Shown: positions 1-64,000 of the stretch, piece by piece
How the letters are laid out: each line of letters starts with the position of its first letter
Numbering within the stretch: the first letter of the stretch is position 1
Source: Phoronis australis
Taxonomy: Eukaryota > Animalia > Phoronida
Assembly: GCA_002633005.1 (NCBI GenBank)
Contig: NMRA01000085.1
Span: 475,464-539,463, forward strand
Direction of reading: 5' to 3'
Length of the DNA stretch: 64,000 nucleotides
Position numbers and translations under genes: made by a program
Notes under the pieces: model-generated
Seen by the model: only the letters and a program-made list of their open reading frames with translations
Told to the model about the DNA's origin: nothing
Databases searched by the model: none

Positions 1-229
1 TCATTTACATGTAATTAAGCGTCACAGACAGCAAAACAATGTGTGTACTAGATAAGAATGTGAATTCTGAAATTTTGATTTTCAAAAGGACAAAAATATC
101 AGACCCGAGAAAGATATTTTTATCATCTCAGGTCTTAACAAGAAAAGCTTTAACACCGTATCACGTGGTTTAACTCCAAAATCAAAATGATGAGTCCGAT
201 GGGAACTGGCCTCCAGTCCGAAATTGCCT

Positions 230-3200
230 CACAAGTGACTGGACTGTCTAGTCTTGGAACTAAACAACAAGACTGTAGAACATAACAGCGAGAAAAACTG
301 CATGCATAATTCGTTTTCAGGATTTAGTACAAAACTTACTAGAGCGTTTTTACAAAAGTAAACTGTTTGGCTGGAGCAACAAATCTGCAGGAATGCCGTT
401 ATGAAATCTTCAGCTCTACCAGTTTTGAACAATCTTTTTCATCAATTACTAATGATATTTCCTGGTTTTACTTTTTTGCTTGTTCTGGTACTGGCTAACC
501 CACAGCCAAACCAGTCATTCTAAATATGAGTTCAAGCAATAAATGATTACATGTACCAACAAAACACAACTGTTTTGTTAAGTGAATATGTTGATAGCCT
601 GTAACCTCACAATGGAGTATTCGTGGGAAATATTCATAACGAAATGCTTGATATCTTGTAACTGATGGGAGTTTCATGAAGCTGTCAGACGGCAATCTCA
701 CCAATTGTTCAAGGTGGCCACATTATTCATCATCTGTTTTAACGTTACGGTCTATTAAAATAGACCATTACGAGTTGGCAACTTTTGTTCGACACTATCG
801 TTCTGCTTTTTATGGTATTTCTCAAATCAGAACATGTTCATAAGTCTAGAATGTATTATGCGCCCTCTTCGTCATGCGTTTTGCTACCATCCTAAACGCG
901 TGAAAAATCCATAAGTCAAATAATTAAGAGTTGACACGGAAACGGATTGATGATTTTTGTATCATGACCATCATGCGGCAGGTGTTCCCTAAGTTACCGA
1001 ATATCTAGTATTCTACAATAAAGAACAATAAACCCTCCTTCCACATCAAAAATAAGGTTTTGTTTAAATCGCTTATGTCATTGTAAAATTAGCCTCATAT
1101 GTTACGTAGTTATGTTAAATGTGTTTTTCGATCTTCGAAAGACAGTTTGTTGAGACCAGACTCTACGCGTTGACTTGTCACGGCGTGTCATTTTCATGCT
1201 CCGCTCATGGTCTCAAGGAATTATTCTTTGCTAGCACAAAAGAAGGGACGAGTCGAGATCATTTTTACTGTGCCATGTGGTCTAAAGAAAAGGTTCATTT
1301 CTTTGACTGAACGCGAGTTTATAGTGATTGTCGACACAAAAGTGGCCGTCGAGCTCTGGAGGGCGGAATGGCACACAAGTGTCATCTTGCACGTCTTGTT
1401 CGGTGTATTTATATACCACCAAAATATATTCTATTGCGATTCATTATGAATATGTAAAATAGGTTGAAAGTGTATAATTACAGATATTCACCGTCTTCAT
1501 ATGTGTTGTCAGTGGACTTGTAATCCGGACGGAAGGAAAACTGGAACGGTTTGACGACGCAGATAACTTATGGGAAATCTTATGTAAGTATGCATGTACA
1601 TGTATCTACACCTGTAAGGGTACTGGGGCCTGATCGCGGCTTTTTGGTGACAACTGATTACACATGTGACAAGCGACCACTTAACGAATTTTCCAAAAGA
1701 AACCTCAGCTTCGAAAGTGCTCATGTGTATTTTGGAGAAATATTTCTATTTTTTGCGGAACAATGAGTTGGTTAAAAATCGTGCCGAAGTCTAATCAATC
1801 GAAATTTTACGACTTTTATTTAGTGAACCAGTGTAAATTTGCGCAGACGTCGGTTGCCAAAGTAAAAGTTCTAACTGAGACCGCCCGTCTACGCACAACT
1901 AAAGATGATGTTGTTTAGGATATCTTGAACAATCGCTACAATCAAGAAACCTTTGTATATAATGACTTGTATACTGCAAATACACAAACCTCGTTTCTTG
2001 GATTTCAATCGAACTGGCTGTGTCACCTGCACTAGCATTACTTCCCTTATAGATGTTCGTTAGGAAACATGTTGTGTTGGATGGACTGCATTTTCCAGTT
2101 GTTCTTGGCAGATGATCGTCAACACACAAAGGGCACCTTGTTAAAACCTTGTTAAAACGAAACTCGTCTTCAAAGTGGAACACGATTTCCTTTATCCTTC
2201 AATGCTCATTCGTCGTCACTGTAGACCAAAGCAGACGTCAGGAGAAGGTTCCCAAGCCAAGTGTTACGGAAGTACTTTAATGTAACGTTTTAGAAAAACA
2301 ACCATATTTGTCCTGGTCAAAGCAAGATCCACTCCTACGTCATCACAGAAATTTTATAAAACTTAAATTTTGATTTTTTTTAAGTAAGCCTTTTGCCAAA
2401 AATTGTAAGGTTAAATAAACTCTTTACATTGACCCGAATCCTCGGGCCTATCCAGTCAGTTTGCAAACTGTTACTGGGGTAGGAATCCATGATTCACATG
2501 CGTAAGCTCATGTACTGGACTGTTCGACACTAAATGTTTATAATTTTATTTTTCTTTATAGTGGATCCATACGTAGCCACTATCATCGTTTACGGTGTTT
2601 GGTCAGTATCGTCATTCCAGGGGTTTGTGGGCTCTGTATATGTAAGTTGTTCCAAATAATTATTGTCACTGAGTTTCATATGTAAGTAGGCTTCCAATTC
2701 GTTTCCGAAATCTTTGTTCGAGATTGCCTTAATGTGCGCATACACTGTGTTGTCAATAGAATAGACAACGAGGAAGTTGAAGGGTTATTTCCTCGTACTT
2801 GAGGCATGAAACGAAAATTGCGAAACCGATTGCTTAACTCTCAGGCAAATTAGTCTCAACATTTCCCTATTTGTAACAGCAGATGATTTGTGTCATCAAA
2901 TGAGTTGAGAGATTACCGTCGATTGATATGAACGTCAGGCAATCATTGGAAGAACTTGTCAACTTAGCCATAACTGACGGAGTTTATACATGTACTCTAC
3001 TTTCGTAGGTGATGCGTTGAATTAGTTGTTTTATATGAACATTATTTTTCATCCACCTATCTATATTATACATGGTATGGAATGGTTTGAAGCACGTTTC
3101 TGGTCCATGTTTATAGCAAAAACACATTTCTGTGCATCAAAACAATCTCTTTGTGTGCATCGATATAAATCATTTCATCTTTGTAGGAATTCCGTTCACT

Positions 3201-4400
3201 GCTCGTGACTTTCTCCATCATAACGATATCTGTCTTGTTACTTCATGTTGCCGCCTATGTGTTCCTATTTACTTCAGGGTTATTCTGTAAGTAATAGCAA
3301 AGGAAATGGGCAGCAACACTGGCTTCAAACGTAAACGCAACAAATTCCTTAGTGTTTAATTTGGCTACTGTCGGTGTCCTCTCTCCCTTTTTGTCTTTCA
3401 TTTTATTTGTTTTAGTTATAATTGATAATTGAAATCTTGTAAATAGATTATTATCTCTGTTTTAATTAATTCAATTCATTATTTATTTATTTATTCATTT
3501 CTTAAACTATTGAGGACCATGTTGTACATTTAGCGCTTGCTACGCATGTTTTGTATATTTATAATGTATCTTAGGTAATAAAGTCTATAATAATAACAAT
3601 AACGATAGTAATAATAATAATAAATCATGTTATGCTGTCAAAACCAACTTTCTTCACTGGAGTATTTCCTTCAGTATCATTTTTTCATACCTTAAATGTA
3701 TATTTTAATTCATATTGATTACAATAGACAAAACAAAAATAACATTTGTGGGCAAAGAACAACAAAAATACTCTGAGGGTTTAGGACACATAGTTGAGAC
3801 CCTGTTTGAGACTGTTTCATGTAACCGGGCACATATACCAACGTACGTCTACTCCGTGTCGTCTTACGTCTTCACTGCTCATCGCCTTTTTCTACTACGG
3901 TAGATTGTAGTTAATTAGATTGCTCGTAGGAACTGAACTGAATATATCTCAACATTATTTTTCAGCGACATACTTCTTTACGCCACTTCATACGACCCTT
4001 TTCATGTTCGGAATTGGCATCATAATTATTGAGGTAAGGGGGAAAGGGGTGACGATGAGACGGAGACAGGAGACGAGGGGTATTGAGGAACAGCCGCTAT
4101 TATGCGTTTGAGGGCGACGATAGATGGTGGGAGCTAGTGGGGGGGTGTACAGGATAAAAGTAAACCTAAAGCCGTCACGTCTATGTCAGCCGTCACGTCT
4201 ATGCATTTAGATGTTCTGCAAATGGTTTTAAAAATGTGGTGGGGTTATAGCCCCCACAGCACCCTATGGTGCGCCGCTCATGTTTTGTATTCATTTGCGC
4301 ACCTACAAATCAAGACCTCGATAGCTTAACTTGGCGAAAAACATGTACACAGTTTAAGAATTATTACAGTTTGTATGATCTGGTTTACAATTGGAACAAT
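230..4400 (-). pseudogene. Decayed leucine-rich-repeat (TLR-ectodomain-like) gene remnant(s)
   Basis: Minus-strand fragments broken by stops and frameshifts fit LxxLxLxxN-type repeats: FLCYYLQNNPEV (~3260-3300), MIYIDAHKEIVLMHRNVF (~3120-3175), LTFISIDGNLSTHL (~2895-2940), HIKAISNKDFG..YLHMKLSDNNYLEQL (~2645-2740), QLVRLPSDSFMKLPSV (~660-710), CSKLVELKIS/GIPADLL (~375-435). LRRNT-like pieces: CTCF..SYRGLDL (~4305-4350) and CICSIQV..IVAIVQDILNNI (~1905-1990). Recognised by eye; number of genes uncertain. Confidence 0.5.
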
Positions 4401-4469
4401 CGACACATCACATCTTCCACCTCAGCCACTCGGGCAATGCGAGCTGGCTGTTTTACCTGGATCCATCGT

Positions 4470-4830
4470 AGACCCTCGGAGGTGAATGTTATCCGTGCAA
4501 GTGCGGATTTTTTTCATGCGGCCAATCGAATGTCACATACAGTGTACATGTAATCCGCCGTGTTATTGAAGTCCGAGTAGGCACACATAACGTTCAGCTC
4601 CGAACGGAAATTTTAGACTACTGAAATACCCCGGGGTATTCCAGATGCACCACGGATATATTCATTCAAAACACCTTGGATATTTTGGTATACTCTGATT
4701 TCTACTCAGAAGTAAACATTTTCTGGTCATGTGCGGATTTCAGTCACATGGCAAGTATAATTGGCCGTGTGATTGAAGTTCGTCTCCGAGAACATGTTTG
4801 AGGCTATGAATAAACCCGAGGTGCTCTGAA
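4470..4830. repeat. Dispersed repeat with internal inverted symmetry, copy 1
   Basis: Aligns in direct orientation with 9700-10050 (GGAGGTGAATGTTA..GCAAGTGC..TTATTGAAGTCCG..CGGAAATTT..CCACGGATAT..CAGTCACATGGC). Contains self-complementary TCGGAGGTGAATGTTA / TAACGTTCAGCTCCGA. Confidence 0.6.
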
Positions 4831-4939
4831 TGATTTGGATGCTGAATGGACCAGTTTCAGCTTATCCTAACATTAATCTTGTTTTCGTACTCTGGTATTC
4901 GTGAATGCACCAACTTGTGGATACGTTTCCCAGTCGACT

Positions 4940-5830
4940 TTGATATTCCAGAAAACCTTCCTCTGCATCCCCATCATTAGGAAATCTTTCATAATTCTCC
5001 ATTTCAAGCACTTGTTGCCAAGATATGCCGAAAGACCATGTGGTTTAAATCTGCGGATAGTTTTAAAAGTATCCAAACGCTGCAAAATTCCGTTTTAACT
5101 TTTTAAGTAATTTTGGTTCCAAAATAAGTGACAACAAATTAAAATCGTTTTCGTTTTAGTTCATGATTATACATTGTTTTGATACCTTCATCATTTTACA
5201 AAGATTAGTACTAAAGCATTTTAAAGAGGCCTGGGACGCGATAAACAGACTAAGTTGCAACATTCAAAATGGTTCTCTGCCATTGAAACAGAATTCAACC
5301 CGCTCATTAGCTATTTTAGGGTTTGTTCGAAAAGACTTTTGATTTCTGTTTATGTCAAAACATTTTCCTTCAGTTTCAAATTTCAAAAAAACGCTCTGTC
5401 AGCTGCTCGCCACTTCGTCCATTTTTCTCCCACAAGGCAAAGCACGTCTCCTTATTTGGTATGGCAAGACATAGATGTAGCATATTTTCCTCATACGGAA
5501 AATGGGACCTTTGACCTCAATAGACTTGACGCAACAGACTCTGAGCTCATGTTCGCATTTATTACATGTATAAGTGGAAGGGAGATTAGAAACTCTGTGG
5601 TAACCACAGAGATTTTCCTTCGAGCGTATTTCACAAATGGTGACATTTGGGATTTTTTTGTAAATTTCCTCACATAGGAGTGTGAATTACTTTGTACTAG
5701 ACGTTACGAGATGATACTTTCGTCATGGATTGTTTAAAAGATACTTTTGACGAGCTTTCGCGTTCCATGTCTCTTTGATATTGAAATATTTTCAGACTTA
5801 TGAGCACTCACGAATGCAGCGTGTATTTTG
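4940..5830 (-). pseudogene. Decayed TIR domain (TLR-like pseudogene, cytoplasmic part)
   Basis: TIR motifs appear in the correct order across frameshifts: box1-like KIHAAFVSAHKSE (~5790-5829), LL/TIHDES (cf. LCIHERDF, ~5717-5740), KYARRKISVVTTEFLIS (~5583-5633), KCEHELRVCCVKSIE (cf. WCEYEL, ~5516-5560), ILLKLSADLNHMVFRHILAT (~5010-5070), FPNDGDA/KVFW (~4945-4990). Confidence 0.55.
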
Positions 5831-6359
5831 AGCCACCCTGTATATTCTTCCTAATGTCTCTTACCGGTATTCTCTAAGTGTCGGTTGTTTCAAACTCGTC
5901 CTTGTCTTTGTAGACCTATGGGCAGGTGTTCGTTATACAGCACATTAAAACGATTACAAGGAAGGGAAAATTGAAACTGATCGACCCACCTGCACGCAAA
6001 ACAAAAGATAAGATATATTTCACTAGTGACTTCAAAAGGTAAAGAAAGACGTCAGTCAGTTACTTCTAAACCTATCTATTACATGTACATGGATACTTCG
6101 AATGCAATTTTCGTACTATTGGGCCCTAAAGGCAAGTGCAAGAGTTTGAATGGCATGATCGTAGTTTAGTTCACAAAGTCAAGTAGTGGTGTTCGTAATG
6201 AAATCACGGATTTGTTTTTGTAACAAAATTTAAGTCTTTTAATTGTATCTAGTGGAGTGTGCACTACTTAATGCTACATTTTGCCCTGTGTTATTGTGCA
6301 TGGCTGAAGAACGAACATGGAAATATGCCTTTTTGGCTCATAAAGTCGATCACGTAATA

Positions 6360-9300
6360 TTCCTTACCGCCATAAGATTACATTTCCGTTACCAAATGAC
6401 GTCATAGCGTACATGGGCATTTTTCCATTTCTCAATTTTAGGATTGCCCTACCTGGATAAATTCTTGCGTTTCTTTGGTCACCGATGGATTCGATGTTAG
6501 TGATGGGAATAAAATCTGATCTCAGTAAGGAATACTGTGATTTCATTTTAGTCAGCTAAACAGGGCGAAACGCAGCTTTAAGATACGAGTTAGCATCTTA
6601 GTACTGCATTCTAATTTCAACCGCACTGTGCTTCTGCATCCGGGTATTGTTTTAGAGAGATTTGCTATAAAAACGATTTCATTTTCAGGTCTGTGATCGA
6701 GTCTCCATTAAGTGATGGAACAAGGGATGTTTGTAATCATGTGTAGACTTCACATCTCGAACTCGACCTCGACGAAAGCAATACACGAGTTTGTTAGTAA
6801 TATTGACTCTTAACGTTCCGCCTAAGTTTGTCGCACTATAATTAAAGCTGAGTGCACTTAACCCACTCGCCGGCATATGATTGGTTCTGGATGACTACTT
6901 CCGGCTTGCAAACCAATCAGATGTCTTAGCCGGTTGGCTTGGCTGAGCTGGCGGAGTAAATCAACTGCAGTCTGGGTGATTTCATTCGATCTTTATGCTA
7001 TTCAAAACATTTTTCAGGTATCACATGTCAGCTTTCGTACAGTATTGCCGTTGAATCATAGGTGCCTCGAAGCAAGCGGCTACATGTGTCATTTCAACTT
7101 TGATACGTAGAACTTACATGTATTGTCTCTGCCGGAAACCATGTGATGAAAGAGTCAGATTAAAAAAGCTCTGTAAATAGACAAACGTTACTAACGTCAT
7201 GCGGAAAACGGATTTTCCCTGGTAGACGGTAGAAATTGTTAATTTATTGAAATATTTCATTCTAGTTTATGCATGAGGAGCCCCATGACGGTATAAAAAT
7301 GAGGTGCAATTGTTCTTAAGCCTTGTTGATAAAAGGGAACTGAATTGGATTCCGTCTAATGGCTCAAAGCTAAGGTAACCACTTTCACTCTGGAGCAAAA
7401 GAACTGTGAATTGTGTACATGGAGTACTTTTCCTTGATTTTCCATTCATTTTGGGCTAGTGGAGAAAACTGGGAATAAGTCTTGTATTGTCAAATAATAT
7501 ACTTGAGTGTAGGAACAAAAAGAGTTTAATATATTGGATGCGTTTTTCAACCCCAGAAATCGCTTTCGCATTATATCCAGGTTCTCGTCTCATTAGTTGT
7601 TGCACGGACAATCGGCTGCTCGGTAAGGTGGCAACTGTTTTTGGAGAGATGCTATCTGAACTTCTGGTTGCTTATAATACGTCTAAAACAAAGTAATATC
7701 TACATATCGTTTGTCTACGCCATCGGGGGATTAGGCTGCTAACACGCGATCCTTGAGTGTTTGAAGTCTCTCTTTATCAGCCAACGCCATTTCTACAGCG
7801 TCCAAACAAACGTTTTTAACAAATTTGTGAAACTTCACATCAATCAAAAGAGAAATACTTGTTGACTGTGCTGCTGCTAACCAAACTGAAGTCCATTGAC
7901 ATTTAGGGAACCGTAAACGGCCTTGCCAGTTATTTTGGCCTCTTTTTACCTTTCCCTAACAACGACGAATCAAATTGTCTGCCACCGTCTCATTTTTACC
8001 TAGTGAGTCACGAAGGGAACCGAATACCAACCTATGAGCGAAGTAAATGCTTTAGTTCACGTGCTCACCGCTGGATAAAAAGGGAAAATGGTGCAGTGAG
8101 AAGGGAATAGCAAAAAACCGAATCTTATACTGTACTGTACTGAATATAGTAAATTCTTCGAAAGGCTTGATAGGCAATTATATTCGCCGTATTATTTGTG
8201 TAGATAAATGCGTTCACGCGATCGCAATTTTGACGTGTGCAGTTCGAGTGTGATGTATATGACACTTAATTTTACGCCTTTACTATACAGACTTCCAACT
8301 ATGTTTAATTGTTGGTTTACCGACTACGCCATTTCATGCTGTAAACCAAATGTTTTGTAATGAACCTACCGCTTGTGTGAATTCAATGCGCCTCGTGTTA
8401 ATAAATTGAAAAATGAATTGATGCACGCGAGTGTTAAGTAGCTGTGTATTTTGTACTGTAAATAGATACTGTAAAGGTTGGTTTACTGTTTGAAATATTG
8501 CCGATGTTGTTCCATTGTTAAAAGAACGTGCTGTTATTGCTGACTTCGTGTTGAAGGTCGACATGGCTACCCACTACGCGTGTTGCCAGTAAGTGCACAT
8601 TTTGGGCTAGTTCGTTTGTTAATGTACTCGATGGGAAGTTTTCTTATCCAACAAACATTACCAAAAACCTTGGGCAAATTGCATGGAACATACGACGATT
8701 GTTGCCATCAGCTATCAGTGCTCATGCTCTTCAAAATCTCACCCGGACAAGGTACAAGTATGGTGATTTAAACTTTACCGCAGGTCAACTTTCCACGGAG
8801 AGGCACTCTTACCACGAAAGCAGAACTCTTACCTCTAAACCACTGATCCGAAAGATATCCAACCATGCAAAAAGAATCCAAACCACGGAACTCGAACTGC
8901 AACCACACACGGGCACACTTTCCACGCACAACATGGTTGTTAGTTCATTTTTGTGAGTGGTAAGAGTTCTTCTTGTATGAATTTGGTTCCTCTCCCGTAT
9001 AAGTAGGACCTAAATACTGAAGAATCGATGACCAACCTTGATGCACTGAGCTGCAGCAGTTTCACATACTCACTAGTTAAACGGTATTATCTCTGTAAAA
9101 GAGCGGATTCAAATGAATACTGTACGTTCCACTGCACCATAGACTGTGCTCACTGAAAGAGACACTCGTTTGTGTTGTAACGGGACGCCGTTCTATACTG
9201 TTAGAAACAACAGTACATGTAGTTTAGTAGAAAGCGTTCTTCTTGCACACAAAACTGAGGGTCAAAACAGTTAGGTAGAGGTGTGTGCTAACTTTCATAT

Positions 9301-9650
9301 CGGAGCCTTGCGTCTGACTACTGATGGAAGACGTACATGTATTAGGTATCATAGGTTGCCAATTTAGACATAACGATAACGCATGAAAAAAACAGTACTA
9401 CTTTGAGACTGGCCAAGTCTCATCAGCCGGATAGAAAGCTAGGTTCACGGCTTCTCAACGATGCTGGTCAATTAGTTCTTCCAAAAGTTACCCTTGGAGA
9501 TCAGTCAGGGGAACAAAGCATGCGTTACAGAACAATTCTGTGTAGGAAAGTCATTATTAATATGTGTTAATAGGTGAAAACCACGTTTATTATCGTTTAA
9601 CGTATCAAGCGCGACACAAATTCTTTGATTCAGCCTTCGTGAAGGAAGGT
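6360..9650 (-). pseudogene. Decayed LRR ectodomain upstream of the TIR remnant (probably the same TLR-like pseudogene)
   Basis: Fragments: LLTHINNDFPT (LRRNT-like, ~9541-9573), NFWKN*LTSIVEK (~9451-9489), ERLQTLKDRVL (~7740-7775), SISPKTVATLP..QQLMRREPGYN (~7570-7655), GYLSFEPLDGIQFSSL (~7335-7380), SLLRSDFIPITNIESI (~6485-6535). Interrupted by unrelated insertions; no intact ORF and no TM found. Confidence 0.4.
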
Positions 9651-9699
9651 TATCACGAGACATTCCAAACGTTGTGAATATTCCTAGCCTCAAATATCC

Positions 9700-10050
9700 C
9701 CTTGGAGGTGAATGTTACCTGCACAAGTGCATACGGCCAAATCATTATCACTTCCAATGTCCAATTACTGGACGAATTATTGAGGTCCGCCAGCGGAAAT
9801 GCATATAACGTGCTCCTCAGCACGGAAATTTGATGCCACGAAAATGCCCGAAGTACTTCACAATAGGCCACGGATATGTCCATTCCGAACACCGCGGGTA
9901 CTTTCATAGCCTCGAGTTCATCATCGAAAGTGGGAATGTACGAACTTCAGTCACACGGCCAATCACTCTCAAGTCAGAAAGTCACACGACTGGCCGTATT
10001 ACTGAAGTACTCTCATGGGCACAGAACATTCAACTCCGAAGGGAAATTTG
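9700..10050. repeat. Dispersed repeat with internal inverted symmetry, copy 2
   Basis: Diverged direct copy of 4470-4830. Confidence 0.6.
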
Positions 10051-11101
10051 AGACTTTATAATACTGAAGGAGTTCTGGTCGCGAAAGTTCTCCGCTTCCC
10101 GGAACAATTCGTCGAGACGGACCAGAGTATACTGAGGCCTCTAGCAAATTCGTTCAATTGATTTTGTCTGGATTCGACTACTGTTCCATGTGTGTTGATA
10201 ATCTATTCAAAAAGCAAGTGCACCCTGTGTTTTAGCAGTGCCTAATTTCCATACACGTTGGTGTCCAGTATGGAACAATTGTTATGTTTTATGAGATGTT
10301 TGATCCAGCTGCACGTTGAAGGGACATGTTTTTTTTAGAGAAACTTGGTAGTAAAAATAAACTCGCAAAACGGGTGACTTAAGGAGTGTTTCACTGTTTC
10401 GAAAACATCGCTTCCGATTGAAAATTTATAGGTGCATTTCATTCCTTTTTGCGATCTTAACGTTGATGTGACCAACTTTACATTAAATAATTTGTTCTAA
10501 ATTTTCTCTTGCCAATATTTGCCTCTTGGCCTCTCAGTAAACTGCTCCTTACCTCGCTCGGGTTACCCAATCCCGTCAAACGAGATGGCATTACAACGCT
10601 ATTTAGCTCGATGACACCACAAATAATGTTTCGGGCTGAAAATCATACTTTGTGCCTTTTAGTATCCTGTTTCGTTATTTACACTTAACGCTGTGAATAA
10701 AAGTAAACCACATCGTACAGAAAATTTCAGACGCATGCTCAACTATTTGTTTACCTACTTGATCCACCGAAATGGGTCCAAACCAGTCTTCTTGGCAATT
10801 CGAACCTAAGCAATAAAGCCATATGTTCTGAAACCGTGAACAACCTACACAGCATGGACTATTAAATCAGTCGCGGTACTCGTTTTTTTTCTTATTTTCG
10901 TGTCCTGTCTTCGTGGGAAAAACTTCTATAAACTGGACAGCAAATTGCCTCACGCATTCACTGATTCAATTTCTTCCAATTTAAATTGGATTTAGCCAAA
11001 ACATAAGGTACGCTAACATTTTGAGTGTTTTAAAAGTCTTGTACGAGATTTCCCTCGATAACGATCCTTTTTACCTATTGATCTAGGGCTACTTGCGAGA
11101 A

Positions 11102-11174
11102 ATGAACCATTTACTTGCAATCATGGTTTGGATTGCAAGCGTGTTCAGCATGTCACCTACGGTCAAGTCCAAGG
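11102..11174 (+). CDS. Gene A coding exon 1, signal peptide MNHLLAIMVWIASVFSMSPTVKSK
   Basis: Acceptor TCTAG|GG at 11086/11087 (same context as the first coding exons of B and C), hydrophobic N-terminus, strong phase-1 donor G|GTAAGT. Confidence 0.7.
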
Positions 11175-14100
11175 GTAAGTTGAAATCGTATACCGGCAAG
11201 ACTGAGCCTGATTCTAAAACGTATCATAGGAGTAGTTTATGTTTTAACGCTCCTTTAGACGTTTCTTATGGTTTGGAAGTGGTCTTAAACTGTTCTTGCA
11301 GAAGACTAGTAATGTGTCTTCACTATCAGGCCTCTTTCCGTCGAAAAATTTAATTTTGGTTTAGATCACTTAGCTTAAAAGGCGACGAAACCCTGTTTTG
11401 ATGATTTCCACCAATCCTCTTTCTGTCACCTGCTAATGCCTCATTGGTGTCAACACTCCAAGTTAAAGGCAGGAATCAAATGAAGACTCATACTTCCTCT
11501 CTATGTCACAGACTGGACATTGTGGTTCTTTGTGAGTCAGGTCCATTTCCACAGTTGTCGTGTAATTCTCTGAAACCGTAGATCACGCTTGCTCGCTTAG
11601 AAGACTTTTGAAAGGAGTTTTCAAATTCCCTTCAAAGTTTTGAGGGTTGTCGAAGGTCACAGAGTATTATTTTGTTTCAGAGAAGTGGATATGAACGTCG
11701 TTCTGTTATTGGGTCAAAACCGGGTTTGGTATCCTTTTAAGAAAACTGGTGTCAGCTCCATGAAAAATGACCAAGACTTCGGTCTACTTACGCTCCACAC
11801 AATTATTTGTAAGGAATAATTAAATCTCACTTGAGTAATTGAAAAGTCTTTGAGAACAAACAAAGCCTTGCTAGTTATTGAAATGGTTTCTATGAATTAT
11901 TTCTAGGCTGCGATGTGTCCGCAAATACTTGGATAAACGTTTTTCATTAATTGTGTAGTGGAAGTTTAAGACCAAATTTTGGTATCGTCACTTTATTAAA
12001 CAGAACCTACGGTAGAGTTTAGTAACGCTTGTAGCTACGCCAGGGCCTCGCTAAAAACCAATACTTCGCGAGACTATTTGAGATGTCGCTGTGTATTTTA
12101 AAATGAGAATAGTGATTTTGGTTAGATTTTTCTAGCCGCGAGACAGCTACGGAATTCTACCCAGGTCTCAACTTGTTCTCAATTTAAAGACGATTTGTAG
12201 GCTGCTTGGTCCTCACGGCGAGCTTGGTCTCAATGTATGGCGAACTGCCATTTCCAAGACCAGAAATCCTTCCCTGTCTCAGTAAGAAAGAAACTGAGAC
12301 CATTTTTATAGGGTGGCAAGTTCTCTGTACCAAATTTCAGGTACTCTAATTAAAGGCGAATAACAATCACGTTTCACTGCTAAAACCTTTAACTGGTAGA
12401 CGCGTTACATTTACTGTACTTTTGATGCATTGATGTTCTGCATATTTTAAACACACCAATGCACAGATTAGCTGATCAGCGAGGGGTCGATATCGACCTC
12501 CAGACTCGGCAATGCCCTTTAGGGAGTCGAGCGGATCATCGAGGGGGAGGGCTGAACATTGTGTTATGACATCCTACGCTACGCTTTTAAACATGTTTTG
12601 TTTTCCGGTAGCAGATTTCCCTCGTCAGCCTCTTGCACTGCGCGTTTGAAACATGTTTCATATCCACACTGAAGTTTTCACGCAGTTTCAGGATTGTGTT
12701 TTTGGAAACACAAGCAAAATTGTTGGCAAAACTAAAAGGCATAGTGTTTGAAAAATTCTGGTCTTGGCCAACCACCATCGTTGTAGCCACACTAAGAGAT
12801 TCTGGACTCGTCAACATGCAGACCCAATTCATTTTTGTAGTCACAGACAATTACTAAAACTAGGTACAGCGTAATGTACTATGCTAGACCACAAACTGTC
12901 GCAACTGCATAGACTCAGTTTAGCAGATATCACGTTTTGTTGACCTTCGACACGCAAACTGCCGGAATTCTTCGCTGCGACATCTTGTGTTTTGTATTGT
13001 CGCGCGAACTGTCGTAACACTGTGGAGACATTTGAATCACAAATTGTGAAGAGTTGTAGGAGGTTGTACTGAGAACGTGGCAAGCGACGGTCGAGAGAGA
13101 GTGGGACAATTCGATGGAACCGGAGGGACAAGACTAGTCTCACCCTTGTGAGCCACGAGAATGAGTCGTTAATGGTACATGTATGGTAGGCAACTCGACG
13201 GCGACGACGGTGAAGAGGCCAACAGTGCATACATGTCAACCAATACGGGGATTACGTATTTGCTACGTATTTTTGCGGTTTCTGTAGTGCTACGGCGTGG
13301 CGCCAAAATGCGTATTTTCGGTAGTTAATACGCATTTTGCCGATGTTCGTAATAAAGTTTTCAAAACTTCGCTAATTGGCTTTTACTGGCGATTTCTTTT
13401 GTCGAAATAATCTCAAATGTCACTAGCCTTGCTCGACAGGGCCAAAGGAGCTCGCAAGGAGTTTAACAACACTCACAGTTATTAGATGTAAGAGCTTCTA
13501 GTAAGTAAGTAAATACATGCAATGCACTTGACGCTTAGCAATATTTTGACTCATTTTCGTCTGTGGTATGGTTTGCTATGTTTTTTCAAAATTTTTAAAA
13601 GAGCAAAAATGGTTGACATGTATGACTGTGACACACGACAAAAGTGCCAAGGTTGGCAAAACGACGAGGCTGGTGGCAACTGCCAATAGCAGTTCAGTGA
13701 AAAGACATCAACATTGGGTCGGAGCCATGCAATTCTTGAGTAGGGAGCACATCCAGTACACGCCATTGCGCCCACGAAATTACGACGAGGATTGCGAAAG
13801 TTTGTGGCTCAACTGTGCTGCATTCACTCGTAATGATTAAATTCATCGTTTTCAACGTCATTGGCTTTTCCAAATTACGACAGATGACGTTTGAAGTTCT
13901 GCATATCAAGCTGTCGCAATTTGAAGGTCGTGATGACACCTTGTGCAATAATGCAAAAAACAAACTTTCGCAACGGATAATTGTGACTTTTTATGTGAGG
14001 ATCTGCACGTATTTTGCGACAGCGTGTACTGCTGCGACAGTTTGTGATCGAACACTGTCTGGTCCTACACCATGGGCAGCGCACCATAGGGGGCTGCGCA

Positions 14101-17100
14101 GCCTATACATGTACACTACACGTTCTTGTACATGTAACAAGAAAATTTTAAGGGCATCCTCCAATATGCAAACACGTACGTTTTAATCGGATCGTCGGAT
14201 CCTCAACATTGATTTGCACTTGAACTGTACCTGTGTTTCAGGCAACTGTTCTCGCCCTCGAGTGTTAAACGGTCACGTGACAGGGCCCACTTTTCTGCCA
14301 GTGGGTAGCAACGTGACGATCACGTGCGAGGTCGACTTTCTTCTCGAAGGTGTTTCCGTAATCACGTGTGGACAATCCGGTATTTGGGACTACGCGATAC
14401 CTCGTTGCCTGGGTAAGATTGCACAGGAACGTCTCGTACATGTAATTTATTATTAGAACAACAATCAGGCCATCTTCCTATGAGGTCACAGTTGTACTGT
14501 ATGTAAAACACACCACGGTTGATAAATTCTTTGGTATTCAAAATGTCACGAAGAAACTATTACACTGTAAATAATGAAGGTAAAAATATTTGATTGGCTC
14601 TTACTGAAAAATCTGCACTCTTAGAGGAAGAGGAGCATATCTGTTCAAAGTTTTTTTCAGCCTAAATTTGTTACATATATTTCAGATAGTAAAGCTTTCG
14701 GATTGGACGTAAATCGATGTATTTGCCATGTCAATAAATGCCGCGAGTTAATGATTGCCTTGTGTTGCAATGCAGACCAAAAAGAGTGTGTTAAGTTGAA
14801 AACGTATCCATGTAAATATGAATATGCGCCATGTGCGGCTATCCAAGTTTCGCTGGCAAAATGACTTCTGATGAGTGCAATCCCGGTGCTATGCTTGCGG
14901 AATATTTTTTTTTACCTCATAGCAAAGAAAATCGTATGCGCAAAACAACTTTGCTCTAGTCTTTAAAACATTTTATTGCTCACAAAATGTCATCACCATT
15001 GTTCAACAAGTCGATTGCTCATTTTGCTTGTCTTTTAGTCGTAGCCAAATGTATAACTTAAGAGATCATTTCAGAAAAACGCGGGCATAAGTCAATTGAC
15101 CTACACGGCCTCAAGTCTATGGGCCAGTTTCGAAGACCAGTGGCCCATGCTAACCGTTTGCCCCTTTCGTTTCCAATTTAGCTAGCTGGTTGGCGCTATC
15201 TAAGCAATCACAGCGCCTCAATGAAATTATTTTTCAGCCAATGACGCGAGGCGCGCTGTTAAAATTATTCCTGATAACACACATGAAATGAGTCCTTTGG
15301 GTCTTGCACGTGCTTTACAATGCGGCGCACATTCAAGAATAAATGTACGCCTATGTGGCTTGCCTCTGCTCACAGTAACAACTCTGACGATGCTCAAGTA
15401 TTCATGCTCGAAGGAAATGCATTAAAGAAGGTGCAGTATTAATGAGAGAACTTAACGACATTATATCCGCTTTCAGGAAAGTGTCCCTTGTTCAGTGTCG
15501 ACAGAGGGGCGATTTATAGAGTGAGGCCACAGCGCGAAGACACTTCCTCATTCTACCCCGGTGACGTTGCCAAAGTCATATGCCAGAGAGGATATATATC
15601 TTCCATAAACTACGACCACATCTATTGCCAAGACGGTGGAAACTGGACCGACCAACCACACTGCATGAAGCTAAGCCGTACGTTAATGTCACACCTCAAG
15701 GTCAAGCCCCTTACTAGATCTGTTAGGGAACGGAAATACTAAACTGGCGAGATATTAACTGCACTGGCTCTGTATATGTGACGAACACAATGAGCAATGC
15801 TCCTGCAAACTCTTAGGATAGGATCTGCCTTGTTGCACTTACACAAGCATTGTCGAATTCTCCCAACAGTACGAAAAACAACCTGTTCAGGTTACGTACT
15901 GTAGGTCCATATCATAAAAGATTGTATATTTAGCCAAATTTCAACAGAAATATGAAACTCAACTCAGAAAAATTACATAATTTTCTTTAACAGAAGAAAG
16001 TCTGTAGAGTTGACTTTTAATTCATACTAAGAAATCCTTCGTTGGTTGGGTCACGTGGCCATGTGTTTGTAATAAAAGTTAGCAAACATGGAAGGTATAT
16101 TCATAACAAACCAACGGCACACACGACCAAATTCCGTTTGACGTTCAACATGAAATCCCCGTTGCAGGTTTCCAAATTATCATTTCGGTTTCGTTCTATG
16201 CAACTACTGTCTTTTTCATTAAAATCGTAGTAGTCTGATTGAGCAAAATTGGATCATTTTAAAACCGAAGATAACCTAATTTGGACAAGGTCCTGCTCAA
16301 GGCAAACGTCTTTAAATTATGATTTGAGAAGTGGCAGATACACTGTACTATAAACAAATCTACACTGTCAGATCAACGTAGCAGCTCACCGACAACGCTT
16401 TTTATAGGAAAATAAAGTAATAGATTTGCGCCAACTGACTGTTAGGATCATCTGGAAAATATTCTTTTTGCTGAAGGTGGTATATCTCTTACTTTTAACC
16501 TCATTAAATATTCTTCAACAAACAGACAATGGGTCACATGTGTGTCTTGGGTGGCTGCGGTAACAGTCGCTATAACCCGACTTTCCTTTTTGAGCTCCTG
16601 AAGAACCTCTGGTATCGAAAAAGTGGCACGCGCATTGATCGATTGTGAGAGTTCTGATCAGCCTCACAGTCTATTGCGCCAGACGCAGTGTCAGATGTTT
16701 GGGTACGGAGACGACGATAAGAGCGTAGAGTTGGTGGGACGAGCTTTTAAACCCGTAACATTCATAACTTTAGACTTTTGGAACCGCTCATCAAAAACTT
16801 GTACACCGTTGACAATTTTACAGTTTAATAAAGGTGCTGTAAACCTGTAAACGAGGCAGGAGTTCAGTCAGATTTTTGTCTCTTTAAGATCACTGATCGT
16901 TATGAAACTGATCTCAAAATGGGACGAAAATCGTTTACGCATTCAATTTAAATTGCCGAAGAATTGGATGTAATTCCTTTGTCGTACTTGTCTAACCGAA
17001 TTTCTGAATTAGATCAATAAAACTGTTTTCGTTATTTAACTTGTTTTTCGCTTACCTTTGTTACGTACCGGTACTTGAGTGCCGATGCGCATAGAGACTT

Positions 17101-19668
17101 ACTTTTAACTAACAGCACAGAGTAACCAATGAAGTTCTAATGACTTTCACAGGGGAGACAAATGAACCCAACATGCAACGGGAAACGAATCTGTGGCCGA
17201 TACCTATGACTGTGGCTCTGACCTTCATCGGGGCTTTGCTGCTGCTGGCTTTGTATAGGCATCAGCACATTCAGAAAATAAATGACATCCTGGAAAGAGA
17301 GAGGGAACTACGCATACAGTTAAAGAAAGCCGTCGTCAACGTGTCTAACATGGAAACTGCTTTAGACGAGTACGAGAAGTTTTGCCAGTTACACTCAGGA
17401 CACGTCACGCTCGCTTCTGACTTGGTTGATGCGGCAAAAGACCAGTTACGCCTTTGGAAAGTAGAAACACCGAAAGCCAAGCCAGTTTCCGTCGTGAATG
17501 TAGGAACAATCAAAGTCAACGCGCCAACCTCTCTAGAGTCAGCGGCATCGTCCAAGAAGTCGTTGATTACGGAAAATGTTTGTTCACAAGTAAAAGCTAA
17601 AGAGATAGAGTTGAAGACTGCGATAGCTGTAAGCGACATAAATGTTTTGAGTTCCTTATTGGCGAAATATGTCGGATTATGTGAATGGTACGAGATTCCC
17701 GCCAAAAAGAACCTTGTGAGCGAAACAAGGAGAATCCTTAAAGTTGTGAAAGATGAGTCTAGAATGAAAGAAAATATATCTAAAGCAATTGAAAACAAAG
17801 ACATACAGCAACTGAAACTTGAAATCAACATTTATTGTAACTTTGCAAAAGAAAACAGTGTTTGGGTTACTGAAGACAAAGTCTTATTACAGCAAGCAAA
17901 CACACTAATTCGCCTTAACGACCATGATCGGCAGGAGAACGAGAAAATACGCAAACAACAGTTGATCCTAGAGCTTGATATGGAAAGGGCAATGTCCTTG
18001 AGGGATCAAAAGGAAGTAGCTAGCGCATTGTCAAGATACCTAGAGTTTACTGAAGCTCACAACCTAGCGAGATCAACTGTTGAACCACCGGTATCAAAAG
18101 TGGAGCATTGCTTGCTGATGGTTCAGATAAATGACGCTTTGCAGGAAGGGATCAGGGATAAAGACTTGGCTGTGTTAACCAAGGCATTAAACAGAGCTCA
18201 GCAAAATGGCATAACATCCGATTTAGAAATGATAGTCAGTAAAGCGAAGACTCTGTGCATCAGTCTAGAAAAAATAAATGTGTTGAAAAATGAACTCATG
18301 TACATTGAAAAAGAGGTCTTTCTTGAACTTCAAACGCTCTCTTGTCCATCTGAAGATGTGCAGGATATTATTAAAGCAACTGCTCTTGTTATTGGATTAA
18401 GTGAATCTGAAACAAGCGACTGGTCAACTTGTAAAAATATTTTGAATCCTTTTCCTGCAGCTAATTACGTTGGCCTTTATAAAAGCATACGTGACTTCGA
18501 TGTAAAAAGTCTCTGCATGGACACAGTGTCGGTTTTAAAATCGATTCTGCTTCGCGTCAATGAGAGGAAAGCTACGATAGTTAACCGCGCTGCTTCAGTT
18601 CTTCTCAGATGGCTGGAGGCATTGTGTATCATATTTTTGGACGAGCAGCTTGTCAGTGAAATCCAGCACGGGACCTTTGAAATGGCAGATAGTGTCGTGC
18701 AAGTTAATGAAATGGTTGTTGGCAAAAATTTGATTGGAGAAGCTCAAAAAATGTTGAGTCCGAAGGACAAATTAAAAGCAGAAAACGAAAGCAATGAGAG
18801 AGGTTGCGAGGTCAACAGCTCTACGGCTGAAGGACGCCAGGACGCAGAAACGCTTAAGGAGAATTACCAAAGGGATACTTCGGAAAATATGCAAGAACGT
18901 GGCAATGAAGATATCGATGACAGGTACATGAAGAAGAAATACGACTCACTAGTAAAAAGGTTAACAACAGCAATAGAATCTAGTGAGGTGGCTGAAATTA
19001 CGAAGTGGCTTAAGAAATATGAAAAATTCTGCATGCGTAACAAAATTTCAGTCAACGAAGCACTAATCAACTCAGCATCGGAAAAAATCGTTCACATACA
19101 GGCAACTATACCGGCCAAAGTATCAGGGCTTTCCAGTGAAGAAATGAAGCATTTGAAGCGAAAAGAAACATCATTGATGTCTAAGCTCAGGAACGCCATA
19201 ACAAAAAATGACTGGGACGCAACAAGGTTAGCCTTGAGTAAGTATGAAGAACTCGTTGAGGCAAGCAAAGGAGACTTGATTTTAGATCAAAGTTTGGTGG
19301 ATGAGTCAAAGAAAAAACTTTTGAAGGAACGCGACCATGTCGTAGACGGACATAAATATGCGTCAAAAGAGATAGATGGGAAGTCCGGTGACAGATCAGT
19401 GCAGCCACAGATAATTGTAGTCGAAGCAAAAGTCAAAGAAGAGCCAGCGCAGCAGTCGAAAGTGTCTGATCTCAAAGAACACAAACAAGTTAAGATAGAC
19501 GAAGCCCATGAAAGTGTAAAGCTCGAACTGCGGCAGTCCATCGATAAGCAAGATAGGGATGGGATTAAAAGAAAATTAAAAAAATACTTGAAATTTGGAG
19601 GCGATTATACAGTACATTTGGATGAGCACTTGGTCCGGGAAGCAAAGAAGGTGCTAAAACAATTATAA
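11102..19668 (+). CDS. Gene A (spliced model): type I membrane protein, signal peptide + 2 sushi/CCP + TM + helical-repeat tail with dynein MTBD-like domain, 986 aa
   Basis: join(11102..11174,14242..14412,15477..15677,17153..19668). All junctions are GT-AG and phase 1; total 2961 nt, in frame to TAA. Confidence 0.8.
14242..14412 (+). CDS. Gene A sushi/CCP exon 1
   Basis: tttcag| NCSRPRVLNGHV..ITCEVDFLLEGVSVITCGQSGIWDYAIPRCL |gtaag; four Cys plus conserved Trp; 171 nt, phase 1-1. Confidence 0.9.
15477..15677 (+). CDS. Gene A sushi/CCP exon 2
   Basis: tttcag| KCPLFSVDRG..FYPGDVAKVICQRGY..IYCQDGGNWTDQPHCMKLS |gtacgt; 201 nt, phase 1-1. Confidence 0.85.
17153..19668 (+). CDS. Gene A terminal exon: TM (~17191-17256) + ~800-aa cytoplasmic tail
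   Basis: 842-aa ORF with branch-point-like TTCTAAT and ttcacag acceptor in phase 1. TM IPMTVALTFIGALLLLALY followed by RH. About 8 copies of a ~50-aa repeat; MTBD-like segment at 18295-18633. Confidence 0.92.
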
Positions 19669-20097
19669 GAATAAATCTCAATAATGCCAACCCTCGATGG
19701 GCAGTGCGGCATTGTCGAATCTGTATTGTGAGGCAGCTATGTGGAGAGTATAAGTAAAATAATGATCTTACTCCTTTGATGCGCAGTTTGTGTCGTTCTC
19801 AGAATAGAATGCCTGGTTAGACCACGGTTAGACCGTAGGGCATGCTATGTACTGCCTGGTGTAACATCGTGCCTGCTCCACATTAAGGAGCGTGGTAAGT
19901 GCCTCAACACTGATCACTTAAAAATCAGACATTTCATATTGCACCCTACACAACATATTCCATAACGTTATTTAACCTCACTTTGGCAAAGTATCATGAG
20001 GTGGCATTGTACTCCTTGGAAAATTTGTAGTGGTGATTGGCCAGATTTGGCGGCTGTTTTGATGTCGGAGTTACAAAAAGGATAAGTGAATGTCAGT

Positions 20098-20354
20098 GGG
20101 ACCCGTTCCAAGAAACTGACTTAAGTTCATTTTTGACTTACAGTGTAAGTCTAAGATTTGTCTTAACTTCGAACTTTGAAACTTCCACGTCCGGTAAGTT
20201 AGTTCAAATTAAGACAAAACTTCAGCCAAAAATTTAAGTCAAACTGAAGATCTATTTCTTGAAACGGACTTGTGGCAATATTGAGTTGTATCGTAAAATC
20301 ATTGGCTGAAATTTAAGATTTGTCTTACCTAAGTTAGTTTTCCTGGAACGGGAC
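20098..20354. mobile_element. MITE-like element
   Basis: Imperfect terminal inverted repeats CCCGTTCCAAGAAACTGACTTAAG ... CTAAGTTAGTTTTCCTGGAACGGG, with internal AAGACAAA/TTTGTCTTAA subrepeats. Confidence 0.55.
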
Positions 20355-22139
20355 CGTAGTTTGCTATGTGTGAATGCTGGGAATGAGAATTAAAGTCCTA
20401 CTTCGATTGGAGATACGTCGGGTTTCCTTCAAAATCGGCGTCTCCTTCACCGTTGCTGTATTCCTGCGGAGCGACTTACAAATCTGCTGCTATTTCAGTA
20501 GCCCTCAAACTACTCAAGACATGCTTTTATGAAATCCAATGGAAATTTACCATTCATGACAGTAGATTTAAGAAAAGAGATTTCTTTTTCTCATACTTTG
20601 GTTTTTGAGCAAACCGGCTGAGCTTTACCAAGCTGCTCACTGAGTAAAGACCGCTTGTATTTCAAAAGTGTAAAATTTATTCCAACATGAGACTTTTCAT
20701 ATTGGCACTCTTTTCGAGTAATGTGAGCGACAAAGCGACTTCTGCTTGATCGTCATTCTGACTTTGTGGATAGAAATTCACTGCTACACATGGTGGTTCG
20801 TTAATTAAAATAGAGGCATGAACCGAATTGTTAACCCATCCAACTGTTTGATCAGGTTAAGTTCACTAACTAATTTTTAGCTTTTTGACATCAGCTGGTA
20901 TCGAAATTCTGCAGTGTTTATCAGCCGCAGCCACCGACAATACAGCACTTGATATCTTTTTCCTCAAGCTATTACTATTTCTCACCGCACATCAGTGAAC
21001 ATTTGCCGGCATTATGCTAGCAGGAAAATTGTTTATACCTCTTGGTTGAAACCTTCCGCACGCATTACATGGGATACATGTTCACTACACAGTGTATGTA
21101 CAATAGATCGTGTGGCGCTAAACGCCTTTCCACCGAAGACGTGATCGCCGTCTGGTGGGATTGTGCATTTCAAAAACCAAGGCTATTTCGAAAGTCAGCT
21201 ATTCAAGAACACATCCACGACTGAGGTAGGCTAGTAAGACGTGACAGTTTACTCACTAGTACATCCAATGAGTGCAACTCACTATTTACTCGGAAGTCAG
21301 TTAGAGGATGGTTTACAGACTACGGTAAATACTAATATACATTTCTTGGATGTACTGGTGACTTAAAATGATATTGTTACCCCTTGTTATCATTAGCCCC
21401 ATCAGTTAGTTCAGCCCGGGAACCAACCAGGTTTTATCTAATTTCCACCCTCCTCTTCCACACTCATTTATTATACATGTAGAGAATCATACAAGGGTAT
21501 TCGTTTTATATCATGGGCTAAAACTCTTGGAAATTTCGTCAAAATCCTGAGGCTTGCTGAGAGATTCTTACAAAATTTCGAAGAGGTTTTGCCCATGTAA
21601 TAAAACTGAGACGAGTATAGGATTGTTTTCTCAAATTAACCGTTAAAACAATCTTTTCTGCCGACGTGTCTAAAACTTTCAACCACATGAGGCAACTTTT
21701 TTAAAAACACGGTTGCGCAATGATAAGTAACCAATTAACCCCATTTACATTTTGTAAGTATTTTTTTTTTAAACTTAACATCTTCTAAATTGCATTTTGC
21801 TTTCATTCGTAAAAACCGTTCATATTAGAATCTAATAAATACTATTTGAAGTTATAACATCACAACTAAACAAATGTTTATAAATAACAGTCAGCAGGTC
21901 TTTCCCGTGCGTGACCACTGAGCTGACTTTGAGACGGCACAGCTAGTCAGACTTACCGCGTATATTCTTGAGTTGGGTACGTCTCCTTTGGTTTGAATGA
22001 ACGTGGATATGGAAACTCGCCGCCGAAGATGGATTCGTTTGCTTGCATGTCCCTCCTACTGGGAATACATGTATGTACATGATGCTGTTGCTTTGGATGT
22101 CATATTGAAGCTTCCGGCATTGTTTGGTTGTTGGTATTA

Positions 22140-22450
22140 GTGTTTTGCAGACGATAAAATGTGAGGCGTAGTTCTGCTTGGCACTACTTTGTGATTCGTC
22201 CGTGTAATATACATGTATCCACAAAACGTACCGAGAGTGGCGTAAATGAAGTAATATCCCACGAGACATTATTCCACGTATTGACCGAGACCGAAGGTCG
22301 TGGCGATACGCGGAATAATGTCGAAGTAGACCTACCTTTTGAACTTTCCATGTCAGAGGTCACTGTTGAAATAGTGCGGGAGGTGAATACGGAAAACAAT
22401 ATCACATGGCTGTACTGCACCCGACTGATTCAACGCGTATGGGATAAAAA
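22140..22450. repeat. Dispersed repeat; inverted, split copy at ~30630-30760 and ~31220-31420
   Basis: GACCTACCTTTTGAACTTTCC..GTGCGGGAGGTGAATACGGAAAAC..GATTCAACGCG matches the reverse complement of 30635-30752. ACAAAACGTACCGAGAGTGGCGTA..AAGTAATATCCCACGAGACATTATTCC matches the reverse complement of 31338-31399. Confidence 0.7.
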
Positions 22451-23065
22451 TTTGCCTCGGGCGATAATTTTCCAAAATCCACGAGGGCTCTAGATAAGGG
22501 GGATAACGACTGAGAACATGTAATAATCTATTTTTGTCACATCCTGAACGAGAAACATTGCAATGAATCGATCTACCTTTCTCGACTCGCCTCGGCTTTG
22601 TAACTTCTTTCTATGTCAGAGATCCGGGCTCGGAGGTCGTGATCTTTTAAGAAAAGCAGAGCTATTTTTGTCAAATAATGCTTTTACTCAAAACCAATCG
22701 AAAATTTAAACAAAATAGAAATAAAGTGAATCTATAAATTAATGTTTAGCAGCTGTTATAGCTTACTACACATTTTATCACGCTAAGCTTCGACCGGGAA
22801 AATATCGTCTGCTAAAGTAGGTTGCCACTGGTAACTGAGTATAATGCTCAATCAAAGGATCCCGACGACACGATACCCGCATTCAAATTGGAGATCGGGG
22901 ATTTACAAGTGAGAGAACATGAGAGAAAAATTTCACTGAATTAAAATATCGTTTTTATGTTAAATTATGTGCCTTATTTTTCATAGCGGTACAATGCCCT
23001 TTGTTGAACATGCGGTTGTTGCGCGTGCTTAAGTATTCTATTTTCACGTTCGATGACGTCAGTCG

Positions 23066-23140
23066 CTGAGTGGTGCAGTGGTAAAGTCGACGACCCGAAA
23101 CTCTTGCGGTCCGGGTTCGAAATCGTCCTCGGTTCCCGCC
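23066..23140 (+). mobile_element. tRNA-derived SINE-like head (Pol III A/B boxes)
   Basis: A-box-like TGGTGCAGTGG and B-box-like GGTTCGAAATC at tRNA spacing; no intact cloverleaf. Confidence 0.4.
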
Positions 23141-23662
23141 AAAATGTTATCTCACTAGTGGGATAACTAAATGGGTTACTACACGGTTGTATTGGCCATT
23201 CGAGGCTAATATTGTGGTATAATCGGTGTTATTAACCAGTCGTGTCGTAAACATTCCAGTTCATGTGTGAAAAAGCGTTTTTGACATAAACATGCAGTGT
23301 CAGATGCACGCGATAAAATGTGAAGCAGACATTAAACTGAGGACATGCAGTGTCTCTTTTTGTTAATGGTAGCCTACTACGTTTAGTATGTAGACATGAG
23401 AGTGTTTGAATCACCCTCCAGAAGTCAGTTTGGTTGATATTGACGTCTTCATCACGAATTGTAACTGTAAGTAAAGCTTGCTACTTTTTCAATAAACTAA
23501 AGTATTTCAAACTTTAAAAAATATTTCTTAGTGCAATTGAAGACATCTCAGTCGCATTATAACTGTCCAACCTGAATAACTACAGAAGCCCTTTCCTGTC
23601 TAGGGTCATCGAACGCGGTACTCTACTGGCTCGTGGCACGACAAAGGAATCGCACGTTCAAG

Positions 23663-23720
23663 ATGCTCCACGCGAGATTTGCCACGGTTTGGTGTCCGTT
23701 TGTCATGATCATGGGGAATG
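23663..23720 (+). CDS. Gene B signal-peptide exon MLHARFATVWCPFVMIMGN
   Basis: Paralogous to 39545-39602; acceptor at 23603/23604; donor G|GTATGT. Confidence 0.7.
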
Positions 23721-26700
23721 GTATGTAGGCTATGCACAGGTACTCCTTTTCACGTTGGGAGAGAGAAAAGAGAGCCCGGTGGTCCAGTGTGCGAACGTTT
23801 AAATCTTCCCATTAATAAATTAGCACGCGAAATGTAAAGCTACATATGAAGGAACCTTTTACCAAATTCACTATGTTCGGCATCCCCTGGTGCGACGAAA
23901 CTTGCTTGGGTAAATGAAGTAGGTAGTCTGTTAGAGGTTTTGAGATAAAGTCGCTTTCCCTAATTCCAGAAACCCGCATCCTCGTAACAACGTCTAGATA
24001 TAATCCCGAAATGTTGTTGGTACATGTACACAGTGATTTGTGAACTACTAAAATCAGTCACCAGAAAATCCTTTTCCGCCAATGTATTTCTATGACACAC
24101 CTTTGCGTTGAGTCTCACCAATGTTCATCATTCGGTTCTTCAGAATCGGAAACTGATTTTGTAAGAAGTATCTTGGCCACCAAGGTGCGCAAACGGTAGA
24201 CTAACCCATGCGCGAATTTTGCTCGTGTCATTTTGTGTCACGTTTCATAAATGTCCGCTACATGTACTAACTCTGCATTCTTGAGCAGGAACTCCCGGGA
24301 AATGCCCCTTTAAACTAACACACCCGTGCGTATTTTCGGCATTGATGCGAACTCCGGTATGTATCAGACTTAGTGGCAGTGTCCTCACGTGAGCGAAATA
24401 ACCACATGTACTCCATTCGTACGTTGTGGTTTACACTTAACTTCGAATTCTCCCAATCTTCAAACTTGCGTGTTGTATGACTTCAAAGTAGACACATTAC
24501 TCTAAATAGAAATTACGTGTAGTCACAACAGTCATTCAGCTTTCCTGTAGACTGGGCTATCAGGCCAACAGACATTCGGATTACGGTCCAACCAACGGGA
24601 CATTGACTCTGTACGTGGTGATATTTCAGCTTATGATCCATGCGAATTCCTTAACGACGAAAATTCAGGCCTTTCAACATACAACAAAGTATGCCAAAAT
24701 GAGACGGACGATGGGTGTGAGTTCATTTACATTTTATTTATGTACGATGAGTTCTCAAAAGTTCGAGAAGTTGTTTGTTACTTTTAACAATATTAACAGT
24801 GGCGGATCTAGGATATCGCAAGGGGGGGCCCAACATTTTGTCCGGGCATAAGCATTTGCGCAAACCACGATTGCAGATGCGAGTAGCACCGAATGGGGGG
24901 AGGTCGGGAGGGGGGTTTGCCCCACTCCCGCTCAGGAAATTTTTCTGTTTTTACCTCTAAAAATCAAGCATTTTCCTTGATTCCTGAAGTATTATCCAAG
25001 AAAAAAAGCAAAAAAAAGAAAAGGGGCAAAGAGGAAAAAAGCAAGATACCACAGACTCGAACCCACAACCTGGCGAACAGAGCGCGCTGCGCAGGCGTTA
25101 CCACTACACCACCTTTACCACTACACCACCACGCTTTAAGTAGTATTTGGATATTAAGACACCTACTTGTTTATGGTCCACAGCGTTTGCGCGCGAAACT
25201 TACTTCTTTTTGTAATGCTTATTACACGTTTTATAGTTTGTGCAATCGGTTCTTAACAAATTTGTTGTATTTAAAATGCCCAAAAGACCAAATCCGTTTT
25301 TCGTGTTGGCAATAATGACGCGATTGCTTTGGAAATCGTCTTAAGTTAAGGTTTGACAAAGAGAGAATTATGAGTTTCTGAGTGCTTCACTAAGGCTTCG
25401 ATTAAAATTCACTTTTTACCAGCAGCTTCTGTTTTTTCATCGTCACTCAGGTTCCATTTTCTTTAAAAAATGAAGTAAATTTTCTTCATTGCACAGTGGA
25501 GCAGACGACGGAAACGGAGTCATAGTGCGCAGCGCCACTGCCGGTCGCCTGGGATATCGCGGGAGAGCCTATACTTAGCCATAGAACCTGAGTGACGATG
25601 AAAAAACAGAAGCTGCTGGTAAGATGTGAATTTTAATCGAAGCCTTAGTGAATCACTCAGAAACTCATAATTCTCTCTTTGTCAAACCTTAATGTAAGAC
25701 GATTTCCTAAGCAATCCCGTCATTATTACCAACACGAAAAACGGATTTGGTCTTTTGGGCATTTGGAGACTATTTTAAATACAACAAAAATTTGTTAAGA
25801 ACCGATTGCACAAAATATAAAACGTGTAATAAGCATTACAAAAAGAAGTAGGTTTCGCGCGCAAACGCTGTGGACCATAAACAAGTAGGTCTCTTAGTAT
25901 AGAAGTAGTAGTTAAATCGTGGTGGTGTAGTGGTAAAGCACGCGCGCTCAATTCGCCAGGTTGTGATTTCGAGTCTCTGGTTCCTTGTACTTTTCCTGTT
26001 TGACACGTTCTCCCTTTTTGTTTTTTTTTTCCTTTTTTCTTGGATAATACTTCAGGAATCAAGGAAAATGCTCGATTTTTAGAGGAAAAAACAGAAAAAT
26101 TTCCTGACCTCCCCCCATTCAGTGCTATGCGCATCTACAATCGTGGTTTGCGCAAATGCTTACAGCCGGACAAAAATGTTGGGCCCCCCCTTACGATATC
26201 CTAGGTCCGCCACTGAAATAGAGTGCGGTTGTCCACGTTGTCCGAAGGTGGAACTACATGTAAAGTTGCATTCAGAGAAGACCACGTAATAGTCGCGCGA
26301 TGGGCCAAACACTACGGTGTACATCTGCTAGCGCTGTGCTTCGTATTTTGATGCCTAATAGCCCCGAAGAAGTTTAACGCTTTGCCCCCACTGCAGCATC
26401 TTGTTACTGGTAAGGTATCCCAATTTCCTCCCGTATATATGTGAAGTCATTAGTAAAGACACCGGCTTTATCACCTTCACCGCCGGGTTTCCTGGGAAGT
26501 CATACACATGACGACGAAGAAGAAGGAAATGTTAACTAGGGTGACAACAAGATAGAGAGAAGTCGACCTGGTGGAAAGTCTCACCTGAAGTCCGTGCATG
26601 TAAGGGACACAGGCGCAAACTCTCCAGAGGCAAGCTCGAAGACGAAAAGGGTTTAAAAGTCTACCGGAATCGGAGTGGCGGAAGTTGTTTTTTCTAGATG

Positions 26701-29700
26701 GCGGTCAAAATGTTCGCCAATTTACACCGGTGCGTCAATGTTGCGTGGTTTGGTACGTGTGACGTGAAATCTTCCAGCTTGTAGTCAAGCAGGCAGACTC
26801 CGGAGGCCGGCTGGTGGCCGTTATTAGTTACTATTAGCTAGGACCAATATCAAATGTATATTACTCCCAGCTATTAGTAGTCCATGTATTATCAGAACTA
26901 TCGGTATACTTATAGTACACTTATAGTATACTTAGTATTTTATGTTTATCTTTAACATTCCTGTTCTTATCTTTAACTTTAAGTTATTTTGTAATTACTG
27001 ATACTAACAACGGCAAGTATCATCATGGAAACGGAGTAACTAGGCCCTATTACTACCATGACAGCCATTGCTGCTGCTGTTGTCGTGGTCGTTATGCTTG
27101 TTGTTGTTATTGTCACTTTCCTTGTAGTTGATGTTGTTGTTATCCGCCCAGCTATCAGACAATTGATGTTTTTGTACTAACCTATGTACTATTCAAACGC
27201 CAGCCAACGAGAAATTCTGTGACCAGTACTTGGTGCTCGGGAATCACGATCCACCGCTTATCAAAGTGTTTCATCATGGAAACCCGAAATGGGTCACGAG
27301 AAGTACTTTTAATCGCAACCCAAGAAAAGAACAGCCAAGGGATTCAACTAAAAGTGACCAGAATTTACCAGAAGGTAATTTACCTCCTTCTCTATAAGAA
27401 GGCTTGAACTGAGCACAGCGCTATACCAGTTTTCCAAGCCAAAACAACGTCTAAGCAAGGCCAGCGAAGATCGTCTATTTTATGTTGTGAGATCTTTTCT
27501 TTGCCTGTCATCTACATTTTCATATTGGCAGGAAGAAATGTCTTCCAGACATTAGTCAGCCTAACTCTATTAGGTATATCTATGAATTAATTAGAAGTAA
27601 ACGACCCAGCTAAGCCTAGTGTAGGAAAATATAATGCGACCACGTGCTCTGGGAATATTTCTGTGCAATAAATGGTTAGGCGAGTTGACTATACACTGTA
27701 CAAGCGGAAAAAGTTACATCTGTAGACCGCTACGTCGTACAGCTTTCAGGGTTGCGTTCTGTACTTGGCGAGTTTCTACCGAAATCAAGTAAAATCATGC
27801 CACTAAACGGCGAGTGTTTTACGAGTGCACACGGGACCTTAATACTGATATAGAGTACCAAAATGGCCTCCAATGAAGTGACCAGCGGACAAGACTGTAA
27901 TGCTCGCTGGTTCCCTGTATGCCGCTAGGTGGTCAGTACCCAGCACGCAGGTATCACTTAATTTTCCTCGGAAATTTTTTTTACACCGGCGTTTCTGATT
28001 GGCTAGTCGAATTCTCAACAGGCAGCGCTTTATGCAAACAAACTGGCATGATGGACTGAAGTGTAAATGTGGTCTGCTGTACAGACAAATCGGTGCTTAA
28101 AATTTATGTTCAGGAAATGTGAAGCCTAGAAATTGTGGTTGAGCCTTTTTGGAGTGCATCTTCATACTGTCGATGACTTTTGTTTACGATGCTGTCCTGT
28201 AGTCACACAGTATATAGCACACGTACTGGTTAAAGTGGCCAGGTATGTGTTTATTGTACATGTACATGTATGTGCTTCGAGCACGCGGATATTAAACATT
28301 ACTGCAGAAACGAAATAGTTGCTGTGACGCCACTTGCATTACAAGGCTAAAAATCGTTCGCAGTCCGCTATTTTTTCACGGTGTTGTAAAGCTAACTAAT
28401 GGCTGCTGAGGTTACGATCGACTAGGGGTGTGGATTTGGGGTTGTTCTTGATATAAAATTGGAGTGTAAGGGCATTGAGACGACTTTGGCGTACATATAT
28501 ACAATTCAAAAAATCATAATATCCGGCCACCATATGGAAAGTTGGAAACGATTAGTTACTGATTGAATTCCTTTGAGCAGGAGACGCTAACTTCTTTGCG
28601 TATGTCGTTAACAATATCAGACCGAATGATTTCGCCAATTGCGAACGAGCCTTGCATTCAGTGCAGAATATTCAAGCCACAACCGGCAGATCGAGTTACC
28701 AGCATCCTTCAATACAAACTGTGCAAGTCGTTTGTGTGATTTTCCTCATCAACTTGTGATTTCTTTAACAACAAGATTATTTTCATTTCCTGCAGCTTGG
28801 TACATATTTTTGAAGCCCGGAAATGTACACGAGTCGCTGAACATGCCCACAGAAAATCCGATCACCGGCTGTGGGACACGTCATCCGGCCTGGATGAATG
28901 GTAGTACTTAAAAATAATTATTTATCGTAGACGTGAAAATAATCAGACAAAATGGCTTGAAATTCCCTTGCAAGCAGGTTGTGCTCAAACCCAATTCCAT
29001 TTCATGAGGCCAAAGCGCAAGTGTGATACACCTTCAGAGTAGCGAGAAAACTACTGTGACGACCTTTCATGACGGTTCATGACTGGTAATGATGGTTCAA
29101 TACCTGTCGTGCAGGGGAAACGGGATTTTGTCTGATTACTTTTGGTGTGTGCTGTATATTGATTCCTATAATGACAAGAAAACCGCATAAAATGTTGATT
29201 GTGTTTAAAAGAAATTACCTAGTACATTATTGGAATGCCTGGTTGAGCTGGATAGGCCTACATGATTTTTATCAAGTCCAATGCAGTCTCGATGACGCAC
29301 TTCAAATACTAGAACGTCACCTTACCGCTTTTCGGTTGATAAATTTCTGGGAAACCGAAAATGTTCCCAAAATGTACTTCAATAGTGGCCCGGAGAACTT
29401 GAGTATGAAGTCAACCCAACTCACTTTGTTGGTAACCATTTTCGATTCATATCGTATGATGCATTTAAATATCAATGTTTGCTTTTGTTCTCTTTACCTG
29501 CATATCAAGGTAGGCTGTGCATTTTCTTGGAATATAGACTGAAATGGTATTCAAATAAATCGCAGTGTCTATTGGTGTCTGCACCATAACATTCTAGAGA
29601 CAAGGCGTTGACATTTGCAACGGTTCTCTGGTCGTATAGAGGCGTTGCGAATGAACGTAAACATGACAAGAACTTTTGAGGTACCTCCATAAATACATGT

Positions 29701-32700
29701 AGAAAATAATTTGAGATACTGGAGCACTTATCCGTGTACATCATCTGTTTTGACTAAGTTTTTGTTGACGAATAGCAGCTAACGAACCATAGGCCTACTA
29801 ATCTTGAAAGACAGTACAACCATCTGTACCAGGGATTTTTGAAAGAGCCTCTACCAACACAAAGGCCCCATGAAAACTCGGCTTTCATTGAAACGGGGAC
29901 CGAAAAAGCCCCTTTTTTCAGATATTTCGTTTAGGAGGTTACTTAGGACTACATTTAGATGTTTACAGAGGCGTCTCAATCGCGGTGACTTTTCAGATTT
30001 CTTCGTACACTGTACACCCACTGCTGAACGAGGGCGCTGTTGTAAGCTATACAATTTGCCGAAAGAGGCCCACCACTATTCGGGAAATGAGTATTATTCG
30101 AAAATTCCCAGTACAATACCAATTAGTCTTGGCTTAGCCATGTTCTGTAAAAGAGTTGTCGCCCGTCACTCCATAGAGGTAAACTACGTGTGGCCATCTG
30201 ATTTCAGGTACCCTCCCTAGACCGACAGAATACAACGTCTCAAGAACTGTTTGCATTCACAACCAACAACCATGTAGCGCCACCTATAACATTTTTGTAC
30301 GAAACTGTGGTAGTGGAATAATGGCCTATTTTCTCACGCCGTTGACACAGCACGTGCTGTCTGCTTATTGCTTCGGTAAGAAAATGTAAAAACAGGTAAA
30401 GCGATTTAAGATCTTGCAAGAATAATAATCAAACACGCTAGCATACATGTACGCACACACACACATACCACACACACATACATACATGTACATGTACATG
30501 CATAGGCCTACATACGTGCATACATTCATACATACCATACATACATATAATATTGCTACCCGTTCACTCATATCTAATTTTGCGCTTTGGGCTGCTTGAA
30601 ATAATACACAAGTGAAGTGATCTCAGCAGATCATACCCACGCGCGTTGAATCTGTGGAGGGAAATACGGCCATGTAATAAAGTTTTCCGTATTCACCTCC
30701 CGCACTACTTAAACAGCGACCCGTTGACAGGGAAAGTTCAAAAGGTAGGTCAGTGTCGACTCGACGTCTTCACTGAGCCAGTTCGATCATAAAACTTTCC
30801 GAATATAGTTTAAAGTAATACAGTTGCAACCGTGTAACTAACACCCGGCATGCAACCAGGCCCTAAACGTAAAATAAGGAACAAACTGTTAATTATAAGG
30901 CACTTTCTCTCAGTTTTCAATTGCTGAATACTATATCGTCTGCAACTCAGGCGCCGATTCCTGGGAAATTAAAATATCAAAAATTGTTGTTTTTTAACTA
31001 TTTTTAGGAGATACTACAAGTTCACTGCTCAGTTGCCGTTGTTTTCATCTTTGCTACCTCTTTTCAAGAAATAAATCGTTACTTTTAAAACTGTTTCTTT
31101 TTCAAGAGAAAACTTGCTACCTAACGCGCAAGTACATACATGTAGGGTGTGATCCGCCATGTGAACAGTCCGGGTGAAGTACTTGAAAATTCTGCCGAAA
31201 AATGTAAGAAACTTAGGAATTCGAAGCGCATGGGATAAATACAAAACGTACCTCGATTGGTGTACATGTACGTGAAGTAAAATCCCACTCGACCTTATTC
31301 CGCATATCGACCTCGACCTCTGGTCTCGGTCGATACGAGGAATAATGTCTCGTGGGATATTACTTCGCGTACATGTACGCCACTCTCGGTACGTTTTGTG
31401 TATATATATACAACAGTTGGCGATGTTGTTTGGAAGTCCCATGATAATAGTCATTTTATATAAACATACCTCGTTGTAGCTTTATTAAACAGGGCCCAGT
31501 TGCATGAAAGTTATACGCCGTATAGCAACAATGACGACGCATTATCACGCGTCACGTTATTGTTGAACAATGCACCTGACGTCGTGCAACAATCAAACAT
31601 ATGCAGCGGATAACTTTTAAAGCTTTATGCAACTGAACCTAGATTAATTTGATATGTTCTATGTGAGCTTTTGATGGACATCAAAGAAATTCTACATAAT
31701 GTTGTCCGCGATACCGCAATATGCTTAATGTCTTCTCGACTTTTGTCGCGAGCTATTTCGATTATTCGACAGTCTCCGTATGTACATACTACCCATAGAG
31801 GTACAGGCCTGGGCAACGGCTTTCTCTGCGAAATGCGACACTTGTACATGTAGGTAATGTCAAACGTACGCGCTAAAATGCAAACTAAATTGTGTGCTAC
31901 TTTCAGTATTAGCTGAATCAAAACAAGTAGGTTGTTTAGCGAAACCGTAATATTTTGTGAGGCTGGTCGTGTTTTGGCGGGTTAGTCGAAGACGTGCGCA
32001 TTATTTCACGCACACGAGAGTGGAAATGATTCTAATCATATGAGCAATGCATTTTTTCTCGCACAGGTAACTACAGGCCGTGTCAAGGTAACACCTCATC
32101 AGAAACGGGCTTCAGTCCAGGTTGTCGAGGTAAGTATCGCGTAAAGTATGCATGAAGGTACTGTACACTGTATTAGGCTAAACACTGGTCCTTGAAGTCC
32201 AAAACCACGTTGGCTTTCAAAGGACACTGCACTTCCATATTTTTGATTTTGATTAATTTACCACAGGACCGCGAGGTTCCTGCTTAATTTGCATCGAAAA
32301 ACTGAGATCCGGATTTGACTATTACGGATGTTGAAGATTCAAAGATAACTGCCCTGTTGCATACGCATTGCAAAACGTGCGGTTGTCACGTGCCTGCATG
32401 ACTGACTTGGTACCTCCTTTTACATGTATAGCCACCTGTGGAAAACCTCGAGTAATAAATGGCCGTGTGGCAGTCGGAGAACGCGAACGTGTTCCCCCAT
32501 TTTTGGAAGGAAGTCGCGTTCTAATCGACTGCAAAAGCGGTTTCTCTGCACTGAACACGAAAATGACCTGCAGCAACTCTGGATGGACACCGAGCAGTGT
32601 GGAGTGCAAAGGTAAAAATCATGCTCTGAAGTGCCAAAATTGGGCAAATCAAAAAATTGCCTGTGGTACGTACATGTACATGTCCATGAAATTGGAACGC

Positions 32701-35164
32701 CCAATAAAGAAAAACATTAAGCTAGCGCTTTTTGTCACGAAATAAACAGATTAACATGCTCCGTTCCCAAAATCTCCTAGACATCTGCATTTTTGACAAG
32801 AAGTGAACTAGGCCCGAGCCATCAAATTTTATCCAAACCTTTAAAGAGGCTATTACGCGCGCGTTCCTTCACGAACCGAATTTTTTATTTAGATACCGCT
32901 GTCAGATTGGTCTTAACTTGTTCACCGCAAAGATGACAAGACAATTCTGGGTTTGCAAAGACCATTTTTCGCTGAGACTACGCACGCTCGGTTCATAAAG
33001 TTACACACCCGAGTAAAACCAATGGGTCAGGGCTGGCTTTAAATTAACACAAATTTGATTAGGGAGCAGTTTGAGACAGATTTCATAACGGTAAGCGTTA
33101 CATAGAAAAAATGTGTTTTTTTTGTGATGGGGGAAAGTTTATGGTCCACTTCAAAATACACCAACACAAATTCTTGAAACTGGAAATGTGACGTAGTGTG
33201 TCAGTTCCAAAAACTACTACCTGACCGAGTATTAAGCCGCGTTTTCTTGCTTCCCCGTGCTAATACATGTGCCCTTTGACCTGAGTAATGATGCCCGAAG
33301 CAGCTGATAGCATTGATACAGTGCTTATAAGGTTATCTCAAACCTTATTTAGTAGCATCTATTCTAACTCGTAAATGAAAAACTAAGCTTTGTCAAGTAG
33401 CAAATGTATATATTTTCTGAAAAAAGAAGAGGAAATATAAAATATGTTTTGTATTTACGTACTATTATTATTATTACTTAAGCACCTTTTCGACGGAGTC
33501 AATATTTCGTTTATGAAAGGTACATTCATAGCAAAAGAACCCTCGCTCGATTTTAACGAAAGCTTTTTTCAATGAAAACTTGACCAGCTACCTCAAAAGC
33601 GCTGTTAGGAATTTTTTATCAATCTTTTTGTTTGGTTTCTATTACAAATCAACTCCCAAAACGTAAAGTATTTTTTGTAAACAGTAGAAGTCATATTCGT
33701 CTGTGTGACTTTACGCAAAAACTGGACCTGTATATCGAAAATCCTGACAGCGTTGTTGAGATTTGTGAATAAATATTTAGTTTCGAAAGTTTCAGAGATA
33801 TCCACCAAGCCATTTTCGAGAACTCGTAGTCCTAATTTCAACTAAAGTTGCTTTGCCGAAGCCGAGAAAACTGGGACGAGTGAAAATATCTAAGTCTTTT
33901 GTTAATTATTCGGTTAAAGCTTGTTTTCAGTCAATATAATCTATACATGTCTTAACCATGTTAGCTATTTCAACATTCACTTGCAATGTCAACTGAATTT
34001 GCGGTGCGTAATTAACTTAATTACCATGAATGGTACCGTCACCAGGCACGAGGTGGGGTCAAATGTTGCTGTTGTTTGACCTTCTTAAAAGTAGGTCACA
34101 GTTCATTGTTATACACATAGCCTGTACACGTCACGTGCCGCGAGACTGAGACGAAACCAAGTATGAGGCGGATAACAATAATAGAGTCGATGGTTAAGGC
34201 ATGACGTTAGCGTGAGCTCGAATCAAAATCCGTCTTGTCGTTGTTTTTCCCGGCACCACTCTATCATAACTTCATCTCGTTGACTCAATATTATGGTGAC
34301 TTGGTGAATGAAAGAACTGATCAGGGTACTTACGAAGCTGCCTCTGTACCTAGAGGGAGATTCAATTTTAGTGACAGCCCACTAACCTTTGACCTCGGAT
34401 AAGTAGTAAACAAGTAATTGTGCGGTCCCAAGGTAGCTCTGCTAAATCTTTTTTTCTTGCTACACGATGTATGTTATGTGCTTGAATTTCACTGAGAATG
34501 AAAATAAAAATAAGATTAGATATTTTGCTAGATACAACTAAAATATTGTAGAAATGACCAATTTTTGTGAATAAGGATTGAGATGACTTTGATGTTTTTT
34601 TCTTTTATAGTGACTCGTAACCTCACTTAGCAGTGGTTTCCTTTGTGTAAAATTATTGATGTCATTTTATAGTGTAGAGCGAGTCACTATATAAAACCGT
34701 ATCCGTTATCTTGTGTGTTAGCCTCCGCGTGTTGAGAGAAATTGATGTTCCCCTTTTCAGAAAACCTCGCCTCTAGCACACCTTCCGATATTGTCTGGAT
34801 TATTCCGCTGGTAGTTTTGCTGCTTCTCCTGCTCAGTATCGCAGCCATCAGCTTCTGCAAGTACCGTTCTGAACGCGGCAATCCTTTTTCCGGGAGACAG
34901 GCTATACTAGAAAACCACGATGTGCTGCGACATAAATTGGTTGAAGCCGTCCACGTCGGCGCGTGCATTGAGCCAGCCTTGGAAGAGTACAAAAAGTTTT
35001 GCATGGACAATTTGCTGGTAGTCCGCATGGATGTGGAGTTGTGCAAGGAGGCGAATGAAGCGATAGAAGAGTTAAAGGAAAAAAATGTTAAACGAGACAG
35101 TGGCAACCATGACACGCTTTCGGTTGCCACCGTATACCCCGGTACAGGTGGTGGCATTGATTGA
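23663..35164 (+). CDS. Gene B (spliced model): signal peptide + 2-Cys exon + UMOD/GP2/OIT3-type D8C(D10C)-like domain + 2-Cys linker + 1 sushi + TM + short tail, 411 aa
   Basis: join(23663..23720,24630..24716,27204..27374,28796..28900,30208..30375,32067..32129,32432..32611,34761..35164). All junctions GT-AG, phase 1; 1236 nt in frame. The first seven exons each have a same-length paralogue in gene C. Confidence 0.85.
24630..24716 (+). CDS. Gene B 2-Cys exon YDPCEFLNDENSGLSTYNKVCQNETDDG
   Basis: atttcag| ... T|gtgagt; 87 nt; paralogue at 44285-44371. Confidence 0.8.
24797..26215. mobile_element. Foldback non-autonomous DNA element with ~650-bp inverted arms (CAGTGGCGGATCTAGG termini, hAT-MITE-like)
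   Basis: 24797-~25454 is a close reverse complement of ~25585-26215 around a ~130-bp spacer. No coding capacity; no clean TSD seen. Confidence 0.9.
27204..27374 (+). CDS. Gene B D8C/D10C-like exon 1 (EKFCDQYLVL..RSTF..KSDQNLPE)
   Basis: Resembles the DPC.....L...WRST....CD..L start of the uromodulin domain; 171 nt, phase 1-1; paralogue at 47684-47854. Confidence 0.85.
28796..28900 (+). CDS. Gene B D8C/D10C-like exon 2 (WYIF..MPTENPITGCGTRHPAWMN)
   Basis: Matches the WYRF..MP....CGT..P.WLNG signature; 105 nt; paralogue at 48379-48483. Confidence 0.9.
30208..30375 (+). CDS. Gene B D8C/D10C-like exon 3 (TLPRPTEYNVSRTVCI..PC..IFVRNCG..AYFL..SAYCF)
   Basis: Matches the HP....G.V.R..C.....C....I.V..C...Y.Y.L.....AYC signature; tttcag / gtaag; 168 nt; paralogue at 51752-51919. 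Confidence 0.9.
30441..30548 (+). repeat. Imperfect (CA)n/(TACA)n microsatellite
   Basis: CATACATGTACGCACACACACACATACCACACACACATACATACATG..CATACATACAT. Confidence 0.85.
31492..31640. mobile_element. Short MITE-like element
   Basis: Imperfect inverted ends GGCCCAGTTGCATGAAAGTT ... AGCTTTATGCAACTGAACC. Confidence 0.5.
32067..32129 (+). CDS. Gene B 2-Cys linker mini-exon NYRPCQGNTSSETGFSPGCR
   Basis: tctcgcacag| ... G|gtaagt; 63 nt, phase 1-1; paralogue at 52611-52673. Confidence 0.85.
32432..32611 (+). CDS. Gene B sushi/CCP exon
   Basis: TCGKPRVINGRV..FLEGSRVLIDCKSGF..MTCSNSGWTPSSVECK; 180 nt; paralogue at 53071-53250. Confidence 0.9.
33331..34108. repeat. Dispersed repeat, inverted partner of 37801-38480
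   Basis: GGTTATCTCAAACCTTATTTAGT.. and ..CTTAAAAGTAGGTCACAGTTCATTG match the reverse complement of 37801-38480 along the whole length, with indels. Confidence 0.8.
34761..35164 (+). CDS. Gene B terminal exon: TM + one helical repeat + stop
   Basis: ccttttcag| phase 1. TM VWIIPLVVLLLLLLSIAAISFC; repeat LRHKLVEAVHVGACIEPALEEYKKFC..ELCKEANEAI. Aligns with 63213 onward until IEELKEK, then diverges and stops. Confidence 0.85.
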
Positions 35165-37800
35165 CGACGACTATTTAACCTAAAAAGTTGGCTTGGCTCG
35201 GCTAGCCGTTATATGCGCCGATCATGGTCTCAGGCAATAGTGAACAGCCTGATCTGGCAAACCTCAGAAATCTTTTTAACTTTAAGCCAGGAACAAGCTG
35301 AGTTCACTTATAATGATAAATTTTCTAGATCGAAATATGTCTTTTTGACAAAATCCGCATCGGTAAGGTATCGATATCTTCGTGTTGATACACCTGCATG
35401 CATTTCAACAACGGTAGTTTTGCCGATGGTTCTTTTCATTGAATGTAAATATGCTAATTAGCAACGCATGCGTAAGTCGCATTTAAGTGAATTCGCCTAA
35501 TTGCGTCACACAGGCCTTTTTCGGCGAGACCATGTAAACCGGTGGGTCCTTTCGCCGATGTGCCGCAGGACACTCCGTTATTCTCAGAACGCGATGACTA
35601 TTACTTAGGCCTACTCAATCTATTTAAATTTTTAAACAGCAGACGTAATTCCTTTTTCATTGTTCACGTAACCGAATTTCTCAATCAAGATCGATAAGAG
35701 AATAGTTAGCTTTGTATCGTCTGTAATTTAACTAATTTTATTTACCGGTACATCAGTACTGGTACTTGAGTACCGGTACTTGACTATGAGTACTTGAGCA
35801 CTGGTTTGTTTGCAGTCTCACCTATACATGTAACTAGCATAACTAAGTTGAAAAATGTGGCGGCTTACATCAACCAGCCATTTTAGCCACGAAGACGAAA
35901 ACACTTAAAATTTTCTTGTGCTACGCTAGCTTACTGAAGGAAACTTGTGCTCTTTAGTCAATTTGGTGGATCGTGTTTTTTGAGGAATAACCAGGAGTCG
36001 AGATGTCTGACGTGGGGTGCTCAATACCCTGTCCACTTTCGATTTCGAGGTTTTTACGTTTCGTCTGACGAGTCCGCTTTGCTCTTCGGCTTCATTACGA
36101 CGTTTTCCCGTTCATCTAGCCTGACTGGGCTGTGCTGTTAAAAACCAAAAGTTAAGTTACAGCATGTTTGAACTTATAGCATTTCTCAATTCCTCGTCAA
36201 ATGATGATCATGTTTAGTTTTTGAATCGCCAAAATCGCCCAACTACATGTACAACCGAAGTTACGACAATCTCATTTTTTCCCGAACGCTCTGGGTTGTG
36301 ACTGTGTTCACATGTGGTCTGTAATAAGCCTGGTAGATAATTGACCTGCTTGTTGTCATACCAGACAAAAGACTGTGCTTGGCAGTTAACAAAGGAGCTA
36401 GATGTTATCACAGGCTCACAACCCTCTACGTCTGGTAAAGTCACAGCAGTGGAAAGACGGTGGAAGCTGTCATCCTGCATAGTGGAAGCCTTTCCTTCAC
36501 CATTCGCTTTACGGGAAGTGTCCAGGGAGATATGCGGTTCGTGTCAGCAGCCACCCTGATCGCTTTCCATTTCGCTCTTGTATTAGTGCCTAACGATTTT
36601 CCCGAGGGGGTATTTTCATTTGCCTCGTAAGAACTCCGGAGGAGGATTCGTTGAACTGGACGACGGTGACCGGAAAGTTGTAGACGCCTGCCTTGTGCGC
36701 TGGTCGCGTGAACCCATGCCCAGGAGTGTGATCAGCATTCGAAATACACGCTGGCCGGGTGTCCCGTGGCCAGTGCCGGATATGCCGCCGGGCTAGTAAC
36801 TTTTAAAAGTTAACTTGGCACCCGGGCCAGTAAATTAATTTCCGACCAACTGGCCAGGCTGGCCAGCACATTTATTTGCTGAAGAGCGAACACTGGCTTT
36901 GATGATTAAGGTTCGCATCACTCAAACCTTAGGGTGTCATCAAGGCCCGTGAACCTATAGGATCTGACACTGGTTTCAACAGCTCTGGAAACCAGATAAC
37001 CTGGTAATTATACCTGTTTAGTTAAGAAGTTTGGGGGTATCATTTCTCAACTCCTAAGTTGAGCACGTTTGTACAGGACAAGGTGAGCGTGCGAATAAGA
37101 CGTACGGTACCTGCCTGTGGTTAGTGCGCGATTCAACAGAGACGTTGGCGGTCGGTTATCTCAAATCTTATTCACAAAAACTGTCCATTTTTACAATATT
37201 TCGCATGCGTCTACTAAAATACCTTGTCTTCATTCTCGGGGAACTTCAAATACAAAATATACACCGTGTAGCGAGAAAAAAAATTAGCAGAACCACCTTG
37301 GAACCGCACAACCGCCTGGTTATTTACTACTTATCCGAGGTCAAAGGTTACAGGACTGTCACTCAGATCCCCGGCCAGGTACAGAGCAGCTTCGTACATG
37401 TATGTACCCTCAGTCCTTTCACTTACCGATTCGCCATAATATTGAGTCAGCGAGGTGTACTTATGATGGAACGGTGCCGGTAAAACAAAATTAAGACAAA
37501 CCGTAGTTTTGATCCTGATGGAGTTGTGCGTCTACATGCATACGACCGTTGAGAGTGCTACGTCCAAGTCGCCTCACGCCTCATCTGTGGTCATGAACAC
37601 AGCAAGTTGTGAAAAGAGATAAATCCTCACCCAAATTCCTTATTCCTATCAAATCAGTAAGTAAATTGACATTTCTCTGTTTCGATCTCAGTTTTACGAC
37701 ATGCTTTGACCGCCGATTCGATTTTTGTTATCCATTTCTTAGTTGGTTTCGTATCGGTTTCCTTGCAAGTGATGTATACAGACAACATTTATATGTACAT

Positions 37801-38480
37801 CAATGAACTGTGACCTACTTTTAAGTTGGTAAAACAACTGTAACGGTTGATCCCACCTGGTGGCTGAGGACGGTACAATTAAATGATAATTAAGTTAATT
37901 ATGCACTGCAAATTCAGTTGACATTACAAGTTTTCACTGAATAATTAACCGAGTTATTTACTTGTCTCGGCTTCGGCAAATCGACTTTATTTGAATTACG
38001 GAAAACGACTTGGTGGATTTCCCAAACGTAATATTTATTTATCAATATCAAAACGATGTTAGGATTTTTGATACAAAGGCCTAGTTTTTGCGTAATGTAA
38101 CAAAGACTAATAGGACTTGTATTTTTTTACAAAAATCCCTTACCTTTTGCGAGTTGAGTTGTCATAGAAACAAAACGAAAGGAGGAGTAATTGAAAGCTA
38201 TTAACAGCGTTTTTGAGGTAACTGGTGCAGTTTTCATTTAAAAAAGGTTTCATTAAAATCGACCAAGGGGTTATTTTGCCATGAATTTTCCTTTAATAAA
38301 AATGAAGTTTTGACTTTAAAAAGACGTTAACGTAATACTAATAATGGTACATAAATAAAACATATTTTATGTTTCTGGTCCTATTTCTTTCAGGAAGTGC
38401 ATACTTTTACTAGTTGCTAAAGCTTAGGTTTTTGATATACGAGTTAGAATGGAAGTCACTAAATAAGGTTTGAGATAACC
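37801..38480. repeat. Dispersed repeat, inverted partner of 33331-34108
   Basis: See 33331-34108. Confidence 0.8.
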
Positions 38481-39544
38481 TGAATTGACAATTTTTATGA
38501 CGTTTATGTTCAATTCATTGTTAATATTCAGTTGGCTGGTTGAGATGTCGTGCCTCAACTAATAACATACAGATGTATTAGTTGTTTCAAGAATAGGCGA
38601 GCGCCCCTCGGTCGATAATTCTCCAAAATCCACTCGGGCTCTAGATAACGGGGGATAACGACTTCGCCATGTAATAAGCTATATGTATCTGCCATTTGAG
38701 TCTAATATTGTGATATAAACGATACTATGGCACGGAAATTGACGAATTTTTTTGTCGAATGAGCTTGATGCACAAGTACAAATACTGCTTTTGAAAGGAA
38801 CGTGTACTAGTGTCAGATGCACGTGCTAAAATCAATATGAAGCAGAGATTAAGGTGAGTATATTCTCTCTTTTTAATACATGGTTATGCATGTGCAGTCA
38901 CGGGTACAAATATTTTGAGCCTCCTTAAGAAAGTGGAGTCGTTGTTTTTGATATCGTTGACACCCATTTTGTAATTGAAAAGGCTCGCAGTCTTTTCAAT
39001 GTAGTAAATTATTCCAATTGTTCAAAAAAAATTATTTCATATTGCAATGGAACAATTTCTGTCTAAAAGCATGCTAACCCTGTTTTGGTGATTTCAACCA
39101 AGCCTCGTTCTATCTTATGGTAATGCATCACTGGCGTCCCACTTGAGTGATAAAAGCAGAATTCAAGTAAAAGCATTTTCTCACTGTATCACAACAGGGA
39201 TGTTACGATTGTTATGATGCTTATGGTTGTTGTCTTTCACTTGCATACCTCTCCACAAGCGTAGCTCGCGCTTTTTCCGTTTATCAGACTTTGTTAGGCG
39301 TTAGCTTTCTCAAAACTTTAGAGGATTGTTGGAGGTAACAAAGTGTTATCATGTTTTATAAGAGTGTAGGGTGAGAAAGTCGTTAATATCTGTTTATAGG
39401 CTAATACCGGCTTTAGTATCATTTTAGTTAAGAAAATTTTAATAACTCCCAAAACAATTTCCAGTCTAGGGTCAGTGAACACGGTACTCTACTGGGTCGT
39501 GACGTGTATCTGCATGCACTCGATTGAAGATTCTCCGATCCAAG

Positions 39545-39602
39545 ATGTTCCACGCAAGATTGTCTACGGTTTGGTGTGCGTTTGTCATGTTCTTGGGGGA
39601 AG
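39545..39602 (+). CDS. Gene C signal-peptide exon MFHARLSTVWCAFVMFLGE
   Basis: Acceptor TCTAG|GG at 39469/39470; donor G|GTAGGT; paralogue of 23663-23720. Confidence 0.72.
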
Positions 39603-42600
39603 GTAGGTAGGCTACTTGCAATGTTCTTGTCCACGGGCAAAAGAGCAGTGAGAACGCGCATTCAGTTTCTGAGGCTTCTCGCGCACCTTCCTGCAATTGT
39701 TTAACTGACCGCCAGTGGCACGCAAAAGTTAATTTTCGACAGAATTTTCATTGTTTGACATGCCATGTTGTGAAGACCTAAGATAACAGGTAAAATCGCT
39801 TTCCCAAATTTCAGAAACCGTGCTACAGAACGACATATTAATATTAATTTTGTTGCTGGGCCCATCACCTACTACCAGAGCTTTCAGTTGACAAGATTAT
39901 CCGCAAATACGCCCAAAGGATGTTTCTACAGAGAAAATCTCCTAATACCCCCAGGGCGTGTATTTGAATAATAGTTTTGCTAAAAAAATCTCAATTTCAC
40001 GGTATATGAACTCCAAAGCCTTAATATTTTATTCGCAAACAGTCTATTTTTAAACAAATGTGTTATGGAATGTCGTTCAGGAGAAGTATTTGTCTATTTT
40101 ATATTGACGCGCCCAAGCGTATATTCGCATCGGAAAAAATGCTCCGGGCATTTTATTGGATTTTATTAAATTTGCTCCGGAAAATATTTTTTCCGAATAC
40201 ACGCCATGGGCTTGTCTGCGGAAAACTCTGATACGCACATGAATCACAATCACCTCAGTCTCCCAGCCTATGCATGTACATGTATAGGTGTGTGCAGCTA
40301 CACAGAGCTCTGCTGGGCGATTGCAATCAAAATAGACGAAAACAACAAATAGAAGTGCATTCACCAACTTTATCGGAAGAATAATGTGAATGGTCAAAAT
40401 AATAGCTGGTCGTTTTTTAATAAACAACCTTGAGAAATAAGCATACCATCGGTCAGAATAAAGAGCTGTTTATGTAACGGAATATTACGACTCAGTCGTG
40501 TGTGGCTTTCGAACAAACAACAATGAATTTTTGAACGAGGAAGACATTTTCGAACGGACAAGACGGTTTTGAACGGAAAGGAAATTTCAAGTGAGCAAGA
40601 GGAAACAAACAAATGGAACAAAGGGCTATTTCAAAACGGAACCAGAAAAACGTGCACAAATCCGTACGGTATAAATACATTAGTGCGCATGCGTGGCTTG
40701 AACGGTTGCCGTAAACACATGTACGTGTATACGGTCAAAGGAATGAGGAAAAAGTATTCTGAGTCATTTTGTGTTTGTTGCCTTGTTATCTTGAGTGTGT
40801 TGCAAAATACGAACCTGGGTGAAATGCGTCGATTTTTAAGTTGGTTAGTTTTAAGTAAAAAGTGTGTTCTCGCAGTTGAAGCAGCCGATGCAATCCATCC
40901 AGGCATGCCTCAATAAACGGAGCGATATACTTAGGCATTTCTCAACATCAACCGGTCATAGCGTGTGAACGTTATTTTTTTGTACCAATCGGACACTAAG
41001 ACACGTAACCTGTCTGTGAGAAACTATTTACAAACATGCAGAAACAGGAAAAATCGTGGAGCACAATTCGGTCTGCGTTTTTGCAATTCAAAACCTTACT
41101 ACTCCTTAGGTTGTTGCAATGCAAATGAAGCAAACGATTATACGTGTGCTCTTTATCACGAAATCGATCGATCTGCGTAGTCCGTTTGTAATATTAACGG
41201 ACATTCTGTATTTTCGACAACCACGCATGATCAGGTTACGTCATTTTTAACTGATGATGTGCCAACTGAAAGTTGCGTCAGCATCTAGACATGTAACCTT
41301 TGGCTTTGGAATCTCCTCATTGTCTATTAACTGGGTCAGTTAATTGGAAATAATTTTGCATGCCTCCTGGCGTCAAGGGGGACGCACAAGGACACACGAA
41401 AGAGGATTGCCTGTTTTGGATTTCGAGTGGCTTTACTTGACTGCAGATTTCTCATAGTTTTGGACGACGAATATTTCTGAACGCCACCGGGAAAGAACAG
41501 GCGTTGATCTTTTTTAATCCAGGTGTGTTTCGTAACAACTGTGAACGTAGCACATTCCAAATTTCGATGATGTTTGAAATGTTCGATGAAATGTCAAACT
41601 TGAGTAACACGGGTTTAGATCACTGGTAACAAGTGTGTTGCTTCCCTATTGACAAACTTAAAATACATGGGATACATTCCTCTCACGTTACCAGATACTA
41701 CTAGCGGCCTCTGTCGTTTCTACAAAAACGTCCTGTTCGTGCAAGCACGTCTTCAAGTTGTTTGTTGCAACGGATGACATGTTTGCTCGAGATTGGCATG
41801 TTCTTTTGGCCAATGACATGTTCGTCTGAGGCGAGTATCTTGTTTTTAAATCTGCTGGTGTGCTGAAAATGCGTCTTGCCCATTCCATAATAGATTTGTT
41901 CCTTTTGCGACTGACTTATTTGTTTGACGATTGAAACATGTCTATTTGTTTTATACGCCTATTCTCGTACAGGTCGCTCACTAGTTCACAGCACTTGCAC
42001 TGACGTCTTGGGACGAGATGGCTCAGTTCTGGGCGTGGAAACAATTCTGTAACCACGCCCCTAAATTCCAGCTTCCGTACCTCAATTTCCAGCCCCGAAC
42101 CAGCAGTCATCAAACCCTCGATATAAATTACCGTGCTCTACAAACGCACCAAAAATATGTCGTATCAATGCAGTGTTCCAACTTCCATACTCGGCGACCA
42201 AACTCCAGCCAGTTCTCGACCACTGTCCCGGGCACTGCATTAGGGACTGGTAGGGCTTTAGTCGGGTATTTAAAGCTTTCAGTGTGTGGAGTTTAGGAGT
42301 GCGGGCTCGAAATTTATGACGCGGGTTTGCTGGTTGCTCAGGGACTGGGGTTTGTAGCTGGAATTCAGAAGTGCAGCCATGGAATTGCTTCCAACCCCGA
42401 GCGTGGGCTCCTGATTGAAGATTGAAACGTCACATATAACACGCTTTGTCATTCCACTATAATCCTTTCATAATTGCGTGTTCGTTCTTTTCTAAACGCG
42501 CAGTATATAATCCCGCACCGCGTGCTCTGCTTCTGCCATCGCGTTTCTTGTGTTAGCCTTCACTTCGTTTCATTTGTCTCCGATCTTCAAACTCAAGTGT

Positions 42601-45600
42601 TGCAGTGCTGCACAACAGACACGTTACTCTAAAAAATTGCAAGAACGTTGCTAGGTCGAGACTTCGCATTCATTTAGCTTTCCTTTAATGGGTGGACGAT
42701 CTGGTCAATAGCGGATTTGCAGCGCAGACGAACTACGCATTGCACATGTGCGAGTTACTTCCTTCGCGAAGGCTCATGGGATAGCTTGTGGTCAGGCATG
42801 TCTTGAGCAGGCTGGATAGTGTGTGCATTTGGAGTGATTTGCAAACTAAAAACCATGTTTCATTTTTTGCTTTATAATACCAAGCAAGGCCTCTCTCTCG
42901 TTTGTAAACACAGCGTAGCTATGATCAGTGACCGTGTGACCGAGAGCACGACTGTCGCCGTGTTCAGTATTGGGGTTATCGGCGTTGATTTCGAAATCTC
43001 CTCCTATTTCAGACAAGTTGAGAGTTCTTGGGTTGCTTAACTTTTGTAGCTTTCGTCGTGGATATGCTAGAGACGTTAATTTTAAGTGGAAACTCCGTCG
43101 GAATGTTGTTCTCATAAGTCTTTTTTCCACCAGGAAAATGTTCGCTGCACACACGATGGCCCCTAGGCAATTACATCGCACTGGATGCCGCAGGCATTCA
43201 GGGGCGATAGTACATCCTCACAAAAAGTTACTCATTTCAAAATACAGCAAATAAAATCAAATGAACCCGGCATACATATAGGAACACGGAGTTATAATTA
43301 ACACATACCACGACTCTGGATACAATTTAGTCAGCAAAACTTGAACGAATCGATGAAAATCTGTTGCGGTTTGTTCGAGTTTCTCTCAGTCACGGTTACC
43401 GGGTGCCATTTTGAGGAAGTTACGTGAAATTACGCATGTTGACGAATAAAAAGTCCAAGGGACACACATCTTACAAGTTTCACCCGATACCTTCTCATGC
43501 TATTTTACAAGTGTCGCGCGCTAGCGTCACGCGCTTCGCTCAGTCTAACCTTGCGCCTAACTCACGGGATTCAGTTGACATGCTTTGTAGTTATCGCGCA
43601 CGCGGTGATAAAATTAACGGCAACCAAAAAAGTGGAGTTGTAATTCTTCGCCAAAGTCAACTTAATTGTCACAACTAAGCTTCATTAAAGATATGTATAG
43701 AAGTAGAAAGGACCAATGATGAAAGTAAGCGTTTTTTAAATGATAGTTTTAAGTGTAGAGTGTATTTTTGACGAGGTGAAAACTCGAAATCGGTAACCCA
43801 AATCCGGTCACGGCCCGTTTAAAATACACTGGAGTAACGAAATGAGTACAGAAAGCGAATGGAAGTATTGTAGCCCCTACATGGCCAACCGAGGGGCTAC
43901 GTGTTGCCTACTAGATGGCCCCGCGTTCGTTTGAATGCGCTAAATTTCCCCTTACTCCCAGGTCTCCTAATGTTGTTTATCCATTTTTCACAAAGTTCTT
44001 GGTTTGCAGGGAACACATACAAACTCAGATTTTTATCTCTCTTGTTGTTTTTGAAGCAGCCAGGAACACAAGTGTAGGCCTATCCGCCGTAAGTTTTCTT
44101 CGCGCTCATACCGCGTTTTATGCTTGTTACTATGGCCGCTTTCGGAATCCTGACCACAGCACCCACAATGCACCATTTTAACTAATTTCAATATGGCGTC
44201 GCTGCAAATCCGCTATTGACATTCGGCCTACCCTCGAACAAATGAGCTGTGGGTTTCTTAAGCCTCTTTTTGGTGATATTTCAGCTTATGACCCTTGTAA
44301 CTTTCTTCACGATCAAATTACCGGCTTTTCAACCTACAACACAGTATGTCAAGACGAGGCGGACGATGGCTGTGAGTTCGTGTTTATGTTATGTCCTTAG
44401 AGGTTTGAGTTCGAAAACTCATTTTTCATTTCAACAGTTTGAGACCCGCCCTGACGCGGCCCTTCCAACGTTATCTCCCGTATTTTAAAGTTGTGCTTTG
44501 TCTGAAAAAACAGCGTACGAGTAGCCAACTCCACGTTGCTCAAAGGTGGCCCTGAGACTGCATCAGGGTGGGACCACGTAATACAACAGACGACTCTACA
44601 GGTGTTAACCTTGTAATTTGGCGGAATGCCTCCTCAAACAATGGTGCTGAAAATGATCAGTGCATTAATTGGGGAACACTGTAGCACCTATTTCCGGTAT
44701 AGTGAAATGTTGGCGTCGCGTCGTCCTCCCGATATTGCATTATCAACAAAGACACCGGGTTCACCCGATATCTTCGATCTTAAGCGGACAGCACACAAGA
44801 AAAACAAGAGGCAGAAATCATCGTTTCGATTTTGTTGCACTCCGTGCTGAATTTACAATGAAATGCACATTTTTCACTTAAAACGCCTAACTACAGTAGA
44901 TTAAATGTCTGAAATGCCGTCATTGCATGAATACTGCTAGGATTGGTTTGACATGAAATTATCCAGTTTATGCTCAAGTCGACACGCCTCCGCAGCCCGC
45001 TTCGAATGGACTAACTATTTGTTTTACCGAGGATATCCACCACGTGGAAGCACCCATATGCGCATTTTCGAAAATGCATGGAGAAAAGGGGTCTCACTGG
45101 CGCTTTTCAGGAACAAAAAGAGACTGGTGATATTTAGAACGCATTTCCTTAATTTTTTTTGTTATTACCCTTTTCATTCATAAGTTGGCCATCTTTTGTT
45201 GACAAAGACGCTTAATTTTTCACAACAATAACTACAAAGTTGAATCGTGATGGTATTTCAGGCCCACCATTGGCCAGTGTTCCTGCCTGGTCGTTACGTA
45301 AGATACAGTTCCGCCTCGTTCCAAAAAATGCGAGCAAAATCCACCGGACTCAGCTGGCACGTTTTCAGTTACCACAACAACAGTAACACGACAATTTTTT
45401 GGTTCAGCACACCGGCTAATATTTATAAACGTACGGTTGCCATTCTCTTTTGAAAGGGTAGTAAAGCGGTCGAACTGCCGAATGCGGAGAATCAAACATT
45501 TTCAACGAAAATCTTTCTGTGCAAGGAATGCTACGGTACATGCATACACAAAATTAAGAAGATTCTGCCTCCCTACAACATGGTATTGAACCTCCATGTA

Positions 45601-48600
45601 CTCACCAACGTGTTCCACGTCATTTCAATGACGTCAATTTGTGTCAACGGAAAAGTAAACTCGAGCTTCTGGAAAGGCGCTGATTTCTGATGTTTCGAGG
45701 AACAAAAAGTAAAAGAGATCCTTGTTTCTGAAAAAGCGCACAGGGTGCTTTATCGGTAATCCTCGGTAGTAGCATTAAAGGGGAAGGCAACCTTTTTCCA
45801 TGTCATTTTGAGCTAAAATAAGGTTGGTTGGTTATCCTAGACATATTTTCCACTTAATTACAGCTTTTCGTAATTTTATAGATTACTCGTCCGCTACTCC
45901 GAAAGTGACGTTTTAGGAGGCAATCATTTCGCGCCAATTTCTTTTCACATAGTCTGACTGTGAGAGCTGCCGAGTCAGTCATTGTTCTACCTCGGTTGTG
46001 TTAAGTTCCGTCGTCGTTTGCTTTCCTTTACTAGTCAGTCAACATGCCACACTGTTGCTGCGTACCAGGATGTACTAATTATCGGCTCACGCGCGCTTTG
46101 GGAGTATCTTTGCACCGCTTTCCGATGGATGACACACTTCGCCGTACTTGGCTCGTTCGTGTGAAGAACGCAGCGTTACCCGTCCACGCAACGTACAAAG
46201 CAGTGGAGAATTACGTACCGTGTGTGTGGAAAGCACTTTCTGCCGTCCGATTACGAAAGGGATTTGTACGCTGAACTGATGAAGGTCCTCGCGAAACAAC
46301 GTCTGAAGAAGGTTGCCATTCCGTCTGTGTTGATTCCCGGCAGTGCCCCGTCGCCACCCCCGAGAAGTGCGTATTTGAAGCGAGAAGCCTCGCGAGCTGT
46401 GGCCAGTACAGTGACTGGAGCCAGTGGAGGCACTTCATCTACTGTCACCCGTGCCTCCGAACATACCCCAGAGCGTGCAATTCCCTGGAACCAGTAGTGA
46501 TTCGCCCTGTGCTGTTTTCTCCAGCCCAGAGCCCTGCAGCGATATTGAGTAGTGGGAGTGATTACAGGCTCAGTTCTACACCCAGTGAAGAGGACAGTTC
46601 GTCTTCCAGTGAACAGATCGGTGAGCCAAACTTTGATAAGTTTATTGTGGACTTGTCTAAAGTGTTGGAGCTATTTAGAAGGTGCTAGGTGTGTGGCGAG
46701 CGAGTCACACGACACGATGTAAGCAGTTTGGGTGCTCAGGTCACCATCCAGTGGGAGTGTGTCGCGGGACACTCTGGCAAGTGGGACAGTTGTTCCTCTG
46801 TCCGTGGTGTGCCGGAGGTCCACTTAACCATGTCCAGTAGTGGCTTGGCCTCGTCGAACTCTGAACAGCACAAGCATTCCATTGAGGTAGGCATAACAAC
46901 GCACACAGTGTATTTGCACCAAGATGTGTCACCACGTCTGTCCTCAGTAGCCGCCTCGTTTCTCTCAACAGCTGCCTGTGCCTGTGCGTACTCTGCCTCG
47001 TTATACTCGGGCTCAAACATGTACCCACCCACTGAATGTCCGTGAAAAAATTCCTCGTCACCACTGCTGTGAACAAGGTCTCCGTCACTCACACTACTGT
47101 CACTGTGATACGGGTCACCGACTCCAGCCATTTTCAGCTTACAACACACTAAACAATCCCTAAATCCAACGTAGTTGAGTTCTCTACTAACCTATCTTGC
47201 CGCAGAATACTCGCCGATGGAAAGTGGTGGCGACAATTGTTGAAAAACAGCACAAAACAAAAGTAGAATAGAACAGATTCGCACGGTAAAGTCAACGCAA
47301 AACCAAGTGGCGGGAAACGCTTGCCTCCTAAAACGTCACTTCCAGAGTAGAGGACGAGTAATCAATAAAATTACGAAAAACTGTAATTATGTGGAAAATA
47401 TGTCTAGGATAACCAACCAACCTTATTTTAGCTCAAAATGACATGGAAAAGGGTTGCCTTCGCCTTTAATTTTGTAGTGCAGTTGGTAAGCCTACAAGTA
47501 CTATTGTTATCTATAATCAACAGTTTCAAATTGTTTGAATTTTAATATAATCCATGATGTTAAAATGATAAATGCATCCATAACAACAGTTGTTGTTGTT
47601 ATTTTTGTTGTCGTGGATGGTGTAGTCAGATATTTAATGTTTTGAGAATTGTATACATGTATATGTACATTATTCCACGCCAGTACAGGGAAAATTCTGT
47701 GACCAGTACTTGGTGCTAGGACATCACAATCCACCCCTTATCAAAGTGATTCACCATGGCAACCCGAAATGGACGACACGAAGTACTTTTAACCAAAATC
47801 CAAGGAATGGAGAGCCACAGAAGCTCTACAAAAGTGATCAGAATCTACCAAGAGGTAATTTACGGTGTCCCCTGTAGGAGGAGCTGTACCACGCACAGCA
47901 AGTCGAGTATGTCAAGTAGTAAATAGCCCGCAGTCACTGCTACCGAAAATGATCGCTTGTTGATGTTGTGAGGTTGGTACCTGACATTTCCGGCTATTCC
48001 CATCAGACACAAAGAGTCGCCACCCATCAGACACTTAAATTGAAGACAACAGATGCTTAAAATCATACCGGAGAAATAAAAAATACGCAGCCTGGGTAAT
48101 TTTTCACGTACTCAAGCAGGAATGACTGAAATTTTGAGATTTTTTAGTATATCGAATAGTACTGTAGAAAGCCACCAATAATTCCTAAGTATGATCTCAA
48201 GTACACTTGGAAAAAGTACTCCAAAATTCATCGACGCTCTCCTCACATCACAGTCGGTTGGGGTGTTCCGTCTATACAGTCATGCAGCGCACCCCGCCTG
48301 TCAATACTGTGAAAACCACACGATTTCCCTCCGCGTCAACTCGTGCTTAGTTTAATTCGATGATTTGGTTTTTTTCAGCCTGGTACATATTCATGAAGCC
48401 CGGAAGTCAAGTCCAGTCGTTGAACATGCCCACGGAAAATCCGGTCACCGGCTGTGGGACACGTCATCCGGCATGGATGGACGGTAGGGTTCAGAATCCG
48501 TGTAGCGTGATTTATGCATTGGAAAATTAACCACATTACCCATAATGCTTTAGTTGAGCAAGAGACATTGTCATGGCCTTGACATTTGAAGCGCTACTCA

Positions 48601-51600
48601 TGTTATGGTCATAGATAGACGCACGCTGTGAAGGAACATAAAAATTACGAGACTAATTGCGACCAATCAGTGAACAGAGGAAAAGATACTGGAGCACCTA
48701 CGCGAATATCATCTATGAAGCTTCAAAGGGTTCTTAAACGAGTACCTTTCTGTCTGTTGAAATGTTTAACGCATACTTTTGATAAATCAGCGCGTAGTAT
48801 TGCGTAGTCAACGCACTGAATTAATAAGTCAACACTGAATTGGTTCGCAAACGATTAGCTGTCTGCTCTTATTCAACAGGCGTTGCGTAATATACGCACA
48901 CTTTTGCTTAATTAATTAACGCGCTGACATAATTATTCGTTATGTCCAATCAAAGACATGTTTACAGTCAGTACGCACCGCCGCGAGAAGGCAGCAACGA
49001 CGGAACATGGCCGCGGTGAAGGAGGCACAAAACAGTTTTCACAGGGTTTTGCCTATCAGAACACACGTCAATGGACTCTTCACCCTTTCTTCACTCTGTC
49101 AAAAACTGCATGCAAATAAAGAAAAGTTTTGAGTTATTTCACATCACAAGCCCTACAGATGAGCACAGAAACTTTACTCTTTCTTGTATTTTTGACCCTT
49201 TCACTCCCACTGAAAACCAAGCTAGTAGACTAAGAAAAATAGGGGCAAAAATGCAAAATCGGCACTTTTCACACCAAAATCACCACTTCCCTGCCGATGC
49301 TCGACTAAAGCCAACATTAGATTATGAAAGCAAATTTCCCACCGATTTCACAAATGTGGTCCAAAAATACTGTCAACTAGCTTTTGCAAATCTGGCTACA
49401 TGAAATCGCAGCCAGTTTCTCAGTTGCTACACAGCAATGCACAAATGCTACAGGGGGCCACCATCTTGAAGAAGGGTGCAGCTACAGCCGAGCAAGTGGT
49501 CTTTTTTGTTAGTCAGCATGTTCACAAACACGAACAAAGCACACTCACTGAGCCAAAATGCAAAGCCTACTTACAAAATGCCCCAAACCTGGCCTACCCC
49601 AAAATTTTAATATTTTCGGAGTGCAAATTGGCCGAGGCCGCAGCCTAACTGTTCAGTGCCACCGAAGCACAATCTTCGAAACTGGCCTTGCAGGCATGTC
49701 TTCCCGGGCCGCCATTTTGAGATTTGAGAGCTCGGACGTGATTGGATCATGTGGACAGAATAAAAGTATGCGTTGAATGGGCAATTAATAGTACGCGTCG
49801 AATAACTGTAAGTACCCCTTGATTAAATAAATTAAGTGTGCGTTGAATAAACACATTCAATAAGCAGAAAGGTACTCGTTTAAGAACCCTTTGGCGCTTT
49901 ATAATCATCTGACATGTTCTCTCCATGATCCGGGAAGACACTACACAGGAACGATGCCTTTCTCGAGAGTCATCTGGCCTTGACTGTCACCTGCGATAAA
50001 GATAGTTTGTTGTCTTCGGCTATTGCCTATTAAATTCATGGGAACACCCATAGGGGGGCTCGGGGGCTCGAACGAGCCCTCCAATTTCGCGAATTGGGCA
50101 AAACGGTCCTCCTCAGTGAAACAAAAAGTCCGAGTAAACGAGACGAAAGTTCACAAAATCCACGGAAAGTCGGCGCGGATGCACGGTTCGTGGTCCGGTA
50201 TTTTTTCTAGTCCTCGTTGATTTCTTTTAGTAAAAGGTCTGCATATCGAAAAATTTGAGCCCCCCTATTCACCTATTTCACGAAAGCGCCATCTTCCCGC
50301 GCCATCTTTAAATACTGATCGAAAACGAGGCACACTGATAAAACCTCGTGAGTGATCATCAGCTGGCCATGGTGTACTGTGCAGTGCCTGAACGTACCAA
50401 TTCCAGTAATATCTCGTCGGTATCCTTCCCAGGGATATACTAAGCCACTCGCCCAGTCGCCAATGCGAGTAAAAATGGTGCTGGGCGAGTAGAAGTTGAC
50501 TTGCCGGTCGCCCGGTGGCGAGCGAATTTCAGAGCGCAAAAGCACTATATATCGTTTCCCAGATGAATATGAANATTTCACATCACAAGCCCTACAGATG
50601 AGCACAGAAACTTTATTCTTTCTTGTATTTTTGACCCTTTCACTCCCACTGAAAACCAAGCTAGTAGACTAAGAAAAATAGGGGCAAAAATGCAAAATCG
50701 GCACTTTTCACCCCAAAATCACCACTTCCCTGCCGATGCTCGACTAAAGCCAACATTAGATTATGAAAGCAAATTTCCCACCGATTTCACAAATGTGGTC
50801 CAAAAATACTGTCAACTACATGTAGCTTTTGCAAATCTGGCAACATGAAATCGCAGCCAGTTTCTCAGTTGCTACACAGCAATGCACAAATGCTACAGGG
50901 GGCCACCATCTTGAAGAAGGGTGCAGCTACATCCGAGCAAGTGGTCTTTTTTGTTAGTCAGCATGTTCACAAACACGAACAAACCACACTCACTGAGCCT
51001 ACATGCAAAGCCTGCCTACAAAATGCCCCAAACCTGGCCTACCCCAAAATTTTAATATTTTCGGAGTGCAAATTGGCCGAGGCCGCAGCCTAACTGTTCA
51101 GTGCCACCGAAGCACAATCTTCGAAACTGGCCTTGCACGCATGTCTTCCCGGGCCGCCATTCTGAGATTTGAGAGCTCGGACGTGATTGGATCATGTGGA
51201 CAGATTAAAAGTACGCGTTGAATGGGCCATTAATAGTACGCGTCGAATAACTGTAAGTACGCGTTGATTAAATAAATTAAGTGTGCGTTGAATAAACACA
51301 TTCAATAAGCAGAAAGGTACTCGTTTAAGAACCCTTTGGCGCTTTATAATCATCTGACGTTCTCTCCATGATCCGGGAAGACACTACACAGGAACGATGC
51401 CTTTCTCGAGAGTCATCTGGCCTTGACTGTCACCTGCGATAAAGATAGTTTGTTGTCTTCGGCTATTGCCTATTAAATTCATGGGAACACCCATGGGGGG
51501 GGGCTCGGGGGCTCGAACGAGCCCTCCAATTTCGCGAATTGGGCAAAAAGGTCCTCCTCAGTGAAACAAAAAGTCCTAGTAAACGAGACAAAAGTTCACA

Positions 51601-54600
51601 AAATCCACGGAAAGTCGGCGCGGATGCACGGTTCGTGGTCCGGTATTTTTTCTAGTCCTCGTTGATTTCTTTTAGTAAAAGGTCTGCATATCGAAAAATT
51701 TGAGCCCCCCTATATTTTAGGCTGAAATTAGTTGTTGTCGCGTCATTTCAGGAACTATCCCATTACCGGCAGAGCACATAGTTTCGAGATATGTTTGCAT
51801 CAATAACCTTCGACCGTGTAGCTCAAAGTATAACATTTCTGTACGAAACTGCGGTGATGGAATCACGGCCTATCTTCTCACGCCGTTGACACATGACAGG
51901 TTGTCGGCGTACTGCTTTGGTAAGAAAGAAAATCCTGCATTTTTGTGTGACATGTCGACGAAGTAAGCAATGTTGTCAATTTTTGTTCTCTAGGTATCTA
52001 GACTTCACAGTTAGTGGTGGAGCAAAACGAATGTCTTTACACCATAGAGACATGAGACTCTAAGTGAGTGCAGGGGCGGATCCAGGATTTTGAGTTAGGG
52101 TGGGGGGGCAGGGCAGAGTATTAGCAAGGATTTTGCCTGTCAGAAATTCGCATTCCCTACTGCCAAATGGAATCCAGTAGAATTTTAGGGGGGTATGGCC
52201 CCCTTGGCCCCTCTATAAATCCACCGACTGGTGTGTGCCTTGAATAGCACCTTCTTCATGGATTTAGTGGCGCATCCACACGTTACTCACTACCAAGGTA
52301 CTGCATTAACATTCAAATTAATAGGAGACATGGGACAGGGAGTGATAAACTGAACTTCCATCTGGTTGAAATACTAGCCCTACTAAAATAAAGTGATCTC
52401 TACCGTTCGTCGTGGCGGTGCTGTTTTGAGTGACCTTTGTACACATGACGCGTTTGGTTCACTTACACTTCCAGTAAAAAGGATAATAATGTGGTCTGAA
52501 TTCAAATGTCCTGGCTTATTTTCCCAAAAAGTGTCATGAAAAACGTGCTGTGTTGTATATGTATACTGTAGTAGTCTGGAAATGACCTGGTCATTCAAAC
52601 TCTCGCACAGGTCAATACAGGCCCTGTCAAGGTAACAGCTCGTCATCTACAGGATTCGATCCAGGCTGCCGCTGTGAGTATCGCGTACAGTATGCATGCA
52701 GTTATACGGCTCTAAATAGCGCCAACTCACAAACAAAAATACGTTGTCGGTGAATGGACATCTAACGTTTCATATTGGATTGCCTAAGAATTTCAAGATT
52801 CCAGCTTCATTTGTGTCGAGATATTGAGATCCAGGGATTTCGAGATTTTGTGATACGTGTTCTTTTATGTCCCTGTTGCAAAACCTATCAAGCGCGCGTC
52901 ACAAGCGTTTGAAATAGTTCTTTTTTCACATTAAGTGTCGGTCGATGAATTTGGACGTCCGTTCGCCTTTATTCACATCTACCTGTCCAGATTAGACCAA
53001 GTCGATGTTTGTAGTGAACCCGTGCAGTTCTTACGCGTCTGTATGAATTATTTCGCACCTCTTTTTTCAGCCACCTGTGGAGAGCCTCAGGTAATAAATG
53101 GTAGAGTGCGGGCCGGTGGACGCGGGTATGGTTCGCGGTTCTTGGAAGGAAATCTTGTTACAGTCGATTGCTATCGTGGCTTCTTTGCACCGAACACGAG
53201 AATGGCCTGCAGCAACTCTGAGTGGACACCGAGCAGTGTGAACTGTAAAGGTACAAAGTCTGCTGTGCAGGGCAAATATCCTGAATCCACGCTTCAATGA
53301 AGATATGTAAAAATACTTGCTTGCATAGGTAGAAGATGAGCAGCTGTGTTTTATAAACTGCCACTGTCTTAGCACTGGTAAATCAGTGCTTCACCTGAAG
53401 CCTTGCTTCTGTTTCCTTTAGACTCGGAACCAGTCGGTAAATACGCACTTACACTCAAAGGACGAAGGATGGACTGGTGAATGAATCCTTTCTTCCTACG
53501 TCTTGCAAATCAAACGATTCCATTAGTAGTTGCAACGCCCACTAAAGACAAATATCGTGTGCGTGCTTTTTTGCCATAAAATGGTCGATTTGCGTGGTCC
53601 GCGGATAATATTACCGACGAATCGACAACATTCCTGATCTGGTAGCGTGGACAAATTACACCAACCCCGGAGTCAGGAATTTGCTCCCAATTTCACTCAG
53701 TCTTGTTGATTGGGATAGATGAATGGAATTTATAATTTGAAGAATACGTGTGGTAAAGGGGTACCTTGGGCAACAGGTGGGGATTTTTGAGGGGACATAG
53801 TGTTAACGACCGTCCATCTGTAACTCAGTACTCCGCACTGAAGTTGTTTTAATATTTTAAGAAGGAAGTTTTAAATTGTAGTCATATTCTGTGCTTAGGT
53901 GTTGGTGAGCAACTCAGTCCAGGCGCCAGTAGGATTTGATGACTTTGACCTCGATTTCAAGGTGTCATTATAAATCAAGATTTTGGCTAAATATTATTTC
54001 GATGTTTATCTTGGGCAAGTGCATATGCCAGTCAGTTTTGGGGTCCTTAACACCACGCAGTGTGTGATATCTCAAGAAGGAACTTTTACCATTGATTGAC
54101 ACGAAGTCTCAAAAACGTTGTTACATTTTTTTAATTATGAGTTTTATTTCTTAAAAGTCCTATTTTTATAGTTAACCCCTCATTCAATAGTGGAGCCTTT
54201 TTGATACAACTCCTAACAGTAGATGGCACTGCACAAAGCAGAGTATCCAAAAGTTCTCCATGAATCCGATCAGCCATTTCTGAGATATGATGTCTAAAAT
54301 TTAGCCAAATGTGGACATTTTCAAGGGTCCTGCATGACATAGGGCCGATCTGATACTCTGAGCAGTAACTTTTTGGTTCACAGCTTCACACTTCCGGTTT
54401 ACACAATTCATATTTTTATTAAAAATGTCCTTCTAAAATGGACTAAACGGGTTAAAATGTTTTTACTACAGCATACATGTATGTATTGCAACAAATTGAC
54501 CAAAAACGCTTTTAAGTACCTCCATTTGCACGCGTATAAAATAAGTCATTTTAGCTATGAAAAGTCGCTTGGTTAACTTTTTTGGAGTCAACGAATAGGG

Positions 54601-57600
54601 CTAGGTCTTGCTTCTAGAACTGACTCCACTCGGTATTTGCACCCTCTGTTACGTACGAAAATACTGCGTAATTCATTTCCCCCAAACTCTACCGAGAGGG
54701 AGTCGACTAAATCTACCAACACATTGTGCGGATACTCGATATTTTTGTCTTGTAACGGAGGGGACAAGTGTTGTGGAATCGCCCAAATGTGATACCTGTC
54801 TTTGCTATTTCATTTGTTGCGCCTTGTACTCTTTACTTTCATGTAATCTCATCGTGTAGTGTCGTAGACGTCAGTCACACTATCATGTCGCTGTTACACT
54901 CATTTACGTGTACACTTGCGCTAAGTAGATAATCTGGTCAAAGCTACAACCCTCCCTGTCTACTTAGCTACGCTACTTTGTAACGTACGTGACTTTACTG
55001 TACTACAGTGTAATATTGCGCTCTTCAATAAGCGGGCTCAGGTCTCCCGGCAAAGTTGTAGGTCACTATGTCGCGCACTAACAAAATTTATTTTACTCGT
55101 TGTGCTCTCACAGTTGTTTTCATACTATCTAAATCTCATTCTAGTCATCTGCACTGACTTAGAGGTAAATAATGGTGAGGTGCAGTACAACGCCTATCCC
55201 GGATATCCAGTCTCCGTTGCTGTCGAAGGACATGTTGTTACCGTACGTTGTAATCCAGGAGGGACCAGAACAGCTACGTGCCAGTCGGACGGCACGTGGT
55301 CTCCACGACCTCGCTGTGCAGGTCAGCAGTGCAGCTGAAGCTAAATGTACAGCGATTGTTGTGTCCACTGTGAAGTGTGCCTGTTGCGGCAGATCTGCTA
55401 CTTGAATAATGCAAAACAATAAAATTTTATTGCCGTAAAAACCTAAGTGGCTAGCGATGGGGATGCGTTACAAAACCTCGCCAACAACGCTTATCAGGCG
55501 ACAACCTATATCGATGGCATCAACTCATGTCGTAACGACGTATGCAGAGTGACTAGCTCTTTGACAGCATTCGTGACGTAACCTGTGCTTCCGTATTCCA
55601 CAGGTGGGTGTGATGCTCCCACTATCGCTAACAGCAGGCCATCACGTGGTTACCCGTTTTCTCCTGGCGACGTGGCTGAAGTGCTTTGTGTTGAAGGATC
55701 CTTCCTTTCCGGCTCTCCGTTGATTACATGCCAAGAGGACGGCAGCTGGTCTCCCCAACTACCAGCATGTATAGGTAATACAACTATACACCCATCAAGG
55801 GTTTCAGAAACAGAACATTGTCTAACTTATGTTACTTCCAAGAGTAATCGAATAGTTTGGTGTCTAATACATTCAGAATTGATGATCAAGACTGATCGCT
55901 TTGCAGGCCGGTGCAGACGTCCCGCAATTCGAAACGCTGTGTTAAGCAGCACGACATACTTCTTTGAAGTTGGTGAAGGGGTTGAGGTCAGGTGCAAGTT
56001 AGGGTACGTTCTTGTAGGCAGCTCAACTATAACTTGTGGACCACGCGGGACCTGGACATCTGCACTACCATCGTGTAAGAGTAAGTCCGGTCGTTCTCGG
56101 AATGCGGTAGCTAGCCCTGATGCCCATACATGTATGTTTGTTCTGATAGCTGCTGGTGTAGTCCCCTGTTGATCCTGTGCAGTGATGCGACATTTACTTA
56201 AAGTGCGTAAGTGTACCCGTCATTTGCTCGTAATTTACAAGAAATTGAGAACACAAACATAATCCATATGTTTATGTTTTCAGTTGGAAATTTCTGTTAA
56301 CTTGGTATCTTATTATTGGATTTTGTTTGATGGCAAGGTAATATGGTTTTCAAAATACGAATAAAAAAGTCTCAAAATGATAGACTTAGCAATTTGGATA
56401 AACTGTTTCAGAAACATGAAATGTTAAAAGGTGTGTTTAAGGCGCTTTTCAGTGGAAAGAATAGGTTTTGCATGTCATCTATGGTTAAAGTTCGATTTTC
56501 TGACTATCCTAAATAAATGTTCAAGTTAAACTGATGTTAAATTCCCTGGGCTCTCAGGCTTCACTTCGGAAGGGCCAATGGCGATCCGAATCATTCCCCG
56601 CTAGTTTTCTTTGCATACGCTTGTGACTGTGTTTGACATAGATGGAGTCATTGTGTACGTAAGCTTGTAGCAATTTAGAATATTATTTGCCTTTCTCTGA
56701 GTTTTTTCATTAATGGTATGGCAGAGCTCTCGAAGAGTGTAGGAGTTCCATTTCACCGATTCCCAGTGGTTGGAAAAATCAGATCTACACGACGAATTGT
56801 CTCACAAACGAAGTTGACGGGAAACGGTTCGGGCCATGAATGTCACTTCCGGGATGTCCTACTTACATGTGTACAGATGTTAAAAACAAAACAACATTTC
56901 CACCCAATTCCCTGAAACAAAACAATGCCCTCTAACCCTCGACAACCCCTAAAAGTTTGGGTGGAATTTTGATAACTTCTTTCGAAGTCTGTAAAACGGG
57001 CAAGCCTGTAGAACCATAATACCTAATCTGTTTTTAGTTAATTTCTGCTTTCATCATTCAACATGGGCACCGAAGATGCATTAGCAGGTGACACGGCTAA
57101 GTATGGTTGAAATCGTCAAATCAAGGTTTAGTATCCTTTTGAATAAGAGCGATAATTTAAAATGCATGAAAAGAATCTTACGGTTAACTCTTTAACCGGT
57201 TGAGATTGGGTAACTTGACCGGTTTACGTACCTCAGAATCTGCCGGTTTAGATCAAAGATGCCTTGCTGATGTCGGTAATCAAATCGCCCCAGGCTGCTG
57301 ATGTTATTGTTCTCTCGATAATGAGGTCCGTCGTTAACACATTGGGAGCGAAAATAATAATTTGATATTTTCGATTTGGAAGTTTGAAAATGACATATTT
57401 GAACAGTTCGTGAAAAGCACACGTGATCAGGTCGTTCAATTTTGAAAATTACACAAGAAATGTGACTTCAACAACCTAAAGCATTTATTTAATGTTGCAA
57501 TCCTACGCTCCTCATTAATCCTGCTGGATGTGCAACATAATTGGGCCAATTACCAAACCAAGAGGCAGCAGTTGGATTTTGAGGTAAGCCAAGTGTCATC

Positions 57601-60600
57601 GTATAATTCGTGACTTGTGCGACGAACCTCCTAAACTTATCTAGGGTAACTAGAAATCGTAATTTGTCTAAACATTGGTTGCCTGACGCTTTAAAATCTG
57701 TTATTAAAGGGACTATACGCCCATCTTCCGTCCAAGAGTCGAATTTCCGAGGTCTAATCTTGTATCTTACTCAGCTGACAAGTGATTTATGGGTTTGCTA
57801 AGAACTGACAGTTCGTTATTCATCGAGATCATGCATGCTCGACTCAACATGACACGCTGTGACAAGTCAGCGGTGTAGAGTGTCTGTTCTTTCAAAGCCA
57901 TGATATCATCCCCAATTTGGCCAAGGAATTATCATTTTGTTAACGGTCTAAATTGAAATTTAACTAGTGTACGATGTATAACTGGTCTTTATTGATGTAC
58001 GCTCGTTAATTGAGCTGTGTACACAAGTCTGACATTTGTGCATCAATCATCTGAAAGCGATTTTGGGATTATCTCTTCAAGGTGCCTCAGTTTATTTTCA
58101 CGTACGTGTAAACGCTTACGTATGCAGCGCGTTGCTTGACGTGTGTGTTCCTGATAGAGCACGTGTAAGCCTATGTGAACACGTTCTGCAGTTCTGTTGT
58201 GAATTAGCGCTTCCCCTTTACAGATACATGTAAAGAAGTCAAGGTTAATAAAGGCAAACTTGTGGACGAAAACGGTGCACCTGTTGACAATGCCGTGGCT
58301 GGCCAAGTCGCTTATGTTTCCTGCCATGGAGGTCATGAAGCCGTCCCAGTTGACCGGACGACTTGCCTCGAAAACGGGCAGTGGACTGTGGTCCCGTCCT
58401 GTCACGGTAAATTTTTGAAGTCCAGGAACTCATCCGAGGTTTCGTGATGCTTGTTTTTGTGAGATGAAGAAAGACGAAACTTGTTGTCCAAATGATTTTG
58501 TGGCGGCAAATGTGAATCCAAAGGAAATGAGATTACTCACGAGCCTGAGACTTTAGTACCGCGTGGGTCATATTTTCTATGGCTCTCCCCACTTTCGTGA
58601 ATCTCTGTGCTACACGTCTGATGACTCTGTTTGTGGTTTTATACTCAGGCAGAGTGAGCCTTCAATTGCAACTTGTAAATTGGGTGTTATTACCGCTGAA
58701 ATGTAGCGTTTGAAACGCTTGGTGTGGTCATCCACGTACACTGTAGTCGGTGCAGAGTGTGTGGGCCTCAAATCAACTACGTTCACTTGCAGTTTATAAT
58801 TGAAGGAGCGCCGTCCTGCTGAGGACTCGATCGCTACGTACACTTGTTGGGACCAACACCTTATAAACGCCGTCGTCACGACGACTTGGGAGCCTTCCTG
58901 GGCGATTTCCTTCGAAAACCTTGCTTGCCCTATTTCTTACGCCATAACGCTCCTTTCAAAATATCATTCATTACTAAAACAGTGGATTTTAACGAAGTAC
59001 GCAAAAGTCGTTCTGTTTTCAGTAAAGTTAACATAGCCTTCCGATGCTTATTGCACTAGGTACGTAGGAAGTGCAGTGGAACTTGTACGTCGCTTTCTCA
59101 GAGGTCCATCTCAGTAGTCGGTTTCAATTAAAACTTTGGACAAGAGAATGTTTTTGTCGACATTTAAGTTCTATATTCTTTGCAAATTCACTTTTGAATA
59201 TATGCACGCTTTTTCAGAAATCCGTTGCTGGCAACCGCCTATAACTAACTCAGTCCTGGCTGGCTCCACACCGAAAACATACGTGTTCGGCCGAACTGTC
59301 CAAGTGAATTGTCTTCCAGGCTACGTCCTTATCGGGCCCAAACACATAATTTGCACAGTGACAGGAAACTGGACAAAACTGCCCACTTGTCAAGGTGCAA
59401 TTATTTCACACCTACATGAACGATGGGAATCTAATACAGAAGGTTTATCCAAAGTATTTTAAGTGTGGTCTGCACGCCACCTGATGGTCACATTTCATGA
59501 CCTAATGAACTAAGTCTGAAAAGATTGCTGCCTCGACTGGGACTCAAACCCTTGACCTTCTGCTGAGCGTACATATCCTCTAGTCCCCTGAGCCATCGGG
59601 ACTACTGGTCGAATGCAGAAATCCAATCAGACTTAGCATAAACTCATGAGTGTGTATGAATGTGCAAATCTTGAACCAGCCTGGGAACATCTATCACAAA
59701 TATTTTTAAATCTAGTCAATAGGTGGCGAGTAGGCCAGACTCGAAATTGTTTGCAATCTATATTTCCACGTCAGTTCAAGATTTACACGTTCATACGCGA
59801 AGGATTTAGTTACAAGAATCTTGCAAAGTTTTGTCTTTGAAGCTGTGATGCGCATGCATCCTACAAACTGAGAAATCCTATTATTAAATTTCTTTAAGTT
59901 GCAAGGGTTCGCTTGACCTTAATTGTGCATTTTGAACAGCATCAGCTGAGTCCAAAAAGCATAGTTGGCCCTGGTATCTGTTGTTAATTTGAAATTCACC
60001 TGTTCCTTTTTCAAAAAAGAAAATCCACCGGAAACGAGAAAAAATGTCGCGGGATTTGTTACACATTGCTGGCAAATCATGGCGTTTCAAACTCTGCTTA
60101 CCTTTCATTGCGTGTTTGTCTGCACCTTTTCAAAAAAGAGGAAAAATAAATTTATACGGACAGACGTTTTTAGTCGGTGTACGCTGGTCTCCAAATGAGT
60201 CCAGGATAAGACTTTTGCTTTAATTGGCCCAGCGACCTGAAGGCTGTGAACTGTGGTGGTCGGATGGAGCGTCATGGCTGTGGAGAACTGATGGCTACCG
60301 GACAAGGAAGGAAATGAAAATCTATCATGAAACTTGAAAAAATGTGGTCGTGAAGCGTGAAGTCCATAATTTCACACGCATAAAGCGGCGCATCCCAATA
60401 CACCCCCTCTAAACTGTGTTACACTCATTGTTACAGTTCAGGGTCCAAAGGAGAATGGGCATAATTCATCAAACACAAATAGTTCATCCTCTGGAACTTC
60501 AGGTGAGTAGATGTCTCCCACCGCTGTGTGACCTGCTACCATTGAATGTTTAGAACGTGTCTTCCACACATATTTAACTGAGTGATAAATGTATTTGATT

Positions 60601-63600
60601 TAAAGCGGCTTGGTCAACAAAGTCAAACAAATACCAATCTAGGCGTGTCGAACTTTATATATTTCAGAGCATCGCCTGTGTTGAAGAAGCTTTGCCATCT
60701 AATAAAGTTGCTAGACTCGAGTTTGGCGAATGAGAAGGTTAAAATTCAGATAAAACCAAATTGTTGTACGCTGTACGTGCACACAAGTCCCGTATTTGAT
60801 TGTAGTATCAAAGAAATCCATTTGTCATTGCATTATCTAATGCATGTAAGGATAGCGGAAAATTTTAGTCGGGATTCCCAGAAACACTGTTAATCAAATA
60901 CCAATGAGCTAAACTTTTAACTCTCGCTGAATTCTGGGTAATTGCTGTGGAATTGAAAATCGAACTTTGCGCAAAGATTTTATAGTTACCTAAGTTGGGA
61001 TATAGTATCTTTGCTTTGCGGAAGACGTTGAACGTGAGAACAAGCACCGAATCCGCCAAACTTTTACTGCACCGCTAAGTTCATCAATTGAAACTAACGA
61101 GTTACTGATATTTATGATCGATCGTTGGAAATTCGACGAAAGCATTCAATTTCCGCCTCTTTTTGACCATTATGGGGAATACAGCCACCCGTTCAGTAAC
61201 GCTAGGACTTTTTCGCGAGATTACGTGAGATATTGCCGTGTATTTTAAATGAGATCACGTGACTTTGGCTAGATTTAAGTCCTAGCGTAGGTCCTAGCGT
61301 TACTGAACGCACGCCAGGTCACGTAACATTCTCAGTGGCATATTTATTAGCCTTGATGGTAAGACAGCCAAATTTTTTCAATGTTTCTTGTCGATTAAAA
61401 ATATACGTATTTATTGTAAACTTTCAAAACTTTGTGAAAACTCGTATTTAATTTCATTTCCAAAACGACAAAACGAATAAAAAAACAAAAATAAGCTTGC
61501 AGCAAGTGTAAATCGGCTTGCAAATGAATAATTACGTAGTATTGCTCATTTCGTTGTCCTTGTTTTACGTCATGCTGGAGATGTTATTTTGTCAGAGAAA
61601 AAACCTGAACTACACTGCGTACATACACTGTATATGAATAATACAGATAATGTCTTTGAATGGTGTTAAGAAATGGAGACTAATTGTGCATCGTGATAAA
61701 ACGAGATCAGAGTAAAAATTAAGGAACTTTTTAATTTCAAATTTCGGTTGTGTAGTCAGACGTTCTAGATTGCTGATGTAGGTACATCCATTTAAAAATT
61801 GTGCTTGACGAGTTTCGTAAATACATAAATGACAAGACATCAGACGTAGGTGAGAATATGCGGGAATCTTTGTAGTAAATTAAAGTTTAATTATACGTTT
61901 TAGTATGATATAATGCGTGAGAAGCCCTCTTAATGATTAGTGTTCCAAGATTTGAGAGCTGGAAATCTACCGGCGTTAGAGTCTTGGCAAAAACGTGCTG
62001 TAAGATTTTATTTAGGCTTGCGTTGGTTGAAATGGAAAAGTAATTGTTGACATGGTTGGGAATTGTTTGATCTTGAAAGAAAGTTTGAGGAGATTTTGCG
62101 CCTTAAAATTGGAAAAGACCCATTTGACAACAAGACACTCCTGAATGGTTTGAATCGGTCGTCAGATATGGAAAACTTTCCAACATTATTGATCTAAACA
62201 GATTTTTTAACATTCAGCTGCTTTTTGGTCTAAAATTAGTAAAACGGAGGTTACACGTTGATGCACACATTCCTGGCAGCAAACCTATTTACACAAATCA
62301 ATACAAATACGGAATAGATAATTGGTAGAACCTGGCATATTATTAACTGGTTACTCCGTTTTTAAGGAGGCAGTGGAGTATCCGTGTATCTGTTATATTC
62401 ACGGCGTTTGTACCTTTATAGTGACTGCATAGAACTTGGTTCGATTGTGTGAAATTACATTATTGGAATAGATGTTAATGTATATTGTGCAACACGTCAC
62501 TGAGACACATTTGTTCATCCATCTTTAAACGTTATGTAATGTATGATAATACGATGAATGTTTTCAGTCATCCAGTTGGGCCATAGTATAAGAATCAATA
62601 AATCTATTACTGGACTTACGGTACATGTACGTGGAGATGGCTACGTTGCGTCCTCCTCTCGAGGACTTCATTAGGCCACTGAGTTGTCACGTGACTTGTC
62701 ATGTGATCTGTCGTACAGTTTTCGCGGGATTCTCTTCAGCACCCTATCCCATGTCCTACATGTAGGTACATGTAAGTGAAACCGAAACCAGCATCGGAGA
62801 TCCAGTTATGGGGACTGCTATGATTCTGCAGTTTTTAGTCACATGGCTTCCACAGACCACTCTTTCAACATGGAAGATGTGAAGATCCTGGATAGAGAAG
62901 AAAATTGGTTTCGGAGAGGGGTCGAAGAAGCTATCTACGAGAATTGAGAATCCTAGCCTCAGTAGACAGGGGGGGGCTGCGGTTTCACTTACCTAGGACA
63001 TGGGATAGGGCGTTGAAGAGAATCCCGCGGAAACTGTACGACAGTTCACATGACAAGTCATGTGACAACTCAGTGGCCTGATGAAGTCCTCGAGAGGAGG
63101 ACGCAACGTAGCCATCTCCACGTACCGTAAGTCCAGTAATAGATTTATCGATTCTTGTATCATGTAATGTATGCTTAGCATCCATGTGTTTAGCGATCGT
63201 TCGCTTTTTCAGCTGTCCACAATAACACACCTTCTGATGTCGTCTGGATTATCCCGCTCGTGGTTCTCCTGTTTCTACTGCTCTGTGTAGCTGTCATCGG
63301 CTACTTCAAGTACGATACAGTTCGCGGTATCCCCTTTTCCGGGAGACGACCTATAAAAGAAAACCACGACGTGCTGCGACATAAGTTGGCTGAGGCCGTC
63401 AGGGTCGGCACGTGCATGGAACCGGCCTTGGACGAGTACAAAAAGTTCTGCATGCAACATTTTTTGTTCGTCCGCATGGACTTAGACCTTTGCAAGACGG
63501 CCAACAAAGCGATAGAAGAGTTGAAAGAAAAAGAGAGAAACAGCAACGCCTTGCTCATGTCTTTGGACCGCATAACATTTCGTAGCTCACATTCTAGGAG

Positions 63601-64000
63601 AGAACACGGCGTCCACGTAACGACTAGCGCAAGTAAAAGTGCCTTGCTCCAGACTCTTAGCATTCCGGACGCCCCTGCTGTTTCGACAGACAATGAGCGT
63701 AGGTCTTCTACTTACTTAAATTCTAAGGCTTTTGAACTAAAAGTAAATCTCGCGGAGGCATTACAGTCGTGGAGCTACACAGCCATTAAGAAAGCGTTAT
63801 CGACCTATTACGGATTCTGCAGCTGGAACAGCGAGTATGTCTGCGCAGATGAAGAGTTAGTGAACAGGGCCAAAAATGTATTGCATATGAATCAGATGGA
63901 AACCAATTTGAGAATGGCTATCCAAACGGGCGATCCTGACGCCATCTCGTCAGCATTAACTGGCTACGAAACTCTTGGAGGCCATGATTCGTTTCGTCAA
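39545..64000 (+). CDS. Gene C (spliced model, 3' incomplete): signal peptide + 2-Cys + D8C/D10C-like + linker + 6 sushi + Ser/Thr stalk + TM + helical-repeat tail, at least 856 aa
   Basis: join(39545..39602,44285..44371,47684..47854,48379..48483,51752..51919,52611..52673,53071..53250,55145..55321,55604..55774,55907..56080,58224..58406,59218..59394,60437..60502,63213..>64000). All junctions GT-AG, phase 1; frame open to the window end. Confidence 0.85.
42870..43165 (-). mobile_element. Degenerate THAP-domain transposon remnant (ISL2EU/Harbinger-like)
   Basis: Minus strand reads [27 protein letters not shown] (THAP C-terminal motif) and, after a frameshift, TDHSY (HCF-1-binding-like DHxY). No intact ORF; family assignment tentative. 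Confidence 0.55.
44285..44371 (+). CDS. Gene C 2-Cys exon YDPCNFLHDQITGFSTYNTVCQDEADDG
   Basis: atttcag| ... T|gtgagt; 87 nt; paralogue of 24630-24716. Confidence 0.8.
46044..46815 (+). pseudogene. Kolobok transposase 5' remnant (THAP domain + KFIV..LELF..C..C..C..GH...W)
   Basis: MPHCCCVPGCTN..GVSLHRFPMDDTLRRTWL..(frameshift)..VCGKHF..LKKVAIPSV; stops at 46495 and 46686; truncated before the DDE core. Confidence 0.8.
46825..47131 (-). pseudogene. KolX-like (P2X7 C-terminal Cys-rich-like) 5' remnant
   Basis: GYMFEPEY..RRGDTSWCKYTVCVVMPTSMECLCCSEF fits the WCxCxxCxxMxTxxExxCCxE motif with one Cys lost. Confidence 0.78.
47684..47854 (+). CDS. Gene C D8C/D10C-like exon 1
   Basis: QGKFCDQYLVLGHHNPPLIKVIHHGNPKWTTRSTFNQNPRNGEPQKLYKSDQNLPR; 171 nt, phase 1-1. 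Confidence 0.85.
48379..48483 (+). CDS. Gene C D8C/D10C-like exon 2
   Basis: tttttcag| WYIFMKPGSQVQSLNMPTENPVTGCGTRHPAWMD |gtaggg; 105 nt. Confidence 0.9.
48724..49893. mobile_element. Non-autonomous TIR element with 29-bp TIRs CAAAGGGTTCTTAAACGAGTACCTTTCTG
   Basis: Perfect inverted ends at 48724-48752 and 49865-49893; subterminal ACGCG/TTAATTAA repeats. Not seen at the equivalent gene B intron position (~29710-29750 aligns with ~48680-48715). No TSD identified. Confidence 0.75.
49136..51713 (+). repeat. ~1.13-kb near-identical direct duplication (49136-50268 and 50575-51713) with an N at 50574
   Basis: The copies differ only by scattered substitutions and small indels; the second starts exactly at the single ambiguous base. 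Confidence 0.92.
51752..51919 (+). CDS. Gene C D8C/D10C-like exon 3
   Basis: TIPLPAEHIVSRYVCINNLRPCSSKYNISVRNCGDGITAYLLTPLTHDRLSAYCF; tttcag / gtaag; 168 nt. Confidence 0.9.
52071..52230. mobile_element. Short hAT-type MITE (CAGGGGCGGATCCAGG ... ATCCACCGACTG)
   Basis: Imperfect TIRs with internal G and C tracts typical of this MITE class. Confidence 0.5.
52611..52673 (+). CDS. Gene C 2-Cys linker mini-exon QYRPCQGNSSSSTGFDPGCR
   Basis: tctcgcacag| ... T|gtgagt; 63 nt. Confidence 0.85.
53071..53250 (+). CDS. Gene C sushi/CCP exon 1
   Basis: TCGEPQVINGRV..FLEGNLVTVDCYRGF..MACSNSEWTPSSVNCK; 180 nt. Confidence 0.9.
55145..55321 (+). CDS. Gene C sushi/CCP exon 2
   Basis: ICTDLEVNNGEV..EGHVVTVRCNPGGTRTATCQSDGTWSPRPRCA; 177 nt, phase 1-1. 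Confidence 0.88.
55604..55774 (+). CDS. Gene C sushi/CCP exon 3
   Basis: GCDAPTIANS..FSPGDVAEVLCVEGSFLSGSPLITCQEDGSWSPQLPACI; 171 nt. Confidence 0.92.
55907..56080 (+). CDS. Gene C sushi/CCP exon 4
   Basis: RCRRPAIRNA..FEVGEGVEVRCKLGYVLVGSSTITCGPRGTWTSALPSCK |gtaagt; 174 nt. Confidence 0.92.
58224..58406 (+). CDS. Gene C sushi/CCP exon 5
   Basis: TCKEVKVNKGKL..AGQVAYVSCHGGHEAVPVDRTTCLENGQWTVVPSCH; 183 nt. Confidence 0.88.
59218..59394 (+). CDS. Gene C sushi/CCP exon 6
   Basis: IRCWQPPITNS..YVFGRTVQVNCLPGYVLIGPKHIICTVTGNWTKLPTCQ; 177 nt. Confidence 0.9.
59528..59600 (-). mobile_element. tRNA-derived SINE-like head
   Basis: Minus strand A-box-like TGGCTCAGGGG and B-box-like GGTTTGAGTCC; degenerate. 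Confidence 0.35.
60437..60502 (+). CDS. Gene C Ser/Thr/Asn-rich stalk mini-exon QGPKENGHNSSNTNSSSSGTS
   Basis: gttacag| ... G|gtgagt; 66 nt, phase 1-1; lies between the last CCP and the TM exon; two N-S-S sequons. Confidence 0.7.
62582..63164 (+). mobile_element. 5'-truncated Penelope-like retroelement: GIY-YIG endonuclease C-terminus + pseudo-LTR, preceded by an inverted pseudo-LTR copy
   Basis: ~62790-63080 reads QHRRSS..DSAVFSHMASTDHSFNMEDVKILDREENWFRRGVEEAIYE/IENPSLSRQGGLRFHLPRTWD with one frameshift. 62582-62784 is the reverse complement of 62980-63164. Confidence 0.85.
63074..63114 (+). ncRNA. Minimal type I hammerhead-like motif with core variant GCAA; inverted copy at 62638-62678
   Basis: TGGC-CTGATGA-A-GTCCTC(GAGAG)GAGGAC-GCAA-CG-TA-GCCA: stem I, core, stem II, palindromic stem III and a UA site, at the position expected in a Penelope pseudo-LTR. 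Confidence 0.65.
63213..64000 (+). CDS. Gene C TM/tail exon (runs off the window)
   Basis: ctttttcag| VHNNTPSDVVWIIPLVVLLFLLLCVAVIGYFKY..LRHKLAEAVRVGTCMEPALDEYKKFC..LKVNLAEALQSWSYTAIKKALSTYYGFC..ADEELVNRAKNVL..METNLRMAIQTGDPDAISSALTGY. No stop before 64000, so it is absent from the ORF track. Confidence 0.9.

Follow-up and report, generated by a model that had tools for sequence, protein, structure and literature searches.

Three neighboring genes of the phoronid Phoronis australis are expressed, spliced paralogues that combine variable ectodomains with a common helical-repeat tail; in one of them, the tail carries a domain predicted to adopt the fold of the dynein microtubule-binding domain (MTBD). 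The genes, designated A, B, and C, lie in tandem on the + strand of the window, the whole 64,000-nucleotide stretch of DNA that we analyzed. With signal peptides and transmembrane (TM) topology as predicted, their products would be type I glycoproteins of the cell surface. The reading we favor, with a probability of roughly 0.4, is that they serve in adhesion or recognition, as receptors that a dynein-type MTBD without a motor ties to microtubules. As the preliminary description of this DNA had proposed, sequence and literature searches recovered no described protein with the ectodomain and tail architecture of A, B, or C; in the literature, we found no paper on a receptor family with its own dynein-type MTBD. 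What endures of that description is a tandem, expressed type I family with variable ectodomains and a non-canonical tail; the likenesses it drew to CD46/CD55 and to a decoy module do not.

Gene structure and expression

The cluster was originally proposed as three genes with a common TM and repeat exon, and the mapping of RNA reads to the predicted junctions was suggested as a check. The exon positions hold. All internal coding exons are modular, with GT-AG borders and phase 1-1, the TM segment and tail are encoded on one exon, and the spliced frames of A, B, and C are all open, with no internal stop. In each of the three genes, stranded RNA reads connect ectodomain exons with the exon encoding the TM segment, and 17 of the 18 junctions examined have RNA support among the junctions listed. 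The expression evidence comes from raw reads mapped to the window; no run with matching reads is on record as RNA. Runs X2 and X3, which are stranded, place the transcripts on the + strand. Signal is present in these 2 of the 3 raw-read runs and absent from X4, the runs carrying no tissue or challenge labels. Read coverage within introns points to possible short isoforms.

Gene A (986 aa) encodes 2 CCP domains, a TM segment, 8 helical repeats, and the MTBD-like domain. Its first exon (11102–11174) supplies the ATG and a predicted signal peptide, with a hydrophobic N-terminus (KD 2.5) and a phase-1 GT donor. The CCP exons follow at 14242–14412 (Pfam Sushi, 39 bits) and 15477–15677 (31 bits), the latter spliced to the TM exon (15677>17153) in 40 and 39 reads of X2 and X3 and in one X1 contig. 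The last coding exon (17153–19668) is an open frame of 837 aa containing the TM segment, 5 repeats, the MTBD-like domain, a linker, 3 further repeats, and the stop; RNA depth in its inner bins is 46–71 in X2/X3 and 0 in X4.

Gene B (411 aa) encodes a D10C-like domain, 1 CCP, a TM segment, and 1 repeat. After a 5′UTR exon ending at 23466, the signal-peptide exon (23604–23720; ATG at 23663) is bounded by RNA junctions 23466>23604 and 23720>24630. RNA junctions also define the two-Cys N-terminal exon (24630–24716), the 3 exons of the D10C-like domain (27204–27374, 28796–28900, and 30208–30375), and a small two-Cys linker exon (32067–32129). The CCP exon (32432–32611; Pfam Sushi, 28 bits) is spliced to the last coding exon (32611>34761; 39 and 37 reads in X2 and X3), which runs from 34761 to 35164 and encodes the TM segment, one repeat, and a stop, without an MTBD-like domain. 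All 8 introns, that of the 5′UTR included, have reads, and the complete chain from D10C through CCP and TM to tail is covered. An alternative, signal-peptide-like frame for exon 24630–24716 was rejected, as the junction phase and a dN/dS of 0.13 against gene C favor the Cys-containing frame. The expression depth of B is similar to that of A although B lacks the MTBD-like domain.

Gene C encodes a D10C-like domain, 6 CCPs, a TM segment, and at least 3 repeats, and runs off the end of the window. Its predicted 5′ exons are a signal-peptide exon (39545–39602), a two-Cys exon (44285–44371), and 2 D10C-like exons (47684–47854 and 48379–48483), the internal ones matching their B counterparts in length and at 68–79% identity. 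An N at position 50574, accompanied by a 1.1-kb duplication at 97%, lies in the fourth intron. The last D10C-like exon (51752–51919) and a two-Cys linker (52611–52673) are defined by RNA junctions, and Pfam, alignment, and RNA define the 6 CCP exons, which start at 53071, 55145, 55604, 55907, 58224, and 59218 and end at 59394. A linker exon (60437–60502), with both junctions in RNA, leads to the TM exon (60502>63213; 23 and 10 reads in X2 and X3), which on the evidence of this junction and the repeat profile occupies 63213–64000 and continues past the window end. Reads support 8 of the 9 introns examined, among the junctions listed; junction 55774>55907 is not among the best 15 of the 28 listed.

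The genes had been described as fast-evolving. This does not hold for B against C, where the TM segment and first repeat are 72% identical and the ectodomain dN/dS of 0.28 (0.13–0.44 per exon) indicates purifying selection. The description fits gene A better: 14 of the 18 listed differences between X1 contigs and the gene change an amino acid, a near-neutral ratio that is also compatible with relaxed constraint.

CCP and D10C-like ectodomains

The CCP counts of 2, 1, and 6 in A, B, and C agree with those first proposed. Eight of the 9 CCPs score above the Pfam Sushi cut-off; the ninth (gene C, 53071–53250) has no Pfam match, is 62% identical to the CCP of B, and keeps the 4 cysteines and the tryptophan. 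Complement regulators such as CD46 and CD55, whose activities are C3b/C4b binding and cofactor or decay action, resemble the phoronid proteins in their tandem CCPs, each on its own exon, ahead of a membrane anchor, as do further type I proteins with CCPs. CD46 and CD55 have a long Ser/Thr/Pro-rich stalk and a short tail or a GPI anchor. In contrast, the phoronid proteins have no mucin-like stalk, B and C have a D10C-like head, and the tails are long and helical, with lengths of 98–800 aa. The Ser/Thr stalk once attributed to C reduces to one 66-nt exon encoding a 22-aa Ser/Asn-rich linker, and A and B have none. A candidate stalk exon at 61212–61315 was rejected: it is a repeat present in many copies, with reads on both strands.

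The D10C-like domain of B and C was recognized from its cysteine spacing and from matches below threshold: Pfam D8C_UMOD at E 0.04, under the cut-off, and D8C_UMOD as the nearest named Atlas clusters (0.83–0.85). PDB sequence searches with single D10C-like exons matched nothing meaningful, and a metagenome scan with such an exon found no relatives. When spacing was compared with the GP2 cysteine numbers given in the available part of PMC8930769, C4, C5, C7, C8, C10, and the Trp and Tyr landmarks fell within 0–3 residues; the assignment of C1 is uncertain. UMOD, GP2, OIT3, and VWDE differ in having C2+C9 and C3+C6, 2 whole disulfide pairs that B and C lack. By spacing, the domain keeps about 6 of the 10 cysteines, short of the 10 cysteines and 5 disulfides of the UMOD/GP2 type. 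The phoronid proteins also have no ZP, EGF, or VWD domain, CCPs and a TM segment following the D10C-like domain instead; in the read-supported chain of B there is no space between D10C and TM for a ZP module, the module of filament formation, and no Pfam match to one. In GP2 and UMOD, according to the same partial source, D10C carries the FimH-binding glycan (PMC8930769). With 4 of 10 cysteines and the ZP module missing, the earlier comparison with this decoy module is not supported. As a D10C variant without 2 whole disulfide pairs, the domain would show which part of the fold is dispensable. The ectodomains carry N-glycosylation sequons, 4 in B and 6 in C; in UMOD/GP2 proteins, the glycan that FimH binds is of the high-mannose type.

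The helical-repeat tail and its MTBD-like domain

The tails of A, B, and C share a repeat of about 55 aa forming 2 helices. As initially counted, A has 8 repeats, B a single one, and C has 3, the last of these cut by the window end. Each repeat of A was scored with a leave-one-out profile against 500 shuffles, of which 0–2 equaled or exceeded the real score; the repeats of B and C score 16–34 bits. In the spliced forms, the tails measure 800 aa in A, 98 aa in B, and more than 228 aa in C. They had been interpreted as a non-canonical signaling tail. The tail is indeed non-canonical and common to the family, but signaling features are missing: the tails, that of C being incomplete, contain no ITAM and one ITIM-like match, located in the 800 aa of A inside a repeat helix, and the 3 proteins, again with C incomplete, have no TIR, death, kinase, catalytic, or signaling Pfam domain. 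The tail looks structural rather than signaling. A single-sequence AlphaFold model of the entire A tail was poor (pLDDT 46.7) and was therefore left out of the fold search. Word-index searches of the A tail against proteins of similar length and of the C tail against longer proteins gave no match, both weak negatives, and a metagenome scan with the TM segment and first repeat found no relatives.

The MTBD-like domain (18304–18624), already suspected in the preliminary description, was confirmed by profile, AlphaFold, and Foldseek comparisons in gene A only; B is without it, and C runs off the window. Taken alone, the gene A sequence reaches only E 0.05 against dynein and has no Pfam MT match. 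With the family profile, 62 PDB sequences score at E ≤ 0.1, the best being DNAH6 (E 3.8e-13), and the best 60, bar the last two or so, are all named as dynein heavy chains or MTBDs; A scores 113 bits against a profile from which the window sequence was left out. The AlphaFold model (pLDDT 89.5, above 90 over most of the domain; pTM 0.79) drew on an alignment with 24 rows of relatives and so reflects the family fold. In Foldseek, which together with the profile search is the basis of the fold match, ranks 1–11 are dynein or axoneme chains; 6kjn superimposes at 2.6 Å over 123 columns (TMt 0.67), and MTBD-only chains at 2.6–2.9 Å. The best E is 7.5e-4, the only match below 0.001, and the whole-query TM is about 0.44. 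We conclude that the domain is predicted to have the dynein MTBD fold.

The domain shares with the dynein MTBD (Pfam MT, PF12777) its helical fold and a pattern of H1 Glu...Pro-Pro, H3 Trp, and terminal Trp, and the family-invariant Glu, Pro, and Trp are retained in A. Unlike dynein heavy chains, the 986-aa frame of A has neither an AAA+ ring nor a long antiparallel coiled-coil stalk; the domain instead sits in a membrane protein, after short two-helix repeats, and has lost some basic residues. Microtubule binding through H1, H3, and H6, as in dynein, is putative here, the residue pattern being mixed. With the dynein lysine numbered as we take it to be, A has Lys at the aligned H1 position. 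In dynein, this lysine lies beside beta-tubulin, and affinity is governed by H1 movement driven by the stalk (PMC6629372, the latter in section 6), which is absent in A. At another H1 position, where 22 of 23 relatives have Lys or Arg, A has Gln. Its basic H3 patch is reduced, and it carries a net charge of −2, compared with −6 to +13 among relatives; many relatives retain a basic surface. The "MTBD-like" region of TTLL11 was rejected as a precedent, since in the available part of PMC12366701 the term means TTLL6/7 motifs, not dynein.

Profile searches of the repeat plus MTBD-like module recovered 43 relatives at 19–31% identity, and by these comparisons it is an old, unnamed, and widespread module. 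Twelve are KY/hillarin-like (Ig-like_KY), a sharing of the tail that the preliminary description had missed, and 4 are membrane-linked; none has Sushi/CCP or D8C, and P0036 alone has a weak CARD match. Invertebrate KY/hillarin-like proteins (Transglut_core plus Ig-like_KY) resemble A in placing 2 or 3 repeats before the MTBD-like domain, but none of the 12 has a predicted TM, and the scanned exons of A, B, and C have no Pfam match to a transglutaminase-like core or Ig-like_KY. The known KY/hillarin proteins function at structures built on actin or septin. The accessible portion of PMC3495828 makes no mention of hillarin, KY, or the module. The module also ends other membrane proteins: single-pass P0027 (Pleurobrachia bachei, EukProt) and P0012 in ctenophores, multi-TM P0010 and P0029 in amphioxus, and multi-TM P0051 and P0052, the 2 matches, both without Pfam annotation, from a profile search of longer proteins. 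P0027 and P0012 come closest in layout, with a Cys-rich extracellular part, one TM, repeats, and an MTBD-like end; they differ in long charged coiled-coil inserts and in an ectodomain without Pfam match, CCP, or D8C, and are uncharacterized, nor does the tree make them sisters of gene A. The module is C-terminal in relatives (43 of 45 have at most 51 residues after it), whereas in A it is internal, with 3 more repeats behind. Membrane carriers occupy 4 separate positions in a rough tree, which suggests repeated recruitment to membranes, and gene A forms a long branch; the tree (FastTree local supports, midpoint root; 43 of 46 rows, the short P0006, P0031, and P0043 dropped) is indicative only.

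Function and competing explanations

Under the microtubule-tether reading, the MTBD-like fold in one tail makes it likely that the family links surface recognition to microtubules. The CCP chain of 1, 2, or 6 units would set reach and ligand contact, and at its tip the reduced D10C may form a head that binds or that presents glycans. The repeats would act as a helical spacer replacing the coiled-coil stalk of dynein, and the MTBD-like domain may hold cortical or ciliary microtubules statically and without ATP. Gene B, whose tail has a single repeat and lacks an MTBD, could act as a partner without an anchor or as a decoy. The likely origin of the family is the joining of phase-1 ectodomain exons to one ancient tail exon, followed by tandem duplication and exon gain and loss.

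Several observations fit other accounts. The proteins might be structural anchors of a surface or matrix (epithelium, mucus, or a skeleton-forming or gamete surface) whose MTBD-like domain has decayed into a passenger and whose repeats do no more than oligomerize or bind a non-tubulin scaffold, as KY/hillarin-like carriers may. The loss of basic residues and long branch of A, the actin- and septin-based sites of the KY/hillarin group (12 of 43 relatives), and the fact that B lacks the domain yet shows similar depth and purifying selection all lean this way; the intact domain core in an 837-aa open exon, modeled above 90 over most of its length, and the basic surface of many relatives weigh against decay, and we regard this account as doubtful. 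An immune or allorecognition cluster, in which variable ectodomains detect microbes or non-self cells, signaling adaptors are drawn to the tail, and B is a decoy, is unlikely, and immune function is so far unsupported. Such a cluster would suit tandem paralogues differing in ectodomain and tail length, the FimH-binding glycan that D10C presents in GP2/UMOD, the sequons of B and C, signal confined to X2 and X3 among the unlabeled runs, the mostly non-synonymous differences in A, and possible short isoforms; it sits poorly with the B–C dN/dS, with tails devoid of ITAM, TIR, death, or kinase domains, with the want of a mucin-like stalk, and with tail relatives that have neither Sushi nor D8C and a CARD match only in P0036. 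Finally, unrelated exons, pseudogenes, or a collapsed gap could counterfeit the architecture. The N and duplication in the fourth intron of C and the 6 predicted introns outside the RNA-examined stretches (2 in A and 4 in C, all upstream) invite this suspicion, which the 17 read-supported junctions, the open frames, and the entire chain of B in reads largely refute; an artefact is very improbable.

A broader form of the microtubule-tether reading is a tentative one: an undescribed family of motor-less dynein MTBDs, extending from sponges and ctenophores to amphioxus, may have been fused several times to membrane proteins, this cluster being receptors that clamp CCP/D10C ligand binding onto microtubules without an adaptor. 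The claim is cheap to test: the domain spans only about 110 residues and is well modeled, and assays of microtubule decoration are routine. Should binding fail, the cluster would be a moderately interesting case of domain shuffling confined to one lineage. Receptors at the cell surface generally depend on adaptors or motors to contact microtubules; if the claim is true, these proteins would form a direct link from membrane to microtubule, and the dynein MTBD would have a life outside the motor.

Gene structure and transcription of the cluster

We document the structure, splicing, and sample-restricted RNA signal of three tandem plus-strand paralogues (genes A, B, and C), each encoding an ectodomain, a transmembrane (TM) segment, and a cytoplasmic helical-repeat tail. 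They lie in intron-rich sequence of about 41% G+C, with a single N at 50574. Exons were traced by eye and by self-similarity, giving 986 aa in 4 exons for A, 411 aa in 8 coding exons for B, and 856 aa in 14 exons for C, counted up to the window end. Internal coding exons are phase 1-1 with GT-AG boundaries, and the spliced frames are free of internal stops. The N-termini are hydrophobic (KD 1.9–2.5), one clear 19-residue TM segment occurs per gene (KD 2.2–3.3; runner-up segment 1.1–1.5), and a single exon holds the TM and the entire tail; all three are predicted to be surface proteins with a single TM.

RNA evidence comes from a run of contigs (X1) and from about 18–19% of each of three raw-read runs (X2, X3, and X4). 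Reads of X2 and X3 are stranded and place the RNA on the plus strand. In gene A, the junction 15677>17153 (donor>acceptor) is crossed by 40 and 39 reads in X2 and X3 and by one X1 contig. All 8 junctions of gene B are supported by 27–70 reads each, including CCP (Sushi domain) to TM and the 5′UTR intron, as are at least 8 of 9 in the examined stretch of gene C (5–23 reads each); 55774>55907 of C is absent among the 15 junctions listed, with 13 more unlisted. Overall, at least 17 of 18 junctions within the examined stretches are seen in RNA; the 6 introns predicted upstream of those stretches, 2 of A and 4 of C, lie beyond this count. Because junctions are supported in all three genes, the preliminary description, which had staked its receptor cluster on spliced reads joining ectodomain to TM exons, stands on this point; that the cluster is an artefact seems to us highly improbable. 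X4, from the same study as X2 and X3, has no reads at any listed gene junction and exon depth near zero, while reads do fall on dispersed repeats. Expression limited to certain tissues or stages is consistent with this pattern, or the genes may be missing or diverged in that individual.

Two introns carry RNA-strand signal. The intron 3′ of C's fourth CCP (56081–57750) has a depth of 5–11 in X2 and X3 and about 0 over most of its length in X4; intron 53282–54175 of C, for comparison, has a depth below 1. If the donor is read through, a short spacer of basic and small residues follows, then a hydrophobic end and a stop near 56170, with poly(A) signals at 56360, 56512, and 57703; a shorter C isoform, secreted or GPI-type (D10C + 4 CCP), is possible. 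The intron 3′ of A's second CCP (15678–17152) has a depth of about 6 in X2 and X3 and an X1 contig at 16687–16874, and read-through meets a stop about 20 residues on: possibly a soluble 2-CCP isoform, or pre-mRNA left unspliced.

The noncoding sequence holds several repeats. An intron of C contains a DNA transposon relic (45774–47470), which we take to be Kolobok-like. Its terminal inverted repeats are 172 bp long (92%) and TTAA flanks it at either end; a THAP piece lies on the plus strand (E 4e-8), and the minus strand has a P2RX7_C-like one (E 0.0045). In C's fourth intron, a 1.1-kb direct duplication (97%; 49136–51713) flanks the N at 50574; this is probably a scaffold gap at which two haplotypes, or the ends of contigs, were joined. 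At 62587–63159, 172-bp inverted repeats (92%) enclose a short broken frame, by eye presumably like the GIY-YIG end of Penelope-like retroelements; 62896–63078 has no Pfam match. The last intron of B holds a stretch of about 1.2 kb (33330–34587) that recurs inverted between B and C (37155–38481) at about 75% identity; reads on both strands mark it as a dispersed repeat. An intron of B holds a MITE-like foldback of about 660 bp (82%; 24797–26215), highly covered on both strands.

Ectodomains

The Pfam Sushi cut-off is passed by 8 of the 9 CCP exons, and the one exception shares 62% identity with the CCP of B. Remaining CCP pairs share 20–46% identity; therefore, C's additional CCPs are not recent mutual copies. 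The Ser/Thr stalk ascribed to C in the preliminary description proves to be one exon of 22 aa, rich in Ser and Asn, that is spliced to both of its neighbours.

B and C carry a D10C-like head; a tblastn search of the window with the head of B turned up no D10C exon within or upstream of A. A small two-Cys exon 3′ of the domain is, we assume, like the sequence after D10C in VWDE-like proteins. The last D10C-like exon matches Pfam D8C_UMOD at E 0.04 with its flanks and gives no match without them, PDB sequence searches with the exon were blank, and the top three named Atlas clusters for the head are D8C_UMOD (0.83–0.85, a lead only). The best evidence for D10C identity is cysteine spacing: relative to C4, GP2 has C5 at +25, C6/C7 at +32/+33, C8 at +44, and C10 at +64, as outlined in PMC8930769, and in B and C cysteines occupy +25, +32, +43, and +64. 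Trp lies at −24 in B and C versus −21 in GP2, and Tyr at +50 versus +51. C1 may be Cys54 or Cys24; B and C lack C2, C3, C9, and one of C6/C7. Assuming a one-residue deletion, the missing cysteines would be both partners of the C2–C9 and C3–C6 bridges in the PMC8930769 pattern, and such concerted loss of bridge pairs would argue for the D10C fold.

The cytoplasmic tail and candidate functions

Repeats of about 55 aa, each made of two helices, number 8 in A's tail (leave-one-out profile scores 6–30 bits; 0–2 of 500 shuffles reach the real score), 1 in B's, and at least 3 in C's; a six-frame search of the window found no further copies. Five of A's repeats precede a domain resembling the dynein microtubule-binding domain (MTBD), and three follow it. 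By itself, A matches the dynein stalk at E 0.05. A 24-row profile, which includes the shorter 23 of 43 relatives, matches 62 PDB sequences at E ≤ 0.1, the best being DNAH6 (3.8e-13), with cytoplasmic MTBDs in isolated form also near the top (8e-12). The AlphaFold model built on this alignment (pLDDT 89.5, pTM 0.79) places dynein chains at the top Foldseek ranks with a modest best E of 7.5e-4; its alignments to 6kjn and 6kjo, chains of the MTBD only, span 123–129 columns at 2.6–2.9 Å (TMt 0.63–0.67). The predicted MTBD fold of A is well supported.

The residues that would serve microtubule binding in A are mixed. A keeps the invariant H1 Glu and what we take to be the Lys aligned to dynein K3299, but Gln replaces the Lys/Arg of 22 of 23 relatives, its H3 basic patch is reduced, and its net charge is −2. 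The dynein MTBD–microtubule interface consists of H1, H3, and H6, with K3299 adjoining beta-tubulin, in the account of PMC6629372. The reading we favor, at a probability of about 0.4, is that A, B, and C are receptors for adhesion or recognition that would be held to microtubules by a static tether: ectodomains would bind ligand, the tail would bind microtubules, and B might act as a decoy. A structural role in which the MTBD has decayed, a reading that the loss of basic residues in A would favor, is somewhat unlikely. An immune or allorecognition role is less likely still; the tails of A, B, and C (C's read up to the window end) contain no ITAM, and the one ITIM-like match lies within a repeat helix of A.

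Evolution of the cluster and of the tail module

B and C are 70% identical across their first 277 aa, and A is about 22–30% identical to either. Between B and C, dN/dS is 0.13–0.44 per exon (ectodomain 0.28; TM plus first repeat 0.27; dS about 0.65), a sequence signature of purifying selection. The cluster had been called fast-evolving, a label for which the picture is mixed: whole exons have clearly changed, and the B–C ectodomain value of 0.28 points the other way. Of the 18 listed differences between X1 contigs and gene A, 14 are non-synonymous (21 are present in the four contigs), and X1 may be a different allele, population, or close paralogue; for X2/X3 and gene C, the figure is 4 of 7 listed.

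Against 1.84 billion representatives, A's post-TM residues match 43 proteins at E ≤ 0.001 (19–31% identity), every match covering the last repeats together with the MTBD-like part. Pfam finds Ig-like_KY in 12 of these, 8 also with Transglut_core, as well as weak MT matches in 5, CD20 in 1, and EF-hand in 1; Sushi and D8C occur in none of the 43, and TM segments are predicted in 4. Among 20 relatives looked up, named sources are sponge, ctenophore, brachiopod, annelid, bivalves, and amphioxus, labeled uncharacterised, hypothetical, or KY-like, and the remainder are metagenome or assembly records. In the Atlas, the tail lies closest to unnamed clusters that occur most often in molluscs (0.84–0.90, a lead only). 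P0027 of Pleurobrachia is similar in plan, with a Cys-rich ectodomain, a single membrane pass, and the repeat plus MTBD-like tail.

Very different N-termini precede the same C-terminal end in P0010, P0029 (amphioxus), P0015, P0025 (EF-hand), P0036 (KY plus a weak CARD match), and P0051 and P0052, two multi-TM carriers added by profile search. In the literature searched, we found neither a protein with this ectodomain–TM–tail architecture nor a motor-less dynein-MTBD family, though supplementary domain tables could list one of either; the component parts are known, and their combination appears undescribed. The module in the tail is old, and A's copy scores 113 bits against a profile made without the window sequence. 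A rough tree with local supports and long branches sets 7 membrane-linked rows at four places, which suggests that the module joined membrane proteins independently. The repeat plus MTBD-like module is without a Pfam family of its own and merits a separate survey.

Follow-up and report, generated by a model that had tools for sequence, protein, structure and literature searches.

Receptor Genes at the Locus

The window analysed here, a 64,000-nucleotide stretch of animal-type DNA with spliceosomal introns from Phoronis australis, carries three neighbouring receptor genes on the + strand (A, B and C), each of which ends in one long exon encoding a transmembrane (TM) helix and a cytoplasmic tail. 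Expression and the structures of genes A and C were read from raw RNA reads (X1-X4), whereas the gene B model rests on splice sites and on resemblance to gene C, its 5' end being left undefined. The parts of the three genes are as follows:

to 8588, +: gene A, end of a non-coding exon (RNA joint 8588>11087)
11087-11174, +: gene A, first coding exon, holding the ATG (11102) and a hydrophobic stretch of signal-peptide type (RNA joints 8588>11087 and 11174>14242, GT..AG)
14242-14412, +: gene A, Sushi domain 1 exon (Pfam PF00084, E 1e-9; RNA joints)
15477-15677, +: gene A, Sushi domain 2 exon (Pfam PF00084, E 3e-7; RNA joints)
17153-19668, +: gene A, last coding exon, TM helix and entire cytoplasmic tail (joint 15677>17153 in X1, X2 and X3)
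17200-17256, +: gene A, TM helix (hydropathy peak 2.18 over 19 residues)
18271-18660, +: gene A, motor-less domain resembling the dynein microtubule-binding domain (MTBD), with short stalk helices, between repeats A5 and A6
27204-27374, 28796-28900, 30208-30375, 32067-32129 and 32432-32611, +: gene B, ectodomain exons (GT..AG sites; the spliced frame is open and shares 63-72% identity with gene C)
34761-35164, +: gene B, last exon with TM helix, one repeat and stop, no MTBD (frame and splice model)
47684-60502, +: gene C, exons of the ectodomain, with a D8C-like part, one Sushi-like domain, five Sushi domains matched by Pfam and a Ser/Thr linker (RNA joints, Pfam, spliced frame)

All four joints of gene A (8588>11087, 11174>14242, 14412>15477 and 15677>17153) are of the GT..AG type, and the spliced protein of 986 aa consists of the signal stretch, two Sushi domains, a TM helix at residues 165-183 and the tail, an expressed receptor of the signal-Sushi-TM-tail layout. 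This length leaves no space for KY or transglutaminase domains, and neither the transglutaminase core nor Ig-like_KY was seen in a Pfam scan of P0001 and 64 window segments; there was likewise no AAA Pfam match in gene A that would indicate an AAA+ ring, and a long stalk is also absent from the 986-aa chain. The stop-free frame 17113-19668 (+, 851 aa) contains all eight gene A copies of the repeat described below, none of the joints listed falls inside 17153-19668, and read depth is continuous there.

Gene C is spliced in the same pattern as gene A according to the RNA reads, and its last exon begins at 63213 (joint 60502>63213) and extends beyond the window. Stranded reads of both genes were present in X2 and X3, and none covered their last exons in X4 (over the gene A last exon, X4 had depth 0, and X2 and X3 had 37-69 on a single strand); genes A and C are thus co-regulated by tissue or condition. 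The ectodomain of gene B comprises a weakly uromodulin-D8C-like part (D8C_UMOD, E 0.04, below the cut-off) and one Sushi-like domain. Genes B (27204-30375) and C (47684-51919) have in common a cysteine-rich three-exon ectodomain, which is 72% identical between them, resembles D8C only weakly (E 0.04) and carries an insertion-like polar stretch in its first exon. A decayed second repeat after the gene B stop was sought and rejected (DNA alignment score 24 vs a shuffle mean of 24; no HMM match above 5 bits).

A Repeat without a Pfam Family

The three tails carry twelve copies of one unit, eight in A, one in B and three in C, of 49-56 residues each, apart from C3, which is cut at 37 residues by the window end. 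A preliminary description had counted about eight copies in A, one in B and at least three in C (its quoted examples being A1, A6 and A8), with a Tyr in all of them except the one preceding the MTBD-like domain, and both statements are borne out, the Tyr being found in 11/12 copies and missing in A5. Its placement of the whole array in one exon stands as far as the exon is concerned; a single tandem array it is not, given the linkers and the MTBD-like domain between A5 and A6. The copies are listed below with leave-one-out HMM scores, each copy having been held out and scored against 1000 shuffles, unless another model is named:

17296-17460, +: repeat A1, Tyr type, juxtamembrane (31.7 bits, 0/1000 shuffles)
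17599-17751, +: repeat A2, Tyr type (26.8 bits, 0/1000)
17758-17916, +: repeat A3, Tyr type (14.5 bits, 0/1000)
17965-18123, +: repeat A4, Tyr type, at the first-repeat position of the relatives in alignment A1 (11.9 bits, 0/1000, reversed sequence 9.4)
18124-18270, +: repeat A5, no Tyr, corresponding to the second repeat of the relatives (37.7 bits on the relatives-only R2 model, 0/1000)
18946-19104, +: repeat A6, Tyr type, behind the MTBD-like domain (35.4 bits, 0/1000)
19171-19335, +: repeat A7 (24.9 bits, 0/1000)
19513-19665, +: repeat A8, running to the stop codon (35.5 bits, 0/1000)
34910-35077, +: repeat B1 (18.7 bits with C1 also left out, 0/1000)
63359-63526, +: repeat C1 (17.9 bits, 0/1000)
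63734-63889, +: repeat C2 (39.4 bits, 0/1000)
63890-64000, +: repeat C3, truncated at the window end and, of all copies, the likest the relatives' first repeat (20.7 bits; 23.2 bits on the relatives-only R1 model)

When held out, 11/12 copies outscored all 1000 shuffles, and A5 was reached by 2/1000; the weak copies are A4, with its reversed sequence not far below, and A3, for which the shuffle maximum was 13.5 bits. Scanning all six frames of the window (1686 open segments) gave nothing above 10 bits beyond the twelve copies. Direct abutment is seen for A2-A3 and A4-A5, the remaining copies being spaced by polar linkers of 16-95 residues, and in all three receptors one copy lies 12-20 residues behind the membrane. 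Pairwise identity among the copies is 7-39%, with the exception of B1/C1 (76%), and a search for DNA-level tandem repeats found 0 rows and no DNA periodicity, which, on the evidence of the sequences, makes the copies old.

The earlier suggestion that the unit belongs to no known Pfam family was borne out, with 0/12 copies scoring above any curated cut-off, and none matched TIR, Death, CARD or DED at E up to 1. The only TPR-type match was TPR_Slam for the whole ORF (20.7 bits vs a cut-off of 35.2), and the unit of 49-56 residues differs from the 34-residue helix pairs of TPR. Nothing significant came from NCBIfam (best E 0.034, 1/12 members each); in PDB sequence searches a single query had no match, and the best match of the repeat profile, at E 0.024, was a de novo designed helical repeat protein.

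The MTBD-like Domain

The domain after A5 carries, on profile comparison, the dynein MTBD signature, and the predicted, alignment-driven model places an MTBD fold between two stalk helices, in agreement with how this neighbour of the repeats had been described beforehand. Compared with the dynein heavy-chain stalk tip (Pfam PF12777 MT; PDB 3err, 5ayh, 6kjo, 8i3j), gene A has no AAA+ ring, its stalk helices are only about 25 residues long, and repeats take the place of the long coiled coil; PF12777 itself has no match in gene A and is below the cut-off in 5/45 of the relatives described below. Several of the basic tubulin-contact positions also differ from the dynein MTBD: the mouse R3306 position is Gln in gene A and Lys/Arg in 40/42 relatives, while the equivalents of K3298 and R3382 are Glu and Ile, positions that are basic in only 12/42 and 4/38 relatives. 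The helix-1 Glu of the tubulin-contact region is kept, and there are neighbouring basic residues at the equivalents of K3299 and of Dictyostelium K3472. The gene A domain is the most diverged of 39 rows (mean identity 20.9% vs 25.8-40.9), and its own binding to microtubules seems somewhat less than an even prospect. Non-motor MTBD-like folds on microtubules are represented in the PDB by 9ya2_L (Toxoplasma intraconoidal microtubule), 9fqr_Xl and 9e5c_2e; a guess that 9fqr_Xl is EFCAB5 was dropped, passages of PMC11779644 giving no confirmation of it.

Relatives and Origin of the Repeat

A full phmmer scan with A2-A5 and the next domain as the query, which includes the MTBD, favours MTBD-bearing proteins and does not count those with repeats alone, returned 45 matches at 19-31% identity, many of them fragments, of which 44 have an MTBD-like domain, with at most two repeats ahead of each domain copy. 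Names were looked up for 20 of the 45, and the sources so named are molluscs, a brachiopod, an annelid, a sea cucumber, amphioxus, a calcareous sponge and a ctenophore. None of the searches turned up a close orthologue, identity being 20-31% at best; a word-indexed tail search (468-1490 aa, 7994 candidates) gave no match, and a search for longer relatives (2413-5000 aa) returned two true dyneins. Twelve of the 45 carry Ig-like_KY, in most cases together with a transglutaminase-like core, and so count as KY-like, a group also labelled "hillarin-like"; one has EF hands and one a CD20-like membrane region, and hydrophobic segments occur in 4/45 as well as in 3 further relatives from a separate search.

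At the sequence level, A4-A5-MTBD is homologous to the C-terminal module of many invertebrate proteins. In the KY-like ones (PF23265 Ig-like_KY with PF01841 Transglut_core, e.g., CAH1267353 "KY" of Branchiostoma lanceolatum and XP_013404632 of Lingula), two helical repeats are likewise followed by an MTBD-like domain, with about 20% identity over A4-A5-MTBD; there, however, the module terminates its protein with at most two repeats per MTBD (44/44), whereas gene A has eight copies on both sides of its MTBD, the single copy of gene B is not accompanied by an MTBD, and the receptors have a signal-Sushi-TM front and no KY or transglutaminase domain. Within the window, only A4-A5 follows the layout of at most two copies before a terminal MTBD, from which A1-A3, A6-A8, B1 and C1-C2 depart. 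Membrane proteins with the module (the amphioxus CD20/MS4A-like XP_066272931, the ctenophore single-pass EP00116_P002106 and the multi-pass P0069/P0070) resemble gene A in combining a membrane anchor, cytoplasmic repeats and an MTBD-like tip, and differ in their ectodomains, in having one or two repeats and a coiled-coil spacer, and in an MTBD that is terminal and better conserved.

Two further arrangements were seen among the relatives. In the KY-like P0038 (Branchiostoma belcheri XP_019621801), a CARD-like match at 1067-1149 (E 5e-5, 23.7 bits vs a cut-off of 23.9) lies directly before two repeats and the MTBD-like domain, so the module can adjoin a death-fold domain. P0013, P0028 and P0045 (from a sea cucumber, a calcareous sponge and one further record, annotated "trichohyalin" or similar) have an EF-hand-like N-terminus, a long charged coiled coil, two repeats and an MTBD-like tip, and are candidates for a calcium-regulated microtubule linker.

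For the origin of the repeat, P0014 (an artefact) and P0002 and P0007 (multiple modules) were dropped from alignment A1, and two relatives-only models, with the window sequences left out, were built from 42 relatives: R1 for the first repeat (26 rows, 11 relatives having been removed by eye as having no first repeat and 5 by length) and R2 for the second (40 rows). In HHalign, the ten Tyr copies other than A4 reached a probability of 95.9 against R1 over 47 columns and 88.0 against R2. Scored singly on R1, the copies had low scores of 1.5-23 bits, and 10/12 were at 6/1000 shuffles or fewer; A1 was at 12/1000 and A4, which is weak on R1, at 87/1000, and A4 was at 2/1000 on R2. The Tyr column is aromatic in 17/26 of the relatives' first repeats (Phe in 13/26) and in 0/40 of their second repeats, so that A5 would represent the second repeat of the ancestral module, whose first repeat was amplified into the Tyr copies. 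The Tyr/no-Tyr difference is, on this comparison, inherited from the two repeat types of the module and is no special signal. A quick tree agrees with the assignment, with weak support (3/75 branches starred). In the ESM Atlas, A2-MTBD led to unnamed, mainly molluscan clusters (0.90) and to an MT cluster (0.78), and A6-A8 gave scores below 0.8 only, which are no evidence.

The repeat therefore very probably goes back to an amplified first repeat of the pair that forms the base of a motor-less dynein tip, a confidence we set no higher because the single-copy scores are low (A4 on R1 above all). What counts against this origin is that amphipathic helices are able to beat shuffles without common descent. 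Taken to its end, that objection would have only A5 (perhaps also A4 and C3) come from the MTBD module, the others being an unrelated helical repeat similar by amphipathic pattern; the low relatives-only scores, the weak tree and the match of a designed protein to the repeat profile speak for it. We nevertheless consider it very improbable, as the profile alignment is full-length, with agreement in the Ala, Asp-cap and aromatic columns, A4 stands in the first-repeat position with the same Y-x-x-F motif as other copies, and the held-out A5 is still recognised by the other copies.

Predicted Fold and Surface

AlphaFold2 with a 43-row alignment predicts three helices per unit (pLDDT 93), as the preliminary description had proposed, in a helix-turn-helix-loop-helix order, the third helix being predicted to run unbroken into helix 1 of the next unit where units abut, or else into a stalk helix, as the third helix of A5 does into the stalk-like MTBD helix (model helix 96-120). 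Abutting units might consequently form a stiff rod replacing the long stalk and motor ring of dynein. A single-sequence AlphaFold model (pLDDT 65) had no Foldseek match at E 0.001, with generic helical rows only. The conserved columns are hydrophobic or helix-capping; apart from two Asp caps, plus a Lys and a Glu at 5/10, no polar surface column is conserved, and net charge ranges from -6 to +6 per copy.

These properties bear on the proposal, made beforehand, of a homotypic or adaptor-binding domain that would take the place of TIR or death domains in receptors of immune type. The systems compared were TIR and death-fold receptor tails and generic three-helix bundles (MIT, BAG, Efb-C, spectrin repeats). 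A homotypic signalling domain would suit Sushi receptors that are tandem paralogues and vary in domain number, a copy close behind the membrane in all three, and the expression of A and C in X2 and X3 and its absence in X4. The death fold, however, has six helices and TIR is an alpha/beta fold, as against three predicted helices here; no TIR or death-fold chain was among the 50 matches listed in either of two VIA searches (the queries contained the MTBD, which fills the lists); the ancestry points to a stalk-base unit, and surface charge is not common to the copies. The stand-in proposal is thus unsupported so far, and homotypic signalling appears improbable; an adaptor-binding role may still be entertained, because gene B retains one copy with no MTBD.

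The Tyr itself might instead be the point, as a YxxF/L sorting or phosphotyrosine motif in each copy: Y-x-x-F/L is present in 11/11 Tyr copies, while in the relatives' first repeats the +3 position is F in 0/26 and L in 8/26. In the model, however, the Tyr occupies the middle of a helix and falls in line with its hydrophobic face, and its column is Phe in 13/26 relatives; such motifs normally lie in unfolded chain, and this reading strikes us as very improbable indeed.

Possible Function

The unit seems to be a real, unnamed repeat derived as above, and it is about evenly balanced whether it is, as we favour, a structural spacer or scaffold letting Sushi receptors grip microtubules; the same even balance holds for spacing as its main function. 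The repeats of the ancestral module would have been a stiff base that replaced the dynein stalk and ring and presented the tip, a module that enzymes, EF-hand proteins and membrane proteins alike seem to have had bolted on at their ends. The first repeat was presumably multiplied inside the one exon of the tail before the three genes separated, as A1, B1 and C1 occupy the same juxtamembrane place, and the outcome would be a beads-on-a-string tail, putatively tethering the receptor to cortical microtubules, and passively so, because there is no ATPase ring to switch affinity. Counting against a spacer are A6-A8, which lie behind the MTBD with long polar linkers and would be needless for a rigid spacer, and gene B, which has one copy and no MTBD and yet shows a B1/C1 dN/dS of 0.26 over 52 codons (0.32-0.47 in the ectodomain), although this low value may partly predate the loss of the remaining tail of gene B. 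The divergence of the gene A MTBD and its changed basic contact positions count against a microtubule grip.

The best rival accepts the same origin and makes the freed Tyr-type repeat a docking domain for an adaptor, cytoskeletal or trafficking protein, with copy number setting avidity and the MTBD of A a relic. It would account for purifying selection on the lone gene B copy, copies with flexible linkers on both sides of the MTBD, the diverged MTBD, and what the window copies have gained, namely the Y-x-x-F/L motif and a connection from helix 2 to helix 3 that is longer by about 5 residues (median spacing 21 vs 15-16 in relatives). The scarcity of conserved polar surface columns and the wide variation in net charge between copies speak against docking, we know of no partner for the repeat, and we regard this reading as rather unlikely, if well worth keeping in mind. 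Unlikely, too, seems the combined version, in which the Sushi receptor family would grip microtubules through a captured motor-less dynein tip on a repeat-tuned stalk, the freed repeat having become a tip-independent tail interaction domain in gene B.

A literature search of limited scope found no description of such a module, and the repeat and its parent module have no Pfam family although their range extends from sponges and ctenophores to amphioxus; a Pfam-type model of the repeat would allow many proteins now labelled "uncharacterized" or "trichohyalin-like" to be annotated. If microtubule binding is true, invertebrates would own a mobile, motor-free tether between microtubules and both membrane proteins and KY-like enzymes, together with a natural MTBD that has no ATPase and would be a test of how affinity is set with no motor. 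The receptors, for their part, would illustrate the rebuilding of a module, the repeat having been multiplied and detached and the tip having diverged.

Other Features of the Window

Upstream of gene A, a spliced gene at 1491-8400 (+; joints 1583>2562, 2641>3187, 3286>3966, 4033>5914 and 6038>6689; 5' end undefined) encodes a small protein with several hydrophobic segments, tetraspanin-like by eye only, and, unlike A and C, is expressed in X2, X3 and X4. At 43897-44076 (-), 46035-46271 (+) and 46736-47188 (-), there are THAP-domain frames (E 3e-8 and 4e-8) and a P2RX7_C-like frame (E 0.004), and 45.4-47.4 kb has deep reads on both strands; this region is probably a transposon inside the gene C intron 44371>47684. 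Another gene C intron contains a 1.1-kb direct duplication (49136-50268 and 50575-51713, 97% identical). Four inverted-repeat pairs, 78-92% identical (24932-25457/25581-26107; 33330-34502/37229-38481; 45774-45945/47299-47470; 62590-62758/62994-63156), are likely non-autonomous transposons.
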